The position numbers and the translations under genes were made by a program. Source: an uncultured Verrucomicrobiae bacterium (lineage in GTDB: Bacteria; Verrucomicrobiota; Verrucomicrobiia; Limisphaerales; CAIMTB01). From it: a stretch of 64,000 bases of DNA. Shown in pieces: positions 1 through 64,000 of the stretch. Position 1 is the first letter of the stretch; each line of letters begins with the position of its first letter. The notes under the pieces were generated by a model. The model was given only the letters and a program-made list of their open reading frames with translations. It did no database searches and was not told the DNA's origin. The stretch covers positions 41,053-105,052 of the forward strand of contig CAWJDJ010000019.1 in assembly GCA_963841495.1 (NCBI GenBank). The letters are read 5' to 3'.

Positions 1-251
1 GCGCCCGTCTTTCGCTGTTGCACAAGGCGACGTTGGGGCTCGACGTCCGCAATCTCCACCCGAAGGCGAAGCAACCGCCGGTCGCGGTCCTGGAGGATCA
101 GGAGTTTCTCAAGCGATTCGAGCATCGAGGTGGTCGCCAACCTCACGCTATCGACGCGCGCCAAAGCAAGTCAATGCAGCGACTTGATTCTTTCCCGCTT
201 CGCCCCCGCGGGAACCCTTGCCTGGTTCCATCCCGGTGATACACCAGCGGC

Positions 252-1691
252 ATGTCGATTCGAGACCGCCTGCCGCTGTTGCGGGGCCTGCCCGTGACAC
301 TGCTGGGCCTGCCCGCCCTCCTCGTCTCCGCCGCTGCCGCCGACCCTGACCTGGACCTCGTCCGCCGGCTTAACGCGGCCTTCGTGCGGGTCGCCGAGTC
401 CGTTTCCCCCTCCGTCGTCGTGGTCAAGGTTCGGCCACGGCCGGATGCCGTCGCGAGTCCCGGCAGCCCGGACTTTCACCTCCTGCCGAAGGATCTCCGC
501 GAGCGCCTCGAATCGATGCCTCCAGAGGAGGAGCACGGTTCCGGCATCATCCTCCGCTCCGACGGCTTCATCCTCACCAATGGCCATGTGATTGAGGACG
601 CCGGTGACATCGAAATCAGCCTCCTGGACGGGCGCCAGTACCGCGCCGAGGTGCGGGGTGTCGACACGGAATCCGATCTCGCGGTGATCAAAGTCGAGGC
701 AGCCAACCTCCCCGCGGCCCGCCTGGGGGACTCTTCCAAGGTGCATGTCGGCGAGTTCGCGATTGCGATCGGGGCCCCCTTCGAACTCGATTACACGGTG
801 ACCTTCGGCCATGTCAGCGCCAAGGGCCGGCGTGTGCTGACCGATGCGTTCATGATGGACCAGGACTTCATTCAAACGGACGCCAGCATCAATCCCGGTA
901 ACAGCGGGGGTCCCCTGGTGAACATCGAAAGCGAGGTCATCGGCATCAACACCATGATCCACGGCCTCAACACCGGCATCGGGTTCGCCGTCCCGATCAA
1001 TCTCGCACGCGAGGTCAGCGATCAACTCATCGAAAAGGGACACTTCACCCGCGCCTGGCTCGGCGTCCAGATCGCCGCCCTCGGCAAACACCTGCGAACC
1101 AAACCGGAGGACGTGCCGGTCGAGGAGGGGGTTCTCGTGACCCGGGTCCTCCCCGACGGTCCCTCCTCGGGTTCGGATCTTCATCCGCAGGACGTCATCG
1201 TCACCGTTGCGGGCGTTCCCATTCACGACGACGTCGATCTTCGACGCCAGATCAGCCGTCGACCCATCCACGAACCCGTCTCCGTGGAGGTCTACCGAGG
1301 AAAGGCCCGGCTCGAACTGCGCCTCACTCCTGGACCGCTTCCCGAAAACCGGTGGTCGTCGCTTCGGCGGTCCCCGCCACCGTCCGAAAACGACGGCGAC
1401 CTCGATGGCCTCGGCGTCCGCGTCCGGGAACTGGACGATTCCAATGCCCGTCGGCTCGGGATCCCTCTCGAATCAGGGGTACTCGTCGTCGATGTGACCC
1501 CCGGCAGCCCGGCCGATCGCCGCCAGATCCGCCCGGGCGAGGCCATCACCAGGATCAACCGGCGTCCCATCCGCACTCCCAACGATTTCCGGGATGCGGT
1601 CTCCGATGCCGACCTGAAGCGGGGGGTGGATGTGACGGTCGTGGGCGATGCAGGCCGGCGCTTCGAGGTTTTAAAGGAGGACACTCGGTAA
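252..1691 (+). CDS. htrA: HtrA/DegP-family periplasmic serine endoprotease (trypsin-like domain plus PDZ domains)
   Basis: 479-aa ORF with a signal-like N-terminus (LLGLPALLVSAAAA). Catalytic triad contexts TNGHVIED, DLAVIKV and GNSGGPLVN. The C-terminal half looks PDZ-like. Confidence 0.9.
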   Translation: MSIRDRLPLLRGLPVTLLGLPALLVSAAAADPDLDLVRRLNAAFVRVAESVSPSVVVVKVRPRPDAVASPGSPDFHLLPKDLRERLESMPPEEEHGSGIILRSDGFILTNGHVIEDAGDIEISLLDGRQYRAEVRGVDTESDLAVIKVEAANLPAARLGDSSKVHVGEFAIAIGAPFELDYTVTFGHVSAKGRRVLTDAFMMDQDFIQTDASINPGNSGGPLVNIESEVIGINTMIHGLNTGIGFAVPINLAREVSDQLIEKGHFTRAWLGVQIAALGKHLRTKPEDVPVEEGVLVTRVLPDGPSSGSDLHPQDVIVTVAGVPIHDDVDLRRQISRRPIHEPVSVEVYRGKARLELRLTPGPLPENRWSSLRRSPPPSENDGDLDGLGVRVRELDDSNARRLGIPLESGVLVVDVTPGSPADRRQIRPGEAITRINRRPIRTPNDFRDAVSDADLKRGVDVTVVGDAGRRFEVLKEDTR

Positions 1692-1803
1692 TCCTCGCGG
1701 ACGCAGGCCCGCCCCCCCGGTCGCCGCCTCCGCGACCTTCGTGGTGCACCGGATGGCATTGCCGATTGCGATGTGGCGGAGGGTGCGCTAGACAGCCCCG
1801 GCC

Positions 1804-2866
1804 ATGCGGTTCATCGCGAGCGTCATCGACAAGCTGCAACGGCATCCAAAGCGCATCGTCTTTCCGGAGGGCACCGAGCCTCGCGTGCTCCTGGCGGCGC
1901 GCCAGTTCCATTCCCTTCGCCTGGGAGTCCCCATCCTTTTGGGCGACCGGGGCCGGATCAAGGCGCTCGCGGAAAGCCTCAATGTGTCGGTCGAAGGCAT
2001 CCGGATCATCGACCCCGAGACGAGCGACGATCTGCCGGCCTATGTCGCACGGTTCGAACGCCTCCGTCGCCTCAAGGGCATCGACGAACGCGTCGCTCGC
2101 GAGATCATGCTCAAACCGAATTATTTCGGCGCCATGATGGTCGCCATGCACGGCGCCGACGGATTCGTTTCCGGCACCAACGAGATCTCCGGCAGTGTCC
2201 TGCGTCCCCTCTTCCAGATCATCAAAGTCGCCCCAAGGGCCGCCACCGCCTCCAGTTGCATGATCATGGAGGTGCAGGACTCCCGCTTCGGCGAAACGGG
2301 CGTGATGTTCCTGGCCGACTGCGGCGTCATTCCCGAACCGACCGTCGACCAGCTCGCGGAAATCGCGGTCTCCACCGCCCGGCTCGCGCGCCAGTTGCTG
2401 GGCACCCGTCCGCGGGTGGCGATGCTCTCCTTTTCCACCAAGGGTAGCTCCGACCATCCCGTCGGTCGGGCGCGTCGCCGCCGCAACCGCCCTCGCCCAG
2501 CAAAAGGCCCGCGAACAAAACGCTCGAGGCCGACTTCGACGGCGAACTGCAGGTCGACGCCGCGCTCATCCCGGAGATCGCCGCCCGCAAGCTGCCGGAA
2601 AGCCGGTCGCCGGGCGCGCCAATGTGCTGATCTTTCCCGACCTGAACTCGGGCAACATCGCCAGCAAGATGGTCCAGCACATCGCCCGCGGCAACGCCTA
2701 CGGCCAGATCCTCCTCGGCCTGGACCGCCCGGCGGCCGACGTCTCGCGCGGATCCAACGCCCACGACATCCTCGGCGTGGCCGCCATCGTCGGCCTCCAA
2801 TCCATCGAATACGCCAACCTGTATCCCGCGGCGGGCCGGGTCCTCCCGGGAGAGGAAGCCTCCTGA
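1804..2866 (+). pseudogene. pta: Phosphate acetyltransferase (PTA_PTB domain), reading frame broken about 3 times between ~2465 and ~2610
   Basis: The N-terminal 220 aa are in one frame (RIVFPEGTEPRVL, FVSGTNEISG, MLSFSTKGSS). The conserved DFDGELQVDAALIPEIAARK and VAGRANVLIFPDLNSGNIASKM segments lie in two other frames. Either a true pseudogene or local sequence error. Confidence 0.75.
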
Positions 2867-2885
2867 TCCCCGCGGATCTCCGCTG

Positions 2886-3990
2886 ATGCTCGAAATTTCG
2901 AGACGCCGCGCGTCTTCATCGCCGCCACGCGGCAGAACGACGGAAAGACGACCACCTCGCTCGGTCTGCTCTCCGCCCTGCAGCAACACTACCCCCGCAT
3001 CGGCTACATCAAGCCCGTCGGCCAGCGTTTCGTCGAGATCGAGGAACAGAAGATCGACGAGGACACCGTCCTGATGCAGCGGGTGTATCGTATCGAGTGC
3101 TCCGCTTGTGGACATGAGTCCCATCGCGGTCGAACCCGACTTCACCCGGCGCTACCTCGAGAGCGCCAGCAACGACGTCCTGGCTCGCCGCATCGAGAAG
3201 GCCTTCGACCGCGTCGCCTGGGAAAAGGACTTCGTCCTGTGCGAAGGCTCCGGCCACGCCGGCGTCGGCTCCGTCTTCGATCTCTCCAACGCCACGGTCG
3301 CCAGTCTACTGGACGCCAAGGTCGTCATCGTCACCGGCGGCGGCATCGGCCGGCCCATCGACGAAGTCGCCCTCAACCAGGCCCTCTTCGAGCGGGAGGG
3401 AGTCGAGATCATCGGCGTCATCCTCAACAAGGTCGTCCCGCCCAAGATCGAGCAGATCACGGAAATCGTCCGCCGCGGACTCAAGCGCAACGGACTGGAC
3501 CTGCTGGGCGTCATCCCCCACCAGCGCCTTCTCTCCAGCCCCACCATCGCCGCCATTCGCGAGGATCTCGAGTGCCGAAATGCTCAATTCCAGCGCCGAC
3601 ATCAATAACATCGTGGAACGGGTCGTCGTGGGCGCCATGAGCGTCCATCACGCCATGGAACACTTCACCCCCGGGGCCCTCTTGATCACCCCCGGCGATC
3701 GGGAGGACATCCTCCTCGCGGCGGGCGCCTTTCTCAATCGATCCGATAACCAGGGCTCCCTCTCCGCCATCATCCTCACCGACAACATCCGACCGTCCAT
3801 CGGGGTCCAACGCATCATCCGGGAGATGCCCTATCCCGTCCTCCTCGCCGAAGGCGACAGCTACAAGGTGGCCTCGCGCGTCCACGATCTGAATATCAAA
3901 ACCCGGCCGGCGGACACCCGGAAGATCGAGATGATTCGCGATGTCGTGAGCTCCCACATCGACGTGCAAGCGATTCTCAACGTCCTTTGA
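2886..3990 (+). pseudogene. BioD-like AAA + DRTGG domain protein (equivalent to the N-terminal half of long-form Pta), frame broken about 3 times
   Basis: The P-loop-like FIAATRQNDGKTTTSLGLL, the block MSPIAVEPDF...CEGSGHAGVGSV...VILNKV and the DRTGG-like block VVVGAMSVHHAMEHFTPGALLITPGDREDI lie in three different frames. The ATG at 2886 is in yet another frame. Confidence 0.65.
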
Positions 3991-4038
3991 AAGCCGCGCC
4001 CCTCTCGCCGCTCCGTCGAATGTCTCGCCACTGTGCTC

Positions 4039-4136
4039 CCCATGAACCGACCCTCACGCCGACCCTCTCCCATCCGATGGCAGAGGGTCTCCCGCGCATG
4101 CGGGACGGGTGAGGCCTCTCCCCCGCGGTTCATGGG
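4039..4136. repeat. Nested palindromic intergenic element (possible bidirectional terminator or REP-like unit)
   Basis: The 11-bp arms cccatgaaccg / cggttcatggg enclose the inner arms cctcac...gtgagg and gaccctct...agagggtc. Confidence 0.5.
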
Positions 4137-4188
4137 CCAAGGCGCCGTCCGCGGACCGCGTGACTCCCCTTGAACGTTCGGTCCTCCC

Positions 4189-5289
4189 ATGGACTCCCTT
4201 CCCCTGAATCCAAATCTCGCCGCCCTTCCCATCTACCAGCCCGGCAGGCCCATTGAAGAGGTCGCGCGCGAACTGGGGCTGCCCGCCTCTAGCATCATCA
4301 AGCTGGCGTCGAACGAGAATCCGCTGGGTCCCTCTCCCCGCGCTCTGGCCGCGATGCAGCAGATCCTGCCGCATCTCCATCTCTATCCCGACGGAAATGC
4401 GTTTTACCTGAAGGCAAGCCTGGCCCGGCACCTGCAACTGACCGCTGACAACCTGATCCTGGGAAACGGCTCCAACGAGATCATCGAGTTTGTCGGCCAT
4501 GCCCTGATGAGGCCGGGCGCCGAGGTCGTCGTCTCGCAATACTGCTTCGCCATCTACCCGATCGTTGCGGCCATGATGGGCGCCCGCGTCGTCACCGTCC
4601 CGGCCCGCCACTACGGCCACGACCTTCCCGCCATGGCCGGGGCAATCACCCCGGCGACAACCGTGGTCTTTGTCGCCAATCCGAACAACCCCACCGGCAC
4701 GCTCGCGCCGCCGCCGGAGGTCCTCCAGTTCGTGGAGGCGATTCCACCCGGTGTTCTCCTGGTGATGGACGAAGCCTATTTCGAGTTTCTCGAGCATCCG
4801 CTCGACCTCCTGCCCCGCATCCGCGCGGGCTCTCAGCCGAATCTCCTCCTCATGCGGACCTTCTCCAAGATCCACGGCCTCGCCGGCCTGCGGCTCGGTT
4901 ACGGCATTGGCGTTCCCGGCCTGATTGCCGCGCTCGAGAAGGTTCGACAGCCATTCAACATCAATGCGCTCGCGCAGGCGGCCGCCCTCGCGGCACTCGA
5001 TGACGCGGAGCACATCGCAAGGACACGGCACAACAACCGGGCGGGCCTCGAGTATCTTCAGTGTGAACTCACTCGTCTCGGTGTCGAATTCGCACCCAGC
5101 TCCGCGAATTTCCTGTTGGCGCGCGTGGGCGACGGTCACCGCGTCTTCGTCGAACTCCAGAAGCGCGGCATCATCACCCGTCCGATGGCCGGCTACCAGT
5201 TGCCCGCGTTCATTCGCGTGTCGATCGGTACTCCGGACCAAAACGCCCGCTTCATCACAGCGCTCCGAGAGGTCATGCACGGCGCATGA
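4189..5289 (+). CDS. hisC: Histidinol-phosphate aminotransferase
   Basis: 366-aa ORF with KLASNENPLGPSP, VFVANPNNPTG and the RTFSKIHGLAGLRLGY (PLP-lysine context) motifs typical of HisC. Confidence 0.9.
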   Translation: MDSLPLNPNLAALPIYQPGRPIEEVARELGLPASSIIKLASNENPLGPSPRALAAMQQILPHLHLYPDGNAFYLKASLARHLQLTADNLILGNGSNEIIEFVGHALMRPGAEVVVSQYCFAIYPIVAAMMGARVVTVPARHYGHDLPAMAGAITPATTVVFVANPNNPTGTLAPPPEVLQFVEAIPPGVLLVMDEAYFEFLEHPLDLLPRIRAGSQPNLLLMRTFSKIHGLAGLRLGYGIGVPGLIAALEKVRQPFNINALAQAAALAALDDAEHIARTRHNNRAGLEYLQCELTRLGVEFAPSSANFLLARVGDGHRVFVELQKRGIITRPMAGYQLPAFIRVSIGTPDQNARFITALREVMHGA

Positions 5290-6659
5290 GGGTTCCCGCG
5301 CAAAATTGCATTGGCACCGCCCGCGCCGTTGGCTCCAAATCCGGTCTCCCGATGAAAGAAATCGTCCCGTCCCCGCCGCCGCTGATTCGGAACCGCCTCG
5401 CCGAGGTTCGCGAATTGTTTCAACGGTACGTGGTGCCGAGCTATGGACGATTCGACCTCGTCTTCAGCCGGGGGCAGGGAAGCTACGTGTGGGACGTTGG
5501 GGGCCGGCGTTATCTGGACCTGGGCGGCGGCATTGCCGTCTGCTGCCTCGGCCACGCCCATGCCGAGATCGCCGACACCCTTGCCGAGCAATCCCGCCGA
5601 TTGCTTCACGTCTCCAACCTCTATTACCACGAACCCCAGGGCCGGCTCGCCGAACGCATCGTCCGCCATATCGCCCCCGGAAAGGTCTTCTTCTGCAATT
5701 CAGGCGCCGAGGCCAACGAAGGACTCTTCAAACTCGCCCGCCGGTTCGGACACGACGATGGACGCTTCGAAATCCTGACCGCCTTCCACTCCTTTCATGG
5801 CCGGACCCTCGCCGGCATCTCCGCAACCGGACAGGACAAGATCAAAAAGGGTTTCGAACCCCTCGTCCCCGGGTTCCGCCATGTCCCCTTCAACGACCTG
5901 GCGGCCGTTCGGGAGGCCCTCTCTCCCGCGACCGTTGCGATCCTGATCGAAGGAATCCAGGGCGAGGGCGGCATCAACCCGGCCCATCCCGACTACCTCC
6001 TGGGCCTGCGACGGCTCTGCGACGAGAAGCGCCTCCTTCTCTTTATGGACTCCGTCCAATGCGGGCACTTCCGGACGGGCCGCTTCCAAAGCTTTCAGCG
6101 CATCCTGGAGGGCATCCCCGACGGCCCCGCCTTTGTTCCGGACGGGATTGCCATGGCGAAGTCCCTCGGAGGCGGATTTCCGATGGGCGCCTTCTGGGTG
6201 CGGGAGGAGACTCACGGTGTCCGCCTCTGTGATGCCCTCGGACCGGGCACACACGCCTCGACGTTCGGGGGCACGCCTCTCGGCTGCACCGTCGCACTGA
6301 AGGTCTTTGACGTCATCGAGCGGGATGGACTCGCCGGGAACGTCCGCGAACTTGGCAACTGGCTTCAGTCGGAGCTTCAGCGGCTTGTGGACTCCCATCC
6401 GTCCGTCCTGCGGTCGGTCCGCGGCCTGGGATTCATGATCGGGCTCGAGTTCCAGCCGCGCGAGCGGATCCCGGCCTTCGCGCGGACGGAGAAGGCGGTC
6501 GCGATGCAGGTCGTCAACCTTCTTCACGAGGCCGGGGTCCTGACGATCCCCAGTGGGACGCAAATCGTCCGCCTGCTGCCGCCCCTCAACCTGTCCAGGG
6601 AGGAGGCCCAGGAAGGCCTGGACGCCATCGAGCGCCTCGTCGAAGGGGTCGATCACTGA
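5286..6659 (+). CDS. argD: Acetylornithine/class-III aminotransferase
   Basis: Motifs RGQGSYVWDVGGRRYLDLGGGIAV, FFCNSGAEANEGLFKLAR and GEGGI. The start at 5286 overlaps the hisC stop (ATGA). The alternative start is ATG 5352. Confidence 0.85.
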   Translation: MRVPAQNCIGTARAVGSKSGLPMKEIVPSPPPLIRNRLAEVRELFQRYVVPSYGRFDLVFSRGQGSYVWDVGGRRYLDLGGGIAVCCLGHAHAEIADTLAEQSRRLLHVSNLYYHEPQGRLAERIVRHIAPGKVFFCNSGAEANEGLFKLARRFGHDDGRFEILTAFHSFHGRTLAGISATGQDKIKKGFEPLVPGFRHVPFNDLAAVREALSPATVAILIEGIQGEGGINPAHPDYLLGLRRLCDEKRLLLFMDSVQCGHFRTGRFQSFQRILEGIPDGPAFVPDGIAMAKSLGGGFPMGAFWVREETHGVRLCDALGPGTHASTFGGTPLGCTVALKVFDVIERDGLAGNVRELGNWLQSELQRLVDSHPSVLRSVRGLGFMIGLEFQPRERIPAFARTEKAVAMQVVNLLHEAGVLTIPSGTQIVRLLPPLNLSREEAQEGLDAIERLVEGVDH

Positions 6660-6711
6660 GAGCCCGTCTGATGGGGTGACTCACAAACCCCCGGCCGGCA
6701 TCTCGCCTGCA

Positions 6712-7791
6712 TCAACACCCGAAACGCCTGCCCCAGGTGCTCCGGGTGGCTGATCGTCTGGTACCCCCGCCATCGCGCCGCCAGCCATTCAGCCGGTTTC
6801 CCCCCCGCTCCACCGTCTTCGCCGCAATTGCCGCCAGCCAGCGTCCCTGCGGAAGAAAGGCCTCCGTCATGAGGCCCACTTCCTCGCCGGCCGCGATGAG
6901 CCGCCGAAAATCCACGTGCGCCGTAAGGTCCTGTTCGCCGGGACGGGCAAGGAGGTCTTCGCACACCCGGTGCCGGTGATACGCGCGAAGGGTCCCCTTC
7001 GGGTGTTCCGGTCGCAGCACAGCCGACTCCCCGAAGCCGTAGTCGAAGGTCAGCAGCCAACCGGCCTCCAGCGCCCGCGCGGCATCACGCCACCACGTCG
7101 CCGCACCGGGCGCCGATTCCAACACAAAGCCATCGGAAAGGTGCGGCTCGAGCGCGGCGACCTCGGCAAGGCCGGCTTCCGCACAGGGCCCCGTCGGCCC
7201 GGGATCCGTGCGCTTCGGCAATCGACACCAGCCCAGCCGGCCATCGCGCACCGTGACGCCGCTCTCGAGCCATTCCCGCGTCGGCGCATTCCATTCGAAT
7301 CGGTGCACCGGGAACGCATCCAGAAGTTCGTTGCAGAAGATGAAACCGCGGACACGCCGGGGCAGCTCCTCCCATTTGCGGATCCAGCCCATGCGAGGGG
7401 CCCAATGCGAGAGCCGCCGACGCTGCCATTCCTCGCGATTGCCGGACGGTTCCAGGACCCAATAGCGAACCCCTCCGAGCATGGACGGGTGAAAGCGGCC
7501 GATCGCAGTGAGAACATCATCCGCGAGTTGGCCGTCATGGGCACCCGCCTCCACGAGGTCGAGCCCGGGCCAGCTCCCGCAACGCTCAGCGAAGTGCTCC
7601 GCGAGCAGAAAGCCGAACACGGGTCCGACGCCCACGCTCGTAAAGAAATCCCCCGACCGGCCTGGCGCGCGTTCGGTGTTCTCGTAGTAGCCGCAATCCG
7701 GCGCGTACAACGCAAGGTTCATGAACCGCGCGAACGCCATCGGTCCGGAGCCGGCGATCTCGTCGCGGACGCGTTGTTCGGCCGGGGTCAT
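6712..7791 (-). CDS. MidA/DUF185-type SAM-dependent methyltransferase
   Basis: The N-terminal MAFARFMNLALYAPDCGYYE motif is characteristic of the MidA/NDUFAF7 family. Start taken at MTPAEQ; the ORF extends upstream to 7893. Confidence 0.7.
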   Translation of the reverse strand: MTPAEQRVRDEIAGSGPMAFARFMNLALYAPDCGYYENTERAPGRSGDFFTSVGVGPVFGFLLAEHFAERCGSWPGLDLVEAGAHDGQLADDVLTAIGRFHPSMLGGVRYWVLEPSGNREEWQRRRLSHWAPRMGWIRKWEELPRRVRGFIFCNELLDAFPVHRFEWNAPTREWLESGVTVRDGRLGWCRLPKRTDPGPTGPCAEAGLAEVAALEPHLSDGFVLESAPGAATWWRDAARALEAGWLLTFDYGFGESAVLRPEHPKGTLRAYHRHRVCEDLLARPGEQDLTAHVDFRRLIAAGEEVGLMTEAFLPQGRWLAAIAAKTVERGGNRLNGWRRDGGGTRRSATRSTWGRRFGC

Positions 7792-7967
7792 CGAACGGAA
7801 CTGGCAAGGGACGGTGTCCGTCCGTCGGTGGCAATTGGCATCTTCCGTCGTCTCTTGTTGCCACACCCTTGCAGGGATCGGGGTTGACGCCAATGGATCT
7901 CAATGACCCCGATCCCTTTGTCTGGGGCGTCGCCAATCCGCTCGGGTCGATCCACCATTCCCGCGGC

Positions 7968-8708
7968 ATGCGGTTGGACCTGCTTCTCTTGGAACGTGGC
8001 CTTTGTGAGAGCCGGGAACAGGCGCATCGCGCGATCCGCGCCGGGCGGGTGCGGATCAACGGACACGTGGCGGACAAACCCGGTCGAAAGGTGCGCGCCG
8101 ACGACACCGTCGACTGGATCGGGCAGGAACGCTACGTCAGTCGTGGAGGTTGCAAGCTCGAACACGCGCTGGCGGCCTTTGGCCTCGACCCCGCCGGCTC
8201 CCGGGCATTGGACGTGGGCGCGTCCACCGGAGGGTTCACCGACTGCCTGCTCCAGCACGGTGCGGAACGGGTCGCGGCGGTCGACGTGGGTCGAGGCCAA
8301 CTCGCCTGGCGGCTTCGCAACGATCCGCGGGTCACGGTCCTCGAGGGTGTGAACGCGCGCTCACTCAATCCGGCGAGTTTTCCGGCCCCGTTTCAGCCCT
8401 TCGATCTTGCCGTCGTGGATTGCTCGTTCATCTCGCTGCGTCTTGTGCTCCCTCCCGTGGTGAGTCTCCTCCGATCGCGCGCCAGGCTCATCGCGCTCGT
8501 GAAACCCCAGTTCGAAGCCGGTCGCCAGGAGGCCAGCCGCGGCCGCGGCGTGATCACAGACCCCGCCATCCACGCGCGGGTTCTTGCCGAACTCCGTGCT
8601 TTTGTCGACGCGCAACCCGGGATTGAATGGTCTGCAGAGACGGAATCGCCGATCCTCGGACCGGCGGGCAACAAAGAGTTTCTCGCGCTGCTTGAAAAGA
8701 CGTCCTGA
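7968..8708 (+). CDS. tlyA: TlyA-family rRNA 2'-O-methyltransferase (S4 domain + FtsJ-like methyltransferase)
   Basis: MRLDLLLLERGLCESREQAHRAIRAGRV (S4-like), YVSRGGCKLEHAL and LDVGASTGGFTDCLLQHGA (SAM-binding). The ORF extends upstream to 7869. Confidence 0.85.
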   Translation: MRLDLLLLERGLCESREQAHRAIRAGRVRINGHVADKPGRKVRADDTVDWIGQERYVSRGGCKLEHALAAFGLDPAGSRALDVGASTGGFTDCLLQHGAERVAAVDVGRGQLAWRLRNDPRVTVLEGVNARSLNPASFPAPFQPFDLAVVDCSFISLRLVLPPVVSLLRSRARLIALVKPQFEAGRQEASRGRGVITDPAIHARVLAELRAFVDAQPGIEWSAETESPILGPAGNKEFLALLEKTS

Positions 8709-9567
8709 GCCCATTCGCTGTGTCGGTCTGCTGGCGAACACGGAAAAGCCGGATGCCATTCCGCTGCTCGGTGAGGCGACACGACTGCTGCAGGCTCACG
8801 CCGTCCGGGTCTCCGCCGATCCCCCCACCCTCCGGATGAGCGGACTCCGCCTGCCCCGCTACAAGACCACGGCCGAACTTGCCGAGGCGAACAACCTGCT
8901 GATGGTGTTCGGGGGTGACGGCACCATCCTGCGTGTCGCCCGGGAAATCGCCGGAGGCGCCACGCCCCTGGTGGGTATTCATGTGGGACGCCTCGGGTTC
9001 CTGGCGGAGGTCACCGCCGGTCGCCTGGCCCAGGCGATCGACCAGATCGTCGCCGGCGATTTTCGCATCGAAAGCCGCCCGCTCATCGAGGCTGAGAACG
9101 GGGAACACCCTCCGCTTCGGGCACTGAACGACTTCGTGTTCGCCCGCGGCGATGTCTCACGCATCATCGAACTCGAGGTAACCGTCGACGACGAGGAACT
9201 GACACAGTACCGCTGTGACGGTTTGATCGTGTCCTCGCCAACCGGTTCCACAGCCTATTCGCTCGCCGCCGGAGGGGCCATCATCAGTCCTTCGGCGCGC
9301 GTGTTTTCCCTCACGCCCATCTGTCCGCTGACCCTGTCGAACCAGTCGGTCATCGTGGACATCGAATCCACGATACGCGTGCGGGTCTGCACCGCGCGGC
9401 TTCAAACGCACCTGACGGCCGACGGCCAGGTGGCGGTGCGCCTGCGACACGGCGACGAAATCGCAATCCGCCGCACCACCGCCGAGGTCCGTCTCCTCCG
9501 GCTGGGCGGCAGTTCGTTCTTCAAGACCCTTCGCCAGAAATTGCACTGGAGCGGTTCGCACGCCTGA
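8692..9567 (+). CDS. nadK: NAD+ kinase
   Basis: Motifs VFGGDGTILR, NDFVF and CDGLIVSSPTGSTAYSLAAGG. The start is uncertain: an in-frame TTG at 8692 overlaps the tlyA end, and the ORF is open from 8584. Confidence 0.8.
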   Translation: MKRRPEPIRCVGLLANTEKPDAIPLLGEATRLLQAHAVRVSADPPTLRMSGLRLPRYKTTAELAEANNLLMVFGGDGTILRVAREIAGGATPLVGIHVGRLGFLAEVTAGRLAQAIDQIVAGDFRIESRPLIEAENGEHPPLRALNDFVFARGDVSRIIELEVTVDDEELTQYRCDGLIVSSPTGSTAYSLAAGGAIISPSARVFSLTPICPLTLSNQSVIVDIESTIRVRVCTARLQTHLTADGQVAVRLRHGDEIAIRRTTAEVRLLRLGGSSFFKTLRQKLHWSGSHA

Positions 9568-9600
9568 AGGCATAACCGGACGCCGCCTGGCGGCTTGTGC

Positions 9601-10623
9601 ATGATTCGCCTCAAAGACATCGCCGAACGCGCCGGCGTCTCGATCATGACGGTCTCCAAGGTGCTGCGCGACGCCCCCGACATCTCCGCCTCCACCAAGA
9701 CCAGGGTCCGCGCCCTCGCCCAGGAGATGGGCTACGTGCCGCATGCCATGGCCGCCGGTCTTCGGACCCGAAGCACGCGCCTCCTGGGACTTGTGATCCC
9801 GGGAATTGTCAACCCCGTCTTCGCGCGGCTCCTCATGGCGATCGAGGACCGCACATTCGAAATCGGGTTCGACCTCTTCCTCGCTCACACCCTCGAGCAA
9901 CCGGAACGCGAGGAACTGGTGATCCGCCGCTTTCTCGCGCGCCGCGTCGAGGGTCTCTTCATAGCGCCGGTGCCACGCCTTGGAGACCCACCCTCGATCT
10001 TCAATGAACTGCTGAGGCTCAGGATCCCGCTGGTCATCGTCGGATCCGCTCCCCCCTTCTGCAACGCCTTCACACGAATCTCCGCCGACGAAGCGAGCGC
10101 CAGCCGCGACATGACCCAGCACCTTCTCGGTCTCGGGCATCGACGCATCGCGTTCCTCGCCGGGCACACGGTCTCGCCCTCGGCCCAGGCCCGCCTCGAC
10201 GGACATCGCCGCGCCCTGCGTGAAGCCGGCCTCGAACTCGACGACCGCCTCGTGTTCCAGGCCGGTTCCTCTCTCGAGGACGGTTTCCAGTCCATGCTCG
10301 AACTCATCCGCGAAAGCCCCGGCGTCACCGCGGTCCAGGCGGTCAATGATCTCGTCGCCGTCGGCGCCCTCAATGCCCTCGCCTCCCAGGGCATTCGCGT
10401 CCCCGAAGACGTCTCCGTCGCCGGCTTTGGCGACATCCCCACCGCGGAAAATGCGCGCGTGCCGCTGACGACGCTGCGGGAGCCGATGTACCGCGTCGGA
10501 ACCACGGCCGTGGAAACAATGCAGAAACTGATCCGCGGCGAACCGGCCGAGAGCCAGACCCTCAGGGCCGACCTCCTCATCCGCCGAAGCACCGCGCCCC
10601 CCGCGGTGAACACCGTCATCTGA
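9601..10623 (+). CDS. LacI-family transcriptional regulator
   Basis: N-terminal HTH IRLKDIAERAGVSIMTVSKVLRD followed by a periplasmic-binding-protein-like sugar-binding fold. Confidence 0.85.
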   Translation: MIRLKDIAERAGVSIMTVSKVLRDAPDISASTKTRVRALAQEMGYVPHAMAAGLRTRSTRLLGLVIPGIVNPVFARLLMAIEDRTFEIGFDLFLAHTLEQPEREELVIRRFLARRVEGLFIAPVPRLGDPPSIFNELLRLRIPLVIVGSAPPFCNAFTRISADEASASRDMTQHLLGLGHRRIAFLAGHTVSPSAQARLDGHRRALREAGLELDDRLVFQAGSSLEDGFQSMLELIRESPGVTAVQAVNDLVAVGALNALASQGIRVPEDVSVAGFGDIPTAENARVPLTTLREPMYRVGTTAVETMQKLIRGEPAESQTLRADLLIRRSTAPPAVNTVI

Positions 10624-10781
10624 CCCGAGGACATCCGGTGCCGGCGCTCGCCGCTGCGTGTTCCCGAAACTCACCCTTCGGAAGTAGTCTGCCGCTCCCG
10701 TGCGGTGTGCAAACACCATGAGCGCGCCTGACGTGAACGGCAACGCTCGACACACCCGGCGAGCGCGCCTAGTTTTGGCCC

Positions 10782-11363
10782 ATGATCGCCTCCGATAGGG
10801 CAGCGAATAAGGCCTGGACCGAAGCCGAATTGCTGGCCCTTCCGGAGGACGGCCACCTGCACGAGGTCGTAGCTGGCGAATTGGTCATGAGCCCCAAAAA
10901 CAACTGGTTTCATGGGCGCATTTGCACCCGCCTCCTGATCGCGATCGGCAATTTCGTGACCGCCCACCGTTTGGGGGCGGTTCTCGACTCGAGCACAGGA
11001 TTCTGGATGTCGAACCGAAACTGTCGGGCGCCTGACGTCTCCTTCGTTCCCAAGGAACGGCTCGTCGAGTTGGGATTCAAACCGGACGCAAGGACGTTCT
11101 TTCCTGGCGCGCCTGATCTGGCCATTGAGGTCCTGTCGGAGAACAACACACGGATGGATATTGACGGGCGGCTGAAGGACTTCTTTCAAAGCGGCACCCG
11201 GATCGCCTGGGTCGTGGATGTCGACAATCAGCGGGTCGAGGTCTGCTACTCGCCGACCGACCGCAAACGGATCGGGCCGGGTGGATTCCTGGATGGCGAA
11301 CATCTGCTGCCGGGCTTCTCCTTTCCAGTCGCGGACCTCTTCAAGCATTGGGAGTGGGAGTAA
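10782..11363 (+). CDS. Uma2 (DUF820) family endonuclease
   Basis: 193 aa with the typical layout EAELLALPEDGHLHEVVAGELVMSP ... RAPDVSFV ... PDLAIEVLSENN ... KDFFQSGTRIAWVVD. Confidence 0.8.
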   Translation: MIASDRAANKAWTEAELLALPEDGHLHEVVAGELVMSPKNNWFHGRICTRLLIAIGNFVTAHRLGAVLDSSTGFWMSNRNCRAPDVSFVPKERLVELGFKPDARTFFPGAPDLAIEVLSENNTRMDIDGRLKDFFQSGTRIAWVVDVDNQRVEVCYSPTDRKRIGPGGFLDGEHLLPGFSFPVADLFKHWEWE

Positions 11364-11712
11364 GCGACTCACAACTACGTTGCAACTCAACAGCTGCCCA
11401 TGGAGACCCCCGGTCTTTGTCGGAACGGCGGAGGATGTCGTCAGGAAGCTCAGGCCCGTGGACGGGCGTTCGCCGAGCTTCCGTACTTCGGGTCTCGCAC
11501 AGCCTCGGGATGTGACACTATCACCGTTCCACTCGGTCCACCGGCAGCGGTATGCCATTTACTGGAGATTGATGGACCGCGCAGGGAATCCTTGAGGTTG
11601 ATCCCTTCGATGCCCCACGGTTCGAAGGTGACGTGATTGTTGAGGATCTCGGCTGCACCTCGTTGGAATTGAGATTGACTTTTGCGGCTGCGGTGCAGCT
11701 CAATGCGCACTT

Positions 11713-11904
11713 ATGAGCGACTCTGAGGCGCCGAAGGGACCCGGCAAGGAGGCACCGTTGGCAGACCAGGAAAATGCCGCCAAGGCGCAGTCGGCGGCGG
11801 GCAGGGTGCAGATCGAGGATCTTCTTGATTTCTCATTCACCGAAGTCCTGCTCGAACGCCGCGTCATCCTCAACGGCTCCAGGTTCGGTTTGTCCTGCTC
11901 CTAG
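11713..11904 (+). CDS. Small hypothetical protein (63 aa); candidate precursor peptide of the downstream locus
   Basis: The ORF has high third-position GC like real genes here. It sits 21 nt upstream of the S26 peptidase gene on the same strand. It has an acidic/helical N-region and ends ...NGSRFGLSCS. No recognisable family and no obvious SD. Confidence 0.35.
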   Translation: MSDSEAPKGPGKEAPLADQENAAKAQSAAGRVQIEDLLDFSFTEVLLERRVILNGSRFGLSCS

Positions 11905-11924
11905 CCCTGGCATTCCAATCCAAA

Positions 11925-12437
11925 ATGGAGGGAACCAATATGATTTCTGAGACCGCCGCAACCGGGCTGAAATCCTACCATGTTGCCTTCGATTCCATGG
12001 AACCTGCGATCATGGCAGGTTCGGATGTGATAGGCGACCGATCCTACTATGCCAGGCACCAACCCAAGCGCTGGGATGTGGTCGTCTTTTCTGCTGCCCC
12101 ACCCGACGGTTCCCAATCATCCGATTCGGGCGGTCACTTCGTGAAGCGAATCGTCGGGCTGCCCAACGAAACAATCCATCTCAGTCCAAAAGGGCTCAGG
12201 ATCAATGGGGCCATGATGGCTGTTCCCGCCGCCCTGAAGGACCGCTTTTCGTGCTTCGAGTGCCACTCGGAATACAAATTTGGCGTCGAAGCGTTCACCA
12301 TTCCCGATGACAGCGTCTTCGTGATTGGCGACAACCGCGACGTCTACGTCTCGGACTCGAGGGAACTTGGGGCTGTCCCCATTCGAAATCTCGAAGCGCG
12401 CGTCGTCGCTACCGTGCAGATCACTCCGGTGACCTGA
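11925..12437 (+). CDS. S26-family (signal peptidase I-like) serine peptidase lacking an N-terminal membrane anchor
   Basis: Box B DSMEPAI (Ser), box D VKRIVGLPNETI (Lys) and box E GDNRDVYVSDSRELG. No hydrophobic N-terminal segment in the 170-aa ORF. Confidence 0.75.
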   Translation: MEGTNMISETAATGLKSYHVAFDSMEPAIMAGSDVIGDRSYYARHQPKRWDVVVFSAAPPDGSQSSDSGGHFVKRIVGLPNETIHLSPKGLRINGAMMAVPAALKDRFSCFECHSEYKFGVEAFTIPDDSVFVIGDNRDVYVSDSRELGAVPIRNLEARVVATVQITPVT

Positions 12438-12698
12438 CACGAGCATCCAAAGGCGCTCTTGCGCGACGCGCCGATTCGACATCGGTCTCTTCCGGTGATC
12501 CGAACAGGCATAGGGGAGGTTGGACGGTCGCCCAGGTAACAATGGCTTCTGTCCTTTTGATCGGGGGCACCATTGCCGATCCCGATCGCAGACCCTGGCG
12601 CCGGTCGCGGCGATGCAGGATTCACCCGCAAGGATCGCCTTTCTGCCGAGGCCATGTTGCAGAGTCCTCCAACAGCCGTCCGGGCTTCTGGGATCCCC

Positions 12699-13481
12699 AT
12701 GATCGGCAGTGCCCTGGAACAGCTTATCGCCCATATTGACCTGGATTTCTCGCTGCCCGCTTCGGAGGTTCCCCATGCAATCCGGAATCGCCTCCAGGCT
12801 GCCCTCCAAGCACCGGATCTCTACCTCGACTGCGCCCACCTGGCCTTGAGCCAGATGGCATTTATGCCCGACGCGCGTTTCCTCTTTCGAGATCCGGAAT
12901 CGCGCTACACGCTGCAAATGTTCTGCTGGCCGCCAGGCTTTGGAAACGAACCTCATCTTCACACGAACTGGACCGTTTCTGGCATCATGGCCAGCTCCCT
13001 CCTGATCTTTCGGAGCGCCGCCTCCGAAACCGATTGTCTTGCGTCAGAACCGCTGCTGGCGACCGCCGGCCAGGCCGGCGTCCTTATCCCGCCCCAGTTC
13101 CATTGTCTCCGTAATATCGGAGACGACTGCGCGATCACCTTTCACATATTCAGCGTCGACGCTGCTCACGATGAGAGGCTTCATTCGGAAGCGCGCGCGA
13201 TTTCCTCCACCCGGCGATTGGATGACGACGGAATCCTGGCCATCGCAGCCGTCGCGGCAAGGCATGGCGGCCCTCGGGCGATTGAAATTGTTCGCAACGC
13301 ATTTACTGCGGTCGCCAACGCCGCCAAACTCGACGCCGTCAAGCTGATGGTGAAACTCGATCCGCCGGGCGCCCTTCAAATGGCAAGGACCCTTTCGACC
13401 CTTGTGGGAGGACGCGATGGGGCCCGCCTGCTTCAGTTCGTTGAAAGGCTTGAAATCGCCGCTCACGACGGTTCGATTTAG
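12699..13481 (+). CDS. Cupin protein resembling cysteine dioxygenase type I, with a helical C-terminal extension
   Basis: FCWPPGFGNEPHLHTNWTVSGIMASSLLIF and IPPQFHCLRN match the CDO-type cupin metal-site pattern. The start is uncertain (TTG 12573, ATG 12654 or ATG 12699). Confidence 0.5.
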   Translation: MIGSALEQLIAHIDLDFSLPASEVPHAIRNRLQAALQAPDLYLDCAHLALSQMAFMPDARFLFRDPESRYTLQMFCWPPGFGNEPHLHTNWTVSGIMASSLLIFRSAASETDCLASEPLLATAGQAGVLIPPQFHCLRNIGDDCAITFHIFSVDAAHDERLHSEARAISSTRRLDDDGILAIAAVAARHGGPRAIEIVRNAFTAVANAAKLDAVKLMVKLDPPGALQMARTLSTLVGGRDGARLLQFVERLEIAAHDGSI

Positions 13482-13560
13482 CCTGGTTTCGCACTGGCGC
13501 CAGCCGAATCCGGATGAACCGAGTTCAAGCCTGATGGACGATTTCCGCCGAGGCACGGGC

Positions 13561-14397
13561 ATGTCGGAAAAGAATCTTCAGAAAGCGCTGATGCATCTCT
13601 ACGCGAACGTCGATCGATACAGTTCGTATTCCGAGGGCATCTTCGAAGAATTCGCGCTTTCTCCTTCTGAGAAGGATTCGCTCAAGCAGTTGATGACGTC
13701 GCAGCGAAGCGGATTGCTCCTCTTCAATGAGCAGTTGCATGGCAAACGGCGACGTCTCCTCCGGGATGTCCTGCCCTTGTCCGCGGAGCTGCTCGGCCCT
13801 AGACTCGAATCCCTGCTGGATGACTATCTGTCCTTCGAATCCGCCGAAGGCGCCCGCAATCCTGACGATACGATCCGATCCTTTGCGCAATACGCCGGCG
13901 CCCGGCTTGACACGGGCCCCGTTTCGCGGGAATTCGAGTTGATTCGATTCGAAGCCGTGCATGCCTCTGTATCGCTTCCGCTTCCTGCCACGACATTCAA
14001 GGCACGGGCCCCTCTTCCACTCTCCCCGGACCTGCGCTTGTCGCTCGCCGGCGACACGGCATTGATCGCATGTTCGTATGATGTTTTGGCGGCAATCAGG
14101 GTTCCTTCCCTGTTGCCGACACTCGATCGCCTTCCAAAACCGTTCTGGCTCTTCTTGTTCCAGGCAGCCCCGCCCGCCGCCGTGCGAACCCTGGAAGTCA
14201 CCGCCGGGTTGGCGGGACTTTTAAGCTTGTTTTGGAAGGGCCTGTCGCTTGCGGATGCCCTGCAGACTTTCGCATCCGCCACTCAGAGATCCGCCGCACT
14301 GGGCGCGGTTGAACGGCTCCTCCTGGCTGGGGTCCCCTTCCATTCATCCAGCCAGGGATCGCCTTCGGCATCCGGTGAATTCCAGGATCACTCATAG
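13561..14397 (+). CDS. DUF2063-like putative partner protein of the MNIO enzyme
   Basis: About 278 aa directly abutting and overlapping the DUF692 gene. The layout (helical N-domain, LPLSAELLGPRLESLLDDYL, C-terminal GLSLADAL segment) resembles DUF2063/HvfC-type partners. Assigned by context and weak motif resemblance only. Confidence 0.4.
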   Translation: MSEKNLQKALMHLYANVDRYSSYSEGIFEEFALSPSEKDSLKQLMTSQRSGLLLFNEQLHGKRRRLLRDVLPLSAELLGPRLESLLDDYLSFESAEGARNPDDTIRSFAQYAGARLDTGPVSREFELIRFEAVHASVSLPLPATTFKARAPLPLSPDLRLSLAGDTALIACSYDVLAAIRVPSLLPTLDRLPKPFWLFLFQAAPPAAVRTLEVTAGLAGLLSLFWKGLSLADALQTFASATQRSAALGAVERLLLAGVPFHSSSQGSPSASGEFQDHS

Positions 14398-15217
14398 GTT
14401 TGGCCTCCTTTACGACGACAGCTTCCGCGATGCCCTTCGCGGCGGTCGCGCCGGGTTGGATCTTCTCGAGATCATTCCGGACCGTTTCGCAGATGTTCAA
14501 AGCCCCGATCAGGTGCCGGAATGCCTGACCGCCATTCCGACGTTGTTCCATTGCCTGAACCTGTCTCTCGGCTCGGATGAACCCCTGGATCGATCCTACC
14601 TCCAACGTGTCTCCAGCCTCGCAAGGGTGCTCAAACCGCTTTGGACAAGCGACCACCTCGCAGTGACCCGGATCGACGGCGTCCAACTGGGACAATTGTC
14701 ACCGGTCAGGTTCACCGCCCCAGCCCTCGGCAGAATCTCCGCCAAGATCGACCAGGTGCAGAACGAATTGCGGATGCCATTCCTGGTCGAGAATATCGCC
14801 TATTATTTCACCATTCCAGGGGCCGATCTTTCCGAAAATGAATTGCTGCAAAACCTCGTCGAGAAGACCGGCTGCGGAGTGCTGCTCGACATTAACAATG
14901 TCGCCGTGAACGCAGCCAATCACGGCTTTGATCCTTACACTTATCTGCGCGAATTCCCACTGCACGCCGTTCGCGAGATTCATATCGCCGGCCATCGACG
15001 GCGTGGAAATGCCTGCATTGACAGCCATGGCGAGCCGGTGGACGACATCGTGTGGGACCTCCTGCAGTTTGTCTCGGCGCGGCTGGAATCCCTGAATGTC
15101 ATTCTGGAACGCGACCAGGACATTCCGCCACTTGAGGAACTCCTGCGCGAACTCGCAACGGCAAGGGACCGGGTGACCGCAGCCAGGGCCGGCCGACCGC
15201 CCGGTGTCCAGGCCTGA
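14375..15217 (+). CDS. DUF692 / multinuclear non-heme iron oxidase (MNIO, MbnB/TglH-like)
   Basis: TIM-barrel DUF692 signature blocks: LDLLEIIPDRF, FHCLNLSLGS, WTSDHLAV, PFLVENIAYY, GVLLDINNVAVNAANHGFDPYTYL, EIHIAGH and VILERDQDIPPLEEL. In-frame GTG at 14375; the ORF is open from 14249. Confidence 0.85.
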   Translation: MNSRITHRFGLLYDDSFRDALRGGRAGLDLLEIIPDRFADVQSPDQVPECLTAIPTLFHCLNLSLGSDEPLDRSYLQRVSSLARVLKPLWTSDHLAVTRIDGVQLGQLSPVRFTAPALGRISAKIDQVQNELRMPFLVENIAYYFTIPGADLSENELLQNLVEKTGCGVLLDINNVAVNAANHGFDPYTYLREFPLHAVREIHIAGHRRRGNACIDSHGEPVDDIVWDLLQFVSARLESLNVILERDQDIPPLEELLRELATARDRVTAARAGRPPGVQA

Positions 15218-16283
15218 TGCCGCCGCCGATCCCATGGAACCCAACCTGATGGATCCGTCGACGATTCGACCCGCCGCTCATGCGGTTCCCTGGCGCGGAT
15301 CACAGCTCCGGCATCCTTCGATGCCGTGCTGCCACGAGTTGACACACCTCGACATTCTGGAATTGGACGAAGCCCTGCGACATGTCACGTCGCATCGTTT
15401 CGACCCTGCAAGGCTCCGCAGGGAGCATTTTCCGCTCGGACGACTCGGTGACACCCTTCAGGCCATCGCCCGACAACTGGAGGTCGACACCGGTTTCTCA
15501 CTTATCCGGGGCATACCGGTTGAGCGTTACAGCCTGCACGACGCAAGCGTTCTCCTCTGCGGAATAGCCGCCCACTTCGGGCGGTTGATGCCGCAAAATA
15601 TCAAGGGCGAGATCATCAATCACGTTCGGAATTCCGGCTTGGCCGGACCTCTGACCCGGCAGCAGCGCGGATACCAAGGCGGGTCGCCCCTGCCCTTCCA
15701 CAGCGATTCGTGCGATATTGTCGGCCTGCTCTGCATCAGCGACGCAAAATCAGGCGGAGTAAGTTCCATCGCAAGTTCCTACGCAATACACGACGAAATG
15801 CTGAAGCAACGCCCCGCTTTGCTTCAGGCGCTCCATCAAAATTTTCACATCGATCGGCACGGAGAAAACCCGCCCGGAGCCCCCCCCTTCTATTCGACAC
15901 CTGTTTTCATGTGGCACGACGACCGCCTCTTTAGCCGATTCAATCCTGGCTATGTGTACTCGGCGCAGCGGTACGCCGAAACACCGCGACTGACACCGCT
16001 GCAGGACGATGCCATTGCGGAGCTCAGTCGGCTCTGCGCATCGGAGGAATTCAGATTTGAGATGCACCTGCGGCCGGGGGACCTGCAACTGCTCAACAAC
16101 AACGTCATTCTCCACTCCCGTTCCGCGTACGAGGACGACCGTGAATCCGGCAGGAGGAGGCATCTTCTCCGGGTCTGGCTCTTTACGGCTGCGATCAATG
16201 ACATACCGCCGCCGATGCGCGACAGGTACCGGGATATGGAAGCCTGGCAATCCAGGGCGCATCTGCCTCCACCGCCCGACTAG
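15204..16283 (+). CDS. TauD/TfdA-family Fe(II)/2-oxoglutarate-dependent oxygenase
   Basis: HxD facial-triad context PLPFHSDSCDIVGLLCI, distal His in NNNVILHSRSAYED, then RRHLLRVW. Alternative start ATG 15234. Confidence 0.8.
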   Translation: MSRPDAAADPMEPNLMDPSTIRPAAHAVPWRGSQLRHPSMPCCHELTHLDILELDEALRHVTSHRFDPARLRREHFPLGRLGDTLQAIARQLEVDTGFSLIRGIPVERYSLHDASVLLCGIAAHFGRLMPQNIKGEIINHVRNSGLAGPLTRQQRGYQGGSPLPFHSDSCDIVGLLCISDAKSGGVSSIASSYAIHDEMLKQRPALLQALHQNFHIDRHGENPPGAPPFYSTPVFMWHDDRLFSRFNPGYVYSAQRYAETPRLTPLQDDAIAELSRLCASEEFRFEMHLRPGDLQLLNNNVILHSRSAYEDDRESGRRRHLLRVWLFTAAINDIPPPMRDRYRDMEAWQSRAHLPPPPD

Positions 16284-16367
16284 AGGTCCTTGTCCACCCA
16301 TCGTCCCGCCTGCCCTTCTGCTCGGATCACAATCAGGCACAAGTGATGCCGCGCCCCGGCTATTGGA

Positions 16368-17315
16368 ATGCGATTGACACTGGAACAAGCCGTCGCCAAC
16401 GCCCGGCATGCCGGCTCCGCGCGCCGATTTCCCGCGAAAAATGATCCGCGAGTTCGGAACGGCATGGTGTTCTCCCAGGTCCTCCCCCGCTTTCTCCTCG
16501 CAAGAGGAACATCCGTCTTCACGCTCGGCTCATGCTTTGCGCGGAATCTTGAGGAGAAACTGGAGCATTTTTCCCTCCCGACCAGGACCTTTACAGCTCC
16601 AGAAGGCGAGCGGCCCGGGCGGCCGAATGGAATTCTCAATGAATACAATCCCGGCACCATTTGCCAGCGGGTCGAACATGCCCTGAAGGGAATCTCCTTC
16701 GGCGACCTGTGCATCGCCCCGGAGGGCGGAGGTTTCATCGACCTGCTGCTCCCGGAATATGTGACTCCCGCGACCAGGGAACGGCTGATGGCACGGCGGG
16801 CCGAGGTCGACAATATCTACAGGAGCGTGTCCGCTTGCGAGGCCGTCATCGTCACTCTCGACCTGGTGGAGGCGTGGTATGACAAGTCCGCCGGTCTCTA
16901 CCTCAATCGCGTTCCTCCAGCGGCGTTTCTTCTCGCGGATCGCGACCGGTTTGAAATGCACATCCTGGATGTCCAGGAGACCCTGGATCTCCTCGACCGC
17001 ATGGTCAACGCCTTCCGTGCGCTGGGCGTCACGAAGATCCTGTTGACCGTGTCACCGGTCCCCCTGGAGACGACTTACTCCGGCAAAGACTGCCTGACCG
17101 CCAATATTCAATCCAAGTCGGTTCTGATCGTAAGCTCGCACACGCTCTGCCAACGTCACCAGGAGGTCGACTATTTTCCCGGCTACGAAATTGTGACGTC
17201 CGCCGGCCCCGAATCCTTTCATTCCGACTCCATTCACGTCCTCGATGACGTGGTGGAGAAAGTGACCGACTTTTTGGTCGAGCAATACGCCAGGTCGCCG
17301 TCGGTCCCGCCGTGA
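16368..17315 (+). CDS. GSCFA-domain protein (SGNH-hydrolase-like, function unknown)
   Basis: Contains the eponymous motif FTLGSCFARNLEEKL near the N-terminus. 315 aa. Confidence 0.7.
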   Translation: MRLTLEQAVANARHAGSARRFPAKNDPRVRNGMVFSQVLPRFLLARGTSVFTLGSCFARNLEEKLEHFSLPTRTFTAPEGERPGRPNGILNEYNPGTICQRVEHALKGISFGDLCIAPEGGGFIDLLLPEYVTPATRERLMARRAEVDNIYRSVSACEAVIVTLDLVEAWYDKSAGLYLNRVPPAAFLLADRDRFEMHILDVQETLDLLDRMVNAFRALGVTKILLTVSPVPLETTYSGKDCLTANIQSKSVLIVSSHTLCQRHQEVDYFPGYEIVTSAGPESFHSDSIHVLDDVVEKVTDFLVEQYARSPSVPP

Positions 17316-17317
17316 CC

Positions 17318-17590
17318 TCATGACCGGACGGGTGGGCAGCCACCGTGCCTCGAAAGATACGCCGCGATGCCTGGAATCGAAGTCAGCATCTCGAACTCGG
17401 ATTCGTACCGGATCCGGACCCGGAGCGATTCCTCAACCGCGAGAATGACGCTCAACTGACCCAGGCTGTCCCAAACTGCGAGCTCATACATCCGTGTTTC
17501 GGGCCCGATGCCGTCCACGTTGACTGCAAGGGCCCCGGCCACCAGGGTCCGCGCCGCACTTACACTCCCGGGCAAAGGGTCTACCCGCAT
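17318..17590 (-). CDS. Acyl/peptidyl carrier protein (phosphopantetheine attachment site)
   Basis: 90 aa with LAVWDSLGQLSVILAVEE (DSL Ser attachment motif). Overlaps the stop of the upstream adenylating enzyme by 10 nt. Confidence 0.6.
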   Translation of the reverse strand: MRVDPLPGSVSAARTLVAGALAVNVDGIGPETRMYELAVWDSLGQLSVILAVEESLRVRIRYESEFEMLTSIPGIAAYLSRHGGCPPVRS

Positions 17591-19029
17591 GAGCCGAATT
17601 TCTCCTGTATTGCGCGCCGGTCCAGCTTTCCGTTCACCGTCCGGGGATGACGCGGCACAAACCGAATCTCGGCGGGAAGGCTGGACCGCGGCAGGTACCT
17701 GGAGAGTTCGCCCATCGTCTCCGAAATGCGGTCCGGGCTCCCCTCGGCTGCCAGGATCACGGCGTTCCCGACCACCATCGCAACCGGGTTCGCCAATCCC
17801 GATCTCCCCGCCGCCGCCTCGATTTCCCCAAGCTCGATGCGGTTGCCGTGAATCTTCACCATCCCGTCCGTCCGGTGGGAAAAGTACAGGTGGGTCCCAA
17901 CGACCCGAAAGTAGTCTCCTGTATCGAAGGCGGGCATTTCCCTTCCAAAGAGGTCAACCGACGCGAATTTCGGCGAAGGCGCGCCGGCGTAACCGGCCGC
18001 GATGTTGTTCGACAAAATGACCATTCTCAACCCGTCCTCCTCGGGCAGCAGGACAAAATGCCACGAGGGTATTGGCTGGCCGACGGGAATCGTGCTTCCG
18101 GTGACGGTTGGATCCCCCCGGACGTATTCAAAATAGGAACAGAAAAGTGTCGCTTCCGTCGGCCCATAGGTATTGATGATCCGCGCCCCGGGGTAACGTT
18201 CAGCGAGCCCGTCCGCGTCGGCCCTCATCAGCGGCTCGCCACAAAACGTGAAAAGTCTGCAGGCCGACACGGTCTCTTCCTCGCCGGGTTCCCGCAGGAA
18301 GTACGGAATCATGGATGGAACGGAGTGCCAGTGCGTAATCCGCCCGCGAATCACGGCCATCGCCGGGCGTATCCTGTCCATCATTCTGGTAAGAGAGATC
18401 AGCGTGCCGGAACCGCACACCACCGACAAAAAATCAACCAGCGAAAGATCAAAGCCAATGCTGGAGAACTGCGCCCATCGACATCCTTCATGAATCCCGT
18501 AAAACGGAATTGCCCAATCGATGAACGGGATCGTTCGATCCTGAGGCACCTGAACCAGCTTCGGCGTGCCCGTGCTGCCAGAAGTTGCGATGTAATAGCT
18601 GGCCGAATTCCTCCTTTCACCTCCACCGGCCGGAACCTCGTCGGTCGAGAGTCCGATCTTGAGACAGTGCGCCGTCCTCTCCCGCAGGCAGGCGAATGCC
18701 TCGTCCGTGTCGCACAGGATCAACGCCTTGCTGAGCTGCGCCGCCACATCCAGGACGCGCTGGACAGGATTCTCCGAATCGAGCGGACAGAAATCCAGGC
18801 GGTTCAGAAACGAACACGCGAGAAACACATAGTACAGCGCGGACTTTTGGAGGTAGGCGACCAGCGGCCGATCCGCGTGTTCCCCCAGGTCCCTCAACAG
18901 GCCTGCCGAACCGCGCAGGACCTCTGCCCCCGTCAGTTGCCACCGGCCGCACCCGGACTCGACCACCGTCCGCCCGCCATAGGTCTCAAGTGCATTCCGG
19001 ATTCTCCACGAAAGCGGACGAAAGCTCAT
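17581..19029 (-). CDS. Stand-alone adenylation (AMP-binding) enzyme, DltA/amino-acid-adenylation-like
   Basis: Core motifs YYIATSGSTGTPKLV, NTYGPTEATL, FDTGDYF, GRTDGMVKIHGNRIELGEIE and PRTVNGKLDRRAI. Start taken at MSFRPLSW; the ORF is open to 19266 but would then overlap the upstream gene. Confidence 0.85.
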   Translation of the reverse strand: MSFRPLSWRIRNALETYGGRTVVESGCGRWQLTGAEVLRGSAGLLRDLGEHADRPLVAYLQKSALYYVFLACSFLNRLDFCPLDSENPVQRVLDVAAQLSKALILCDTDEAFACLRERTAHCLKIGLSTDEVPAGGGERRNSASYYIATSGSTGTPKLVQVPQDRTIPFIDWAIPFYGIHEGCRWAQFSSIGFDLSLVDFLSVVCGSGTLISLTRMMDRIRPAMAVIRGRITHWHSVPSMIPYFLREPGEEETVSACRLFTFCGEPLMRADADGLAERYPGARIINTYGPTEATLFCSYFEYVRGDPTVTGSTIPVGQPIPSWHFVLLPEEDGLRMVILSNNIAAGYAGAPSPKFASVDLFGREMPAFDTGDYFRVVGTHLYFSHRTDGMVKIHGNRIELGEIEAAAGRSGLANPVAMVVGNAVILAAEGSPDRISETMGELSRYLPRSSLPAEIRFVPRHPRTVNGKLDRRAIQEKFGSCG

Positions 19030-19069
19030 TGGCGGCGCGGGGAGCCACGATCGCGACAGGAATTCATTG

Positions 19070-20884
19070 TCACGCTGCTGTCGGGTGTCGCTCAAGGTGT
19101 GACACGAAGAACCGTTCGACTGCGCATTGCGACCGAAGCCAGGATTGCGGATTTCGGAATATGTGACCTTCATCCTCGAATACATGAAGATCCACCGGGG
19201 TGGTGGGAGGCAGAAGACCGCGTAGGCGGGTAACCTGTCCGACCGGAACAACCTCGTCGCGCCCACCGCGAAGGATCAGCAGGGGGACCGTCACATCCGC
19301 TGCCGCCTTTTCCAAAGGCGCGATCAACGGATCGTCAAGGAGATGACGTCGCACCGGCGCCGTCACCGGGATGGATGCTTCAAACAGAGGCGCCACGAAT
19401 GCGCACGCTGCGAATTCTGTGCCTCGTCCAAGAACCTGCAGTGCCGGCACGGCGGCCAGGCTGCCGGCCAGAATCCCCAGGGTCCGGCACCCTTCGGCAC
19501 GCAGAGAGGACGCCAGATCCTGAATGGCGGAACGCAACTGCACGAAATGCGATCCGATCGGTTCCCGTCGCACTCGTCCCCGCCCAATGGCGCCGGGTCC
19601 GTTCAATGTCACCACGCTGTAGCCATCCAGGGCGAGGGCGCGCGCGATGGAGTAGAGAAGGTGGTGGAAGAAGAACGACTGAGCCCCTGCGACGAACTGC
19701 TGGTGCAATCGCGGCAGAAGCAGAATTCCGGCCCCCCGATTTTGCGGGCCGGGCAGTCTCAAATAGTCGTATTCAACGCCGCCCCTCGCGACAAAGCCAC
19801 ACCGGCACCTTTCTTGATCCCCGGTCACAAGGATTTCATCGGGCATCGAAACGCGCCGAATCCATCGGCCGTTATCCCCGCAAAGCACCTCAAGCTGGCC
19901 ATCGTGCCGCCAGCGGGGCATCTGATAGACGCCGGGCACGGGCGGGAGGAACCGCCACTCCGTTCCGTTTTTCTGTCCGATCACAAGCTGCCGTTCGAAC
20001 CCGCCCTCGGGGCTCCGTGTATCCGATGCTATGATGGCAAGTCGATCGCCGCCCGGATCAATCGAAAAGTCGAACACTTCCAATCCATCCGGGGACACCG
20101 GCCTTGCGGGCGCGTCCGGGGCAAGCGCCCAGACCCGGGTGCACGCTCCGTTCTCGTACGCGGCCAAAACCTCCCCGCAGCCCAACACGACAGCCTTCAT
20201 TCCCGGTCCGCCATTAAATCCGAAAGCGACCTGTTGATCCATCACGGTTCGGTTCTCAAATGTCGATAGATCGAACCGCACGATTCGCACGCGCCCGCGA
20301 TTGTCGGCGGCCATCGACCCAAGCACGACCGCCAGGTAATTTCCGCGCATCGACAGTTCCACCGCAAGAGGTTCACCAGTTTGCGGAAAGGAGCCCAACT
20401 GTCGGGCGCTTCGTCCATCGTGCAAATGGATGCACAACCCGCTTTCTCCATGACAGCCGTAGGCGGCAACCTCGGCGATCGCCGCGCATTCGACAGCCTC
20501 CACCATGGTCTCGACGCGATCGCCGACCCTCGCCTCCAGACGCCTCCCCGCAAGGCACCACAGGCGCCCGCGTTCATCGTACGCGAGGCCCTGGACGTTC
20601 CCGGCCATCGACGAAAGACGAAGAGCCCCGCTCTCGTCGCGGATCATCAACGTCGAATCGTGTGCAAAAGCCAAAAGGCGGCCACAGGCGCTCCACGCGA
20701 TCCGAATCAATCCCAGGTTACTGAACCTGAAGACTTCGGTGCACCGATCCCGATCCTCCAGCACAATGGAAACACCGGCATCCGTCCCCCCCGCGTGGGG
20801 CCTCACGATCGCGAAGGCGCTGGCGGCGTCCGCTGGGGACGGTTCAACCGCAAGATAATACGGCAGGACATCAGCGGGTTTCAC
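19070..20884 (-). CDS. Beta-propeller + alpha/beta-hydrolase protein (S9 prolyl-oligopeptidase/acylaminoacyl-peptidase-like)
   Basis: The N-terminal ~330 aa are repetitive and beta-rich. The C-terminal hydrolase fold has a relaxed nucleophile elbow LGILAGSLAA, an acid in RGGRDEVVPV and a His in FEDEGHIF. Confidence 0.55.
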   Translation of the reverse strand: MKPADVLPYYLAVEPSPADAASAFAIVRPHAGGTDAGVSIVLEDRDRCTEVFRFSNLGLIRIAWSACGRLLAFAHDSTLMIRDESGALRLSSMAGNVQGLAYDERGRLWCLAGRRLEARVGDRVETMVEAVECAAIAEVAAYGCHGESGLCIHLHDGRSARQLGSFPQTGEPLAVELSMRGNYLAVVLGSMAADNRGRVRIVRFDLSTFENRTVMDQQVAFGFNGGPGMKAVVLGCGEVLAAYENGACTRVWALAPDAPARPVSPDGLEVFDFSIDPGGDRLAIIASDTRSPEGGFERQLVIGQKNGTEWRFLPPVPGVYQMPRWRHDGQLEVLCGDNGRWIRRVSMPDEILVTGDQERCRCGFVARGGVEYDYLRLPGPQNRGAGILLLPRLHQQFVAGAQSFFFHHLLYSIARALALDGYSVVTLNGPGAIGRGRVRREPIGSHFVQLRSAIQDLASSLRAEGCRTLGILAGSLAAVPALQVLGRGTEFAACAFVAPLFEASIPVTAPVRRHLLDDPLIAPLEKAAADVTVPLLILRGGRDEVVPVGQVTRLRGLLPPTTPVDLHVFEDEGHIFRNPQSWLRSQCAVERFFVSHLERHPTAA

Positions 20885-20905
20885 AGCGGGATTCCAACCG
20901 TGTCT

Positions 20906-22633
20906 TCAACAACGATACGAGAACTCCGTCATGCTTTGCGGCCGCAATCGTGACCGATCCAATTTCCCGGCAGCCGTCCTGGGCAATGTCCGGGTGAATT
21001 CAAGGACTGCCAGACGCTTGTACTCCTGCATCGGCCACCGGTTCTCGACCACGGATGCCAGTTCCCCGGCGAGCTCCGGACCCGCTGCGGCCCCTGGATC
21101 AACGACAACGAAAGCCTTCAGCGCCGTCAGTCCCTGCTCGTCGGGTGCCCCTATGATGGCGCACTCCCGGACGCAGGGATGCTGAAGAAGCGCCAGTTCG
21201 AGCTCGGTGGGATTGACCCAATCGCCGCAACCGAGTTTCACCAGGTGATCCGAACGTCCGTGAATATGGTAATAGCCGTCCAGGTCGAAGCTGAACAGGT
21301 CACTCGTCACAAACCACCCGTCTCGAAAGGATTGTCCGGTCCGCCCGGGATCTTTCCAGTAACCTGTGATAATCATGGGGCCGCGCACTCGCAGCTTTCC
21401 GATCTCGCCCGGCTGCACGGGCCTTTCCCCTTCGTCGATCACCTCGATTTCCACTCCCTCCACAGGCCTGCCCACAGAGCCGCGCCTCGTCTCTCCCGGG
21501 CGGTTCGTAATGTAGAGAAAGCCGACTTCGGTATTTCCGTAGGAATCCAGCAATTCCACCCGGGAAAACCGCGTCCACCGATCCAACAGGGCGTCTGCGA
21601 GCGGTTCTCCGCCAGTCACCGCCAATCGAAGCGACTGGAGTTTGTTCGAAAGCTCGGGACGCGACACCGTATCCGCCAGAAATCGGGGCTGGGCAAACAG
21701 CAAACTGCAACGGTGGGCGTCGATAACTTCGGCGAGCGTCGCGCTCCCAGGCGACTCCGGAACCAGCGCGCACGCCGCGCCTTCAACAAACGGCATCAAA
21801 ATCGAGCAGCCCAACCCGTATCCTGTCGTCATTTTGGCCACGGAAATGACGCGATCGGCCGCGTTCAGTCCCAGGACCGGCAGCGCAAATCCAAAATACC
21901 CGTGCAGAATGTCCTGATGGCGGTGCACAATCAGCTTCGGTCGCCCCGTGCTTCCCGAGCTCAGGAGACCGTACGCCTGGCCATTGGGATTCCCGGAAAC
22001 AACATAGTCCGGTCCGCTCCGCGCCATGATTGCGGTGCTGAACTCCGAAGGCGTGGTCCAACCCAGTCCGGCCCCAACGACTCCGAGCATCCCGGGCAAA
22101 GACCGAAGTCCCGGCAAGCGTCCCGGCAACCGATCATAGGCGATCGTGAGGCGCGCGTCGCACTGTTGAGCCATGAAGAACGCATCCTCGGCCGGCAGCG
22201 CGGGATCCATGAGGATCGCGACCGCGCCGGCACCTGTGACGCCGAAATAGGCCGCCACGAGCGTGGCGCAATCGGGCATCGACAAGATAACCCGGTCACC
22301 AGGAACGATGCCCATCGAGCGCAGCCAGGCCGTGCAACGGCCCGCCATTTCACCGACCTGCTCATAGCTGTAGGTCTGCCGCTCGAAGTAGAGCGCGGGT
22401 TGCGACCCACGACCCTCACGGCAATGACGATGCAGCATCAATTCCGCGTGATTTACCGTGTCCGGAGATGACCCCACACGGCTGCAAAGGGCGACTACCG
22501 CGGCCGCTGCGGGGGTCTCATCGCGAAAGGACATAACGCTTCTCCGGCAGGTCGCCCATTCCCCGTCATGGGGCCAGGAACTGTAATCGGACCCATCGCG
22601 AGGTGGAAGCCCGGATTTGCCTGATCGATTCAT
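20906..22633 (-). CDS. Aryl/acyl-CoA ligase (AMP-binding superfamily, benzoate-CoA-ligase-like)
   Basis: Motifs LLSSGSTGRPKLIVHRH, TGYGLGCS, DSYGNTEVG, WFVTSDLF, GRSDHLVKLGCGDWVNPTELE and LPRTAAGKLDR. ATG at 22633 lies 4 nt after the stop of the upstream OMT gene. Confidence 0.85.
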   Translation of the reverse strand: MNRSGKSGLPPRDGSDYSSWPHDGEWATCRRSVMSFRDETPAAAAVVALCSRVGSSPDTVNHAELMLHRHCREGRGSQPALYFERQTYSYEQVGEMAGRCTAWLRSMGIVPGDRVILSMPDCATLVAAYFGVTGAGAVAILMDPALPAEDAFFMAQQCDARLTIAYDRLPGRLPGLRSLPGMLGVVGAGLGWTTPSEFSTAIMARSGPDYVVSGNPNGQAYGLLSSGSTGRPKLIVHRHQDILHGYFGFALPVLGLNAADRVISVAKMTTGYGLGCSILMPFVEGAACALVPESPGSATLAEVIDAHRCSLLFAQPRFLADTVSRPELSNKLQSLRLAVTGGEPLADALLDRWTRFSRVELLDSYGNTEVGFLYITNRPGETRRGSVGRPVEGVEIEVIDEGERPVQPGEIGKLRVRGPMIITGYWKDPGRTGQSFRDGWFVTSDLFSFDLDGYYHIHGRSDHLVKLGCGDWVNPTELELALLQHPCVRECAIIGAPDEQGLTALKAFVVVDPGAAAGPELAGELASVVENRWPMQEYKRLAVLEFTRTLPRTAAGKLDRSRLRPQSMTEFSYRC

Positions 22634-22637
22634 GGTG

Positions 22638-23816
22638 TCACTCGATGAAAGGAGTGCGCCGGGAGAGAGGCCAACCGGCGACCCTCGGCGTCGAATTCGC
22701 CCCACACGTCTCGTCGGTCTGAGGTTGTGTCTCGTTGGAGCCCGTCTGCGCCATCGAATCGGCTTGTAACTCCATGACGTTGATCGCCGTTTCAGTCCGC
22801 ACAAGCCGCGCGAGAGCGAGTCCCGCCTTTTGAAAGAGGCGCTCGTACTCCAGGAGAGTCCGCTCACGCCCGGTCGTCATCACCAGCATATTCAAATCGG
22901 TCATGTGGATATCCGAGAGAAGATCGTCGCGAACGGATGTCGCGCCGGGAAGGGATTCCGGTACCGCCCGCTCAATGACGAGGACCCGACGGTGCGGTGT
23001 CAAAACGGTTCGACAATTGCCAAGAATCCTGCACGCGCGCTCGTCGTCCCAGTCGTGGAGAACGCGTGAGAGTATGTAGGCATCACCGCCCACAGGGACC
23101 TCAGCCAGGGCATCGCCGCAGGTGAACACGCACCGGGATTGCAGGCCGGCCTCTTCGATCCGCTGCTTCGCCCTCTGGGCGACGTCCGGGAGATCGTACA
23201 CAACACCCTGGGCCTCGGGATTGGCCTGCAAAATGCCGATCAGCAAACTCCCATTCCCTCCGCCCACGTCGACGATTCTCTTCAATTCCGAGAACGAGTA
23301 GCTCTTGAGCAGGTTCTCGATATAGGTGCGCGTGAAGCCGGCCATCGCGGCATCAAAGAGGTTTGCATACTCGGGTTGTGCCGCGCGGTACTGCCAGAGA
23401 TCCATGCGATAGCGATGCTCAAACGCGCTCTCGCCGGTGCGGATGCTGTGCATCACATCGCTCCACGCATCCTGGTGCACCTTTCCAAGCATCAACAAGG
23501 CCCAATCGTGGAGCGAGCCCGCCTGGTTCCTGCGAAGGGTCGCACCCAATGGCGTGAGCGAAAATCGCTGCTGTTCGTCCCCGGCAAGAATTCCCTCCGC
23601 GGCAAGCGCCCTCAGCACTCGATAAAGCGGTTGCGTCCGCGTTCCGGTTGCCTGGGCAAGCTCCTCACTACCCTTGGGTCCATCAGACAACAGATCCGGA
23701 ATATCAAGGCTGACGAAGACATGGATGGCCCTTGATAACCAGGAAGCCTCGATCAACCGCACCATAAGCGCGGATGCCTGGCGGCTCGAATCCTCCGGTT
23801 TGCCAGACACAGTCAT
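22638..23816 (-). CDS. SAM-dependent O-methyltransferase (Methyltransf_2 type with N-terminal dimerisation/winged-helix domain)
   Basis: VDVGGGNGSLLIGIL (SAM motif I), VVYDLPDV, LSRVLHDWDDE, and an N-terminal wHTH-like ELAQATGTRTQPLYRVLRALA. Confidence 0.85.
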   Translation of the reverse strand: MTVSGKPEDSSRQASALMVRLIEASWLSRAIHVFVSLDIPDLLSDGPKGSEELAQATGTRTQPLYRVLRALAAEGILAGDEQQRFSLTPLGATLRRNQAGSLHDWALLMLGKVHQDAWSDVMHSIRTGESAFEHRYRMDLWQYRAAQPEYANLFDAAMAGFTRTYIENLLKSYSFSELKRIVDVGGGNGSLLIGILQANPEAQGVVYDLPDVAQRAKQRIEEAGLQSRCVFTCGDALAEVPVGGDAYILSRVLHDWDDERACRILGNCRTVLTPHRRVLVIERAVPESLPGATSVRDDLLSDIHMTDLNMLVMTTGRERTLLEYERLFQKAGLALARLVRTETAINVMELQADSMAQTGSNETQPQTDETCGANSTPRVAGWPLSRRTPFIE

Positions 23817-23859
23817 TCTCTTGTCGCATTCCTCCGACCCGGGTGCGCCTGAATTGGAC

Positions 23860-25602
23860 TCAAGGAGGGCCCGCCGCGAGTTCTGGAATAGGAACCTGAA
23901 TTCGATTGGACACTCCAGCCTGGGGTCTCATGGGAACCTTTGTATCGACGTAAAATCCCTCCATGACGAGCACGTCGATCGAGGAGCGAAGATAGGTGAC
24001 CAGCGCGTCATAGGGAGACTCAACAATCGGATCGCCGGCCAGGTTGAACGAGGTGTTCAGCAACATCGGAAATCCGGTCCGGATTTCGAATGCCCGCAAC
24101 AGCGCGCGCACGAACGGTTCCTTCCCGTCAGGGACGGCTTGAACCCGCGACGATCCATCAACGTGGACGATGGCCGGGAGAGCCGACCGAAACTGGGGAC
24201 GCAGGCGGGTTGCCAGCAGCATGTACGGTGAAGACTGCTCCAATTCAAAGTACTTCACCTGCGCCTCCTCCGTCACCACGGGAGCGAAGGGCCGAAATGG
24301 CTCACGACCCTTCAGCCGGTTCAGCCGATCTTTCATCCCGGCGTCACGCGGATCCGCCAGAATGCTTCTGTGGCAGAGCGCGCGGGGCCCGGTCTCCGAC
24401 CGGCCACGCAACAAACCGATGATCCTGCCTTCGGCAAGATCCGCCGCCATGCGCTCCGCAAGTTCCGGGTTGCCTAGACGCCTCGCCTGGAGTCCGAAAT
24501 AGTCCAGCCATTCCTCGATAACCGTGTCCCCGTAACTTGGCCCCAGAAATGGCAGGGTATCCGCGCCGCGTCGGAGTCGTCTGAAGGCCTGATGGAACGT
24601 ATAAAAGGCCGCTCCAATGCAAAGGCCGTCGTCGCCGGCCGCCGGAACAACATGAATCCTCTGAAATCGTGTGTCCGCCAGGATCCGGCCGTTCAACTGG
24701 CAATTCAGAAAGACGCCTCCGGCTCCACAAAGTGCCCGATGCGATCCGGCAGGATTGAGGGCGTTGAGAAGGGCAATCATGTACTCTTCGAGGAGGTGCT
24801 GTCCGGTTGCCGCAATGTCCGCTGCCCTCCCCCGGGCGAATCTATGCCAGGGCTCGCCCGAATTCTGCCATGTTCGATCGACATCCGTCAGACCCGTCTC
24901 GAACGTCAGGAAAAACTGCAGGTCCTCAATCGCGGGAATCCGTGTTTCAAGAAGCGACTTCCCGTAGGCCGCCAATCCCATGGTCTTGCCTCCCTCGCGC
25001 TCGCCAAACCCGCTGAGATACGTGAATTGCTCGTACTTGTGGCCAAGGCTGATCTGCTTCTTTCTGTCCACCTCCGTCATGTAAGGCAGCAGGAACGAAT
25101 TCCGTCGCGTCATTCTCGCAAGGCCGAAGTCCTGCAGCCTTCGGTCGATGAGTTCGATGCCATCGCCCGAGCCCACATAGACGCTCTCCGCCTCGACACG
25201 ATGCCCGATGATGTCACCCGACCCGTCCGCCACAACAATCATGGCGGCGTCCAAATCCGACGTGCAGTAGGTGGACCAGGCGTGGCAATCATGGTGGCCG
25301 ACTCCCAGAACCTCGAGCTGGGGAGCGGCAAGAGCATCCCGCAACTCGTCCCGCAGAAGATGAATCACCCGGTCAATTTCGACATTGGTGTAGCTGATCC
25401 CGGCAATGGCCAGGTCCCCGGCGCGGATTCCCGCAGTATCAAGGACAGCCTTGATCGACTTCAATGGCAGTTCCGGTGAATTGGAATGCTTGCGGCGATC
25501 CAACCGTTCCTCGGCGATTTGAGCGATGAGTTGCCCATCGCTCACCAGCGCGGCCCCCCGATCATGTCCTAAATGCACCCCTAAGGAATGTTGTCTCGGC
25601 AT
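23860..25602 (-). CDS. NodU/CmcH-family carbamoyltransferase
   Basis: 580 aa. GHDRGAALVSDGQLIAQIAEERLDRRKH at the N-terminus and C-terminal NTSFNLAGDPIVESP are typical of carbamoyltransferases. Confidence 0.9.
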   Translation of the reverse strand: MPRQHSLGVHLGHDRGAALVSDGQLIAQIAEERLDRRKHSNSPELPLKSIKAVLDTAGIRAGDLAIAGISYTNVEIDRVIHLLRDELRDALAAPQLEVLGVGHHDCHAWSTYCTSDLDAAMIVVADGSGDIIGHRVEAESVYVGSGDGIELIDRRLQDFGLARMTRRNSFLLPYMTEVDRKKQISLGHKYEQFTYLSGFGEREGGKTMGLAAYGKSLLETRIPAIEDLQFFLTFETGLTDVDRTWQNSGEPWHRFARGRAADIAATGQHLLEEYMIALLNALNPAGSHRALCGAGGVFLNCQLNGRILADTRFQRIHVVPAAGDDGLCIGAAFYTFHQAFRRLRRGADTLPFLGPSYGDTVIEEWLDYFGLQARRLGNPELAERMAADLAEGRIIGLLRGRSETGPRALCHRSILADPRDAGMKDRLNRLKGREPFRPFAPVVTEEAQVKYFELEQSSPYMLLATRLRPQFRSALPAIVHVDGSSRVQAVPDGKEPFVRALLRAFEIRTGFPMLLNTSFNLAGDPIVESPYDALVTYLRSSIDVLVMEGFYVDTKVPMRPQAGVSNRIQVPIPELAAGPP

Positions 25603-25680
25603 GTCCGGGAATCGATTGACACTCTGTCCTGTCCAGGCCTCCCTGTGGGTCCTTCTCCAACGCCAGGCTTCCGGACAACT

Positions 25681-26721
25681 TCACATTTGAACGACAATCC
25701 GCTGCGTCTTTCCGGAGGGGCTCGTCTTCAATTCCTCGAAAAGGCCCTCCAGGGGGATGAGCTTGGAAATCAGCGGCTTCAGATTGACGGCCCCGTTCGA
25801 TAGCAGGTCGGCGGCTTGCCTGAAATCCTGGTCGGTATTATTGGCGGAGCCTGTAATCGTGATTTCCTGGTAGTGGATCGCATTCCAGTCAACCTGCAGA
25901 GGCTCGGAAGGGTGCAAGGACGCATACAAAATGATCCGGCCGGTGCGCGCCACCATCCCCAGCGCCTGCTCGCCCGCCTTCCTGAAGCCGGCCGCGACAA
26001 TGACGACGTCCGCTCCGCGTCCCTCGGTGCGGTCCTTGACAAACTCAATGGGATCCGTGGTTCGAGCGTTCACCGTGAAGTCGGCTCCCAGCGTCTGTGC
26101 GAAACCCAGTCGCGCGTCATCGACATCGCTAACGATCGTGCAGGCCCCCTCGAGTTGGGCGAGAAGAAGGTGAATTGTCCCCATCGTCCCGGCTCCCAAA
26201 ACAGCCACCGTGTCTCTGGATGAGATCTGTGCCCGGTGGATGCTGTGCAAGCAACATGCCAAGGGTTCGATCAAACTTGCCTCCTGCAGCTCGACGTGTT
26301 CGGGCAGTTTCACGACATGGTCGATCGGCACGGAAACAAATTCTGCGAAACCTCCGCCCACAATCTTGAAATCGGAATCGGAGCGGGATTTCCCCAGCTC
26401 GAGGCAGATGTTGTTGCTGCCCTTGCCACAATAATAGCAGCGCCCGCACCGTCTCATGACGTCGACGGCGACGCGGTCTCCGGGCCTCACGGCGGATTGG
26501 CGCTGATCCGCCCACTCGACGATGCCGGCAAGCTCGTGGCCCCCGATGACCGGGTAGTGCGGCAGGCCGCCCGAGAACAGCCGACGTTCCATTGTGCAGA
26601 TCGCAACCGCCTTGGACCGGACAAGAACTTCTCCTGGCGCCGGTTCGCAGCACTTGATCCATTGTACCCCGGCAGTCCGCGGGGCCGTTATGACGAAGGC
26701 CCTCATGGTTTTCGCGGCCAT
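25681..26721 (-). CDS. Zinc-dependent medium-chain dehydrogenase/reductase (threonine/sorbitol dehydrogenase-like)
   Basis: GHELAGIVE (catalytic Zn), RCGRCYYCGKGSNNIC (structural Zn) and AVLGAGTMG (Rossmann). Start candidates ATG 26721 or 26706; the ORF is open to 26787. Confidence 0.85.
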   Translation of the reverse strand: MAAKTMRAFVITAPRTAGVQWIKCCEPAPGEVLVRSKAVAICTMERRLFSGGLPHYPVIGGHELAGIVEWADQRQSAVRPGDRVAVDVMRRCGRCYYCGKGSNNICLELGKSRSDSDFKIVGGGFAEFVSVPIDHVVKLPEHVELQEASLIEPLACCLHSIHRAQISSRDTVAVLGAGTMGTIHLLLAQLEGACTIVSDVDDARLGFAQTLGADFTVNARTTDPIEFVKDRTEGRGADVVIVAAGFRKAGEQALGMVARTGRIILYASLHPSEPLQVDWNAIHYQEITITGSANNTDQDFRQAADLLSNGAVNLKPLISKLIPLEGLFEELKTSPSGKTQRIVVQM

Positions 26722-26805
26722 CGAAATCCTTTTCTCAATTGCTCGTTCGAGCCGGCACGTCGTGAGATTGGCAGGAGGCCGCCTCACCTTCGCGGCATCC
26801 GGCCG

Positions 26806-27049
26806 GAGCCTAAGGCAGGCTTCGGTTGCGCGTCAACGAGGTGCAAATGGCCCGCGGCGATCCCGGTTCTCCAATCACGCCGCCGCTCCACCGGGCCCGT
26901 TGATCGTACCGCTTTTGCGCGAGGTCCCGCGTCTGCAGGATTGGCTCGACCGTCATCCCGCGCCTGCGGGACGGGAATGCTCCGGTCTCGCCGCCTCGGC
27001 CTCGCACAAAATCCCTCGTCGCAGGCCCTTCCCACTTATCAGACGGGCT
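26806..27049. repeat. Copy M1 of a ~270-bp palindromic MITE-like repeat family (one arm degenerate)
   Basis: Shares the core gcgagg...cgaccgtcatcccgc...gggacggg.atgctccggtctcgccg..tcggcctcgcacaaaatccctcgtcgcag and the terminus tcagacgggct with copies at 28848, 50048, 54405 and 56050. Confidence 0.7.
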
Positions 27050-27221
27050 AAGCCGTAAACATGCAGTTGGGAGGGAAATGATTGCGCCGCAGATTTCCGG
27101 GCAAGACGAGGAGTGAGCGAGGCGCGTATCGGAACGGAGATACGTAACGAGCGAACGACGAAGCTCTTGCCCGGAAAGATCCAGCAAGCACGACCGATCC
27201 AACTGCATGGTTACGGCTAAG
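27047..27221. other. Long three-tier hairpin (~170 nt) overlapping the stop codon of the 27217..28803 gene
   Basis: Outer stem ctaagccgtaaacatgcagttgg / ccaactgcatggttacggctaag (21 of 23 bp paired). Middle stem gatttccgggcaaga / tcttgcccggaaagatc. Inner stem cgtatc / gatacg. Confidence 0.6.
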
Positions 27222-28803
27222 TCTTCCTCAGCAATAAGAGCGCCCAATCCAGCCAGCCGGGAGAAGGCGGCGACTTCCAGGCCGGTCCTTCGACCGGCGG
27301 CAGGGGAATGACCTCACCTGTGAAGGCGTTAAACCAACGGGCCTCATAGGATCCCGGAGTAAGCTGGAGTGTCACGGTGCCCGCATCGGGCAAATACACG
27401 GCATAAATCTCCCCGGGCTTGGCCAGGCAATAAGCGCCGGAACTGACCAACTCGTCATGGGGCTCGGTCTTCCACCAGTCGAAACTGGTGAAGAATTCCA
27501 CCAGGTGTTCGTAACCCTTGAGCATGACCATCGTATCGTCCCCCCGCCCATTGATCCATCCTCCCCCGAGGTCCGGCCAGATGTTCACACCGCGGCGGGC
27601 CGTTTCTCCGGCCGTGCCGTAGGCGCCCGCCATGGCGATCTCCCAGGCCATGTGTCGCAACGTCTCCGCGGAGTCACCGTCGGGCCCGGGCGCCCAGTGC
27701 GGGTAATGATCCTCGTATCCGTACTCCTCGTTCGTCTGCGGAATGATCCGGCCTGTCCTTATCTGGATCTGACGTTCCTCCAGCATCAGCGCGTGCTGGT
27801 TTCTCGACCAGTCCTGGATGGAGGTGAACCCGAACCACGGCGAGGCCCGATCCTGGTGCTCCCGGTGCACCGGATGGGATGTGGCCAGGTGGTGATAGGG
27901 ATCCCAGCCAACGAGAAGGGTGCCCATCTCGTGGGTCCAGGCTTCGTCACGGAAGCTGTCCAGATCGTCACCCAGGTCCCAGGTGACGTTGGAGAAGGCT
28001 GAGAGACGGGCCGCCGCGTATCGGAAATAGCGCCGCTCATCATCGCTCCCGGCCGTCGCCTGGGCGCCGTGGGTCGAGATGTCCAGGATCACCGAAATAA
28101 TCATGTCACGCTCGCGGGCGTACCGCAGCATGCGCTCCCATTTTTGCCAGTAGGAGACGTCGAACCGCGAGTAGTCGATTTCCGGACGATCGAAGCTCCC
28201 GGGCCGCGCCGCAATCCATGGACGCAGGAACACGCTGAAATTGTCGCCCGTCATCACCGGTTCGCCCCAAAGAATGTTCGCCGCCCCGGCAAGCAGGACG
28301 CGAATGCGGTTGATCCGGAGCCGCCCCAGCCGCTCGATCGCTTCATGGATGACTCGATCCTCCTTCCACCCCATCAACCAGAAGGCGGTCGTCCCGTTAA
28401 AGAAATAGTGCTCGTCCGTGCCTTCCCACACGAAATGCCACGGATATTGCCGGTCAACCCGAAGCGATCCGCGTCGATGGGCGTCCGTGGCCGTGAACGT
28501 TCCCCGGTGGGCCGCCACGAAATCCCCCTGCCGATAGGTCACCTCGTAGGAGTACTCGCCGGGGGCGGCGGGCATGAATCGGATGCGAAACGTGCCGCCG
28601 TCGACCGCATCGCAAAAGCCCGTGACCGGCACCCGGTTTGCCCCAGGGCGCCTCGCGAACCAGCCGTCCACCGCGACGTCGGTAAATGGGTTGCCGGCAT
28701 CCGGCCGGCTGACGTCCAGTTTGACTTCAAGAAAGTCGTAGGCCTCGACCAACGGGCTGGACTGCGAGAAGTGAATTTCGGCCGGGTTGGCATGCCCCGC
28801 CAT
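27217..28803 (-). CDS. DUF5060 + DUF4038 protein (glycoside-hydrolase-like)
   Basis: AYDFLEVKLDVSRPDAGNPFTDVAVDGWF...VTGFCDAVDGGTFRIRFMPAAPGEYSYEV (DUF5060 pattern), followed by a TIM-barrel-like region. The start is uncertain. ATG 28803 gives no signal peptide. The ORF is open to 29190 but runs through repeat M2. Confidence 0.7.
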   Translation of the reverse strand: MAGHANPAEIHFSQSSPLVEAYDFLEVKLDVSRPDAGNPFTDVAVDGWFARRPGANRVPVTGFCDAVDGGTFRIRFMPAAPGEYSYEVTYRQGDFVAAHRGTFTATDAHRRGSLRVDRQYPWHFVWEGTDEHYFFNGTTAFWLMGWKEDRVIHEAIERLGRLRINRIRVLLAGAANILWGEPVMTGDNFSVFLRPWIAARPGSFDRPEIDYSRFDVSYWQKWERMLRYARERDMIISVILDISTHGAQATAGSDDERRYFRYAAARLSAFSNVTWDLGDDLDSFRDEAWTHEMGTLLVGWDPYHHLATSHPVHREHQDRASPWFGFTSIQDWSRNQHALMLEERQIQIRTGRIIPQTNEEYGYEDHYPHWAPGPDGDSAETLRHMAWEIAMAGAYGTAGETARRGVNIWPDLGGGWINGRGDDTMVMLKGYEHLVEFFTSFDWWKTEPHDELVSSGAYCLAKPGEIYAVYLPDAGTVTLQLTPGSYEARWFNAFTGEVIPLPPVEGPAWKSPPSPGWLDWALLLLRKT

Positions 28804-28847
28804 CGATGCGCCCGCCAGCAGAAAAAAGCTGCGGACAATTGGACTTA

Positions 28848-29012
28848 GAGCCCGTCCGAAAAGGAGGAATGGAGCTGCGAGGAGGGATTCTATGCGAGGC
28901 CCGGGCGGCGAGACCGGAGCATCCCCGTCCCGCAGCGCGGGATGACGGTCGAGCCAATCCCGCAGCCGCGGGACCTCGCGCAAAAGACACCTCGCCCGGA
29001 GGGTTTTCCAAT
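28848..29012. repeat. Copy M2 (half element) of the MITE-like repeat family
   Basis: Starts with the terminus agagcccgtccgaaaaggagg and carries the conserved core ggcgagaccggagcatccccg...gacggtcgagccaat...cctcgcgcaaaaga. Confidence 0.65.
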
Positions 29013-29252
29013 CGATCATAAGTGGTTTTCGCAAATCAAGAACCTCGGCGGCTGCCAGGCCGCTGTTCACGGATGCTTGAAGGATCCCGGATGAGCACGC
29101 ACCGCGGACCATGAATCGCCGCCGCGCAGTTTCAATCTTCAACGTGAAGCGCGGGACGAGCCGGCGCCGGACTCCGCGGCGGTGAATCACTCTCCAGTTG
29201 GAGACAGGGTCGATGGCTGGCGTTTGGGCTGCAAATTACCCAAAGTCGCGAC

Positions 29253-30305
29253 ATGAAGCCGCTCTTCGATTTCGAGCCGCCTGGTGGCTGCCCCCCACAG
29301 GTGAGTCGTCCGAATCAACGCGTTCACCGCCCCAAGCCGAGACGGGGAGCCTGGGCTGGAATCCTGGTCCGGAACGTGACGCGGTGCCTCCTCTTCGCGA
29401 CGCTGCTTCCGTCGGGTTCTATTCGGGGCGCGGAGGAGACCCTGGTGGTGCCAGTCTGGCCGGGAGGGGTCCCGGGAGATTCCGGGACGTTCGGGCCTGA
29501 GCGGGTTCGGGCGCCATCCGAGGCGCCGACAATGGATGCTCAGTGGATCACAAGCGTCACAAAGCCGGTCATCGCGGTCTTCCGGCCAATGTCGGACAAG
29601 CGAAATGGCGCGGCGATTCTCGTCTGTCCGGGAGGTGGTTACTGGAACCTGGCTTGGGATCTCGAGGGAGAAGAAGTGGCAGCCTGGCTGAATTCGGTGG
29701 GTGTGACGGCCGCGGTCTTGAAGTACCGTGTGCCGAGGCGTCCCGGAGAACCGGAAGCCCTGCCGGCCCATGGCCCCCTCCTGGATGCCCAGCGCGCCCT
29801 CCGTTTGCTTCGAAGCCGCGCCGCGGACTGGATGATCGATCCCAAACGGCTCGGAATTCTCGGATTCTCAGCCGGCGGGCATCTCGCCATCGCCGCTGCG
29901 ACCCACTTCGATCAGCCGGCCTACGATCCGATCGACGCCATCGATCAAACGAGCTGCCGGCCGGATTTTGCCGTTGCCGTCTATCCAGGATATCTCATCG
30001 AGCAGGGTCCGGCCGGCGTCGAGATCCACAAGAATCGCCTGGCGCCCTACATCCGGATTCCGTCGGGTACCCCCCCGGTCCTATTGGTCCACGCAAGCGA
30101 TGATCCTGTGGCCGGTCCGGAGAATAGCCTCGCGATGTACCAGGCCCTGACGCATGCCAATGTTCCCGCGGAGCTGCACGTCTACGCGGAGGGAGGCCAT
30201 GGATTTGGCGTCCGCAAAAGCACCCGGCCGTGCTCAACCTGGACGGAACGGTGCGTGGCGTGGTTGAAAAGCCAGGGACTCCTGGAGCGACCGCCGAAAT
30301 CGTGA
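29253..30305 (+). CDS. Secreted alpha/beta-hydrolase (esterase/lipase family)
   Basis: Oxyanion region ILVCPGGGY, nucleophile elbow GFSAGGHLA, and acid/His LLVHASDDPV and GGHGFG. An in-frame GTG at 29376 would give a cleaner signal peptide (MTRCLLFATLLPSGSIRGAEE). Confidence 0.8.
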   Translation: MKPLFDFEPPGGCPPQVSRPNQRVHRPKPRRGAWAGILVRNVTRCLLFATLLPSGSIRGAEETLVVPVWPGGVPGDSGTFGPERVRAPSEAPTMDAQWITSVTKPVIAVFRPMSDKRNGAAILVCPGGGYWNLAWDLEGEEVAAWLNSVGVTAAVLKYRVPRRPGEPEALPAHGPLLDAQRALRLLRSRAADWMIDPKRLGILGFSAGGHLAIAAATHFDQPAYDPIDAIDQTSCRPDFAVAVYPGYLIEQGPAGVEIHKNRLAPYIRIPSGTPPVLLVHASDDPVAGPENSLAMYQALTHANVPAELHVYAEGGHGFGVRKSTRPCSTWTERCVAWLKSQGLLERPPKS

Positions 30306-30714
30306 CGCGCCGGCCGGCCGCCGTTGGCGTTCGGGAACACCAAGCCACTGGTGAACTTCCTGTTCCAAATCACCCTGCTGCCCGCATCTCAACAACCCGC
30401 ACCGGGAAATATCGCCCCGCGCACGCTCACCGAAGCAACACGAGAGACGGAGCCAGGACGATAGCGGCACTCGCCTCACGGACACAGAGCTCCTGGATCG
30501 CGCGTCGGCTTTGGGCTGGACTCTATTCTCCCAGGACGAAGATCTCTTCCTCGAGACGGCCCGAATCAAATTGTATTTCTCTGAAGGATTCGCTGCCGGG
30601 TGCGAAACGAGCGATCACCCTGTTCGACCTCCGCCAATTGGCGTCGATCGTGATGGAAACGATAGGCGAGCGAGCAGCTTCCCTCACACATTTTCCGGAA
30701 CGTATCAACCGCCA

Positions 30715-31428
30715 TCATGAGCAATTCACCTTCGGGCGACACTTCCTCACTTTGTCAACCAGCCAGAGGATGCCGCCGCCAACAAGCACCAACGTGCCGT
30801 TCCCCGGCTCTGGGATGACCGGGTCGGGTGAAAACCGAATGCTGTCGATGGCATTGAAACTGTAACCAAAGGTCTGAGTCAATTTCAGTTCCACCTGCTG
30901 CCCGGCCCATGGCGAAACATCCATGGCGACATCCTGGAAAGTCAGGCTGGTATTCTCAGGGTCCCATCCGTTGAGAGGAAGTTGAATACCGTTGATCCGG
31001 ACATCCCACGGCCCTCCCGCTGCATTGTAGTGGAGTGACTTTGCATCTGCTGGGATGTCTCCGACCTGGAGAATGCTCGCAGTGTACTCAATAAATTTTT
31101 GGCTTGTTGCCAAAAACGCAAATTTGCCATCGGCCGGCAGTCCTTGAGGTGTCGAAGTCGCATTGTACAGTGACTGAGCTCCGATGTCTCCAGGCTGGAG
31201 GCCGAAAAAGACCGAAGTGCCCTCAATATCCCCCGCAAATAGCCGCCATCCAGGCATCCAGAAATGCAGGCTCCCAAGGCTCACTCCATCAAGACCAGGG
31301 GGATCAATAATTCCAATTGACGTGTCCCCTTCGTCAAAGTCCAGGTTTACGAATTCGCTGGCGATACCTAACGTGCTCCAACTCAATGCGCCGGCAATGG
31401 ATACAGCTATCTGCAGTTTGAGTTTCAT
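30715..31428 (-). CDS. PEP-CTERM-anchored secreted protein, paralog 1
   Basis: Signal peptide MKLKLQIAVSIAGALSWSTLGIA. C-terminal sorting signal VIPEPGNGTLVLVGGGILWLVDKVRK. The start codon overlaps the stop of the upstream giant-gene fragment (ATGA). Confidence 0.85.
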   Translation of the reverse strand: MKLKLQIAVSIAGALSWSTLGIASEFVNLDFDEGDTSIGIIDPPGLDGVSLGSLHFWMPGWRLFAGDIEGTSVFFGLQPGDIGAQSLYNATSTPQGLPADGKFAFLATSQKFIEYTASILQVGDIPADAKSLHYNAAGGPWDVRINGIQLPLNGWDPENTSLTFQDVAMDVSPWAGQQVELKLTQTFGYSFNAIDSIRFSPDPVIPEPGNGTLVLVGGGILWLVDKVRKCRPKVNCS

Positions 31429-33697
31429 GGTACGTTGATTTTTAGAGATTGAGAGGGATTCCAAAATGACCCGCAACCCGTGTGGGTAAGCGTCGCGGTG
31501 CGAATTTGATAGAAAACATTCGCGGGAGCTGGTGCATCGACGATTTCTGGTACATTTACCGGCGAATTCGACAATTCAACGAATGGACCATCCTCGGTTC
31601 CAGACCTGAGCACACAGTAGCAAGTTTCCGGATTCGAGGCGGGCGTCCACTTCAGTGTGACTTCGGAGCCTACATGGCTCTTGGACCGCAACGTTGGCGG
31701 CTCGACGCCAAACCAGCGAAGCGTTGGATCGCCCAAAATGCCCGCGGCGATCTGTAATGCGCGCTGTGCCGGAAGGGCGCTGCCCCAAAAAGTCCGCCAG
31801 ATAATCATAAAAACTTGTTTGAAAGTCTCCAAGATGATATCCTTGCGCGAAGCGATTGATCGATCCGCCCAGGTTCCAGCAGACCGCCAAACCATAGTCT
31901 TCGGCGGCGAGGAAGCTCTGCAGCATCCCGTCAGTATGCACTTCCGTTGGATGTTGTATTGGTGCGCCGCGCAAATTCCAATCGCCAAACCAGGACCCGT
32001 AGAGATTGGCGAAAGCGATCTTCGGCTGGTGTAGCGGGTCGACCAGGCTCGCAGAATTGACCGTCCCGATCTTATCAATATTTCCGTCGCCCTTTTGAGC
32101 GCCCCAGATATACGCCAGGCTCTTTGTGGCAGCGAATAGATCCCCCTGAGCCAGGCCATGGGCCATATCCTGGGAAAAGAGGACACGGCAAATGTGCTCA
32201 CCGAGACGCATGACTTTATAGGCCATCTCTGTCGGCCGCGATGGGGACTGGCAGGGTCGAAGGAATTGTAATGCAAGTCCTCTTCTTGACACGGGAATCC
32301 GACCGTGTCGGAAGCGGTGGTTCTTGTCGAAATAACGCCTGAGCAAGCCGATCTCGTCGAGCGGAGATCGGTGGATTTCCATAAGACGCAGGTAGGTTAG
32401 CAAAATCGATTCGTCCCACCGCGATTTCCATACGCGTGTCGCCAGTGATCGACATCCGGCGGTTGCGGAATCCTGTCGATTATCCCATTTCTTGTCTCCT
32501 GGAACATTCAGTGTGATAGGGTAGCTTGACGGGAATTTCCTGCGATTTTGCTGAGACGAATCGCGTGCATCGTTCCAGTCGCCCATTCACATCTCCATAG
32601 TAAATATCAGAAGACCAGGCACCAAAATGATTTCCCACGGAGTAGTAATTTGCGTGACCATCGGGTGCGGACATCCCAGTGTAAGGAACTGGAACGTGCC
32701 CGATCAGAATCACGACATTGAGTTCTGGAGGACTGTATTGATTGTACACGCGCACAATCTTCTGCTTGAGCTGATTGATGGCATCGATGTTCGCTTGACT
32801 CCAACTGGCGTCATCGTGGCGAAGCGCCGTCGCAATCCCATCTTCGGTCTCGGTACCATCTTCCACAAGCCACCCGTCCCCGATGAGGTCGCTTTTGAAC
32901 TGCGTCAATTCGGTGTCGAGCCTTTTGGCGGGGTCGGGGTCATGAACCAGCGAATTCTCAACGACAAGGAGCACTCTGCCGCGATTCAGGATGGGAGGAA
33001 TTTGAATGCCCGCGATTATACCCGGGAGAAACGCCCCGGATGCGGATCCGTCCACGTAAAGCTTCTGGAAGCGGTAATCAAAGCGTGTTCCAACTTGCAG
33101 GGCATTTTCACCTTCTTCGGCAGTGGAGTTTGTGTATGCAAATCCTCCCAGCTCAGCCAAGTCATGCCAGGTCGACGTGCCAGTTACGCGACGTTGAATC
33201 TTTATTCCACCATAGGAGCGGATCCCGTAACGCCAATGGAAGGTCAGTCCTGGAGGACTGTCGGATTCTTCGGCATACATGGACTTATCGGACTCGAGTC
33301 CGGTGAAGGATTCGCCAGGATAATTGAAGAGTTCCACTTCATCAATGACGCCGTAACAACTGCTGGAGCCATTGGGGCGACTACCGACGCTGAATCCCGA
33401 TCCGAGAACTGCGGTCGACGGCAGAGGCGTGGGTGATGGAGCGAACACGGCAACGAAGGAGCCGTCCTTCCAGATGCACCAGCGATTGTCCAGAACACCG
33501 AAGACAACCTCGCTCCATTTGCCGTTTAAGAATGCTGGTCCGCCGCTGAACGTGAGAGTCTCACTTTCCGCTTCAAACGTGGCTCCTCCGACTGACACGC
33601 GAATGCCCAGTTTAGTGCCGCTTCCCGGATCAGGAACTCGATGTATCCAGCAGCAGGGTTGCCAATCGGGTCCCCGACGACCAGGAGCGTCGCTTCG
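31425..33697 (-). pseudogene. 5'-truncated, frameshifted paralog (fragment 1) of the giant surface protein gene
   Basis: ORFs 32480..33598, 31576..32586 and 31425..32276 together align to the C-terminal ~730 aa of 38007..44231. The 5' part is near-identical and the last ~1.1 kb is clearly more divergent. Homology stops abruptly at 33697, where a Y1-transposase element begins. Confidence 0.85.
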
Positions 33698-33995
33698 TCA
33701 TGGAAAGAGGGTCACATCTCACACTTTATCAATTGCGAGCTCCCGCTTCAGGCGACCTTTCTCGGTGCGGTCTCGCGCCAATCGCCGTTCGTATCGCTTG
33801 ACGTTGGTCGCCACCACCCCGTAGTTCCGCAACTCCACCCGCCGGGCCAGTTCCGCCAGCTTGAGCCCAAACAACCGCCCCCCAAGATACAACGCCATAT
33901 CCCGTCCCGAGTCGCCATACTGGTCCCGAAACTCCGCCCACTTCCGTCCTTTGACCTCCTCGATCGCACGGATCACAGCCTCAAACGCCGGCCGC
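33698..33995 (-). mobile_element. Partial (3'-end, ~300 bp) copy of the Y1-transposase element
   Basis: Begins with the same terminus tcatggaaagagggtcacatctcacactttatcaattgcg and encodes only the last 85 aa (ORF 33719..33976). It is followed directly by a second copy of the terminus. Confidence 0.8.
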
Positions 33996-34000
33996 GCAGT

Positions 34001-35141
34001 TCATGGAAAGAGGGTCACATCTCACACTTTATCAATTGCGAGCTCCCGCTTCAGGCGACCTTTCTCGGTGCGGTCTCGCGCCAATCGCCGTTCGTACCGC
34101 TTGACGTTGGTCGCCACTACCCCGTCGTTCCGCAATTCCACCCGCCGGGCCAGTTCCGCCAGCTTGAGCCCACACAACCGCCGCCCCAGATACAACGCCA
34201 TATCCCGTCCCGAGTCCCCATACTGGTCCCGAAACTCCGCCCACTTCCGTCCTTTGACCTCCTCGATCGCACGGATCACAGCCTCAAACGCCGGCCGCAC
34301 TGCCAGCAACCGCCGCGCCCCACGCTGCTCCTGCTCATCTCCGCCAATCCAGTTCCGCAAACTTGCCAGGAACTCGCCGCCGCCCAGCACCACTTGCTCC
34401 TGCACCGATTCCCACGGACTCTTCGCCAGCCCCTCCCGCACCGCTGTCTCCACGTAATCCCGCTACTGCCGACGCTGCTCGCCCTGGGATCCGCCACCAA
34501 ATCCGAGCACGGTCCGGCATTCGAGCCATTCGGGAGTCGGCTCCAAGCCGAGGTAGGCCCGATACGAACTCCACCGGCAGCCTCGCAGCAACGCGATCCG
34601 TTCCCGCACGCGGGCCGCGTCGGGAGCGGGGGACAAGCCCACCCGCTGCGCCGCTCGGTCCTCCTTGTCCAAACCCAGCGCTTGGACTCGGACCGGGTTG
34701 AGATGCACGTAGCGGCTCAGCGCCAGCGCCCATTCCTCCGGGCTGACGGCCACCGACTTGAACCGTCCCTGGAACAGATGACCGCTGCGCCCGTGCCGAC
34801 GGTTCAACCACACGCTGCAACTCACGTTCAACCACTGCACGCTCCGGCTCAGGTTGGCTTCGGCCAATTCCAGCATCAGATGGTAATGGTTGTCCATCAG
34901 CACGAATGCATGCAGCCGCACGCGAAACCGATCGCCCATCTCCCCAAGAATTCTCCAGGAAATGCAACCGATCGCGCCCGTCCCGATCAATGGCTTTCCG
35001 TTCGTTACCGCGGGCCGCTGATGTGATACCAACCGCCCGGCTTCTCAAGCCGCAAAGGCCGTGCCACGGGTACGAGGGTATCCCCTTCCGACGGCGCAGC
35101 GCAATTGCATAATTGTGAGATGTGACCCCCGTTCCTACCCC
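34001..35141 (-). mobile_element. Full-length but inactivated copy of the Y1 (IS200/RAYT-like) transposase element
   Basis: Same termini as 48709..49845. The coding region is split (34463..35032 and 34022..34453) by a TAT->TAG nonsense change (RRQ*RDYVE) and an N-terminal frameshift. The HUH motif is intact here (LMDNHYHLML). Confidence 0.85.
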
Positions 35142-35719
35142 ACGGGCCGAGGTTTGACCGGCCCGGGACGGGACGGGATGCGGAACCGCATTCCACGGAA
35201 GGCTCGGCCGCTCGGGTTGCACTCCTGCATTGCCCGATCCTCCGAACCGCGGGGAGAAGGTAAGCACAGCGTCCAGGCGTAGGAAGGCCGAAGGCAGGGA
35301 GCGGCAGTCGGGTTCGCGGCCGAGCTCGTGCCAAGCTGCAGTCCCTGTTGGCCAGCCGCCTGGCCACCGCGCGGGCGTGGAATCTCAAGGAGACCTTCCA
35401 GCACTTCTGGACCTATCGCTCGGTGCACTGGGCAGGTGGGTTCTTGGACTACTGGTGCCAGCGGGCGATGCGCAGCCCCCTGGACCCCATGAAGAAAATC
35501 GCCCGTATGTTACGTACCCACGAGGAACTCCTGCTCAACTGATTTCGGGCTCGGGGCGAAGTCTCCAGCGGCGCGGTCGAGGGACTCAACAACAAGATCC
35601 GAGTGGTCACCAGACGTTCCTACGGCTTCCGTACATACCGCGGCATGGAACTCGCGCTCTACCACAACCTTGGACGTCTACCCGAGCCTCCGCTCACCCA
35701 CAGATTCTGCTGAGGAGGC
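35142..35719 (+). mobile_element. ISL3-family IS remnant (left end removed by the Y1 element)
   Basis: Encodes only the transposase C-terminus (KLQSLLASRLATARAWNLKETFQHFWTYRS...EGLNNKIRVVTRRSYGFRTYRGMELALYHNLG...THRFC) with an internal frameshift. Appears identical (by eye) to 44794..45371. Confidence 0.8.
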
Positions 35720-35819
35720 GGAAACGATAGGCGAGCGAGCAGCTTCCCTCACACATTTTCCGGAACGTATCAACCGCCATCATGAGCAATTCACCTTCGG
35801 GCGACACTTCCTCACTTTG

Positions 35820-36494
35820 TCAACCAGCCAGAGGATGCCGCCGCCGAACAAGCACCAACGTGCCGTTCCCCGGCTCTGGGATGACCGGGTCGGGTGAAAA
35901 CCGAATGCTGTCGATGGCATTGAAACTGTAACCAAAGGTCTGAGTCAATTTCAGTTCCACCTGCTGCCCGGCCCATGGCGAAACATCCATGGCGACATCC
36001 TGGAAAGTCAGGCTGGTATTCTCAGGGTCCCATCCGTTGAGAGGAAGTTGAATACCGTTGATGCGGACATCCCACGGCCCTCCCACTGCATTGTAGTGGA
36101 GTGACTTTGCATCTGCTGGGATGTCTCCGACCTGGAGAATGCTCGCAGTGTACTCAATAAATTTTTGGCTTGTTGCCAAAAACGCAAATTTGCCATCGGC
36201 CGGCAGTCCTTGAGGTGTCGAAGTCGCATTGTACAGTGACTGAGCTCCGATGTCTCCAGGCTGGAGGCCGAAAAAAACAGTGTTTTTCTCGACGCCATTG
36301 CCAAACAGGCGCCATCCGGGCAACCAGTACTCTGTGAGCCCAGCGCTCACGCCATCAAGACCAGGGGGAACCACTACGCCAATGGTCGTGTCGCCTTCGT
36401 CGAAGTCCAAGTTTACGAATGCACTGGCTATCCCTGGCGTGCTCCAACTCAATGCGCCGGCAATGGATAGAGCTATCTGCAGTTTGAGTTTCAT
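35820..36494 (-). pseudogene. PEP-CTERM protein paralog 2 with a 1-nt insertion destroying the C-terminal anchor
   Basis: Matches paralogs 1 and 3 up to VIPEPGNGTLVLV, then reads RRRHPLAG*. The plus strand has gccgccgaacaag versus gccgccaacaag in the other two copies. Confidence 0.8.
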
Positions 36495-36567
36495 GGTACG
36501 TTGATTCTTAGAGATTGAGAGGGGTTCCAAAATGAGCCGCAACCCGTGTGGGTAAGCGTCGCGCTCC

Positions 36568-38035
36568 AATTGATACACAGCGATCCACAGGAATGAGCAA
36601 AAAGTTGCTGGAAGATCGCAGTTGACTCTGCGACACGGCAGAGATGGATAACATCCGCAACCTTCCAGCGCCGTCGAAGCTCTCGTCCTTCGGCAAGTTT
36701 TCAACCTCATTCCCGAGTTCCTGGTTCAGAAGTTGGCTCGGGAAACTGGCGTGGATGAAAAGGCGCGCACATTCAGTCCGTGGAGTCATGTAGTGAGTTT
36801 GGGTTACAGCCATCTGGCGCACGCCATCGGGCTCAATGACGTCAGCGATGCTCTCCAGCTCAACTCCGGTCCGCTGTCTGCGATTCGTGGGGCGACACCG
36901 CCCAGTCGGAACAACCTTTCGTATGCTAATCGCCACCGGGATGCGACCCTGTCGGAGAGACTCTTCTGGGAAGTGTACGAGCATCTGGGAGAGATCTGCC
37001 CGAAGTTTGTCAGCGGAAGAGCGGGTAAGAAGTTTGCGCGGAGATTCCAGCGGACGATCCATGTCGTGGACTCGACCACGATTGAGTTGGTTGCCTCGTG
37101 CATGGATTGGGCGAAGCACCGCCGGCGCAAGGCGGCCGCGAAGTGCCATCTGCGCCTGGACCTGCAGAGTTTTCTGCCGCGCTTCGCGATCATCGACACG
37201 GCGCGTGAGGCTGACGCCAAGCGTGCACGGGAGGTCTGTGCGGACATCAAGGAGGGCGAAATCGCCATATTTGACAAGGCTTACGTGGACTTCGGACACC
37301 TGGGAGATCTGGAGTTACGCGGGGTGGTGTGGGTGACGCGTGCCAAAGAGAACCTGAGCTACGAGGTGAGAGAGACGTACCCGGTGCCTGACGGCGGCAA
37401 AGTGGTCAAAGACGAGTTGATTGCGTTAACGAACGCGGCTTCTCAGAAAGCGTATCCGGATCTTTTGCGTCGTGTAGAGGTGTGGGTGGAAGTGGACGGA
37501 AAAGAGAAATTGATGACCTTCCTGACCAATCAACTGACTTGGAGTCCGCAAAGCGTGGCGGACCTGTATCGGTGTCGGTGGCGCATCGAGGTGTTCTTTA
37601 AGCAGATGAAGCAGACGCTGCAGTTGTCGGATTTCCTGGGGACCAGCGCCAACGCAGTACGCTGGCAAATCTGGACGGCCTTGCTGGTCTATCTGTTGCT
37701 CAGATATCTGGCTTTTCAGTCAAACTGGAAACACAGCTTCAGTCGGCTATTTGCCGTGATACGAACGGGACTATGGAGAAAGTGGGATCTGATAAGTCTC
37801 TTGGAACTATATGGGACAGCCAAGAGCAGCCCCCGTTACCTTGCGCATACCGAGCAGGCCTATTTCCCTGGATTCGCGTGATCCCGTGGGACAGCCACCG
37901 CGCAAAACGAATAGCGAATCTTTCCGGAGGGACAGATGATCTGAAAAGTCTTAAACCACTTCCGCGCCACGGCCCTAAAATCCCTCGGAAAACCGCAGGA
38001 TTACCCTTAGGTTTTGCTATCTATGGGATGACAGC
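36568..38035 (+). mobile_element. IS4-family insertion sequence inserted 24 codons before the stop of the giant gene
   Basis: Boundaries come from comparison with the uninterrupted paralogous junction at 46225-46232 (gcgctcc|gaatttgatagg). Terminal inverted repeats are not obvious by eye. Confidence 0.75.
36733..37881 (+). CDS. IS4-family DDE transposase (DUF4372 N-terminal + DDE_Tnp_1)
   Basis: DDE contexts HVVDSTTIEL, IAIFDKAYVDF and YRCRWRIEVFFKQMKQ. The conserved N-terminal VFNLIPEFLVQKLARETG lies upstream of the first usable start (TTG 36733). The ATG at ~36643 is in another frame, so a frameshift is possible. Confidence 0.8.
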   Translation: MARETGVDEKARTFSPWSHVVSLGYSHLAHAIGLNDVSDALQLNSGPLSAIRGATPPSRNNLSYANRHRDATLSERLFWEVYEHLGEICPKFVSGRAGKKFARRFQRTIHVVDSTTIELVASCMDWAKHRRRKAAAKCHLRLDLQSFLPRFAIIDTAREADAKRAREVCADIKEGEIAIFDKAYVDFGHLGDLELRGVVWVTRAKENLSYEVRETYPVPDGGKVVKDELIALTNAASQKAYPDLLRRVEVWVEVDGKEKLMTFLTNQLTWSPQSVADLYRCRWRIEVFFKQMKQTLQLSDFLGTSANAVRWQIWTALLVYLLLRYLAFQSNWKHSFSRLFAVIRTGLWRKWDLISLLELYGTAKSSPRYLAHTEQAYFPGFA

Positions 38036-41000
38036 GAATTTGATAGGAAACATTCGCGGGGGCTGGTGCATCGACGATTTCTGGTACGTTCACCGGCGAA
38101 TTCGACAATTCCATAAATGGACCGTCCTCGCTCTCCGACCTGAGCACGTAATAGCGGGTTTCCGGTTCAAAGGCAGGAGTCCAGGTCAGTGTCACGCTGG
38201 ATCCATTTCGAACAGCCGATCGCAGGATTGGCGGCCCAACGCCAGGCCAGCGAAGCGTTGGATCGCCCAAAATGCCGGCCGTGATTGGAACAGACTTGAG
38301 GACAGGATCGGATACACCAACTAAATCCCCTAGGTAATCAAAGTAGCTTGTTTGAAAATCGCCAAGATGATATCCTTGCGCGAAGCGACTGATCGATCCG
38401 CCCAGGTTCCAGCAGACCGCCAAACCATAGTCTTCGGTGGCGAGGAAGCTCTGCAGCAAGCCGTCGGAGTGAAGCTGCTGTGGAGGTTCCGGTTCAGCGC
38501 CCCGCAGATTCCAATCGCCAAACCACGAACCATGCAGTTGGGCGAATGCAACCTTCGGTTGATGTAGTCGATCAACAAGGCTCGCCGCGTTCACTGGTCC
38601 AATTTTGTCGATATTGCCGGAGCCCGACTGAGTGCCCCAGATATAGGTAAGGGACTTCGTGGCAGCAAACAGATCCGCTTGAGCAAAGCGGCTGGCGATT
38701 CCTGGGAAAAGAGGAAACACGACATGCTCGCCGAACGCATGCCTGTAGTCATCTCTTTCCAAGAATAACTGACTCGCAGGATCAAACGAAGTGTAACTCA
38801 ATCCTCTCGCCGAAACCGGAATGAGGCCCCGACGGAACCGGTGGTTCTTGTTGAAATACCGCCTGAGCAAGCCAATCTCGTCGACAGAGATCGGCGGATT
38901 TCCAAAGACCGGTAGATTTGCAAAATCAATTCGGCCAACGGCAATTTCCATGCGCGTATTGCCATCAGAGATTGGCGGCTTTTGGGGAATCGATCGATCA
39001 TCAAATTTGCCGTCCTTTTTGATGTTCAGCGTTATGGGATAGCTTACGGGCATTGGCGCCTTTTCATAGTCGCGTGCATCCGACCAGGAGCCGTCTACAT
39101 CTCCATAGTAGATATCCGACGACCAGGCACCAAAATGATTTCCCACGGAGTAGTAATTGTCGTGACCATCGGGTGCGGACATCCCAGTGTAAGGAACTGG
39201 AACGTGCCCGATCAGAATCACGACATTGAGTTCTGGAGGACTGTATTGATTGTACACGCGCACGATCTTCTGCTTGAGCTGATTGATGGCATCGATGTTC
39301 GCTTGACTCCAACTGGCGTCATCGTGGCGAGGCGCCGTCGCAATCCCATCTTCGGTCTCGGTACCATCTTCCACAAGCCACCCGTCCCCGATGAGATCGC
39401 TTTTGAACTGCGTCAACTCGGTGTCGAGCCTTTTGGCAGGGTCGGGGTCATGCACCAGCGAATTCTCAACGACAAGGAGCACTCTGCCGCGATTCAGGAT
39501 GGGAGGAGTTTGGATGCCCGCAATGACACCCGGGAGAAACGCCCCGGATGCGGATCCGTCCACGTAAAGCTTCTGGAAGCGGTAATCAAAGCGTGTTCCG
39601 ACTTGAAGGCGATTTTCATCTTCTTCGGCAGTGGAGTTTGTGTATGCAAATCCTCCCAGCTCAGCCAAGTCATGCCAGGTCGACGTGCCAGTTACGCGAC
39701 GTTGAATCTTTATTCCACCATAGGCGCGGATCCCGTAACGCCAATGGAAGGTCAGTCCTGGAGGACTGGCGGATTCTTCGGCATACATGGACTTATCGGA
39801 CTCGAGTCCGGTGAAGGATTCGCCAGGATAATTGAAGAGTTCCACTTCATCCATGACGCCGTAACAGCTGCTGGAGCCATTGGGGCGACTACCGACGCTG
39901 AATCCCGATCCGAGAACTGCGGTCGACGGCAGAGGCGTGGGTGATGGAGCGAACACGGCAACGCAGGAGCCGTCCTTCCAGATGCACCAGCGATTGTCCA
40001 GAACACCGAAGACAACCTCGCTCCATTTGCCGTTTAAGAATGCTGGTCCGCCGCTGAACGTGAGAGTCTCACTTCCCGCTTCAAACGTGGCTCCTCCGAC
40101 TGACACGCGAATGCCCAGTTTAGTGCCGCTTCCCCGGATCAGGAACTCGATGTATCCAGCAGCAGGGTTGCCAATCGGGTCCCCGACGACCAGGAGCGAC
40201 GCTTCGGTTCCACCAGGGAGACTCCCACTGGACCAGCCGTCGGGTTTGAAGAGAAGGCGGGCGCCAAAGCTCTTTGGGTACACACTGGCATGGCCGGCAG
40301 CATCGACACACGGGTAGCGAAGTAGCGCGCCTGCGGGAAACTTCACTCCCTTCCCGTCGAGAGTGTCCACATGTTCAATTCCTGAGGCCTGCAATGGCAA
40401 TTGTCCCTCGTCCCCGCGCAGATCATCCGTATCAAAACGGAAATGGGCCAGTCGTGTCGGCAAGTAGTCCGTGTTGGAGAGGGGATCGGTGCCTTCGGCC
40501 CGCTCTTCGGCGTCGCTCTGGCTGTCATGGTCGCTATCCACATCGTCGATGGCGGTTTCGGTGGATTCAGTGGTTCCATTGCCATTGGCGTCTTCGACGT
40601 AGTCGGCCAGGCCGTCGTTGTCGGTGTCGCGTGGACCCTCCGCGGCGGCGGCGGCGATTTCCTGGGGCGAGAGGGCCCGGGAGTACACCTGGAGGTCATC
40701 GAGTTTGACTCTGGCGCGGGAAGTGCCGGGGCATCCGCCGATGTAAAGCGGGTAGGTATTGTGACGGACAGGTGCCGGGAGGACGTGCTCGCTGTCCAGG
40801 ATCCCGTCGAGGTACAGGCGCAGGTCCATGCCTTCCTTGACCAGGGCGGCATGGGTCCACTGACCCAAGGGCAGGGCTCCAGTGCTGCCGTAGTTTTCAT
40901 TTCCATTGGCAGTGGTGCTCACGCAGTAATGGAGGCGGTCGCTGTCGGGACGCAGGAAGAGGGTGAAGGTGCGTTCCGTGACGCTGATCCCCTTCTGCAT

Positions 41001-44000
41001 GAGGGCCCTCCAGGTGGTTCCGTCGAAGCCCGCCAGCGGGTTCACCCAGAAGACCACGGAGAAGTCCGTATTGTTCTTTCCCACCTCCAGAACCGGAGCG
41101 TTCGCCACGGCCACCAGGTCATCGATGCCGTCCAGAACCAGGCAGCCGCCGACCTGGCCGTTGGCATCCCAAAGCGGTCCATTGGCAAGCGTTCCATTGA
41201 GGGCATTGGCGGAGCTGTCCGCGGCCTGTGTGCCGCCAGTTTCGTCGAATCTCCAAAGCCCGACCAGGCCGTTGGGATCCGGGCCCGCCGACGGGTAGTG
41301 GAAGCCGCAGTCGACGGTGGAGTTGAGTTCCTTTTGTTGATCGGCGCGCGTGGTGAAGTGGTACAGGCCGGCGGCAATTGCGCTCCGGCTTCCAACATCG
41401 GACAGCGACGCGAGGCTGGGTGAGGCGCCGATGGAGGGATAATAGTAGCGGCCGAGCGGGCCGCGCACAAAGTCCAGTGTCAGACCGGTCCTGGGATTGG
41501 AGCCAAAGGAGCCAAGACCACTGCGGAAGGCATTGTGGGAGACGGTTCCGTTCGAGACTGAAGTGGTGAGCGCGTCTCCCGCGAAGAGGTTGTCCCGGAT
41601 CAGCCACACGCCGGAGGTATCTGATGGACTGCTCAAGCTGAACGTTCTCGTCCGGAACAAATTGTTGTAGGCTGTAAACTGGACGGGATAATAGCCGGCT
41701 GTATACTGTTGAGAGATACTGTACTTCCCGTTCTCAAAGAGACTGTTGAACAGCGTAATGGAGATTCCCGGCTTACTTCCAGACGCAGCAAATCCCAAGT
41801 TACGAAGAATGCAATGGCTGACGGTGAACTGAAACGAGCCGTTGGATACAATGCGAATCAATTGTCGGCGGTTCGCGTTCGTTTCGCCAAGAACTCCAAC
41901 TTCGGTAAAGGCAAGATTGATGTCCGCGTAAGGCGTGCTTGAGTTGACACCCAAATCCAAAAGGCCCACTGTTCCAGAACTCGGGAACCATTCTGTTGGT
42001 GGATCCGATTTCTCTTGGACGGCGTTGTAACGTACAATCCTGTTGTAAGCGGTGGCGGTCCCCTGAGAATCCAGCTTGCCGCCGCGGCCCACGATGATCC
42101 CGCTATTGCCGTAAACGCCGAGGGCCACCCCGTTTGTCAATCGCAACGTCGCCTGATCCAGGTGGAGCACGGAAACACAGTAGTCCAGAGTAGGATAGTG
42201 ATATCCAAGATCCGGAGTATTGACATCCCGGATGTTTCTTGCCGCCAGCGTGGTGTCTGTCGTGAAGTCATTGGGCCAGACCAGGGGTCCATACGTCGTC
42301 AGTGACTTTAGATCCTGGGCCAGGTCCGGGCTGATCTGCGGGACCCCGGCATTCCGAAAGGCGCTGCCCGGGGCGAGATAGCAGGCCCCGGCGCCAATGC
42401 TTTCGAACACGCCCGAATCACTGGCGATTTCCTGATTCCCGGTCCCTCCGTAGGCCGGGATGGAGGTCACGTGGACTATCAGGCTATTGGTCAGATTCAA
42501 GGTGGCGCCATTGAAAAGGGTCCAGACATCGTGAAGGGTCAGGTGTTCCCCTGCGAAGGGAGTGTTGATTCCGGAGAATGCATAGGCGCCCGAATGGTCA
42601 ATCAAGACGTTTTGGAGCCTGACCGGTGTGATGACGGTGCCGGTATTCTCAATGGCGACGCGCGACCTGACGATCTGGCAATGCCGGACCACGTTCGATG
42701 GATTGTTCCCTTTAAAGGAGATTCCGTGATAGCCATGCTTGATCCGGACGTCTTCCACGAGGATCGGCACACCGGCGTCCACGAACCTGAGGGGATACCA
42801 GCCGTAGTCGACGTTGGAATCGGGAGAACCGGAGAGGACCTCCGCGCCAACGGTGTTGTCATCCTCTGCGGTGAACACCGCTGGAAAGTAGCTGGTGGTG
42901 GTGGAGACAAAAGGTCCGTTGACGGTGACGCCGTTGTAGTTGTTGACGTTCCACCGGTTGAACTTGATGACCGTCCCGCCCTCCAAGGTGGTCGTTCCCG
43001 TGAACCAGCAGTTCCCCGTGACGTGATAGGTCTCGTCGCACAAGAAGATGTAGTTCGGCGAACCGGTCAGGATGCTCGTGTAGTCGACCACAACACCGGC
43101 GCGTCCTGAATGGCTCTGTGCCAGACGGATCGGACGAGTTTCGGATGAGGCCCGACACCGAGGTCGCTTCAAATGGGGTGGGCAATAGGGGTCGGGTTCG
43201 TCCAGGTTTTGACGCTGCCCGGAACCGTGCGCCTTATCCGCACCCGTGGCGGCCCACATCCGGGCGACCTCGCGCAACGACTCGATGTCCGCTGGGGCGC
43301 CGGGTAACGCCAGAAGATCCTGCAATATCGCGGCGAACTGAACCGATTCGACCAGGATGGCGCCGTGTTTGTCCTCCGTTGGGATCCACTTCTTGCCGAC
43401 CGGCGGAAAGGCATCCGGGTCGCGCTCGGCGACGTCCTTTGCCGACCAGGCGAACGCCCGGCCCTGCGCGATGCGGCTGGGACCGAAATCCAGTTCCTCA
43501 TCGACCCAGTCCGGATCCGCGACACTCGCCCGTTCCACCGGATCTTCGATGCTTGCGAGCACCCGTTCGTGCTTCACCGGTTGGGGTGGGTCGAAGAATT
43601 CAGTGAATACGAGCAGGCGGGTCTTTTGCGGATCGAAGCCGAAATTGGCGGGCGATGGCGGCACCTCGCGGAGAACGACATCCGCCTCAATGCCCCTCTT
43701 GCGGTAGGTGTAGAGGACATCGGCATCCAGGCCGTTGAACGCCTTGCGATAGAGGACCTGGTTGGGCGGCAGAAGTTCACCGGACGCGTCCTGCACGGTT
43801 GCGAGGATGGCCTCCTGTCCACTGACCGGATCGAAGTAACCGATGGCAAGGACCGAACTGCGAAGACGCACGGTGTGCTGGATCTCGACATCCAGCGCGC
43901 CCGCGGGGTCATTGACATTGGAAAAGAAAATCGCCTGGTGCTGGCCATGCACGGCAACCGCGCCAGACTGCGTGATCTCGATCTCCTCCCGAGCCGGCGT

Positions 44001-44231
44001 CCATGCCTTGACCTCCTGATCGAAATAGTTCAGGCCGTCCTCGAGCTGAATCCAGGAGTTTGTGATCGAAATCAGTTCCCCGGAGTCGTCAGGCTCGAGC
44101 GAGATCCGTTGCAGGACATTCTGGTTGGGACCCCTTTCCAGCACGGTGACGTCATCTTCTGCCGCAGGCGCAAGCCGACCGCAAGCCATCAAACCGACCG
44201 TTGCCAGAACCACCAGCGAACTTTGCTTCAT
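38007..44231 (-). CDS. Giant secreted/lipoprotein-like surface protein (beta-helix region, two LamG-type domains, TSP3-like Ca-binding repeats, C-terminal conserved domain + Fn3-like domain)
   Basis: Single 2086-aa ORF (2074 aa from MKQSSLVVLATVGLMACG, a lipobox-like signal). Laminin-G_3-like block LVGLWRFDETGG...LDDLQVYSRALS. Acidic repeat DTDNDGLADYVEDANGNG...DVDSDHDSQSD. The native C-terminus is replaced by 8 IS-derived codons. Confidence 0.85.
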   Translation of the reverse strand: MKQSSLVVLATVGLMACGRLAPAAEDDVTVLERGPNQNVLQRISLEPDDSGELISITNSWIQLEDGLNYFDQEVKAWTPAREEIEITQSGAVAVHGQHQAIFFSNVNDPAGALDVEIQHTVRLRSSVLAIGYFDPVSGQEAILATVQDASGELLPPNQVLYRKAFNGLDADVLYTYRKRGIEADVVLREVPPSPANFGFDPQKTRLLVFTEFFDPPQPVKHERVLASIEDPVERASVADPDWVDEELDFGPSRIAQGRAFAWSAKDVAERDPDAFPPVGKKWIPTEDKHGAILVESVQFAAILQDLLALPGAPADIESLREVARMWAATGADKAHGSGQRQNLDEPDPYCPPHLKRPRCRASSETRPIRLAQSHSGRAGVVVDYTSILTGSPNYIFLCDETYHVTGNCWFTGTTTLEGGTVIKFNRWNVNNYNGVTVNGPFVSTTTSYFPAVFTAEDDNTVGAEVLSGSPDSNVDYGWYPLRFVDAGVPILVEDVRIKHGYHGISFKGNNPSNVVRHCQIVRSRVAIENTGTVITPVRLQNVLIDHSGAYAFSGINTPFAGEHLTLHDVWTLFNGATLNLTNSLIVHVTSIPAYGGTGNQEIASDSGVFESIGAGACYLAPGSAFRNAGVPQISPDLAQDLKSLTTYGPLVWPNDFTTDTTLAARNIRDVNTPDLGYHYPTLDYCVSVLHLDQATLRLTNGVALGVYGNSGIIVGRGGKLDSQGTATAYNRIVRYNAVQEKSDPPTEWFPSSGTVGLLDLGVNSSTPYADINLAFTEVGVLGETNANRRQLIRIVSNGSFQFTVSHCILRNLGFAASGSKPGISITLFNSLFENGKYSISQQYTAGYYPVQFTAYNNLFRTRTFSLSSPSDTSGVWLIRDNLFAGDALTTSVSNGTVSHNAFRSGLGSFGSNPRTGLTLDFVRGPLGRYYYPSIGASPSLASLSDVGSRSAIAAGLYHFTTRADQQKELNSTVDCGFHYPSAGPDPNGLVGLWRFDETGGTQAADSSANALNGTLANGPLWDANGQVGGCLVLDGIDDLVAVANAPVLEVGKNNTDFSVVFWVNPLAGFDGTTWRALMQKGISVTERTFTLFLRPDSDRLHYCVSTTANGNENYGSTGALPLGQWTHAALVKEGMDLRLYLDGILDSEHVLPAPVRHNTYPLYIGGCPGTSRARVKLDDLQVYSRALSPQEIAAAAAEGPRDTDNDGLADYVEDANGNGTTESTETAIDDVDSDHDSQSDAEERAEGTDPLSNTDYLPTRLAHFRFDTDDLRGDEGQLPLQASGIEHVDTLDGKGVKFPAGALLRYPCVDAAGHASVYPKSFGARLLFKPDGWSSGSLPGGTEASLLVVGDPIGNPAAGYIEFLIRGSGTKLGIRVSVGGATFEAGSETLTFSGGPAFLNGKWSEVVFGVLDNRWCIWKDGSCVAVFAPSPTPLPSTAVLGSGFSVGSRPNGSSSCYGVMDEVELFNYPGESFTGLESDKSMYAEESASPPGLTFHWRYGIRAYGGIKIQRRVTGTSTWHDLAELGGFAYTNSTAEEDENRLQVGTRFDYRFQKLYVDGSASGAFLPGVIAGIQTPPILNRGRVLLVVENSLVHDPDPAKRLDTELTQFKSDLIGDGWLVEDGTETEDGIATAPRHDDASWSQANIDAINQLKQKIVRVYNQYSPPELNVVILIGHVPVPYTGMSAPDGHDNYYSVGNHFGAWSSDIYYGDVDGSWSDARDYEKAPMPVSYPITLNIKKDGKFDDRSIPQKPPISDGNTRMEIAVGRIDFANLPVFGNPPISVDEIGLLRRYFNKNHRFRRGLIPVSARGLSYTSFDPASQLFLERDDYRHAFGEHVVFPLFPGIASRFAQADLFAATKSLTYIWGTQSGSGNIDKIGPVNAASLVDRLHQPKVAFAQLHGSWFGDWNLRGAEPEPPQQLHSDGLLQSFLATEDYGLAVCWNLGGSISRFAQGYHLGDFQTSYFDYLGDLVGVSDPVLKSVPITAGILGDPTLRWPGVGPPILRSAVRNGSSVTLTWTPAFEPETRYYVLRSESEDGPFMELSNSPVNVPEIVDAPAPANVSYQIRCHPIDSKT

Positions 44232-44436
44232 GAGGTCTGCCTTGCTGAGTCTATCCGATAGCAACACGGGCGCGGCAATTCAGGTCCCGAGGGGTAAAAT
44301 GGATCAAAACCGGGACAAAATGGATAAGTCGTTGTGATCCTGAGCGTTCGCTGGACTGTTAGTTGCTCAATTATGGCACTTTGCGACGAACAGCGCACCG
44401 AAGGTTCGACGGGCAACGCTAAAACTCCGTAATCGA

Positions 44437-44484
44437 CGAAAAAGCGTAACCGTCCGGCACGATGGGTCCGCCGGACGGTTACGC
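44437..44484 (-). terminator. Rho-independent terminator (minus strand)
   Basis: Perfect 14-bp stem gcgtaaccgtccgg / ccggacggttacgc with a 13-nt loop, followed on the minus strand by TTTTTCG. Confidence 0.65.
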
Positions 44485-44660
44485 ACCAGGTGCAGGTTTC
44501 CATCAGTCGGTGCATTCTCGATCTCGAGGTCGTTGCCAAAGCCGCTGAACCGACGGACCTACGCAATCAAATTGTATTTCTCTGAAGGATTCGCTGCCGG
44601 GTGCGAAACGATCGATCACCCTGTTCGACCTCCGCCAATTTGCGTCGCCCGTGATGGAAA

Positions 44661-45371
44661 TGAGGCTCTGTAGCAGGATTTGTGGGTGAAAGTCGCGCAG
44701 TTTGGAAGGGGTCGTGCGCCGGGAGAAGATGGCGGCCTTCGGCCGGGGTGTTGGATGAGTTTACCGCTTTACGCCATGGATTGCGGAGGCATCCCGGGCC
44801 GAGGTTTGACCGGCCCGGGACGGGACGGGATGCGGAACCGCATTCCACGGAAGGCTCGGCCGCTCGGGTTGCACTCCTGCATTGCCCGATCCTCCGAACC
44901 GCGGGGAGAAGGTAAGCACAGCGTCCAGGCGTAGGAAGGCCGAAGGCAGGGAGCGGCAGTCGGGTTCGCGGCCGAGCTCGTGCCAAGCTGCAGTCCCTGT
45001 TGGCCAGCCGCCTGGCCACCGCGCGGGCGTGGAATCTCAAGGAGACCTTCCAGCACTTCTGGACCTATCGCTCGGTGCACTGGGCAGGTGGGTTCTTGGA
45101 CTACTGGTGCCAGCGGGCGATGCGCAGCCCCCTGGACCCCATGAAGAAAATCGCCCGTATGTTACGTACCCACGAGGAACTCCTGCTCAACTGATTTCGG
45201 GCTCGGGGCGAAGTCTCCAGCGGCGCGGTCGAGGGACTCAACAACAAGATCCGAGTGGTCACCAGACGTTCCTACGGCTTCCGTACATACCGCGGCATGG
45301 AACTCGCGCTCTACCACAACCTTGGACGTCTACCCGAGCCTCCGCTCACCCACAGATTCTGCTGAGGAGGC
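44661..45371 (+). mobile_element. Internally deleted ISL3-family element retaining both inverted repeats
   Basis: Left IR ggctctgtagcaggatttgtgggtga versus the reverse complement of the right end gcctcctcagcagaatctgtgggtga. Only the transposase C-terminal ~110 codons remain. The empty site is visible in unit 1 at ~30655 (gtgatggaaa|cgatagg). Confidence 0.8.
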
Positions 45372-45431
45372 GGAAACGATAGGCGAGCGAGCAGCTTCCC
45401 TCACACATTTTCCGGAACGTATCAACCGCCA

Positions 45432-46160
45432 TCATGAGCAATTCACCTTCGGGCGACACTTCCTCACTTTGTCAACCAGCCAGAGGATGCCGCCGCCAAC
45501 AAGCACCAACGTGCCGTTCCCCGGCTCTGGGATGACCGGGTCGGGTGAAAACCGAATGCTGTCGATGGCATTGTAGTTTCCCGGCTGATTGTAAGCGCCG
45601 AGGATCTGGGTCAACTTCAGTTCCACCTGCTGACCAGCCCATGGCGAAACATCCACGGCGACATCCTGGAAAGTCAGGCTGGTATTCTGAGGGTCCCATC
45701 CGTTGAGAGGGAGTTGAATACCGTTGATGCGCACATCCCAAGATCCTCCCACGGCTTGATAGTGCAGTGACTTCGAATCTGCCGGAACGTCCCCGACTTG
45801 GAGCAGCGAAGCCGCAGAGTCGGGAAAAGCAGGCCGCGTCGCCAGGAATGCAAATTTTCCTTCGGCCGGCAGTCCTTGGGGTGTTGAAGTTCCATCGTAC
45901 AGTGATTGCGACCCAAAGTCTCCAGGCTGGAGGCCGAAAAAAACAGTGTTTTTCTCGACGCCATTGCCAAACAGGCGCCATCCGGGCAACCAGTACTCTG
46001 TGAGCCCAGCGCTCACGCCATCAAGACCAGGGGGAACCACTACGCCAATGGTCGTGTCGCCTTCGTCGAAGTCCAAGTTTACGAATGCACTGGCTATCCC
46101 TGGCGTGCTCCAACTCAATGCGCCGGCAATGGATAGAGCTATCTGCAGTTTGAGTTTCAT
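45432..46160 (-). CDS. PEP-CTERM-anchored secreted protein, paralog 3
   Basis: Signal peptide and intact anchor (VIPEPGNGTLVLVGGGILWLVDKVRK). The N-terminal third matches paralog 2 and the middle is the most divergent of the three. Start overlaps the upstream fragment stop (ATGA). Confidence 0.85.
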   Translation of the reverse strand: MKLKLQIALSIAGALSWSTPGIASAFVNLDFDEGDTTIGVVVPPGLDGVSAGLTEYWLPGWRLFGNGVEKNTVFFGLQPGDFGSQSLYDGTSTPQGLPAEGKFAFLATRPAFPDSAASLLQVGDVPADSKSLHYQAVGGSWDVRINGIQLPLNGWDPQNTSLTFQDVAVDVSPWAGQQVELKLTQILGAYNQPGNYNAIDSIRFSPDPVIPEPGNGTLVLVGGGILWLVDKVRKCRPKVNCS

Positions 46161-48708
46161 GGTACGTTGATTCTTAGAGATTGAGAGGGGTTCCAAAATG
46201 AGCCGCAACCCGTGTGGGTAAGCGTCGCGCTCCGAATTTGATAGGAAACATTCGCGGGGGCTGGTGCATCGACGATTTCTGGTACGTTCACCGGCGAATT
46301 CGACAATTCCATAAATGGACCGTCCTCGCTCTCCGACCTGAGCACGTAATAGCGGGTTTCCGGTTCAAAGGCAGGAGTCCAGGTCAGTGTCACGCTGGAT
46401 CCATTTCGAACAGCCGATCGCAGGATTGGCGGCCCAACGCCAGGCCAGCGAAGCGTTGGATCGCCCAAAATGCCGGCCGTGATTGGAACAGACTTGAGGA
46501 CAGGATCGGATACACCAACTAAATCCCCTAGGTAATCAAAGTAGCTTGTTTGAAAATCGCCAAGATGATATCCTTGCGCGAAGCGACTGATCGATCCGCC
46601 CAGGTTCCAGCAGACCGCCAAACCATAGTCTTCGGTGGCGAGGAAGCTCTGCAGCAAGCCGTCGGAGTGAAGCTGCTGTGGAGGTTCCGGTTCAGCGCCC
46701 CGCAGATTCCAATCGCCAAACCACGAACCATGCAGTTGGGCGAATGCAACCTTCGGTTGATGTAGTCGATCAACAAGGCTCGCCGCGTTCACTGGTCCAA
46801 TTTTGTCGATATTGCCGGAGCCCGACTGAGTGCCCCAGATATAGGTAAGGGACTTCGTGGCAGCAAACAGATCCGCTTGAGCAAAGCGGCTGGCGATTCC
46901 TGGGAAAAGAGGAAACACGACATGCTCGCCGAACGCATGCCTGTAGTCATCTCTTTCCAAGAATAACTGACTCGCAGGATCAAACGAAGTGTAACTCAAT
47001 CCTCTCGCCGAAACCGGAATGAGGCCCCGACGGAACCGGTGGTTCTTGTTGAAATACCGCCTGAGCAAGCCAATCTCGTCGACAGAGATCGGCGGATTTC
47101 CAAAGACCGGTAGATTTGCAAAATCAATTCGGCCAACGGCAATTTCCATGCGCGTATTGTGGTCTGTGGCTTCCGCAATAGCATCTTCATCGAATTTTCC
47201 ATCATTTGTGTCATTTGTGGTGATCGAATAACTGACGGGCATGGGGGCGAGGAGATATTCGCTCGCATCGTGCCAAACTCCATCCAGATCCCCATAGTAA
47301 ACGTCAGAAGACCAGGCCCCAAAATGATTTCCCACGGAGTAATAATTTGCGTGACCATCGGGTGCGGACATCCCAGTGTAAGGAACTGGAACGTGCCCGA
47401 TCAGAATCACGACATTGAGTTCTGGAGGACTGTATTGATTGTACACGCGCACGATCTTCTGCTTGAGCTGATTGACGGCATCGATGTTCGCTTGACTCCA
47501 ACTGGCGTCATCGTGGCGAGGCGCCGTCGCAATCCCATCTTCGGTCTCGGTACCATCTTCCACAAGCCACCCGTCCCCGATGAGGTCGCTTTTGAACTGC
47601 GTCAATTCGGTGTCGAGCCTTTTGGCGGGGTCGGGGTCATGAACCAGCGAATTCTCAACGACAAGGAGCACTCTGCCGCGATTCAGGATGGGAGGAGTTT
47701 GAATGCCCGCGATTATACCCGGGAGAAACGCCCCGGATGCGGATCCGTCCACGTAAAGCTTCTGGAAGCGGTAATCAAAGCGTGTTCCAACTTGCAGGGC
47801 ATTTTCACCTTCTTCGGCAGTGGAGTTTGTGTATGCAAATCCTCCCAGCTCAGCCAAGTCATGCCAGGTCGACGTGCCAGTTACGCGACGTTGAATCTTT
47901 ATTCCACCATAGGAGCGGATCCCGTAACGCCAATGGAAGGTCAGTCCTGGAGGACTGTCGGATTCTTCGGCATACATGGACTTATCGGACTCGAGTCCGG
48001 TGAAGGATTCGCCAGGATAATTGAAGAGTTCCACTTCATCCATGACGCCGTAACAGCTGCTGGAGCCATTGGGGCGACTACCGACGCTGAATCCCGATCC
48101 GAGAACTGCGGTCGACGGCAGAGGCGTGGGTGATGGAGCGAACACGGCAACGCAGGAGCCGTCCTTCCAGATGCACCAGCGATTGTCCAGAACACCGAAG
48201 ACAACCTCGCTCCATTTGCCGTTTAAGAATGCTGGTCCGCCGCTGAACGTGAGAGTCTCACTTCCCGCTTCAAACGTGGCTCCTCCGACTGACACGCGAA
48301 TGCCCAGTTTAGTGCCGCTTCCCCGGATCAGGAACTCGATGTATCCAGCAGCAGGGTTGCCAATCGGGTCCCCGACGACCAGGAGCGACGCTTCGGTTCC
48401 ACCAGGGAGACTCCCACTGGACCAGCCGTCGGGTTTGAAGAGAAGGCGGGCGCCAAAGCTCTTTGGGTACACACTGGCATGGCCGGCAGCATCGACACAC
48501 GGGTAGCGAAGTAGCGCGCCTGCCGGAATCTTCACTCCCTTCCCGTCGAGAGTGTCCACATGTTCAATTCCTGAGGCCTGCAATGGCAATTGTCCCTCGT
48601 CCCCGCGCAGATCATCCGTATCAAAACGGAAATGGGCCAGTCGTGTCGGCAAGTAGTCCGTGTTGGAGAGGGGATCGGTGCCTTCGGCCCGCTCTTCGGC
48701 GTCGCTCT
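46157..48708 (-). pseudogene. 5'-truncated paralog (fragment 3) of the giant surface protein gene, open for 857 codons
   Basis: Near-identical to the C-terminal ~850 aa of 38007..44231 except for a variable patch. Retains the native C-terminus ...SATLTHTGCGSFWNPSQSLRINVP. Homology ends at 48708, and the ORF start codon (48730) lies inside the Y1 element terminus. Confidence 0.85.
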
Positions 48709-49845
48709 TGGAAAGAGGGTCACATCTCACACTTTATCAATTGCGAGCTCCCGCTTCAGGCGACCTTTCTCGGTGCGGTCTCGCGCCAATCGCCGTTCGT
48801 ACCGCTTGACGTTGGTCGCCACTACCCCGTCGTTCCGCAATTCCACCCGCCGGGCCAGTTCCGCCAGCTTGAGCCCACACAACCGCCGCCCCAGATACAA
48901 CGCCATATCCCGTCCCGAGTCCCCATACTGGTCCCGAAACTCCGCCCACTTCCGTCCTTTGACCTCCTCGATCGCACGGATCACAGCCTCAAACGCCGGC
49001 CGCACTGCCAGCAACCGCCGCGCCCCACGCTGCTCCTGCTCATCTCCGCCAATCCAGTTCCGCAAACTTGCCAGGAACTCGCCGCCGCCCAGCACCACTT
49101 GCTCCTGCACCGATTCCCACGGACTCTTCGCCAGCCCCTCCCGCACCGCTGTCTCCACGTAATCCCGATACTGCCGACGCTGCTCGCCCTGGGATCCGCC
49201 ACCAAATCCGAGCACCGTCCGGCATTCGAGCCATTCGGGAGTCGGCTCCAAACCGAGGTCGGCCCGATACGAACTCCACCGGTAGCCTCGCAGCAACGCG
49301 ATCCGTTCCCGCACGCGGGCGGCGTTGGCAGCGGGGGACAAGCCCACCCGCTGCGCCGCTCGGTCCTCCTTGTCCAAACCCAGCGCTTGGACTCGGACCG
49401 GGTTGAGATGCACGTAGCGGCTCAGCGCCAGCGCCCATTCCTCCGGGCTGACGGCCACCGACTTGAACCGTCCCTGGAACAGATGACCGTTGCGCCCGTG
49501 CCGACGGTTCAACCACAGGCTGCAACTCACGTTCAACCACTGCACGCTCCGGCTCAGGTTGGCTTCGGCCAATTCCAGCATCAGATGGTAAGGGTTGTCC
49601 ATCAGCACGAATGCATGCAGCCGCACGCGAAACCGATCGACCATCTCCCCAACAATCTCCAGGAAATGCAACCGATCGCGCCGGTCCCGATAAATGGCTT
49701 TCCGTTCGTTACCGCGGGCGCTGATGTGATGCCGACCGCCCGGCTTCTCAATCCGCAAAGGCCGTGCCACGGGTACGAGGGTATCCCCTTCCGACGGCGC
49801 AGCGCAATTGCATAATTGTGAGATGTGACCCCCGTTCCTACCCCA
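48709..49845 (-). mobile_element. Y1 (IS200/RAYT-like) transposase element with ~29-bp imperfect terminal inverted repeats
   Basis: Termini gggtcacatctcacactttatcaattgcg (left) and, reverse-complemented, gggtcacatctcacaattatgcaattgcg (right). Same ends as 34001..35141. Confidence 0.8.
48727..49770 (-). CDS. Y1/HUH-type transposase fused to a C-terminal DnaA-C-like HTH domain (HUH motif degenerate)
   Basis: 347 aa. RVRLHAFVLMDNPYHLMLEL (PYH where the other copy has HYH), GHLFQGRFKS, YVHLNPVR (Tyr context). C-terminal DMALYLGRRLCGLKLAELARRV resembles the DnaA domain IV HTH. Confidence 0.75.
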   Translation of the reverse strand: MARPLRIEKPGGRHHISARGNERKAIYRDRRDRLHFLEIVGEMVDRFRVRLHAFVLMDNPYHLMLELAEANLSRSVQWLNVSCSLWLNRRHGRNGHLFQGRFKSVAVSPEEWALALSRYVHLNPVRVQALGLDKEDRAAQRVGLSPAANAARVRERIALLRGYRWSSYRADLGLEPTPEWLECRTVLGFGGGSQGEQRRQYRDYVETAVREGLAKSPWESVQEQVVLGGGEFLASLRNWIGGDEQEQRGARRLLAVRPAFEAVIRAIEEVKGRKWAEFRDQYGDSGRDMALYLGRRLCGLKLAELARRVELRNDGVVATNVKRYERRLARDRTEKGRLKRELAIDKV

Positions 49846-50473
49846 GAACGCCTCGCGAACCAGCCGTCCACCGCGACGTCGGTAAATGGGTTGCCGGCAT
49901 CCGGCCGGCTGACGTCCAGTTTGACTTCAAGAAAGTCGTAGGCCTCGACCGACGGGCTGGACTGCGAGAAGTGAATTTCGGCCGGGTTGGCATGCCCCGC
50001 CATCGGTGCGCCCGCCAGCAGAAAAAAGCTGCGGACAATTGGACTTAGAGCCCGTCTGAAAAGGAGGAATGGAGCTGCGAGGAGGGATTCTGTGCGAGAC
50101 CCGCGCGGCGAGACCGGAGCATCCCCGTCCCGCAGCGCGGGATGACGGTCGAGCCAATCCCGCAGCCGCGGGACCTCGCGCAAAAGACCCGTCGCCCGGA
50201 GGATTTTCCAATCGATCATAAGTGGTTTTCGCAAATCAAGAACCTCGGCGGCTGCCACGCCGCTGTTCACGGATGCTTGAAGGGTCCCGGATGAGCACGA
50301 ACCGCGGACCATGAGTCGCCGCCGCGCAGTTTCAATCTTCAACGTGAAGCGCGGGACGAGCCGGCGCCGGACTCCGTGGTGCCAGTCTGGCCGGGAGTGG
50401 TCCCGGGCGATTCCGGGACGTTCGGGCCTGAGCGGGTTCGGGCGCCATCCGAGGCGCCGACAAAGGATGCTGG
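49846..50473. repeat. Direct duplicate of 28641..29179 plus 29446..29540 (5' end of the DUF5060 gene, repeat M2, start of the esterase gene), with a 266-bp internal deletion
   Basis: Readable base-by-base alignment with few mismatches. The chimeric ORF 49602..50636 repeats AEIHFSQSSP.VEAYDFLEVKLDVSRPDAGNPFTDVAVDGWFARR. Contains MITE copy M3 at ~50048-50212. Confidence 0.85.
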
Positions 50474-50838
50474 GAGTTTCGCTATTCTTCCGCTGAACTC
50501 TTGGGGCGCGAGGCGGCGTTTTGGGTCCCGGAGGGACAAGGGACAATAGCCGGGGGCAAGCGAGGGACGAGCGCGGCCCCCGGAACACGACGAAAGAGAG
50601 TCCGAGCGACCCGGAGGGTCGCGGGAGACCAGGCAAATCTGCGCTTCCACGTCGCGATCTCCCCGATTACAGTCCTTCGATAGGCAAACGCCGTCACCGT
50701 GAGCGATGCGCATCCCAGTTCAGATCAATGCGCTTTCTGGATGCGTGTGGTCTTCAGCCCATGCCGGGCGTATCCATCAATCAAGGCGGAGGCGGATACG
50801 CGGACGTTGGGGCCCGTCTGAATAAGGAGGAATTCACT

Positions 50839-51477
50839 ATGAAGAAGTCTATCCCTATTCCCTTTGCCGGTTCTCAACTCGGCGAGACTCGCCATGTCTG
50901 CGCGTTCTTCAACAGCACCGATGAAGCCTATCGCGTGCTGCTGCCATTCATCACGGACGGATTCGAGTGTGGCGACAAAGCCGTCCACGTCGTCAATCCG
51001 GAGCAACATGAAAATCATCTGGGCCGGCTGACGGCCGCGGGAATTGATACGAAGGCTGCCCAACAGTGTGGCCAATTGGAACTGCGGACCAGTACGGAGG
51101 CGTATCTCCAAGACAGTCGTTTCGATCCCGATCGAATGCTTCAGGTGTTCGAACAATTGGCCAGTGGCAACGCAAAGGGAGGATTTCCACTCAGCCGCAT
51201 TGTCTGCCAAATGGACTGGGCCGCGGAAAGTCGGTCCTGCACCGATGACCTTGTCGAGTTTGAATCGCGCGTCAATGACGTGTGGCGTCGCCACGACGAC
51301 GCGGTAATTTGCGTTTACGATCTCGCCAAATTTGGAGGCAACACCGTGATTGACATCCTGCGGACCCATCCGATGGTCATCATCGGCGGCATCCTGCAGC
51401 GGAATCCGTTCTTTGTGCCGCCGGAGGAATTTCTCCGCGAGTTCCGCGAACGCCGAACTGCGCGGGCGGGGGTGTGA
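50839..51477 (+). CDS. MEDS-domain protein (putative sensory/regulatory partner of the adjacent kinase)
   Basis: SD aaggagg 9 nt upstream of the ATG. HVCAFFNSTDEAYRVLLPFITDGFECGDKAVHVV fits the MEDS pattern. The stop overlaps the start of the kinase gene. Confidence 0.75.
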   Translation: MKKSIPIPFAGSQLGETRHVCAFFNSTDEAYRVLLPFITDGFECGDKAVHVVNPEQHENHLGRLTAAGIDTKAAQQCGQLELRTSTEAYLQDSRFDPDRMLQVFEQLASGNAKGGFPLSRIVCQMDWAAESRSCTDDLVEFESRVNDVWRRHDDAVICVYDLAKFGGNTVIDILRTHPMVIIGGILQRNPFFVPPEEFLREFRERRTARAGV

Positions 51478-51478
51478 A

Positions 51479-53225
51479 ATGGAGGTGTCCGAATACCCCG
51501 CCGACGAAATCAAGCAACTGCGGCGTTGCGTCAATGATCTCGTAAGCGTCATTGCCCTGCCGGCCATTTGGAGCGGCGGCGGTGCGGCCCAGATCGTTCG
51601 CACTTTGCTCGACGTGCTGATGGATATCCTCCATCTGGATTTGGTCTATCTCCGCCTGGAAGATCCGCCCGAAGACCCGCCTGTCGAGATGGTCCGATTC
51701 GCACAACCGCAAGGCCCGACGGCTAACCCGCATCAGATTGGAATGCGACTCCACCAATGTTTGGGCCAGGATCCGCGGAATTGGCCTTCATCGGTGCGCA
51801 GCCGTATCCGAAACCACGACCTTTCAATCGCGCCGCTGCGACTGGGATTGCAGGGGGAAATCGGTCTCATCGTCGTCGGCTCCAGGCGTCAGGATTTTCC
51901 AAGGCAAACTGAGAATCCTTCTCCTGAGCGTCGCCGCAAACCAGGTCGTGATCGGATTGCATGAGGCACGCCTCCTGAACGAACAAAGGCGCGTCGCGAT
52001 CGAACTGGATCAGCGGGTTGTGCAACGCACGACGGAACTCGCGAAAGCCAACGAAGATTTGATCAAGGAAGTTGTTGAACGCAAGCGCGCAGAGGAAAAA
52101 CTTCGCCGCAGCGAAGCGCTTCTTGCCCACAGGCCAGCGGCTCAGTCGAACCGGCAGCTTTTACTGGCAGATGGAAACGGGTGAAATCACGTGGTCACAG
52201 GAGCTCTATCGTATCTTCGAGTTTGACGAGGACCTGCCGGTAACGCTCGAACGGATCGGCACGCGCGTTCATCCGGAAGACATCCCGATGTTGAATGAAA
52301 TGATCGACCGGGCGCGACGGGCTGGCAGCGACTTCGAATATGAACACAGGCTGTTGATGCCCGACCGTGCCATTAAGTATGTCCACTTGACCGCTCACGC
52401 GGCCCGGGACCAGCAGGGGCGGCTGCTTTACATCGGCGCAGTTCAGGATATCACGCGGCGCCGACTCGCGGAAGAAGCGCTCGGGAAGGTTCGATCCGAG
52501 CTCGCACACGCTGCCAGAGTACTAAGCCTGGGAGCATTGACCGCCTCCATCGCGCACGAAGTGAATCAGCCGCTAACCGCGGTCGCCAACAACGCAAATG
52601 CCTGTCTGAACCTCGTGCCAGATTCAATTGCCAATCTTCTGGAAGTCCGCGCTGCTCTGCTTGAAATCATCGAGGACGCGGAGCGAGCGAGCGCTGTTGT
52701 TGCGCGCGTCAGACAGTTGGTGAGAAAAGAGCCGCTTGCCAAAATCCTTGCTGAACCTGGCGGACATCGTTGCGGAGGTATCGGCCCTCGCCCATTACGA
52801 ATCCGCTGCGCAACACGTCACGATTCGGACTGAGTTGTCAGAGGAATTGCCTCCGGTCATGGCGGATCGCGTGCAACTCCAGCAGGTCTTGCTTAATCTG
52901 GTCGTCAACGGGATGGATGCGATGAAAGCGACCGACGAATCAAAGGCGCATTCTGACGATCTGCGCGAAGGCGCGGAGTGCGCGATGGAGTGCCGGAGTG
53001 CCTGCTCAGTGTGAAGGATGCCGGCATCGGGCTCAAATCCGATGAGGCGGAGCAGGCTGTTTGAAGCGTTCTACACGACGAAGCCGCACGGAATGGGAAT
53101 GGGACTGGCCGTCAGCCGCTCCATCATCGAAGCGCATGGCGGGCGTTTGTGGGCCGAGCCGAACCAGGAGGCTGGCGCAACCTTTCTGTTCAGCCTGCCT
53201 GCTGCCACGCAAGGTCACCGTATGA
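51479..53225 (+). pseudogene. Sensor histidine kinase (GAF-like / coiled coil / PAS / HisKA / HATPase_c) with at least 6 frame changes
   Basis: Recognisable blocks lie in successive frames: PAS (GSFYWQMETGEITWSQELYRIF...YIGAVQDITRRR), H-box SIAHEVNQPL, N-box LQQVLLNLVVNGMDAM, G-boxes SVKDAGIGL and FEAFYTTKPHGMGMGLAVSRSIIEAHGGRLW. Confidence 0.8.
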
Positions 53226-53883
53226 ATACTACTGCCCCCATCGTATTTGTCGTGGATGACGATCTGTCAGTCCGTCGTTCGACCGAACGCCTGATTCGAT
53301 CCATCGGACTGGAAGTTCAAACGTTTCCTTCCGCCCGCGAATTTCTCAAGAACCCACGACCTGAAGCCCGGCTTGCCTCGTGCTCGATGTGCGCATGCCG
53401 GGATTGAGCGGCATGGATCTTCAACGCGAACTGGCCCAATCAGGAATCCAAATTCCGATCATTTTCATCACGGCCCACGGCGATATTCCAATGTCGGTGC
53501 GCGCGATGAAAGCCGGCGCGGTGGAATTCCTGACCAAACCCTTCCGCAGCCGCAATCTTTTGGATGCCGTCCGGGCGGCGATTGACCAGGACCGATCGGC
53601 GCGCAAGAGCCGATCCGAAATCGAAGAACTGCGCGGCGTTACGAGCAGCTGACAGCCTCGCGAACGCGAAGTGCTGCCGCTCGTCGCCGCGGGCCTCCTG
53701 AACAAACAAGTGGCCGGCAAGCTCGCCACCACCGAGCGAACGATCAAATTTCATCGCGCTCACATCATGCAAAAAGCGCATGCGGAATCGCTCGCCGATC
53801 TGGTCCGCATGGTTGAAAAGCTCGGAATTGCATGCCCGCCGAAGGGCTCCAAGGAAAAGTCAACCTGTCCCAAGGTGCAGTAG
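53222..53883 (+). pseudogene. FixJ/LuxR-type response regulator (REC + LuxR HTH) with about 3-4 frame changes
   Basis: IVFVVDDDLSVRRS, LDVRMPGLSGMDL, ITAHGDIPMSVRAMKAGAVEFLTKP and REREVLPLVAAGLLNKQVAGKLATTERTIKFHRAHIMQK are split over frames. One pair of shifts within ~25 nt compensates (RYEQLTAS). Confidence 0.8.
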
Positions 53884-53943
53884 ATAGTTCCCCTTCCCCG
53901 CCGTTATCGTGTGGCATGGACATGGCCTGGATTCCACACGGCA

Positions 53944-54357
53944 ATGGCGACCAGGAATAGGAGCTTGCAGCCCCCACTCGTTGCGATCGTGGACGACGAC
54001 GTTTCGGTCAGGCGTTCCACCCGCAGGCTCCTTCCCCTGGCTGGGCTGCGGGTGGAGGCATTCGCGTCGGCGGAGGAGTTTCTCATGTCCGGACTGGCGC
54101 AGGCGACAGCCTGCCTGATCCTCGACCTCCGGTTGCCGGGCATGAACGGGCTGCAATTGCAGCGACGCCTCGCCGAGGATTCCAATCGGGTCCCAATCAT
54201 TTTCTTATCCGCCCATTTTTCTCAGGACGACGAGCGCCAGGCGTTGGCGGCAGGCGCTGTTCAGTTTCTCCAAAAGCCCATCACCCAGGACGCATTGCTG
54301 CTCGCGATTCGCAACTCGCTCAAGGCTTCGCTTGATGATCAACAGAGCATGTTATGA
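53944..54357 (+). CDS. Single-domain response regulator (REC only)
   Basis: LVAIVDDDVSVRRS, CLILDLRLPGMNG, IIFLSAH and AGAVQFLQKP. An upstream GTG at 53911 is also possible. Confidence 0.8.
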   Translation: MATRNRSLQPPLVAIVDDDVSVRRSTRRLLPLAGLRVEAFASAEEFLMSGLAQATACLILDLRLPGMNGLQLQRRLAEDSNRVPIIFLSAHFSQDDERQALAAGAVQFLQKPITQDALLLAIRNSLKASLDDQQSML

Positions 54358-54404
54358 AAACATTCACAGCGATCCCACAGGCGCTTGATCCAAACGGCGT
54401 TTAG

Positions 54405-54675
54405 CGACTGTCTGAAAAATAATTGGAGTCCTGCGACGAGGGATTTTGTGCGAGGCCGAGACGGCAAGACCGGAGCATCCCCGCAGCGGGCTGCGACGGT
54501 CGAGCCAACGAAGGCCTCGCGCAAAAGACCAGTCGCCCCGAAGATTTTCGCGGAAAAACCCCTCTGGCTTCGTTGCTCCTCGGTCACAGACCGCTGGCGG
54601 GTATGCTCCCTCGTCGCGCCTCGCCATAGGGCCTTTTCCGCGAAAACAGGACCCCACTTATTCTTCAGACAGTCT
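54405..54675. repeat. Copy M4 of the palindromic MITE-like repeat (complete, both arms)
   Basis: Terminal inverted repeats gactgtctgaaaaataattggagtcctg / caggaccccacttattcttcagacagtc. The two arms are imperfect reverse complements of each other. Confidence 0.75.
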
Positions 54676-54707
54676 CTTAGGAGAAAATAAAACGAAAGCA
54701 CACGACG

Positions 54708-55886
54708 ATGACGACATTGATTCAACCACCTCCCGAGACGTCGGCCCGACCCATGTTATTCCGAAAGGATCAATCTTGTCTGGAAACGATGAGATTCAAT
54801 CCGGCGGCGCGCGAACATGGCGAATCCGGGAGCGAAGTCCGCCCGCAATGGTCCGCTCCGGAACGGCTTATCGTCGGCGAGAGCGCGGCGCTGCGGGAAG
54901 TCCTGCGCCAGGTGGCAATTGTCGCGCCGATGGATTCCACGGTTCTGATCCTCGGCGAAACCGGCACGGGCAAGGAATTGATCGCCGAAGCGATACACCG
55001 ACAGAGTTCACGCCGCAACAAGTCCCTGGTAAAGGTGAATTGCGCGGCGATGCCCGCCGGATTGTTGGAAAGCGAATTATTCGGCCACGAACGCGGTGCG
55101 TTCACCGGCGCTATCGCCCGTAGGTCTGGACGCTTCGAACTGGCGCATCAAGGAACGCTTTTCCTGGATGAAGTGGGAGACATCCCGCTCGAACTCCAAC
55201 CCAAACTGCTTCGGGTATTGCAGGAACACGAATTCGAGCGCGTGGGAGGCACGGTCACGACCCGGGTGAACACCCGCATCGTCGCGGCCACGAGCCGAAA
55301 CTTGTCCGCGATGGTCCACGACCGGCAGTTTCGCAGCGATTTGTTCTATCGTCTTAATGTCTTTCCCATTTGCATCCCCGCATTGCGTGAGCGTCTCGAG
55401 GACATTCCGCTGTTGGTGCAGCATTTCGTCGCCCACCTATCGCAGCGCATGAACAAGCGCATTGAAACCATTCCCGTCAAGGTCATGAAAGCGCTGGCGA
55501 CCCATCCTTGGCTGGGAAACGTCCGCGAGTTGCGGAATTTCCTCGAACGCGCAGTCATTTTGTCGCCCGGCCACGAGCTGACACCGCCATTGCACGAGTT
55601 GGCGCCCGTTTGTTCGGCTGCGCCCGACATGACCCGTCGCCTGACCGCATCCGCTCACACGCTCAAGGAAATCGAACGCGAACACATCCTGCTCGCGTTG
55701 CGCGATGCTGACTGGGTGGTCGGCGGGTCGACGGGAGCAGCGGCGCGCCTGGGACTCAAGCGCACGACGCTCGCCGCCAAGATGCAAAAGCTCGGCATTC
55801 ATCGGCCGACGAGATGCAACGAGCCCGGATCATTGAAACGGTTCGAAGATCCGGACGGTGAGTCTCGCTTCACGTGGGCGGTGTAG
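54708..55886 (+). CDS. Sigma-54-dependent transcriptional activator lacking a receiver/sensory domain (AAA+ + Fis-type HTH)
   Basis: Walker A GETGTGKE, GAFTGA loop (ERGAFTGA), Walker B LFLDEVGD, C-terminal HTH AAARLGLKRTTLAAKMQKLGI. Only ~65 aa precede the AAA+ core. Confidence 0.85.
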   Translation: MTTLIQPPPETSARPMLFRKDQSCLETMRFNPAAREHGESGSEVRPQWSAPERLIVGESAALREVLRQVAIVAPMDSTVLILGETGTGKELIAEAIHRQSSRRNKSLVKVNCAAMPAGLLESELFGHERGAFTGAIARRSGRFELAHQGTLFLDEVGDIPLELQPKLLRVLQEHEFERVGGTVTTRVNTRIVAATSRNLSAMVHDRQFRSDLFYRLNVFPICIPALRERLEDIPLLVQHFVAHLSQRMNKRIETIPVKVMKALATHPWLGNVRELRNFLERAVILSPGHELTPPLHELAPVCSAAPDMTRRLTASAHTLKEIEREHILLALRDADWVVGGSTGAAARLGLKRTTLAAKMQKLGIHRPTRCNEPGSLKRFEDPDGESRFTWAV

Positions 55887-56049
55887 AACGGCAGCGATCT
55901 GAGCACAACTGGAAACGCCATCCAGACACGAACGGCCTTTCGCCAGCCACACCATTGAGAGTATTCGCGATTTGACCGATTCGAGGTAAGAGCCCGTGCC
56001 GCATGGGTGCGCTCGCGCAAGCCGCGCATTCCCCGGCTCGTCGGCCTGA

Positions 56050-56322
56050 GAGCCCGTCTGAGAATTAGGAAGGGCCCTGCGACGAGGGATTTTGTGCGAG
56101 GCCGAGACGGCGAGACCGGAGCATCCCCGCAGCGGGCTGTGACGGTCGAGCCAACGAAGGCCTCGCGCAAAAGACCCATCGCCCGAAGGGTTTTCGCAGG
56201 AAAGGCCGCCTGGCTTCGTTGCTCCTCAGTCACAGACCCCTGAAGGGTATGCTCCTTCGTCCCGCCTCGACATCCGGCCTTTCCTGCGAAAACAGGGCCC
56301 CTCCTAGTTTTCAGACGGGCTC
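56050..56322. repeat. Copy M5 of the palindromic MITE-like repeat (complete)
   Basis: Termini gagcccgtctgagaattaggaagggccctg / cagggcccctcctagttttcagacgggctc. Core clearly homologous to M4, with scattered mismatches. Confidence 0.75.
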
Positions 56323-56659
56323 CGAGGCCGCGCCCCATTGGGATCTCAGGACGGCGATGCTCGCTCGGGGATCGTTTCAGGTGCCTCTTCAACATCTGTG
56401 TGGTCGGGTGCAGGGCGTCGCAAATCGCGGGGACTTGCCTGATCGCATTGAGAAGACCGTAATCGCGGATCCCAATCTCGTGGCGTGCGCTTGCGTCTCT
56501 TATCAAATCCCCAGGTCCAATCGGGTCCTGCCGCAAGTGAAAATGTATTGGCATTGCGCCAAAAAATTGGCGCTCATCTGACTTCATCCCTCCACTCGCC
56601 TCGCCTCTAATAAGTTGAATTCCTCAAGGTTTTCCGGGAAATAGCGCGACTTTTGAGCT

Positions 56660-56675
56660 TGGCCTGGAATGTGCA
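56660..56675 (+). promoter_or_regulatory. Candidate sigma-54 (-24/-12) promoter upstream of the efflux operon
   Basis: TGGCCTGGAATGTGCA matches TGGCAC-N5-TTGCA in the invariant GG and GC with correct spacing. It lies ~160 nt upstream of the 56838 start and ~0.8 kb downstream of the sigma-54 activator gene. Confidence 0.35.
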
Positions 56676-56837
56676 AACGATCTGAAACAGGCGATTGCTG
56701 CTGGTAAGCAAACCCACGGCGACGCACCGACAGGCATCGTTCAGAATGTTAAGACCGTCGCAAAAATTGCCAACGAATGAACCGCAGCATTCCTGAGCGA
56801 GACGCATCCAACCCCGGAACATTCATCGCCGATCGCA

Positions 56838-57962
56838 ATGACGCCAACTGGTAACCCGGACTCGGATTCCGCTGATAAAGGCGCGATCAAACCAGAACAA
56901 CCACAGCAGGATCCAAAGGAGCCGGAACCCCCACCACCCCGAAAAAAGGGCCGAAAGCGCAGAATTCTTATCGCCATTGTGGCGGTATTGGCTGTGTTCG
57001 CCGCGGCGACTTTCTATTATTTGCGATTTGTTGCGCCCTACGAATCCACCGATGACGCGTTCATTGACGGATACGTCACGATTGTCAGCTCGCGTGTGCC
57101 GGGTCAGATCGCGCGGCTGCTGGCAAGGGACAATCAAACGGTCAACGAAGGTGATGTCCTGGTGGAACTGGACCCGCGCGATTATGAAACGAGCCTGGCC
57201 AATGCCAGGGCCGATCTGGCGACGGCGCGGAGCCGATCGTATGAAGGCCAGGCCCAGGTGAAAGTCAGTCAAGCCAGGGTCGCGCAGGCGCAGGCGGCGG
57301 TGACGGCTGCTGAAGCGGAGAACCAACGAGCGGCGGATGACCTGAAACGTTATAAATCCGTCGAAAGCCGGGCCGTGTCCCGGAGCGCGCTTGATCTGGC
57401 CCAAGCCCAGGCGCGCTCCGCCAGAGCCGATCTGGAAGCGGCGCGTAGCCAGGTCAAGGCAGCCCAGGCGGAGGAAACCCTCAGCCAAGCCGCCTTTGAA
57501 ACCGCCACCGCGGCGGTTCAACAGGCCCAAACCAAAGTCCGCCAGGCTGAACTGAATCTATCCTACACAAAAATCATCGCTCCGGTGGCCGCTCGGGTCA
57601 CCGCCCGCACGGTGGAAGTGGGAAATTACGTGCATCCCGGCCAGGCGTTGCTTGCCCTGGTTCCGACAAACGTGTGGGTGACCGCCAATTTCAAGGAAAC
57701 TCAGTTGACCGATATGCGGCCGGGAGACCCCGTGGAAGTGCATATTGATCCCTACCCAAATCGAGATTTCAAAGCCACGGTTGACAGCTTACAGGCAGGC
57801 ACCGGCGCGCGGTTCAGCCTATTGCCGCCGGAAAATGCCGTGGGAAATTACGTCAAGGTCGTCCAGCGCGTGCCGGTGAAAATTATTTTCGCCGAAGCGA
57901 TGCCGACCAACCTGGACATTGCGCCAGGCATGTCCGTCGAGCCGAAAGTCAAAGTCAAATGA
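56838..57962 (+). CDS. emrA: HlyD/EmrA-family membrane fusion protein of an MFS efflux pump
   Basis: N-terminal TM (ILIAIVAVLAVFAAATFYY), TDDAFIDGYV, a long coiled coil, and C-terminal YVKVVQRVPVKI typical of EmrA. The stop overlaps the emrB start (ATGA). Confidence 0.85.
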   Translation: MTPTGNPDSDSADKGAIKPEQPQQDPKEPEPPPPRKKGRKRRILIAIVAVLAVFAAATFYYLRFVAPYESTDDAFIDGYVTIVSSRVPGQIARLLARDNQTVNEGDVLVELDPRDYETSLANARADLATARSRSYEGQAQVKVSQARVAQAQAAVTAAEAENQRAADDLKRYKSVESRAVSRSALDLAQAQARSARADLEAARSQVKAAQAEETLSQAAFETATAAVQQAQTKVRQAELNLSYTKIIAPVAARVTARTVEVGNYVHPGQALLALVPTNVWVTANFKETQLTDMRPGDPVEVHIDPYPNRDFKATVDSLQAGTGARFSLLPPENAVGNYVKVVQRVPVKIIFAEAMPTNLDIAPGMSVEPKVKVK

Positions 57963-58262
57963 GCGCCGCCACTTCCACGCCGGTGACGGAATGGCGCCCG
58001 CGCTTCAACCCGTGGCTGATTGCGGTGCCAGTGATGCTGGCGACGTTCATGGTCATTTTGGACACCTCCATCGTCGTGGTGGCGCTGCCATACATTGCGG
58101 GAAATCTTGGGGCCACGCGGGATCAATCCACCTGGGTGCTCACAAGTTATCTTGTGGCCAATGCGGTCATCCTGCCGGCCAGTGCCTGGCTTTCCAGTTT
58201 TTTGGGACGCAAACGCTTTCTGGTCGCTTGCACCGTGTTGTTCACCCTGGCCCATCTTCGAC
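57959..58262 (+). pseudogene. emrB: EmrB/QacA (DHA2) MFS transporter, 5' part, interrupted by an IS
   Basis: LATFMVILDTSIVVVALPYIAGNLGA...LGRKRFLVACTVLFTLA. The frame then runs into IS sequence. Confidence 0.85.
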
Positions 58263-59739
58263 AGTTCCAAAAACTGCAACACTGATAGTCAACGACTTGC
58301 GAAGACACCTCAGGCTCTTGGCACTACATTTTCGCTTTGCCCGGGCGTCTTCATGCGAGTTCCCGCATCGTGGGCGGAACGGCGACGCCAGCGGCGGCCA
58401 ATGCCTTGTGCGCCTGGCCGACCAACTGACTACGGAGGGCAAATCGTTGACCCTGGAATGTCGCCTCGACCTCGTGGAGTTGGTCCAAGCCGCGCAACAC
58501 TTCGGCCCATTCCCAACTCTCTCCCTTTTCTTCCAGTCGGAGCTCCAAGGCGCGTTTGAGCATCACGGCAAGGAAGCTGCAAAACACGTGACCGCGGATT
58601 GTCTCGTCCCGCTTGTGATAGATCGGCCGGGTTTCCAACACCGATTTCATCGTCCGGAAAACGTCTTCCACCATCCAGAGTTGCTTGTACGCCATCGCGA
58701 TCATCTCCGGCTCATCGGCCAGGTTCGTGCGTAGAACCCACAATCCGTCGTAGCGCGCTTCTTCTGTCACCTTTTCTTCATCCAGCGTGAAGTGGTCACC
58801 GGACTCGGAGCGGAGGAACTTTCGAAAGCCCTTGTTGCCGATGAATTCCTTGTCGCCCCCGGGCAAGCGTTCACGTAAGTGCGCGACGATGGCTTCGCGA
58901 TCGGCCGTATCCTTACGGCGTTGTTCCTCGTTGAGACACACGACGTATCGACGATCGTCGATGTACACCTGCTTCACCTTCAGGGGCGACGGATCCTTGG
59001 TCCGGTGACGCTCGGGCTGGACTTCGCGAAAACGGCCCGGATCGCTCAACACCCGATCGCTGACTTCTTTAGTCGAACGCATCCGGGCGCCCAAGATGTA
59101 GTCACAATCCAGTTCTTTGGACTCCAAGGCGGCGATGGTCGCGGCGCTGATCATGCCGCGGTCGGCAACGATGGTCACCTTGCGAACCCCGAAGCGCTGA
59201 CGCAAGCGCTGGACCACCGGCACCAGCGAAACGACGTCGGCCGTATTGCCAGGCCACAGTTCACAACATATTGGGCGCCCATGAAGATCCACGACCATCC
59301 CCACGACCATCTGCCTCAGATCGGGCCGGTGGTCCTTGCTCTTTCCGTACTGCCGAGTTCCTGGCCCCCCTGGCCTTCGAAGTAGATGGAGGTGGTGTCG
59401 AAGAACACCAGATCGAGTTCACTGAAGAGATTGCGGCGGGGCTCGAATAGAGTTTCTTCAAGCCGATCCTTGATGCAACGCGGTGCTCCGGGGACGGTCG
59501 CGGCGGAAGCATCGGCCAACGGCTCGCCCAGGAACGCCATGGCTCGGTAGAGATGGTGCAAATCGAGGGACTCCGTACCCGGCATGCGGTATGCCTCACG
59601 CCAACGCTCCGCGGCTCGATCACTACCGGAAGCAAACAGTCGATGAAGAACTGTCAGGTAGACGGCACGCTCGACGTCGAACTCGAAGCGCCGGGAGCGC
59701 ACTCTGTTGGAGACTGTGGATAAGTTTTAGAGGGTGGCT
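58263..59739 (-). mobile_element. IS1634/IS4-superfamily insertion sequence inside emrB
   Basis: Boundaries come from the resumption of the emrB frame (..FTLA | SLTCGIATSMPMLVIARVLQG). Inverted repeats are weak by eye. Confidence 0.7.
58351..59702 (-). pseudogene. IS1634-family DDE transposase with one frameshift (~59330), possibly N-terminally truncated
   Basis: ORFs 59316..59702 and 58351..59310. FFDTTSIYFEG, then after the shift YGKSKDHRPDLRQ, then IVADRGMIS and YKQLWMVEDVFRTMKS. Confidence 0.75.
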
Positions 59740-61023
59740 TCGCTGACTTGTGGTATCGCGACCAGCATGCCAATGCTGGTCATTGCCCGCGTCCTGCAAG
59801 GTTTGGGTGGTGGCGCCATGCAACCGCTCTCTCAGGCGATCCTGCTGGAAAGTTTTCCGCCCACCCAACGCGGCACGGCCACGGCCTTGTTCGGTCTGGG
59901 CATTGTGGTCGCTCCCGTCGTCGGTCCCACCCTGGGCGGCTGGCTGACCGACCAATTCTCCTGGCGCTGGACCTTTTACATCAATCTGCCCGTCGGCATC
60001 CTTGCAGTTTTCCTGATGTTGCTGGTGGTCGAAGACCCGCCTTACATTCGCGCCAGCCGGCCGGGCCGCATTGACGGGATTGGTTTCGGCCTGATGGGTT
60101 TGTTTCTTGGAACATTGCAAATCATACTCGACAAGGGGCAGGACGCGGACTGGTTTTCGGCCGTATGGTTGCGCTGGTTTGCCGTCATCTGCGCCGTGTC
60201 CTTCATCGGATTCATCGTGCGCGAACTCTGGACCGACCATCCCATCGTGGATTTGCGCATTTTCAAAAACCGCAACTTCGCGATCAGCAGCGCCTTGTTT
60301 GGCATATTTGGCCTGGTCCTCTATGCGCTGATTGCTTTGCAACCCTTGTTTCTCCAGTCGCTGCTGGGCTACACCGCGTTTGATGCAGGCTTGTCCGTCA
60401 CTCCGCGCGGCATCGGAGCGTTGGTCGGGTTGTTTTGTGTGGGGGCGCTGGCGAGCCGGGTCAATCCGAAAATCCTGGTGGGATTCGGTTTCGCCATGTT
60501 GGGACTCTCCAGCTTTCTTTTGAGCCGGTTGAACCTGCAAATGTCCATGCGCAACATCATATTCCCGAACATCGTCTCCGGGCTCGGCACGAGCTTCATC
60601 TTTGTCCCTTTGACGACGCTGGCCATCGGCACGTTGCGCAACGAACAAATCGGCAATGCCACCGGCCTCCAGAATCTGGTCCGCAACATCGGCGGCAGTG
60701 TCGGCCTTTCCTTTGTTTCCACCATGTTGGAACGCTACGCCCAGGCGCACCAGGCGATGATGGTCGGGCAATTGTCGCCTCTGAATCCTCAATACCAACA
60801 ACACCTGGGCTTTGCGCAAAAGCTGTTGGAACTGCATTTCGATCCGGCTGGCGCCCTGGCGCGGGCGCGCGACCTCATTTATCACGGGATGCTCCAACAA
60901 TCCAGCTATTGGGCGTTCATGAATTTGTTCTACGTCGTGGCCTGCCTTTGCGCGGTGTGCCTTTTGTGCGTTTTCGTCTTTGAACGGCCCAAGCAGATCC
61001 GCGCCGTGGCTTTGGCCGAGTGA
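59740..61023 (+). pseudogene. emrB: EmrB/QacA (DHA2) MFS transporter, 3' part (428 codons, intact frame)
   Basis: RVLQGLGGGAMQPLSQAIL, GLGIVVAPVVGPTLGGWLTD and WRWTFYINLPVG are characteristic of 14-TM DHA2 pumps. Confidence 0.85.
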
Positions 61024-61038
61024 ACAGTGGCAAGAATT

Positions 61039-61684
61039 ATGAAACAAATTCTTCTCATTGACCGGGAATTCGGCGCGGGCGGCAGTACCATCGGCGAACA
61101 CTGGCCCGAGCGGCTGAACTGGAGATTGTTTGATCAGGCGCTGAGCGAAGAAATCGCGCGGCTTGCGCAAGAATTCCAGTCGAAGTCTGCAGAAGCGGGA
61201 GGAACGGACCGATCCTTTGCTTCAAAGGTTGGTCAATGTCATCTGGCGCGGGAGTTTTGATCCGAAACCTGCCGTCGCCCGATCTGGCCGTTTTGGACTA
61301 CCGACCGGCTGGTTTCATTGGTTCAAAAGTCATCGAACAGAGCCGCGGAGAAAAAGCCATGCGTGATCATAGGCCGCGGCGCGCCGTACTTTCTCCGCAA
61401 CCGCACCGATACCTTTTGCGTGTTTCTGTACGCCTCGCGCGAATCTCGAGTTCCGGCGAGTGTTCAAGCGCGTCGGGCGACGAAACGGAGGCCATCGAAT
61501 TGGTGGACACCATGGACGACGAACGCCGAAAATTTGTGAAGCATCATTTAGCCGAGGAATGGCCCAACCGCGCGCTTTTCCAAGTCGATGCTCAATACCG
61601 GCGTGGGCGATGAAATCACCGTTGAGACCATTCTGAATCTCTTGAATGCCGTCAATCGGAGCGAGGAGGTGCGTCAAACGATGA
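61039..61684 (+). pseudogene. Cytidylate-kinase-like family protein with several frame changes
   Basis: N-terminal ILLIDREFGAGGSTIGE (P-loop-like), then CVIIGRGAPYFLR, DDERRKFVKHH and MLNTGVGDEITVETIL lie in different frames. Confidence 0.55.
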
Positions 61685-63146
61685 AACCGACGATGGTCAC
61701 AGCCGCCACATTTCTCGCGCTCCTTGCGGGTTGTGCGGTCGGGACCAAACTATCACCCGCCCAAAGTGGATGTCAGCGGCGCAATGGTCTTCGTCTCTTG
61801 CCGGTGGTGAAACCAACAGCCCCGCCGACCTTGGCCGCCTGGTGGAAGAAATTTGGCGATACCAATCTGGATTCACTCATGGTGACGGCCGTTGAGTCTA
61901 ATCTCACGCTTCGAATCGCCGAAGCCCACGTGCGCGAAGCTCGCGCTGAACGTGGCGTGGTCGCCGGCGGCTTGTGGCCTTCGGTCGGAATCCAGGCATC
62001 GTATCTCCCGGAATCGCTTGGGAAAAAACAGCTTTCCGCCGCTGCCACCGAGGCACCTGCCGGACTACAATCTCTACAAAGCCGGATTTGACGCTGCTTG
62101 GGAACTTGACGTGTTCGGCGGCACACGGCGCGCGGTGGAGGCCGCCAATGCCCGGAAATTGGCGCCGCCGAATATGGCCAGCGCGACGTGCTGGTTTCGA
62201 TTGTTGGCGGAAGTCGCGCGGAATTACATCCAGGCGCGAGGCTACCAACAGCGCCTCGCCATCACGCGCAGCAACATCCTGGTTCAACAGGAGATTCTGG
62301 ATCTGACCAGCAACCGCTTTCAAAGCGGCTTGAACAGCGATCTCGACGTCCAACAGGCGACGGCAATTCTCACCTCAACCGAAGCACAAGTGCCCTCGCT
62401 CGAAACGGGTTTTCGGCAAAATGTTTACGCGCTCGCCGTCTTGCTCGCCCAGCCGCCTGGAGCGTTGGTGGACACAATGTCCGTCCGAAAAGCCCATCCC
62501 CGTCACCCCGCCGACCGTGCCGGTCGGATTGCCTTCCGAATTGCTGCAACGCCGGCCCGACATTCAACGCGCTGAACGCGACCTGGCTGCAGCCACCGCG
62601 CGCATCGGCGTGGCCAAGGCGGATCTATTTCCAAAGTTCTCGCTGATCGGGTTTTGCCGGCTTTGGAAAGCATATCGGCAGACGATTGGTTTGATTCCGC
62701 AAGCCGGGATTGGTCGGCCGGCCCGACCGTGCGGTGGGAAATGTTTCAGGCCGGGCGCATCCGCGCCAATGTCCGCGTCCAGAACGCCCGCCAGGAGCAG
62801 GCTTTGGATTCGTATCAGCAAACGGTGTTGGTGGCATTGAGGGATGTCGGAGAATGCGCTCACTGCCTACGCCAGGGAGCAGGTCCGGCGCGAATCACTG
62901 TCTCGATCCGTGCAGGCGAACCAACAGGCCCTGGAATTGTCCACCCAGCTTTACAAAAGCGGCCTTGTGGATTTCCTGCGCGTGCTGGATTCCGAACGGT
63001 CCCTCTATACGGCGCAGGACGCGTTGGTGCAAAGCGAGGAAGCCGTCTCCCTCAATCTCGTGCAACTTTACAAAGCGCTTGGCGGTGGTTGGGAGGCCGG
63101 CAAGGCGTCCGGCACCGTCGCGCTTTCAACGACATCAAGGAAATAG
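61681..63146 (+). pseudogene. NodT/OprM-family efflux outer-membrane factor lipoprotein with about 4 frame changes
   Basis: SD gaggagg 10 nt upstream. Lipobox FLALLAGC. Blocks [66 protein letters not shown] and LVQLYKALGGGW lie in frames 1, 2, 3, 2, 3. Confidence 0.8.
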
Positions 63147-63442
63147 TGTTCCAATTTCTCCAACCCTTCGATGTTACAGCTGCCGGAAGCCACCAAAGGC
63201 CGCGCCGCGCGCCTCAGTGCGCTTCGCTGAATGGCTCATTGAGCGACAGAGGGCGCCCCCGTCAAATCCCTGGTGTTGTGTCCCCGAAATTGCTCTGTAC
63301 CGCATGACCCCTACGATCGTCGACCGGGAGGAAAGCGCGTCCCGGACCTCGCATGGCCTGCCGGACGTGAAGTTCTCGCTTTGAGGCGGCGCCGGTAACC
63401 ACTGGTGAAAAGACGAATTCAACAAACCAAAAAACCGCATTT

Positions 63443-64000
63443 ATGAATACCACCCTCGAATACCAGGCATGGGTTGCCAAAGCCGCGAAGCTGCCGATGG
63501 CTCTCGAAACCGTTGATCTCGGTCCGCTCGGAACTGAGGACGTTGAAGTCGCGGTCGAAAATTGCGGCTTGTGCCACTCCGATCTCTCCATCCTGAACAA
63601 TGAATGGGGCGTTTCGCAATATCCTGCTGTTCTGGGCCACGAAGTCATTGGCCGCGTTGCGGCCGTCGGCCCGAATGCAAAGGGGGTCAAAGTCGGCCAG
63701 CGTGTCGGTGTCGGCTGGAACTCGGGCAGTTGCATGTACTGCCACCAGTGCATGTCGGGAAACCACCACCTTTGTCCGCAGGTGCAACCGACCATCGTGG
63801 GTCATCGCGGTGGATTCGCGAGTCATATTCGCGCGCACTGGGCCTGGGCCATCCCGTTGCCTGAACAGTTGAACCTCGCCGACGCGGGCCCGCTCCTGTG
63901 CGGGGGCGTCACAGTCTTTGCGCCACTCGCGATGCACGCAAAGCCGACGGACCGCGTCGGCATCATCGGCATCGGCGGCCTGGGGCACATGGCCGTCAAA
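63443..64000 (+). CDS. NAD(P)-dependent Zn alcohol dehydrogenase (CAD/YahK-like), 3'-truncated by the window end
   Basis: My own translation from ATG 63443: MNTTLEYQAW...CGLCHSDLSILNNEWG...VLGHEVIGRV...CMYCHQCMSGNHHLC...GIIGIGGLGHMAVK. It is open to the window end and is absent from the ORF track. Confidence 0.8.
   Translation, partial: MNTTLEYQAWVAKAAKLPMALETVDLGPLGTEDVEVAVENCGLCHSDLSILNNEWGVSQYPAVLGHEVIGRVAAVGPNAKGVKVGQRVGVGWNSGSCMYCHQCMSGNHHLCPQVQPTIVGHRGGFASHIRAHWAWAIPLPEQLNLADAGPLLCGGVTVFAPLAMHAKPTDRVGIIGIGGLGHMAVK

Follow-up and report, generated by a model that had tools for sequence, protein, structure and literature searches.

A conserved MNIO gene cluster of rare soil bacteria and its probable small metabolite built on a ribosomal scaffold peptide

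Two convergent operons in the DNA of an uncultured Verrucomicrobiae bacterium belong to one predicted biosynthetic gene cluster, which we call type I and which comparison of related loci shows to be co-inherited; it is a conserved feature of rare soil bacteria. Its product is most likely a small metabolite, heavily tailored, that derives from the four invariant C-terminal residues, L-(S/A)-C-S, of a scaffold peptide made ribosomally, a reading to which we assign a probability of roughly 0.6. Full-text searches of the searchable literature turned up no account of such a gene set or combination of enzymes.

Organization and conservation of the cluster

The window, meaning the whole 64,000-nucleotide stretch of DNA analysed, contains 14 tightly packed genes between 11713 and 26787, arranged as two convergent operons that span ~15 kb:

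11713..11904, plus strand: precursor peptide, 63 aa (translation; homologous small ORFs in related loci)
11925..12437, plus strand: soluble S26 signal-peptidase-I-like Ser/Lys peptidase (PF10502, 85 bits; TIGR02227, 89 bits)
12699..13481, plus strand: thiol-dioxygenase-like cupin of ~160 aa with a C-terminal helical bundle of ~85 aa (profile, AF2 model)
13561..14397, plus strand: MNIO partner protein, DUF2063/HvfC-like, with an RRE-type C-terminal domain (orthologue matches)
14375..15217, plus strand: MNIO (DUF692) oxidase (PF05114, 256 bits)
15204..16283, plus strand: Fe(II)/2-oxoglutarate oxygenase, TauD family (PF02668, 116 bits)
16368..17315, plus strand: GSCFA-family protein, SGNH-hydrolase clan (PF08885, 135 bits)
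17318..17590, minus strand: stand-alone carrier protein, DltC/ACP-like (PP-binding, 17.8 bits)
17581..19029, minus strand: stand-alone DltA-like amino-acid adenylation enzyme (TIGR01733, 201 bits; DltA, 157 bits)
19070..20884, minus strand: S9-family beta-propeller and alpha/beta-hydrolase oligopeptidase or exopeptidase (Pfam, AF2 model)
20906..22531, minus strand: aryl-acid:CoA ligase-like adenylating enzyme, benzoate-CoA-ligase-like (TIGR02262, 303 bits)
22638..23816, minus strand: SAM-dependent class-I O-methyltransferase (OMT), aromatic small-molecule type, with a dimerisation domain (PF00891, 155 bits; PF08100, 50 bits)
23860..25602, minus strand: carbamoyltransferase, NodU/TobZ/GdmN type (Carbam_trans_C, 204 bits; Carbam_trans_N, 117 bits)
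25681..26721, minus strand: Zn-dependent medium-chain dehydrogenase (Zn-ADH), threonine-dehydrogenase-like (ADH_N, 85 bits; ADH_zinc_N, 82 bits)

All 14 genes proposed in a sequence-only reading of this DNA are found at about the positions it gave. The operons converge as it described, with 2 nt (17316-17317) between their stop codons rather than the 3 nt it claimed. For five genes the longest ORF begins upstream of the start supported by homologues, namely those for the cupin (12573), the partner protein (13402), the A-domain enzyme (19266), the aryl-CoA ligase (22867) and the Zn-ADH (26787). The family assigned to each of the 14 genes holds, in some cases only through homologues or predicted structure. 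Pfam and NCBIfam models directly match the S26 peptidase, MNIO, TauD oxygenase, GSCFA protein, DltA-like enzyme, benzoate-CoA-ligase-like enzyme, O-methyltransferase, carbamoyltransferase and Zn-ADH, among them the DUF692, TauD and AMP-binding assignments that the earlier reading had named beforehand as decisive. The cupin, the DUF2063-like protein, the carrier protein and the S9 hydrolase (a marginal match) have no direct HMM confirmation on the window's own proteins and rest on the other evidence described below. Catalytic motifs are intact in every cluster enzyme checked.

The same genes recur at ~20 homologous loci that have diverged to 45-77% identity, where they stand in four or more different orders and between unrelated flanks, and the same 13-14 genes, in varying orientations, occur at L001/L004, L002, L005, L006, L007, L008, L013, L014, L020 and P0039. 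This evidence comes mostly from metagenome contigs, some of them frameshifted (L007, L003), and the hosts include Acidobacteriota (Korobacteraceae) and Acetobacteraceae MAGs. The conserved neighbourhood expected around homologous MNIOs is thereby kept in two phyla despite several rearrangements. Because the same set recurs in ~20 independent loci, the clustering is far beyond chance. Walking outward from S9 homologues leads back to the MNIO, the S26 peptidase and the LSCS precursor; these homologues always have the genes for the aryl-CoA ligase, carbamoyltransferase, OMT and S26 peptidase beside them and, on every sufficiently long contig, that for an MNIO as well. Family sizes are similar for the cupin (52 proteins), the S9 hydrolase (40 proteins; 88 representatives among 1.84 billion) and the MNIO clade (~45), which also have contigs in common, and hardly any cupin or S9 members occur outside clusters of this family.

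A deeper variant, type II, keeps a precursor ending in GCLSCS together with the S26 peptidase, MNIO, cupin, aryl-CoA ligase, S9 protein, OMT and carbamoyltransferase, and has an ATP-grasp amino-acid ligase in place of the TauD oxygenase, GSCFA protein, A-domain enzyme and carrier protein; a PP-binding gene is retained in one type-II locus. Because the ligase replaces the DltA/DltC-like pair in this sister type, the pair is an accessory aminoacylation module and not part of the core. The proposal of an undescribed RiPP or RiPP/thiotemplate hybrid system is borne out in its RiPP part, for which there is a real precursor family, while its thiotemplate part reduces to the stand-alone pair, which is accompanied by neither a condensation nor a thioesterase domain. 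The Zn-ADH is likewise an accessory member: L001, L006 and L008 have one and we found none in the L002 and P0039 loci, the latter having a GMC oxidoreductase nearby.

A family of precursor peptides

The precursor in the window has a variable N terminus, the leader motif EDLLDFSFTEV and a C-terminal core L-S-C-S, and a search of the window for a second ORF of this type returned none besides 11713..11904. A small ORF is kept at every locus with DNA in that position. All 17 distinct homologous small ORFs from related loci end in L-[SA]-C-S, and the family has a common leader motif, LL(D/E)F(S/E)F, of which L38, F40 and F42 are invariant in 13 aligned type-I precursors with hypervariable N termini. 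At the level of sequence, the 17 small ORFs are shown to be predicted precursor peptides of one real family.

Conservation of the C terminus is limited to four residues. The residue preceding the Leu is G, C, S or A in 15 of the 17 precursors, and a second Cys, present in eight, creates a CxxC-like C-L-(S/A)-C that is not invariant. One short locus (L018) carries two tandem precursor ORFs. Inspecting the precursors by eye, we saw no signal-peptide-like hydrophobic N terminus; Sec signal peptides are found on most MNIO precursors, bufferins included (PMC12452194).

The MNIO, its partner protein and the cupin

The MNIO misses the cut-off of every curated NCBIfam model, scoring 231 bits against BufB (cut-off 310), 193 against HvfB (cut-off 360), 108 against ApyH, 64 against MbnB and 43 against ChrH. 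Its nearest structures are, in order, the HvfB-like 3bww (137 bits), TglH (82.6 bits) and MbnB. Judged by identity, it is a member of a distinct clade, nearest BufB/HvfB, that comprises ~45 proteins at 52-71% identity, the next relatives lying at 43% or less. The partner gene sits directly upstream of the MNIO gene and overlaps it at all loci inspected. No Pfam family matches the partner protein of the window itself; its description as DUF2063-like is upheld by its orthologues, five of six of which match the RRE-like PF22106 NGO1945_C (best E 1e-6); the orthologue from L003 has a weak HvfC_C match.

The cupin in the window also has no Pfam match. Thiol dioxygenases are the only PDB matches of its profile, its AF2 model (pLDDT 92) retrieves 3-mercaptopropionate or cysteine dioxygenases at Foldseek ranks 1-17, and CDO_I matches, all sub-threshold, appear for 18 of 44 homologues, in agreement with the name "CDO-like cupin" given earlier. 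H86, H88, H135 and H149 are invariant in the family, and the protein as modeled has a thiol-dioxygenase fold with an invariant 3-His site. A Phe occupies what we take to be the position of the catalytic-triad Tyr of cysteine dioxygenase, and given this substitution the cupin may not be a dioxygenase.

Two dedicated peptidases

The S26 gene comes right after the small ORF at all loci. Its product carries the invariant boxes SMEP, KR..GLPGE and GDN..DSR and has no N-terminal hydrophobic segment, as expected of the "anchor-less S26 peptidase" of the sequence-only reading. The Pfam match of the S9 protein is marginal (23.0 vs 22.6 bits). Its AF2 model (pLDDT 86) displays a complete beta-propeller and alpha/beta-hydrolase S9 fold, with near-full-length Foldseek matches that include puromycin hydrolase, acylaminoacyl peptidase, DPP-IV and an S9 carboxypeptidase, and Ser475, Asp543 and His574 are invariant across 34 sequences. 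The fold and the triad together substantiate its designation as a propeller-S9-like hydrolase.

Putative tailoring and aminoacyl-loading enzymes

The nearest structure to the TauD oxygenase is FrbJ, a small-molecule hydroxylase (156 bits), and those nearest the carbamoyltransferase are GdmN, NovN and TobZ. The structure search output itself names TobZ as an O-carbamoyltransferase of a small-molecule hydroxyl; we take GdmN and NovN to act likewise. The structures nearest the OMT are 6c5b, CalO6, DtpM and MmcR. For the aryl-CoA ligase, whose gene lies directly upstream of the S9 gene at all loci inspected, the best structures are an anthranilate-CoA ligase (261 bits) and then benzoate-CoA ligases. 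The closest solved relatives of these four proteins are all small-molecule-type enzymes. The cluster contains no aryl-acid biosynthesis genes to feed the ligase.

The carrier protein scores below the Pfam PP-binding cut-off (17.8 vs 20.8 bits), and its identification is sustained by an invariant serine motif, WDS(L/F)GQL. Its gene overlaps that of the A-domain enzyme by 10 nt. The best structures for the latter are the LgrA module-2 A domain and DltA; its pocket is near-invariant, with equivalents of D235 and K517 present, and the specificity positions presumably read D-L-(V/A)-S-F-F-T-L-F-K, nearly invariant throughout. The enzyme also has an FCGE motif, which we assume to be linked to DltA. 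In most loci the GSCFA gene adjoins this pair, and the GSCF motif of its product is invariant. GSCFA proteins belong to the same SGNH-hydrolase clan as DltD and have no known function (PMC9487903).

Proposed pathway and alternatives

Our inferred pathway, from the chemistry of the MNIO to the sites of cleavage, the sequence of steps and the final product, is as follows. The RRE-like domain of the partner protein would bind the LL(D/E)F(S/E)F leader and offer the precursor C terminus to the MNIO, which would oxidatively transform the penultimate Cys. By homology to BufB/HvfB, the Cys would become a sulfur-retaining heterocycle of the 5-thiooxazole or oxazolone-thioamide type; a TglH-like carbon excision is a possible alternative. 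The thiol-dioxygenase-like cupin could then oxygenate the Cys-derived sulfur to a sulfinate. The soluble S26 peptidase and the S9 exo- or oligopeptidase would cut out the C-terminal fragment, releasing a Cys-Ser-derived unit. In most precursors (G/C/S/A)-L-(S/A)|C-S fits the signal-peptidase rule of small residues at -3 and -1. The tandem precursors of L018 have Q or D at -3, residues that signal peptidases disfavour, which speaks against the proposed S26 cut. A thiooxazole formed from the (S/A)-Cys amide and an S26 cut at the same bond are mutually exclusive in that form: if the MNIO makes a thiooxazole there, the cut is impossible.

The fragment would be tailored by the FrbJ-like hydroxylase, the GdmN/TobZ-like O-carbamoyltransferase, the CalO6/MmcR-like methyltransferase and the Zn-ADH, with O-carbamoylation plausibly on the Ser hydroxyl or a newly made one. 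The anthranilate/benzoate-CoA-ligase-like enzyme may activate an aryl or heteroaryl carboxylate for coupling. By analogy to DltA/DltC/DltD, the DltA-like enzyme would load a small amino acid onto the carrier protein for transfer by the SGNH-clan GSCFA protein, a role that the ATP-grasp L-amino-acid ligase would fill in type-II clusters. No transporter was seen in the annotated cluster copies, so an intracellular role for the product is possible, as is release through an unlinked exporter.

We also weighed a bufferin- or methanobactin-like metal-binding peptide, in which the leader-trimmed peptide is itself the end product, the MNIO turns its Cys (often in C-L-(S/A)-C) into thiooxazole or oxazolone-thioamide ligands, and the other enzymes decorate the peptide and not an excised fragment. 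The closeness of the MNIO to BufB (231 bits), HvfB (193 bits) and 3bww, the CxxC-like ending of 8 of 17 precursors and the documented action of a NodU-like carbamoyltransferase on a peptide in the std RiPP cluster (PMC13174530) argue for it. Nevertheless, we consider it unlikely: the MNIO falls short of both cut-offs (BufB and HvfB), conservation at the C terminus is confined to four residues, with the second Cys varying among precursors, the precursors lack (by eye) a signal-peptide-like N terminus and the annotated cluster copies an exporter, two peptidases are dedicated to the cluster, the nearest relatives of the tailoring enzymes all act on small molecules, and a thiolate ligand would not survive a thiol dioxygenase.

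A non-ribosomal small-molecule pathway, in which the small ORF is not a substrate and the MNIO, cupin and TauD oxygenase act on a free or carrier-tethered amino acid (Cys or Ser loaded by the A-domain), would account for the A-domain and carrier protein adjoining the TauD and GSCFA genes, for tailoring enzymes with small-molecule relatives and for the missing Pfam match of the window's partner protein. It is hard to reconcile with a small ORF that keeps its leader and LxCS end despite hypervariable N termini, an S26 gene that always follows it, the RRE-type NGO1945_C domain of partner orthologues, and type-II clusters that have no A-domain yet retain precursor, MNIO and cupin; we regard it as quite improbable. 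A chance juxtaposition of two unrelated clusters, one an MNIO RiPP operon and the other an operon for acyl/aminoacyl tailoring, is barely credible. The opposite strands of the two halves and the patchy Zn-ADH would fit such an accident, which is already contradicted by co-occurrence in all adequately long loci, in reshuffled order and in both Acidobacteriota and Acetobacteraceae, as well as by the walk from the S9 protein back to the MNIO, S26 peptidase and precursor and by S9 and cupin families about as small as the MNIO clade.

Comparison with known systems

In the bufferin (BufA/B/C) and HvfABC systems, an MNIO and a DUF2063 partner turn Cys into 5-thiooxazole (or oxazolone-thioamide), and the cluster resembles them in its nearest MNIO relatives, NGO1945_C partner and Cys-containing substrate. 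It differs in an MNIO below both cut-offs whose clade is set apart by an identity gap, a partner gene that precedes the MNIO gene, a precursor with no signal-peptide-like N terminus and a core of only LxCS, 11 extra enzyme genes (thiol dioxygenase, two peptidases, ligases, carrier protein, carbamoyl and methyl transferases) and the absence of DoxX or export genes. Only one report in the searchable literature, on the std cluster of Streptomyces thermodiastaticus, brings an MNIO and a carbamoyltransferase together in one RiPP cluster (PMC13174530). In that cluster Lys is N-carbamoylated by a carbamoyltransferase fused with an S8/S53 peptidase, homocitrulline is the residue that the MNIO hydroxylates, and the locus also has a YcaO-TfuA pair and the core motif SNKEWQE (PMC13174530); none of this is found here.

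The DltABCD system for D-alanylation similarly combines a stand-alone DltA-like enzyme and small carrier protein with an SGNH-clan protein, here the adjacent GSCFA. Unlike that system, the cluster has no DltB (MBOAT), its GSCFA protein is of a different family from DltD and without known activity, its A-domain scores 157 against the DltA equivalog cut-off of 560, and its context is a biosynthetic cluster rather than the cell envelope. In the pearlin/3-thiaglutamate pathway (TglA, TglB, TglHI, TglF, TglG), said to have been described by Ting et al. in 2019, an MNIO and its partner reportedly remodel the C-terminal Cys of a scaffold peptide, from which the small molecule is then released proteolytically. 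The ribosomal-scaffold logic is shared, and TglH is the second-nearest solved MNIO. Here, however, there is no PEARL/LanB-like aminoacyl-tRNA ligase, the Cys-Ser is gene-encoded with the Cys penultimate and not terminal, the peptidases are S26 and S9, and a thiol dioxygenase, aryl-CoA ligase, A-domain with carrier protein, carbamoyltransferase and OMT are added.

Goadvionins and lipolanthines (RiPP-acyl hybrids) and pheganomycin (ATP-grasp ligation) join ribosomal peptides to blocks delivered by carrier proteins or ATP-grasp enzymes, and the type-II sister clusters, with their ATP-grasp ligase, resemble the pheganomycin-type systems. In contrast to the RiPP-acyl hybrids, the cluster has no PKS/FAS or GNAT transferase; its core chemistry is that of an MNIO and a thiol dioxygenase, and the ribosomal contribution appears to be only 2-4 residues.

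Gene content of the cluster

The cluster comprises seven plus-strand and seven minus-strand genes within 11713-26787, whose convergent stops lie 2 nt apart (17316-17317). Gene spacing is short or negative, with overlaps of 23 nt between the partner protein and MNIO genes, 14 nt between the MNIO and TauD genes and 10 nt between the A-domain and carrier protein genes. The genes are arranged as follows:

11713-11904, plus strand: precursor peptide, a 63-aa ORF ending L-S-C-S
12699-13481, plus strand: thiol-dioxygenase-like cupin
13561-14397, plus strand: DUF2063/HvfC-like partner protein
11713-17315, plus strand, remaining genes: S26 peptidase, MNIO, TauD oxygenase, GSCFA protein
17318-26721, minus strand: carrier protein, A-domain, S9 peptidase, aryl-CoA ligase, O-methyltransferase (OMT), carbamoyltransferase, Zn-dependent dehydrogenase (ADH)

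The sequence-only reading had assigned this gene set and interpreted it as the best candidate in the window for an undescribed RiPP or RiPP/thiotemplate hybrid system. The gene set is borne out, with direct HMM matches for most genes: S26, MNIO, TauD, GSCFA, A-domain, aryl-CoA ligase, OMT, carbamoyltransferase and Zn-dehydrogenase were all matched by profile. The cupin, partner protein, carrier protein and S9 calls also stand, but by way of homologues, a motif or predicted structure. That the cluster is real, conserved and rare is confirmed, and the RiPP/hybrid interpretation is supported; its product and detailed chemistry are put forward below as hypotheses.

Precursor peptide

A small ORF is present in every locus that has DNA upstream of the S26 gene, giving 17 distinct sequences, each directly upstream of the S26, cupin, partner protein and MNIO genes. 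Where a start codon can be assigned, the precursors are 31-64 aa long, and all 17 end in an invariant L-(S/A)-C-S followed by the stop. The precursors of type I loci, which share the window's gene set, have an N terminus that is hypervariable in sequence and variable in length, a leader motif (E/D)LL(D/E/N)F(S/E/K)Fx(E/D)(V/A/I/L) and, after it, a variable spacer of 11-17 residues; L38, F40, F42, L60, C62 and S63 are invariant in the 13 that were aligned. The precursor has no match in direct Pfam/NCBIfam annotation. A gene-encoded precursor with a conserved leader and core beside modifying enzymes is what is expected of a RiPP pathway, and this is what we observe.

In 15 of the 17 precursors the core Leu is preceded by G, C, S or A, the exceptions (Q and D) being the two ORFs of a single locus, L018. 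Signal peptidase I obeys a −3/−1 rule, and we infer from the residue pattern that the small-Leu-small/Cys-Ser stretch fits it. In L018, tandem precursor-like ORFs (140-223 and 238-438) both end in LRN(D/Q)LSCS, and some cluster copies thus have multi-copy precursors.

MNIO and partner protein

The MNIO scores 255.8 bits against PF05114 (cut-off 25), which places it in the superfamily, and its motifs FHCLNLSLG, SDHLAV, VENIAYY, LLDINN, IHIAGH and ILERD, which we take to supply the metal ligands, align with those of 3bww. It falls below all five NCBIfam equivalog cut-offs: BufB (231 against 310), HvfB (193 against 360), ApyH (108 against 400), MbnB (64 against 325) and ChrH (43 against 600). The tight clade to which it belongs holds about 45 proteins at 52-71% identity. 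All others in a collection of 5.8 billion proteins are at most 43% identical, and this gap from 52% to 43% sets off the bufferin-like MNIOs. The clade is distinct from all curated subfamilies.

The C-terminal domain of DUF2063 partner proteins, NGO1945_C (PF22106), is of the RRE type. It is matched in five of six orthologues of our partner protein (best E 1e-6), and the window's copy has no match at E≤1. Profiles of the partner protein and of GSCFA, searched against PDB sequences, returned only noise at E>0.01 (MarR, MutS2, gallinacin).

Thiol-dioxygenase-like cupin

Direct Pfam/NCBIfam annotation leaves the window's cupin without a match, CDO_I scoring 12 bits against a cut-off of 23; sub-threshold CDO_I matches occur in 18 of 44 family members (best E 0.0025). 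The only PDB matches of the cupin profile are thiol dioxygenases. An AlphaFold (AF2) model built from 44 homologues has a pLDDT of 92, and thiol dioxygenases occupy Foldseek ranks 1-17 (E 1e-7 to 1e-5, TM about 0.6 on target), led by 3-mercaptopropionate, cysteine and mercaptosuccinate dioxygenases. The three-histidine site (H86, H88 and H135) and H149 are invariant across the 44 sequences, so that the cupin has both the fold and the 3-His site of these enzymes. It scores under the CDO_I gathering threshold and lacks the outer-sphere triad Ser-His-Tyr: in its motif T147-x-H149-x-F151, F151 presumably occupies the position of the triad Tyr in CDO. An approximately 85-residue helical domain follows the cupin domain. 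Residues ~176-256 are confidently predicted as a five-helix bundle without counterpart in the matched dioxygenase structures, and this modeled bundle may serve as a docking or peptide-binding domain.

Two predicted soluble peptidases

The S26 protein scores 88.9 against TIGR02227 (cut-off 47). Its boxes SMEP, KR(I/V)(V/I)GLPGE and GDN...DSR are invariant in seven orthologues, preserving boxes B, D and E with the Ser/Lys dyad. By eye, we see no membrane anchor: the segment ahead of the SMEP box is only some 20 residues long, polar throughout and free of any hydrophobic stretch. Its motifs thus predict an enzyme that works like a signal peptidase and is not a canonical membrane signal peptidase.

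The S9 protein (604 aa) scores barely above the Pfam cut-off. It is predicted as a complete β-propeller plus α/β-hydrolase (pLDDT 86), and the AF2 model gives near full-length Foldseek matches to S9 peptidases (E 1e-19), the nearest folds being puromycin hydrolase, acylaminoacyl peptidase, DPP-IV and S9 carboxypeptidases. Together with this architecture, the triad Ser475, Asp543 and His574 is invariant.

Adenylation, carrier, GSCFA and tailoring enzymes

The A-domain is a DltA-like amino-acid adenylation enzyme (TIGR01733, 201 bits) with equivalents of D235 and K517, which we assume to be the α-amino-binding and ATP-lysine residues. Its FCGE motif is, in our mapping, DltA-like, and the positions that we take to form the pocket read D-L-(V/A)-S-F-F-T-L-F-K, near-invariant and bulky, which suggests a small amino acid as substrate. 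The carrier protein lies under the Pfam cut-off and retains an invariant Ser motif, WDS(L/F)GQL. An adenylation domain and a carrier protein together constitute a thiotemplate loading pair.

Among the tailoring enzymes, the nearest structure to TauD is FrbJ; those nearest to the two-domain carbamoyltransferase are GdmN, NovN and TobZ, and to the OMT (PF00891) 6c5b, CalO6 and MmcR. For GdmN, NovN and the relatives of the OMT, the substrates are small molecules. The aryl-CoA ligase belongs to the benzoate-CoA-ligase family, with anthranilate- and benzoate-CoA ligases as its nearest relatives. We also tried to name the product from carbamoylated or O-methylated analogues (cephamycin, novobiocin, sulfazecin and others), and no known scaffold fits Cys-Ser and this enzyme set.

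In most loci the GSCFA gene adjoins those of the carrier protein and A-domain. Both GSCFA and DltD fall in the SGNH clan (PMC9487903), and this relationship, together with the adjacency, underlies an analogy with DltA/C/D. In the searchable literature GSCFA is otherwise reported solely in detoxin-like NRPS clusters.

Recurrence of the cluster

The same genes surround members of the MNIO clade in shuffled order, with 45-77% protein identity to the window, and the genes outside the set differ locus by locus. The related loci are rearranged as follows:

L001 and L004 (Korobacteraceae MAG): OMT, aryl-CoA ligase, S9, ADH and carbamoyltransferase genes upstream of, and co-directional with, the precursor-to-GSCFA block; carrier protein and A-domain the only convergent genes
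L002, L013 and L014: A-domain, carrier protein and GSCFA moved jointly to the other side
L008: tailoring genes divergent
L020: a further order, with the cluster flanked by transposases

Other genes of the set lead to the same loci. The cupin family has 52 members, all of at least 47% identity, and the S9 family 40, with 88 representatives at E≤1e-3 among 1.84 billion proteins; the contigs of both overlap those of the MNIO clade. On contigs outside the MNIO list, S9 homologues have the aryl-CoA ligase directly upstream, along with OMT, carbamoyltransferase and S26 genes, and the walk started from S9 arrives at an MNIO and two partner-sized genes wherever the contig is long enough. The explanation that two unrelated operons lie side by side by chance, which the sequence-only reading had named as its own undoing, would require that their genes part company around homologous MNIOs elsewhere. 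Instead they recur reshuffled, and S9 leads back to the MNIO; fortuitous juxtaposition is therefore rejected.

Where a host is named, it belongs to the Korobacteraceae (Acidobacteriota) or is one of two Acetobacteraceae/Rhodopila MAGs. A cupin profile scan of 185,579 species-representative genomes found two loci only, so the taxonomic range is poorly sampled. In L020, DDE transposases (IS66 and others) and a phage-type integrase flank the cluster at 11993-14845 and 19120-21121; these mobile-element flanks and the occurrence in both Acidobacteriota and Acetobacteraceae suggest horizontal mobility. Most cluster genes are split over several frames in L007 (6887-18013), and the carbamoyltransferase is in two pieces in L003 (948-2684); the breaks probably reflect indels from long reads or assembly and not decay.

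A sister cluster with the same core

A second arrangement, type II, is found in L021 (10001-16085 and 3396-9975), L009 (99-11365) and two JGI loci that lack DNA sequence. It keeps S9 (49-57% identity), the aryl-CoA ligase (~60%), the OMT (~56%) and S26, as a single gene or as two; the carbamoyltransferase (~70%) is kept in three of these four. An MNIO with two partner-sized genes is present in the two JGI loci and L021, L009 reaching the contig edge first. In L021, the sole type II locus with MNIO-region DNA, identity to the window's copies is only 35% for the MNIO and only 25% for the cupin, and the partner-like protein lies at the edge of detection (E 0.23). Precursors from type II loci with DNA have a leader different from that of type I and end in ...GCLSCS.

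TauD, GSCFA and the A-domain are absent from the type II loci, one of which retains a PP-binding gene. In their place appear, in varied combinations, an ATP-grasp L-amino-acid ligase (LAL_C2), a radical-SAM enzyme, a glycosyltransferase, aldolases, BBE/GMC oxidases and an IlvD/Edd dehydratase. Comparison of the two types defines a shared core of LSCS precursor, S26, MNIO with partner, cupin, aryl-CoA ligase with S9, OMT and carbamoyltransferase. Aminoacyl delivery is thus an exchangeable module between types, which supports an amino-acid-adding role for the A-domain, carrier protein and GSCFA. Two deep types with the same core sequence (CLSCS) suggest an old, selected function and not a one-off.

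An IlvD/Edd-family dehydratase lies in or beside the cluster in L001 (14864-16597), L009 (12430-14109) and two JGI loci, and hence in both types. The window ORFs scanned (the cluster, its immediate flanks and ten large downstream ORFs) include none. The enzyme may be an accessory cluster member. In L021, a second, unrelated MNIO system adjoins the type II cluster (17726-21662). Its MNIO, of 291 aa, shares 26% identity with that of the window and is accompanied by a 69-aa ORF, a partner-sized protein of 289 aa and a B12-binding radical-SAM enzyme of 660 aa.

Proposed pathway

The nearest relatives of the MNIO, BufB/HvfB and then TglH, all act on Cys according to the literature, which makes the invariant Cys the likely MNIO target. 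This residue is likely presented to the MNIO by the partner protein through its putative RRE-type domain, and the modeled fold of the cupin suggests that it oxygenates the same sulfur or that of the MNIO product. The presence of two soluble peptidases, four conserved core residues and tailoring enzymes of the small-molecule type leads us to propose that the two peptidases would excise a small C-terminal fragment. Such excision logic is known from 3-thiaglutamate, mycofactocin and PQQ. By analogy, the A-domain, carrier protein and GSCFA would provide DltA/C/D-like amino-acid delivery.

If the MNIO forms a thiooxazole from the (S/A)-Cys amide, S26 cannot cut that bond; hence either the MNIO chemistry differs here or S26 cleaves elsewhere. 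An attractive role for the aryl-CoA ligase is the putative activation of an MNIO-made oxazole-4-carboxylate. No exporter was seen in the annotated cluster copies.

In its most far-reaching version, the pathway would yield a new class of ribosomal-peptide-derived small molecules, a tentative proposal to which we assign a probability of roughly 0.3. A gene-encoded C-terminal Cys-Ser (or Leu-Xaa-Cys-Ser) would be oxidized by the MNIO and a peptide-directed thiol dioxygenase, excised by an S9 exopeptidase together with a cytoplasmic homologue of signal peptidase, and joined to an aryl acid and a carrier-delivered amino acid, giving a carbamoylated, methylated, sulfur-oxidized (sulfinate or heteroaryl) metabolite. 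Such a metabolite might serve as a new pharmacophore or cofactor, and in natural-product biosynthesis both the GSCFA family and a soluble signal peptidase would gain a function for the first time.

Comparison with known systems

Unlike pearlin clusters, this one encodes no LanB-like peptide aminoacyl-tRNA (PEARL) ligase. It has no Sec signal peptides, and its MNIO lies under all five curated subfamily cut-offs, those of BufB and MbnB included. Condensation or Thioesterase domains have no match in any of the 14 cluster products, which separates the cluster from NRPS assembly lines. By membership it therefore belongs with none of the bufferin, methanobactin, pearlin and NRPS systems, and parts of it probably work like each.

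To our knowledge, each characterized MNIO subfamily has given a new reaction, and MNIOs are a current source of new peptide chemistry. The natural products of the hosts, uncultured Acidobacteriota and Acetobacteraceae of acidic soils and peat, are, as far as we know, almost unexplored. We found no description of the cluster in the searchable full-text literature. The only report found there that pairs an MNIO with a carbamoyltransferase, the NodU-like enzyme of the std RiPP cluster of Streptomyces thermodiastaticus (PMC13174530), concerns a cluster that differs from ours in all else, and the MNIO landscape paper mentions neither Acidobacteria nor S26, TauD, carbamoyl, AMP-binding or GSCFA partners. 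We classify the cluster as an MNIO-dependent, ribosomal-peptide-derived pathway, undescribed as far as can be searched.

Its enzyme set, which we have not found reported for RiPPs, combines a thiol-dioxygenase-like cupin, an anchor-less signal peptidase, a DltA/DltC/GSCFA trio and an S9 propeller peptidase paired with the aryl-CoA ligase. Through it, GSCFA proteins could be given their first function. With its invariant core of four residues the system is tractable: a 63-aa substrate and a single 15-kb fragment should be all that reconstitution requires. We regard it as a strong, well-delimited target for natural-product enzymology, and not by itself the solution to a long-standing question.

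Surrounding sequence

The genes flanking the cluster are unrelated to it: an NAD kinase, a LacI regulator and a Uma2-family nuclease on the left, and an apiosidase-like/DUF5060 protein and an esterase on the right. The Uma2-family (putative restriction endonuclease-like) gene at 10782-11363 is directly upstream and marks the left boundary. G+C is 0.59-0.62 across the cluster versus about 0.65 upstream. A promoter and terminator scan of 11000-27500 returned fewer sites than shuffled controls and so says nothing on operon structure. Elsewhere in the window, G+C falls to 0.54-0.57 near 30-34, 36-40 and 46-48 kb. A DDE_Tnp_1 transposase gene (36733-37881) adjoins an ORF of 2086 aa (38007-44267), whose sole Pfam match is a Laminin_G_3 (concanavalin-like) domain.

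Follow-up and report, generated by a model that had tools for sequence, protein, structure and literature searches.

MNIO enzymes are yielding new peptide chemistry at a growing pace. Stand-alone cassettes of an adenylation (A) enzyme and a carrier protein (PCP) with an oxygenase and a hydrolase are established from other pathways, with NovH/NovI, BpsD/OxyD/Bhp and SyrP, which acts on tethered Asp, as examples. Hydroxylation of a tethered amino acid followed by its hydrolytic release is an established logic that operates without a condensation (C) domain. In RiPP pathways, S9 transpeptidases and macrocyclases such as PCY1, POPB and OphP are found. Genetic work on the detoxin/rimosamide-like Pip pathway, including knockouts, showed that a hydroxyl made by the TauD-family enzyme PipE is O-acetylated in a step that needs the GSCFA-family protein PipG, i.e. 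hydroxylation followed by GSCFA-dependent O-acylation (PMC12828459). The GSCFA family shares a Pfam clan with DltD (PMC9487903). Another MNIO RiPP pathway, that of the std cluster, employs a NodU-like carbamoyltransferase (PMC13174530), and RiPP hybrids have been described that use the pheganomycin ATP-grasp ligase or the goadvionin ACP and GNAT, alongside the pearlins and fosfazinomycin (PMC13622209).

Here, we describe a locus of an uncultured Verrucomicrobiae bacterium, analysed within a 64,000-nt stretch of DNA (the window), in which a carrier-protein operon converges on a precursor/MNIO operon. We consider it probable that the seven genes of the carrier-protein operon are the tailoring half of a single ~15-kb biosynthetic cluster (window positions 11713-26721). 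As its product we favour a ribosomal peptide carrying modifications, or else a small molecule assembled on the invariant L-(S/A)-C-S with which that peptide ends.

Gene content of the two operons

The sequence-only reading had listed seven intact minus-strand genes at 17318-26721, and profile searches against Pfam and NCBIfam confirmed both the genes and the domains claimed for them. The genes are tightly packed, with intergenic gaps of 21-103 nt, and three start codons were revised relative to the longest ORFs (A enzyme at 19029, ligase at 22534, MDR dehydrogenase at 26721). The ACP-like, stand-alone carrier protein (17318..17590; 90 aa) scores 17.8 bits with PP-binding, just below the cut-off, and the serine of its DSL site (WDSLGQLS) is invariant among six orthologues. 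Its gene start is overlapped by 10 nt by the stop of the A-enzyme gene (17581..19029), suggesting translational coupling. The A enzyme is of the NRPS type, with 201 bits for AA-adenyl-dom (below cut-off) and only 157 bits for each of the DltA equivalogs (cut-off 560 for TIGR01734, 476 for NF003417). Core motifs A3, A5, A7, A8 and A10 are all present, so that this enzyme and the carrier serine have what a canonical NRPS requires of its A domain and carrier. Among solved proteins, it comes closest to the second A domain of LgrA (chain residues 1263-1718) and to DltA.

A specificity code could be read for the A enzyme as had been suggested, leaving the substrate itself uncertain. The ten pocket positions, placed by hand on GrsA numbering, give D-L-V-H-T-C-T-L-F-K, which is conserved among orthologues. 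This code is similar to the one in the second LgrA A domain, which we take to be Gly-activating, and the enzyme has an FCGE cysteine that is presumably common to DltA. We know of no code that it matches, and we therefore limit the predicted substrate to a small α-amino acid. A PPTase of the Sfp/HetI type, which the sequence-only reading proposed to look for, is encoded in the genome.

At the next higher coordinates lie the genes for a hydrolase (19070..20884) and a second adenylating enzyme (20906..22534). The AF2 model of the hydrolase (pLDDT 84) consists of an all-β region (residues 1-346) followed by an α/β-hydrolase domain, matching DPP4, acylaminoacyl peptidase, S9 carboxypeptidases and prolyl endopeptidase. 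Its triad (S475, D543, H574) is invariant in 19 homologues, and the β-propeller, the hydrolase domain and the Ser-Asp-His order together place it among S9-type peptidases, with a Pfam S9 score marginally above the cut-off (23.0 versus 22.6 bits) and A-G-S-L-A, not G-x-S-x-G, as nucleophile motif. The second adenylating enzyme scores 303 bits with benz_CoA_lig (TIGR02262), below the 375-bit cut-off for that subfamily, and is closest to anthranilate-CoA ligase 4wv3 (261 bits) and then to benzoate-CoA ligases; on these resemblances it is aryl-CoA-ligase-like, with putative use of CoA. The operon is completed by a small-molecule-type O-methyltransferase (OMT; Methyltransf_2 with dimerisation domain; 22638..23816) related to CalO6, DtpM, MmcR and AlpH, a NodU/CmcH-type O-carbamoyltransferase (23860..25602) related to GdmN, NovN and TobZ, and a Zn-dependent MDR dehydrogenase (25681..26721).

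The plus-strand operon opens with a 63-aa precursor peptide (11713..11904) that contains the stretch EDLLDFSFTEV and ends in GSRFGLSCS. An LL(D/N)F-type leader motif is common to six orthologues, and in 7/7 precursors read L-(S/A)-C-S directly precedes the stop codon. The next gene (11925..12437) encodes an S26, signal-peptidase-I-type enzyme (PF10502, E = 7e-24; sigpep_I_bact, 88.9 bits), a candidate leader peptidase whose gene adjoins the precursor gene in type I loci (see below). It is followed by two conserved proteins that belong to no family in Pfam or NCBIfam. Protein A (12573..13481; true start probably ~120 nt downstream of the called one) is co-conserved with the MNIO, with orthologues 49-62% identical in six loci (L005-L008, L027 and L034). 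Protein B (13561..14397; orthologues 37-55% identical) has atlas neighbours that include DUF2063, NGO1945_C and PqqD clusters (scores 0.91-0.93), leads on which it is probably a DUF2063/RRE-type MNIO partner. The MNIO (DUF692) enzyme itself (14375..15217; PF05114, E = 5e-76) is BufB/HvfB-like but stays under both equivalog cut-offs (BufB, 231.6 of 310 bits; HvfB, 194.1 of 360 bits); in the PDB it matches 3bww best, followed by TglH. With its partner and an adjacent short precursor conserved across loci, it has the make-up of an MNIO RiPP system. The MNIO gene end is overlapped by 14 nt by a gene for a TauD-family Fe/2-oxoglutarate dioxygenase (15204..16283; PF02668, E = 3e-33), with FrbJ as nearest solved relative, and the operon ends with a GSCFA-family, SGNH-fold enzyme (16368..17315; PF08885), the stop codon of which lies 2 nt from that of the carrier-protein gene.

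A conserved cluster with an accessory module

We read ~13 related contexts via hydrolase homologues (43-62% identical) from Verrucomicrobiota, Acidobacteriota, Alphaproteobacteria and metagenomes. The ligase gene lies directly upstream of the S9 gene in every one of them, with gaps of 20-46 nt, making the two an obligate adjacent pair. Fusions of the pair, or others, were absent among longer proteins, where only ordinary NRPS/PKS proteins were returned, which is weak evidence against the reading as one cluster. Wherever the flank suffices, the pair is accompanied by the BufB/HvfB-like MNIO with its two partners, the S26 peptidase and the L-(S/A)-C-S precursor; the link to the convergent ribosomal-peptide operon raised by the sequence-only reading is therefore real. 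Homologous operons without an MNIO operon nearby, or tied to a Dlt or lipid pathway, were looked for, and none occurred among loci with enough flank. Gene order and strand vary between loci: a Korobacteraceae MAG (L008) has twelve genes, OMT through GSCFA, all on a single strand, and the Rhodopila set is complete once two contigs are joined within the A gene. In one genome (G041), the two halves sit at two contig ends and are probably adjacent. The cluster is thus conserved across phyla with shuffled gene order, its family-wide set being the ligase-S9 pair, precursor, S26 peptidase, MNIO with two partners, OMT and usually the carbamoyltransferase.

The seven minus-strand genes do not behave as one functional unit in this comparison, as had been assumed, but as a mosaic. 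The ligase, S9, OMT and carbamoyltransferase genes are family-wide (the OMT gene in nearly every related locus, the carbamoyltransferase gene in most); they stand beside the A and ACP genes, an accessory module, and the sporadic MDR gene, with a single orthologue among the loci read (in L008, 73% identity). The partners of the A and ACP module are encoded on the opposite strand: genes for A, ACP, GSCFA and TauD occur together in 8/8 loci of what we call type I and in 0 of ~6 of type II, and TauD is present only in loci that also carry the other three. Most type II loci have an ATP-grasp ligase gene instead of the A and ACP module. The A and ACP genes are thus an accessory module that occurs only with TauD and GSCFA and is mutually exclusive with the ATP-grasp ligase; one type II locus, ur9DfjpL, has a PP-binding gene without A enzyme or GSCFA.

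In the S9 protein tree, the topology interleaves both types, which form a single split in 0/200 bootstrap trees, on a poorly supported backbone. Taken by themselves, the well-supported branches require no more than a single module exchange, and the related loci are therefore not fully independent. Pattern scans with the hydrolase alignment yielded three loci in GTDB genomes and three in JGI metagenomes. Among 40 relatives (13 of them congeners), the hydrolase search gave two marginal C-terminal matches only (E ~1e-4, in two of the 13), and 12 of the 13 congeneric genomes searched yielded no hydrolase. Either the hydrolase family is rare or the scan patterns were too strict.

Proposed release of the carrier-bound group

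The claimed lack of C, KS, TE and Cy domains in the window holds up in genome-wide HMM searches, where all matches lie on contigs other than C19, the one holding the window. Condensation (the model that covers Cy domains) and ketoacyl-synt matched only on C17, C1, C2 and C11, Thioesterase (PF00975) on C17 and C1, and MBOAT (DltB) on C21, C11 and C4. The neighbouring C, Cy or KS domain and the thioesterase release domain of a canonical NRPS/PKS assembly line are thus both missing. The sequence-only reading had offered three non-canonical candidates for bond formation, namely the S9 hydrolase, the GSCFA protein and transfer onto the ribosomal peptide of the convergent operon, and of these the GSCFA protein fits best, given its perfect co-variation with A and ACP, its SGNH fold and its intact triad. 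Its residues S55, D287 and H290 are conserved, and its model (pLDDT 90.8) has PatB/OatA O-acetyltransferases and the TesA thioesterase as top folds, so that thioesterase and transferase activity are equally compatible with it. The genes of homologues 46% identical to it keep other company: they belong to a menaquinone operon or neighbour nuo genes, with no carrier-protein gene alongside. In 35 genomes of the phylum, the 1.5 kb around canonical GSCFA genes contains neither A nor ACP nor TauD genes. The carrier-protein link is therefore specific to the subfamily of the window, not general. We propose the GSCFA enzyme as a candidate carrier-protein off-loader that would either hand the group on to the peptide or hydrolyse the thioester, and together with the hydroxylase it probably replaces the missing condensation domain.

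In this mechanism, the carrier protein would be primed by the trans-acting Sfp-type PPTase and loaded by the A enzyme with a small α-amino acid. The cytoplasmic GSCFA enzyme would take the aminoacyl group from the thioester onto its own serine and pass it either to water or to a hydroxyl of a peptide-derived intermediate, possibly one made by TauD, in a Dlt-like, PipE/PipG-like logic. The S9 enzyme would trim the peptide, and the ligase would activate a carboxylate created by trimming or by MNIO chemistry. These steps can be drawn together into a C-domain-free RiPP-NRPS hybrid, a scheme that we put forward tentatively and that is, as a whole, rather unlikely. The BufB-like MNIO would build a heteroaromatic ring from the penultimate residue, Cys, of the L-S-C-S terminus, the S9 enzyme would cut off the invariant terminal Ser to expose a heteroaryl carboxylate, and the anthranilate/benzoate-type ligase would activate it. 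The carrier-bound amino acid would then be joined to the peptide-derived intermediate, off-loaded by the GSCFA enzyme, with the ATP-grasp ligase doing the equivalent joining in sister clusters. If true, this would be the first carrier-protein reaction assigned to the GSCFA family.

Bond formation from the carrier protein may be unnecessary altogether, as the tethered amino acid may be hydroxylated and then released by hydrolysis. This is possible, though we give it a minor share of our belief: the A enzyme would load, TauD would hydroxylate, and GSCFA, as a thioesterase, would free a hydroxy-amino acid, with no condensation catalyst at the release stage and the block later joined by another enzyme or used separately. 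It is consistent with the strict co-occurrence of the four genes, the TesA match, one 46%-identical GSCFA gene in the men operon of Rubrobacter, a pathway expected to include a thioesterase step, the action of FrbJ on a small molecule, and the established cassettes introduced above. However, the TauD gene overlaps the MNIO gene and always lies in the precursor/MNIO operon, suggesting action on the peptide; the PipE/PipG precedent is one of hydroxylation and subsequent O-acylation; and type I loci have no obvious ligase for the freed amino acid, unless the aryl-CoA-ligase-like enzyme serves.

We doubt that the S9 hydrolase is a surrogate condensation catalyst, a transacylase or macrocyclase whose serine would accept the aminoacyl group of the ACP, or an acyl group produced by the ligase, and hand it to the peptide. 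The invariant triad, the RiPP-pathway S9 enzymes and the location of its gene, which in the window is flanked by the genes of the two adenylating enzymes and in every locus is paired with that of the ligase, are compatible with such a role. Yet the S9 gene is kept beside the CoA ligase in ~6 loci without the A/GSCFA module, only ur9DfjpL among them retaining a carrier-protein gene, and its conserved role therefore cannot depend on A and ACP; moreover, all its fold matches are hydrolytic peptidases, and the core lies at the extreme C-terminus without the follower peptide of known S9 macrocyclase substrates. It is very improbable that the minus-strand operon is a separate pathway for a small molecule or the cell envelope (Dlt-like esterification, aryl-acid metabolism) that merely neighbours the MNIO operon. 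In favour of this, DltA is among the best solved relatives of the A enzyme, the ligase resembles catabolic benzoate-CoA ligases and the operons lie on opposite strands. Synteny in every informative locus (at least three phyla, varied order and strand, one locus with twelve genes on a single strand) contradicts it, and the low DltA equivalog score (157 versus 560 bits), the lack of an MBOAT gene on the contig and the missing hydrolase in 12 of 13 congeneric genomes searched speak against it.

Comparison with described pathways

The cluster belongs to a conserved, uncharacterised ribosomal-peptide family, apparently rare and cross-phylum, with an invariant four-residue C-terminal core. For its tailoring set (the ANL-S9 pair, OMT, carbamoyltransferase, and either A/ACP/TauD/GSCFA or ATP-grasp), no described pathway was found in the literature searched. 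The locus makes testable a first biochemical role of the GSCFA family on a carrier-protein thioester and a meeting of ribosomal and carrier-protein chemistry without a condensation domain; type I and type II loci offer a natural experiment on what the accessory module adds.

Like the Dlt system, the locus couples the translation of a stand-alone adenylation enzyme to that of a small carrier protein and, as proposed here, would form an ester without a condensation domain. Its GSCFA enzyme is at most a candidate counterpart of DltD: it is in the SGNH clan and has a conserved Ser/Asp/His triad, but it belongs to a Pfam family other than that of DltD and has no visible signal peptide or membrane anchor. 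Unlike Dlt, the locus has no DltB on its contig, its A enzyme is far below the DltA cut-offs, and it is set in a ribosomal-peptide cluster instead of a cell-envelope context. With the NovH/NovI, BpsD/OxyD/Bhp and SyrP cassettes it shares an adenylation enzyme, carrier, oxygenase and hydrolase without a C domain, but its oxygenase is TauD-type and encoded inside a peptide operon, its hydrolase has an SGNH fold instead of that of an α/β-hydrolase thioesterase, and no NRPS lies downstream. To our knowledge, no carrier protein and SGNH enzyme pair has been described as a joining device.

BufB/HvfB-type MNIO pathways (bufferins, Hvf; PMC11626156) likewise have a Cys precursor and an MNIO, here with a probable DUF2063-like partner, and the carbamoyltransferase has its precedent in the std cluster (PMC13174530). 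The differences are the MNIO scores below both equivalog cut-offs, the two partner proteins, a precursor that is cytoplasmic in type with its core at the extreme C-terminus, and the additional genes for an ANL ligase, an S9 peptidase, an OMT and the A/ACP/SGNH proteins, a combination found in no described MNIO cluster in the literature searched. The Pip pathway also has a TauD-family hydroxylase gene beside a GSCFA-family gene, PipG being likened to the GSCFA enzyme of the window by family and gene context; the pathway differs in needing PipD and PipF, in moving an acetyl group onto an NRPS/PKS product and in having no dedicated A enzyme or carrier protein (PMC12828459). RiPP hybrids and scaffold-peptide pathways use other joining enzymes (PEARL, GNAT or asparagine-synthetase-like), which this locus lacks; as may be the case here, they join non-ribosomal blocks to a ribosomal peptide or build a small molecule on its C-terminus (PMC13622209), and an ATP-grasp ligase, known there from pheganomycin, is the alternative module of the type II relatives.

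Layout of the operon

The seven co-directional minus-strand genes that the sequence-only reading had placed at 17318-26721 are borne out by ORF listing, Pfam, and NCBIfam, with gene starts refined by comparison with orthologues. In order of transcription, they encode an MDR dehydrogenase (26721-25681), a carbamoyltransferase (25602-23860), an O-methyltransferase (OMT; 23816-22638), an aryl-CoA-ligase-like enzyme (22534-20906), an S9-type hydrolase (20884-19070), a stand-alone adenylation (A) enzyme (19029-17581), and a carrier protein (ACP; 17590-17318). Intergenic gaps are 21-103 nt, and the ACP gene starts inside the end of the A gene with a 10-nt overlap. The MDR gene carries an AAGGA ribosome-binding site and is preceded by ~495 nt of non-coding sequence. 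Scans for consensus promoters and terminators gave scores no better than those of shuffled sequence. At the other end, the stop codon of the ACP gene lies 2 nt from that of the convergent GSCFA gene of the peptide operon (17315-17318), leaving no space for terminators, so that the transcripts of both operons must overlap or collide.

The OMT has a C-terminal tail of ~40 aa (22638-22760) that is missing in its orthologues, where alignments end near residue 352 of 392; it is overlapped by the long ORF that extends the ligase gene on its upstream side. Immediately upstream of the seven genes, a DUF5060/apiosidase-like glycoside hydrolase gene (27217-29190), with no counterpart in any related locus, marks the cluster boundary.

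Related loci and two cluster types

The S9 hydrolase is rare: two of 13 congeners gave marginal C-terminal matches only, and the other relatives searched gave none. Its ~38 homologues (43-62% identity) are nearly all metagenomic. In every one of the ~13 genomic contexts compared, the ligase gene precedes the hydrolase gene with a gap of 20-46 nt. Where the flank suffices, an MNIO gene with two conserved genes for ~270-aa partner proteins in front of it is found nearby, together with a short ORF, one or two genes for S26 peptidases, the OMT, and usually the carbamoyltransferase. Gene order and strand vary. In a Candidatus Korobacteraceae MAG (L008), one strand encodes the OMT, ligase, hydrolase, MDR, carbamoyltransferase, precursor, S26, both partners, MNIO, TauD, and GSCFA, with ACP and A convergent to them. 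Two short contigs of a Rhodopila MAG, joining within the A gene, give the same gene set, and in another genome (G041) the cluster halves each stop at a contig end, with the precursor last on one contig and the MNIO and a probable ATP-grasp gene last on the other. Homologous operons standing apart from an MNIO operon, which the sequence-only reading had named as counter-evidence, were not encountered wherever the flank suffices, and none of the ~13 loci read has a Dlt, lipid, or cell-wall context. We regard the two operons as very probably forming a single cluster.

The related loci fall into two types. Type I loci (n=8: the window, L005, L006, L007, L008, L027, JGI E8_AjXin, and Rhodopila) contain TauD, GSCFA, ACP, and A, whereas the ~6 type II loci lack all four, except for one that keeps a carrier-protein gene. 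Most type II loci carry an ATP-grasp (LAL-type) ligase, and many also a glycosyltransferase, class I and class II aldolases, an ILVD/EDD-type dehydratase, and a BBE oxidase. Both types share the LSCS core and the MNIO set as well as the OMT and the ligase-S9 pair. They are interleaved in the S9 tree, with four type changes required by the ML tree and a single split between them in 0/200 bootstrap trees, although the backbone is unresolved and the well-supported branches, taken by themselves, are compatible with a single change. Since the ligase-S9 pair is common to both types and the A enzyme is restricted to type I, the two adenylating enzymes belong to different functional units. The idea that the seven genes act as one unit is therefore not supported; the MDR gene is sporadic, with its sole orthologue among the loci read in L008.

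Related clusters of either type repeatedly have ILVD_EDD (dihydroxy-acid/6-phosphogluconate dehydratase) genes, or pieces of them, at their edges (L004 12430-14109; L007 19894-21122; L006 6872-7105; JGI contigs K0PI5gz9 and ur9DfjpL). These and the aldolase genes could be biosynthetic or self-resistance copies; neither occurs near the window's cluster. Some related clusters add a radical SAM enzyme (L005 18083-19435; ENA contig iLveosH1), and on one metagenome contig another MNIO cluster, this one with a B12-radical SAM enzyme, lies a few kb away.

The peptide and the shared enzymes

The seven precursors compared have acidic leaders, mostly with an LL(D/N)F(S/D/E)(F/L) motif, and end in FGLSCS, VGLSCS, SCLSCS (twice), NCLACS, or GCLSCS (twice). 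L-(S/A)-C-S followed by the stop codon is invariant, while a second Cys, at position -3 relative to the invariant one, is optional and absent from the window's precursor (11713-11904). The best scores of the MNIO are to BufB and HvfB, both below cut-offs. These enzymes convert Cys into thiooxazole or oxazolone/thioamide, making the penultimate Cys the likely target. Speculatively, if the invariant terminal Ser were removed once the MNIO has acted, a heteroaryl carboxylate would be exposed, a fitting substrate for an anthranilate/benzoate-type ligase.

The ligase is closest to the anthranilate-CoA ligase 4wv3, which we take to be AuaEII, and to benzoate-CoA ligases. The OMT is closest to small-molecule enzymes (e.g. 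CalO6, MmcR, and AlpH) and the carbamoyltransferase to GdmN, NovN, and TobZ; one MNIO pathway with a NodU-like carbamoyltransferase is already known (PMC13174530). The hydrolase was modeled confidently (pLDDT 84, pTM 0.83) as an all-β domain at the N-terminus followed by an α/β hydrolase domain, with S475 at the strand-helix elbow and D543 and H574 after later strands, a triad invariant in 19 homologues. Its Foldseek matches are S9 peptidases (DPP4, acylaminoacyl peptidase, S9 carboxypeptidases, and prolyl endopeptidase). The hydrolase persists in loci where the A enzyme is missing, only one of which has a carrier-protein gene, so that the conserved job of the hydrolase is linked to the ligase; the simplest proposal is that it trims the peptide.

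The carrier-protein module

The ACP scores slightly below the Pfam PP-binding cut-off, which several orthologues pass, and the serine of its WDS(L/F)GQLS motif is invariant (six orthologues). The genome search for a phosphopantetheinyl transferase that the sequence-only reading had proposed found AcpS and one of Sfp/HetI type, so that priming of the ACP in trans is possible. The A enzyme is a divergent yet complete NRPS-type adenylation domain, far below the DltA equivalog cut-offs (NCBIfam); the solved structures nearest to it are those of LgrA's second A domain (residues 1263-1718 of the chain), presumably Gly-activating, and then DltA. Its pocket, mapped by hand onto GrsA numbering, reads D-L-V-H-T-C-T-L-F-K and is kept among orthologues. 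The pocket Asp and Lys point to an α-amino acid as the substrate, and the likeness to the LgrA domain weakly suggests a small one. In L007, the A enzyme (18450-19934) is a distant paralogue that shares 28% identity with that of the window and has similar pocket residues; a 62-aa ORF follows where the carrier protein usually stands, and GSCFA lies elsewhere in the cluster.

The reported lack of canonical bond-forming domains is confirmed: in genome-wide HMM searches, all Condensation, ketoacyl-synt, Thioesterase, and MBOAT matches fall on other contigs. GSCFA is the only hydrolase-fold or transferase-fold enzyme tracking A and ACP; Ser55 of block I and Asp287-x-x-His290 of block V are conserved in 31 sequences, and the fold matches of its model (pLDDT 90.8) include two SGNH O-acetyltransferases, PatB and OatA, as well as the thioesterase TesA. 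No activity had been assigned to the family as of a 2022 review (PMC9487903). Genetic evidence from Pseudomonas entomophila shows that O-acetylation of the hydroxyl that the TauD enzyme PipE installs depends on the GSCFA protein PipG together with PipD and PipF (PMC12828459). A GSCFA gene 46% identical to the window's (L065 8001-9002; Rubrobacter tropicus CP045119.1) lies inside a menaquinone operon, flanked by a gene for a MenD-like protein and one for a MenH-like hydrolase, a placement that suggests a thioesterase role for that branch.

On balance, we lean towards GSCFA as the off-loader of the ACP; that the peptide is the acceptor is a more tentative proposal. Here, TauD would hydroxylate the peptide, onto which GSCFA would move the aminoacyl group. 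Release by hydrolysis also fits, with TauD acting on the carrier-tethered amino acid and GSCFA freeing the product, but transfer is slightly favored because TauD always lies in the peptide operon, overlapping the end of the MNIO gene by 14 nt, and because the ATP-grasp ligase stands in as an alternative module in type II loci. Thus, the sequence-only reading is partly supported and sharpened: the link between the operons and GSCFA as a candidate catalyst stand, while the S9 hydrolase is not supported as a partner of the ACP.

Full-text literature searches found no description of such a cluster type. The locus belongs to no known system, although it works like several; those that come closest are Dlt, β-hydroxy-amino-acid cassettes, PipE/PipG, MNIO pathways of the bufferin type, and pathways built on a scaffold peptide, fosfazinomycin among them. 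It represents a new variant of MNIO RiPP cluster, with an unprecedented accessory module of A, ACP, TauD, and GSCFA.

Follow-up and report, generated by a model that had tools for sequence, protein, structure and literature searches.

Probable decay with ectopic gene conversion in a tandem array of giant secreted-protein and PEP-CTERM-family genes on a Verrucomicrobiota chromosome

Three copies of a two-gene module

We analyzed a window of 64,000 nucleotides from a single genome sequence of an uncultured Verrucomicrobiae bacterium. Its minus strand carries three tandem copies of a module in which the stop codon of a giant secreted-protein gene overlaps (ATGA) the start codon of a PEP-CTERM-family gene, termed here the partner gene. 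The module encodes a secreted LamG/beta-helix/TSP3/C25-like protein of ~2,090 aa and a PEP-CTERM-family protein of ~240 aa. The copies are spaced 5–10 kb apart in direct orientation, and the whole array spans 18 kb. The G+C of the unit was 0.54–0.57, compared with 0.65 in the flanking core genes. ORF and repeat maps located all three units and their overlaps where the preliminary description had placed them. The features of the units are as follows.

30564–30659: block Y, native 3′ flank of the partner gene, directly after unit 1; repeated at 44565–44660 and following the partner gene in L001
30715–31428, minus strand: P1, partner gene of unit 1, intact, 237 aa (P0004)
31425–33697, minus strand: gC1, giant-gene remnant of unit 1, 5′-truncated and frameshifted
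35820–36494, minus strand: P2, partner gene of unit 2, with one extra C at 35846
36491–36567, minus strand: final 24 codons and stop codon of the giant gene in unit 2, which IS4 has displaced; the ATGA overlap with the P2 start is kept
36568–38035, plus strand: IS4-family insertion of 1468 bp, counting an imperfect 9-bp target duplication (NF033592, PF01609)
38036–44231, minus strand: G2, giant gene of unit 2, the sole copy with a 5′ end (Pfam, ORF scan)
44482–44660: native partner-gene 3′ flank (Y plus 83 bp), located 215 bp upstream of G2; tandem operon-operon junction
45432–46160, minus strand: P3, partner gene of unit 3, intact, 242 aa (P0001)
46157–48708, minus strand: gC3, giant-gene fragment of unit 3, 5′-truncated and in frame, matching the final 850 codons of the native gene

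The overlap lies at 31425–31427 (stop) and 31428–31426 (ATG) in unit 1, at 36494–36491 in unit 2 (read directly in the sequence), and at 46157–46159 (stop) and 46160–46158 (ATG) in unit 3; it is predicted to couple translation of the partner gene to that of the giant gene. The 5′ end of the giant gene is retained in unit 2 only, and the outer copies (units 1 and 3) lack the 5′ 60–65% of the gene. Every giant copy carries damage. The mobile-element lesions in the array comprise two TIRYT copies and one fragment, the IS4 element, and two ISL3 remnants. Immediately upstream of G2 is the 3′ flank native to the partner gene (Y plus 83 bp, matching L001), and the array therefore appears to have originated as tandem operons.

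In unit 1, the partner gene is intact and the giant gene is 5′-truncated and frameshifted, as previously described, and the damage exceeds what that description implied. The reading frame of gC1 follows the path 2,3,2,3,1,2,3,1 over 32713–31428, and an additional GGGG-to-GGG deletion lies near 33625, so that at least eight frameshifts are present in total. The 5′ kilobase of gC1 was 98–100% identical to units 2 and 3, and its 3′ 1.1 kb was 62–84% identical.

The G2 product starts with a signal peptide or lipobox-like N-terminus and ends in a beta-sandwich; in addition, it has LamG domains, TSP3 repeats, a beta-helix region and a weakly matched C25-like alpha/beta domain. The ORF at 38007–44267 comprises 2086 codons counted from a GTG, with a likely ATG at 44231, and it continues to 38007 via eight IS-encoded codons. 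The IS4 transposase ORF (36733–37881, plus strand) is intact, scoring 231.9 bits against NF033592 (cut-off 115) and E 6e-26 against PF01609. The 1468-bp block is missing from the equivalent site of unit 3, marking it as a discrete insertion. The two copies of the imperfect 9-bp target duplication, TATCAAATT and TATCAATT, differ by AAA versus AA. Terminal inverted repeats were sought at the insertion ends and were not clearly resolved. We assign the element to the IS4 family on the basis of the transposase match and the discrete insertion with a target duplication, and it is a simple insertion 24 codons ahead of the giant stop. Thus, the full-length giant gene, the IS4 element and the frameshifted partner anchor reported for unit 2 all stand, but the element does not replace the last 24 codons, which survive downstream at 36491–36567. 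The extra C at 35846 shifts the P2 frame and destroys the C-terminal anchor.

The third unit agreed with its earlier description as an intact partner gene with a 5′-truncated giant gene open for 857 codons (46157–48730). The first seven of these codons are the transposon end, and homology to the giant gene begins at 48708. gC3 is without a signal peptide.

The partner protein has an N-terminal signal peptide and a C-terminal tail of the form VIPEP-GNGTLVLVGGGILWLV-DKVRKCRPKVNCS. In 40 aligned relatives of the partner, the PEP was invariant, with a hydrophobic stretch and then a tail rich in Arg behind it. PEP-CTERM proteins and their role as exosortase substrates were reportedly described by Haft et al. 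in 2006. The partner resembles such substrates in its signal peptide, PEP motif, hydrophobic stretch and basic tail, and it is predicted to end in a PEP-CTERM tail (PEP, hydrophobic helix, basic cluster, at the extreme C-terminus). In contrast to such substrates, the copies in the window have tails that have diverged beyond what the HMMs recognize: P1, P3 and the isolated tail gave no match to TIGR02595 or PF07589 even at E = 10. Among the 40 full-length relatives, PF07589 matched 20 and TIGR02595 matched 14. A Pfam scan found no exosortase gene among the about 45 ORFs of the window.

The gene pair was also found elsewhere. In L004, which belongs to another lineage, a giant gene of 42% identity is separated by 2 nt from a downstream partner gene of 38% identity, which shows that the module is real and conserved. 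No giant fragment was found next to the partner gene in L001, and partner genes thus also persist alone. The protein collection contained no intact close homologue of the giant protein, and it contained the partner paralogue P0002. Two partner alleles from other contigs, P0002 and P0003, recombine the same two haplotypes in further ways. L001, an independent contig from a different sample, carries Z end fragments (see below), an ISL3 end, the partner gene and Y in another arrangement.

Mobile elements at the borders of the copies

The copies are bordered by the following elements and fragments.

27217–29190, minus strand: intact glycoside-hydrolase-like gene (DUF5060 plus apiosidase-like; Pfam)
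33698–34000, minus strand: additional copy of the TIRYT element's final ~298 bp, abutting gC1
34001–35142, minus strand: Z(1), TIRYT copy, a pseudogene with two 1-nt insertions
35143–35720, plus strand: W, ISL3 3′ fragment cut off by Z(1), encoding a transposase C-terminus with an in-frame stop
44661–45372, plus strand: internally deleted ISL3 element, 712 bp, with 18–26-nt terminal inverted repeats, between P3 and Y
48709–49841, minus strand: Z(3), intact TIRYT element; gene at 48727–49770 (347 aa)
49841–50471, minus strand: X and X′, duplicated hydrolase 5′ fragment with upstream DNA, cut off by Z(3)

The element Z is 1.13 kb long, and its 36-nt terminal inverted repeats (48710–48745 and 49803–49838 in Z(3)) are 83% complementary and contain GGGGTCAC. 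The TGA of the Z(3) gene overlaps the GTG with which the gC3 ORF begins. The gene product has a Y1_Tnp domain (PF01797, E 6.7e-9, 36 bits versus a cut-off of 23), scores 49.8 bits against NF047646 REP_Tyr_transpos, under the cut-off of 80, and shows a weak DnaA_C-like match at residues 235–335 (E 0.07). It has more than 4,500 relatives, many of which are in Verrucomicrobiota and are named RayT or transposase. Terminal-inverted-repeat-associated tyrosine transposases (TIRYTs) form subclass 2.1 of the HuH Y1 enzymes; their repeats contain GGGG[AT][CG]A[CG], their C-terminus is DnaA_C/HTH-like, and they are without REP arrays (PMC6006769). They are related to RAYT/TnpA_REP (PMC2817692, PMC3337134). 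Z shares with them the Y1_Tnp domain, the DnaA_C-like C-terminus, the motif-containing inverted repeats and the lack of REP arrays, and we therefore class it as a TIRYT-class Y1 HuH element that fits the published description (PMC6006769). It differs in being multi-copy, in leaving solo 3′-end fragments of 298–388 bp, and in marking the deletion borders of adjacent genes. An assignment of Z as a RAYT, a single-copy gene amid abundant REP/REPIN, was rejected, since two copies and a fragment lie in 16 kb, more occur in L001, and dispersed REP copies are absent.

Both 5′-truncated giant copies start exactly at the right end of a Z-type element. The same Z 3′ end (...TGTGAGATGTGACCCTCTTTCCA) was found joined to six different sequences; two of them lie in the giant gene, at separate points that correspond to positions 40519 and 40206 of unit 2. 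Within the window, the 15-mer of the Z end occurred at Z ends only.

The ISL3 remnants sit downstream of two partner genes, and W showed zero differences from 44795–45372. Only the C-terminal part of the transposase is encoded (PF01610 positions 134–237 of 240, E 1.2e-27), indicating a defective, internally deleted member of the ISL3 family. The 5′ end of the hydrolase gene (block X, 28641–29176) is duplicated at 49841–50376 with 97.2% identity over 536 bp (self-BLAST).

Mosaic structure and selection on the divergent blocks

The preliminary description of near-perfect but mosaic identity over kilobases was borne out far beyond chance: the 462 variable sites fell into 74 runs of site patterns, compared with a minimum of 196 in 10,000 permutations. 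One run comprised 277 consecutive sites at which unit 2 equals unit 3; unit 1 equals unit 2 at 72 sites. Tracts with zero differences, up to 1.2 kb long, adjoin blocks that are just 62–71% identical. Identical tracts were found between units 2 and 3 (926 + 316 bp, contiguous over the IS site, and further tracts of 565 and 703 bp), units 1 and 3 (343 + 176 bp, a 520-bp near-perfect stretch common to both truncated copies), and units 1 and 2 (190 + 216 bp). Unit 2 is itself a mosaic, with blocks I and IV equal to unit 3 and the middle of the partner gene equal to unit 1. With tracts common to all three pairs, the copies have exchanged sequence, and decay without exchange, which had been put forward as the refuting outcome, fails. 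The partner gene and the part of the giant gene that encodes the C-terminus hold the divergent blocks; this is also the region that evolves fastest between genera (27% identity versus 48% for the N-terminal half of the giant protein). A search for a recombination-initiating feature found none, and G4 motifs were not associated with the locus.

P1 and P3 gave a dN/dS of 0.25 (dS 0.5), the in-frame pieces of gC1 and gC3 gave 0.16–0.36, and the hypervariable patch of the giant gene gave 0.09–0.44 with a pS of up to 0.71. In every interval compared, dN/dS was 0.09–0.54 with a saturated dS, and the dS of the divergent blocks was 0.5–2. No sign of diversifying selection appeared in the variable segments, dN/dS being below 1 throughout. 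These values indicate that the divergent blocks are old, once-functional alleles under purifying selection rather than products of hypermutation. A diversity-generating retroelement target, which would show adenine-specific substitutions, was also rejected, as all bases are evenly represented among the 61 mismatches of the hypervariable patch.

Origin of the array

We consider the locus to be probably a decaying tandem array with ectopic gene conversion. Starting from the observed anatomy, junctions, mosaic, selection regime and gene-pair conservation, we infer an order of events with RecA-type conversion as the mechanism. The outer giant genes would have lost their 5′ ends when TIRYT elements inserted and the element copies then recombined or the DNA between them was deleted. 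The middle copy would have received the IS4 insertion recently, and it carries a +1 frameshift in the partner anchor. Given the spacing and direct orientation of the copies, ordinary homologous recombination would repeatedly overwrite patches of one copy with another, leaving zero-difference tracts beside blocks that retain old divergent alleles. Such an array resembles known cases of ectopic gene conversion or concerted evolution in its direct repeats a few kb apart, its patchwork of identical and divergent segments, the involvement of all copy pairs and the lack of a need for dedicated machinery; it differs in being a giant/PEP-CTERM-partner operon of Verrucomicrobiota in which each copy is also damaged by mobile elements.

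The patchwork could instead be an assembly artefact, with strain variants or a collapsed or expanded repeat misjoined and the frameshifts being sequencing errors. The source may be a metagenome-assembled genome, and in two lesions a short run differs by one base (GGGG to GGG in gC1, AAA to AA in the IS4 target duplication). However, the junctions of every unit are unique and involve different elements and flanks, frames of 6.2 kb (G2) and 2.5 kb (gC3) are open, and the zero differences of units 2 and 3 over 926 + 316 bp point to a low error rate. The gC1 frameshifts fall within a block that is also 30–38% divergent, and the same building blocks recur, rearranged, in L001 from another sample; an artefact is hence highly improbable. 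Import of the divergent blocks by horizontal transfer and allelic replacement from other strains, making the mosaic mainly inter-genomic, is a possibility that we regard as somewhat doubtful. It would suit the species-level divergence of the blocks (dS 0.5–2), the two partner haplotypes shared with other contigs and the low G+C relative to the core genes, but it does not account for the stretches without any difference between resident copies; these call for exchange within the genome or for duplication in the very recent past. Import and intragenomic exchange are not mutually exclusive.

Unit 2 might also be an expression locus for which units 1 and 3 are silent modules, replacing the C-terminal ~850 aa and the partner by homologous recombination. 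One 5′-complete gene is flanked by two 3′ fragments that lack a promoter, point the same way and each have a partner gene of their own; this arrangement has the look of cassettes or orphan modules and speaks against the decay reading. So do the openness of gC3 over 850 codons, the position of unit 2 as the hub of the two largest common tracts, as expected of an expression site receiving donor segments (unit 3 in blocks I and IV, unit 1 in the partner middle), and the coincidence of the divergent blocks with the fastest-evolving region. Purifying selection on both intact partner alleles would also fit, as would the recombinant P0002 and P0003. Orphan cdiA-CT/cdiI and rhs-CT/rhsI modules provide a documented precedent (PMC3150448), likewise with a giant gene and a small coupled partner, 5′-truncated fragments with partners in the same orientation, IS elements nearby, and a polymorphic C-terminus and partner. 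In the present array, however, the partner belongs to the PEP-CTERM family and is secreted and anchored at its C-terminus, unlike a cytoplasmic immunity protein, one fragment lies upstream of the full gene, and one is heavily frameshifted. A CDI (CdiA/CdiI) or Rhs toxin locus was itself rejected: FHA, VENN and YD/Rhs signatures and a toxin domain are absent, and Pfam and NCBIfam gave only Laminin_G_3, TSP3_bac and a weak Peptidase_C25. Cassette-based antigenic variation is known from Neisseria pilE/pilS, Borrelia vlsE and Anaplasma msp2. The array shares with these systems a single full-length locus, promoterless partial copies and segmental mosaicism, but it has only two cassettes, transposon-made borders at two positions without a common conserved border, dN/dS below 1, and no initiating element or associated G4 motif, and it occurs in a free-living or environmental lineage. 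Of the two potential donors, gC3 is in frame and gC1 cannot donate an open C-terminus because of its frameshifts; the sole 5′-complete gene is disrupted by IS4 and its partner is frameshifted. Furthermore, the two truncated copies share the 520-bp near-perfect tract, and a bystander hydrolase fragment was duplicated likewise. We therefore regard a functional reservoir as unlikely.

The earlier proposal had offered a decaying tandem array or an expressed locus with silent cassettes. The former is well supported by the damage to all giant copies, the mobile-element lesions, the duplicated hydrolase fragment and the many frameshifts of unit 1, and the latter is neither required nor specifically supported. 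Ordinary decay of a genome, accompanied by gene conversion, is thus the best reading of the locus, rather than a demonstrated system of programmed variation.

A working orphan-module reservoir for an exosortase-linked surface complex, in which truncated C-termini and co-varying partners recombine into the single 5′-complete gene, is quite improbable. If it did exist, the outermost ~850 residues of a giant adhesin would be swapped along with its anchor partner, a CDI/Rhs-like or pilS-like strategy so far undescribed in Verrucomicrobiota or for PEP-CTERM proteins, and TIRYT ends would create the promoterless modules. With decay and gene conversion as the preferred reading, the giant protein is probably no longer made in functional form, and P1 and P3 may still be.

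Anatomy of the array and its surroundings

The array was mapped from a self-BLAST of the window, ORF lists and translations, in plus-strand coordinates. All genes of the three units are on the minus strand, and the ATGA overlap between the stop codon of the giant gene and the start codon of its PEP-CTERM-family partner gene was found in all three.

Features of the array and adjoining genes
27217-29190, minus, hydrolase gene
29253-30305, plus, esterase gene
30564-30659, block Y (native 3' flank of the partner gene)
30715-31428, minus, P1, unit 1 partner gene
31425-33697, minus, gC1, unit 1 giant remnant
33698-34000, extra 3'-end piece of element Z
34001-35142, Z(1), Z copy beside unit 1
35143-35720, W, ISL3 fragment
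35820-36494, minus, P2, unit 2 partner gene
36491-36567, minus, displaced giant tail of unit 2
36568-38035, IS4
38036-44231, minus, G2, unit 2 giant gene
44482-44660, Y plus 83 bp
44661-45372, internally deleted ISL3
45432-46160, minus, P3, unit 3 partner gene
46157-48708, minus, gC3, unit 3 giant fragment
48709-49841, Z(3), Z copy beside unit 3
49841-50471, duplicated 5' fragment of the hydrolase gene

The unit coordinates and descriptions in the preliminary description held, but its claim that an IS4 element replaces the last 24 codons of G2 did not. This was a simple insertion: the codons persist downstream of the IS4, adjoining an imperfect 9-bp target duplication. The IS4 retains an intact transposase gene and a nearly intact target duplication; no convincing pair of IS4 terminal inverted repeats was found. 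A promoter and terminator scan of 30450-50400 gave counts equal to the shuffle expectation and was uninformative, and no G-quadruplex motif was linked to the upstream region of unit 2.

The left flank carries housekeeping genes (htrA-like, pta, bioD/F/A-like, and NAD kinase) at 65% G+C; the G+C content is ~60% from 12 kb on and 54-57% within the units. A gene for a putative Uma2-family restriction endonuclease (10782-11363) lies where G+C falls from ~0.65 to ~0.60 and may mark the edge of a genomic island. The region 12573-26787 is likely a secondary-metabolite or RiPP-type cluster.

Genes in the 12573-26787 cluster
14249-15217, MbnB/TglH/ChrH-family enzyme
15204-16283, TauD dioxygenase
16368-17315, GSCFA protein
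17581-19266 and 20906-22867, two AMP-binding enzymes
23860-25602, carbamoyltransferase
25681-26787, Zn-dependent dehydrogenase

The right flank contains several gene fragments and another transposase remnant, indicating that the array sits in a plastic region. A series of apparently truncated genes was observed at 52072-62575.

Apparently truncated genes at 52072-62575
52072-52833, PAS and HisKA without the ATPase domain
58351-59310, DDE_Tnp_1 fragment
59734-61023, MFS transporter without the first ~75 profile positions
61892-62575, outer-membrane efflux protein fragment

A dispersed repeat of ~139 bp (78-88% identity) occurs in both orientations at 26912-27049, 28849-28986, 50049-50186, and 56043-56195, one copy lying upstream of the hydrolase gene or in its 5' part. 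It is related to a 241-bp repeat pair (54430-54670 and 56076-56316), and both look MITE- or REP-like. The 241-bp repeat separates a receiver-domain ORF (53911-54357) from a sigma-54 AAA+/HTH_8 ORF without a receiver (54708-55886); the two resemble parts of an NtrC-type regulator gene interrupted by insertion of a small repeat.

Element Z, ISL3 remnants and the truncated copies

Z is a discrete element of 1.13 kb, whose two ends are the same in Z(1), Z(3), and the related contig L001, each time next to unrelated DNA. It has imperfect terminal inverted repeats of 36 nt, and its gene product is a Y1_Tnp protein of 347 aa whose tail is weakly DnaA_C-like; this protein family has over 4,500 members, often on ~1.2-kb contigs. 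The inverted repeat holds GGGGTCAC, which matches the consensus GGGG[AT][CG]A[CG] described for the TIRYT elements in HuH subclass 2.1 (PMC6006769).

gC3 is bordered by the 3' end of Z at the unit 2 equivalent of 40519, and gC1 by a Z-end fragment at the equivalent of 40206, 313 bp further in. Since the truncation points are 313 bp apart, the two fragments have different transposon-made borders and no hidden register exists between units 1 and 3. For the same reason, we discarded a '303-bp coincidence', in which a 303-bp Z-end duplicate in unit 1 stands opposite giant sequence in unit 3. Three independent Z/giant junctions were also rejected, because the Z end in L001 joins an ISL3 end remnant and not giant DNA. 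On their other sides, Z(3) adjoins the truncated duplicate of the neighbouring hydrolase gene, and Z(1), itself frameshifted, adjoins a truncated ISL3. Recombination or deletion involving element copies would be expected to give such junctions, whereas purpose-built cassette borders would look different. The locus offers a clean case of TIRYT elements at deletion borders.

Solo 3'-terminal fragments of Z (298-388 bp) were observed in the window (33698-33995) and in L001 (2620-2999 and 6891-7278). Their 3' end is constant and their 5' ends are variable, which suggests one-ended or abortive events of Z and bears on the movement of these little-studied Y1 elements. At 48725-48731, the TGA of the intact Z(3) transposase overlaps the GTG opening the 857-codon gC3 frame (GTGTGA), so that the signal-less gC3 and P3 could share a transcript with the transposase and might even be coupled to it in translation.

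W encodes the C-terminal portion of an ISL3 transposase (PF01610, E 1.2e-27); it and the adjacent 135 bp make up an internally deleted ISL3 of 712 bp that has inverted repeats of its own. L001, an independent contig from another sample, has a partner gene (83% amino acid identity) and no giant DNA; in its place, the ISL3 end remnant precedes the ATG by 13 nt, and one full Z and two Z-end fragments are also present. The stand-alone partner gene lies amid three toxin-antitoxin-like DUF433/DUF5615 gene pairs (L001 334-4751).

The native 3' flank of the partner gene, after both P1 and the L001 partner, is Y plus 83 bp. The same segment is present 215 bp upstream of the G2 start, with only the ISL3 insertion between it and P3, as would be expected at the junction of two tandem operon copies. 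In the simplest history that we infer, two or three tandem giant-partner operons would have received ISL3 and Z insertions, the outer giant genes would have lost their 5' parts through Z-associated deletions, and IS4 insertion and then a +1 frameshift in P2 would have followed.

Exchange between copies and the reading of the locus

Three-way alignment and site-pattern analysis resolved the copies into mosaic blocks.

Mosaic blocks (unit 2 coordinates)
I, 40206-39852: unit 2 equals unit 3
II, 39769-39396: unit 1 equals unit 3; unit 2 ~5% different
III, ~39140-38960: all three differ (44-69% identity)
IV, 38960-36276, spanning the IS4 site: unit 2 equals unit 3 (277 consecutive sites, zero differences); unit 1 62-84% identical
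V, 36251-35923, mid partner gene: unit 1 equals unit 2; unit 3 66-88% identical

All three copies have the same 3' end. The site patterns formed 74 runs, compared with at least 196 in 10,000 permutations. Exact tracts were shared by units 2 and 3 (926 + 316 bp; 565 bp; 703 bp including the ISL3 fragment), units 1 and 3 (343 + 176 bp), and units 1 and 2 (190 + 216 bp). At least three or four exchange events are required, involving all copy pairs, the two truncated ones included. The partner alleles P0002 and P0003 of other contigs are further recombinants of the same two haplotypes.

The dN/dS ratio was 0.25 for P1 and P3 (dS 0.5), 0.16-0.36 for the in-frame pieces of gC1 and gC3 (dS 0.5-1.0), and 0.09-0.44 for the hypervariable patch of the giant gene in units 2 and 3 (pS 0.71). 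Substitutions in this patch, which the predicted model places in a low-confidence loop spanning residues 444-522 in the alpha/beta domain, showed no base bias, and the lack of adenine bias ruled out DGR hypermutation. The divergent blocks are old alleles, shaped as functional genes and shuffled afterwards, not products of hypermutation or diversifying selection. gC1 subsequently gathered at least eight frameshifts and has therefore been dead for a long time; P1, directly downstream, remained intact.

We consider the locus to be probably a decaying tandem array still under ordinary ectopic gene conversion. A cassette or orphan-module system, in which recombination with partial copies would vary the surface protein, is unlikely. 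The array architecture, the unit 2 mosaic, and a gC3 frame open over 850 codons are in its favour, but there are just two partial copies, one unusable, their borders are transposon-made, and they exchange with each other; moreover, diversifying selection is absent, the presumed expression locus is damaged, and a bystander gene fragment is duplicated likewise. If true, this reading would extend recombinational surface variation to environmental Verrucomicrobiota. That the arrangement arose by misassembly is very improbable, as every junction is distinct, kilobase-scale perfect tracts and long open frames indicate a low error rate, and the same parts were seen independently in L001. On present evidence, the locus represents ordinary though instructive decay with concerted evolution. 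It also carries a caution for annotation: identity over kilobases does not denote intact duplicated genes here but results from gene conversion between damaged copies.

The giant and partner proteins

G2 has a signal-peptide- or lipobox-like N-terminus (MKQSSLVVLATVGLMAC), Laminin_G_3 domains (E 2.5e-29), TSP3-type repeats, and a Peptidase_C25 match below threshold; relatives with 37-48% identity occur in Limisphaerales and Verrucomicrobiales MAGs, by which the window is assigned to Verrucomicrobiota. The AlphaFold models were poor, with a pLDDT of 58 (partner) and 60 (gC3). The low-confidence model of the giant's last 850 residues comprises a jelly roll, an Ig-like sandwich, an alpha/beta domain, and a terminal beta-sandwich, and Foldseek with the gC3 model returned only lectin/LamG-like jelly-roll folds. 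PDB sequence searches with the giant and partner proteins gave no match.

The partner had no direct match to family models. Its profile search retrieved 1,390 representative clusters, whose ~230-aa proteins aligned over their full length. An alignment of 40 of these relatives has an invariant PEP motif, after which come a hydrophobic stretch and an Arg-rich tail; 20 of the 40 matched PF07589 and 14 matched TIGR02595. By this homology, the PEP-CTERM label appears justified, despite the diverged tails of the window's own copies.

In L004, which represents another lineage, a giant gene (42% identity) is followed 2 nt on by a partner gene (38%); the partner gene is absent beside more distant giant homologues. 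A contig search of the genome collection with the partner protein yielded only an unrelated 27% match in a Vitreoscilla MAG, and that of the metagenome collection with the partner alignment yielded no match. These results document an unannotated, conserved two-gene module, consisting of a giant LamG/C25-like secreted protein and an ATGA-coupled PEP-CTERM-family partner. The gene pair leads to a testable idea: the partner may tether to the surface a giant protein that has no sorting signal of its own.
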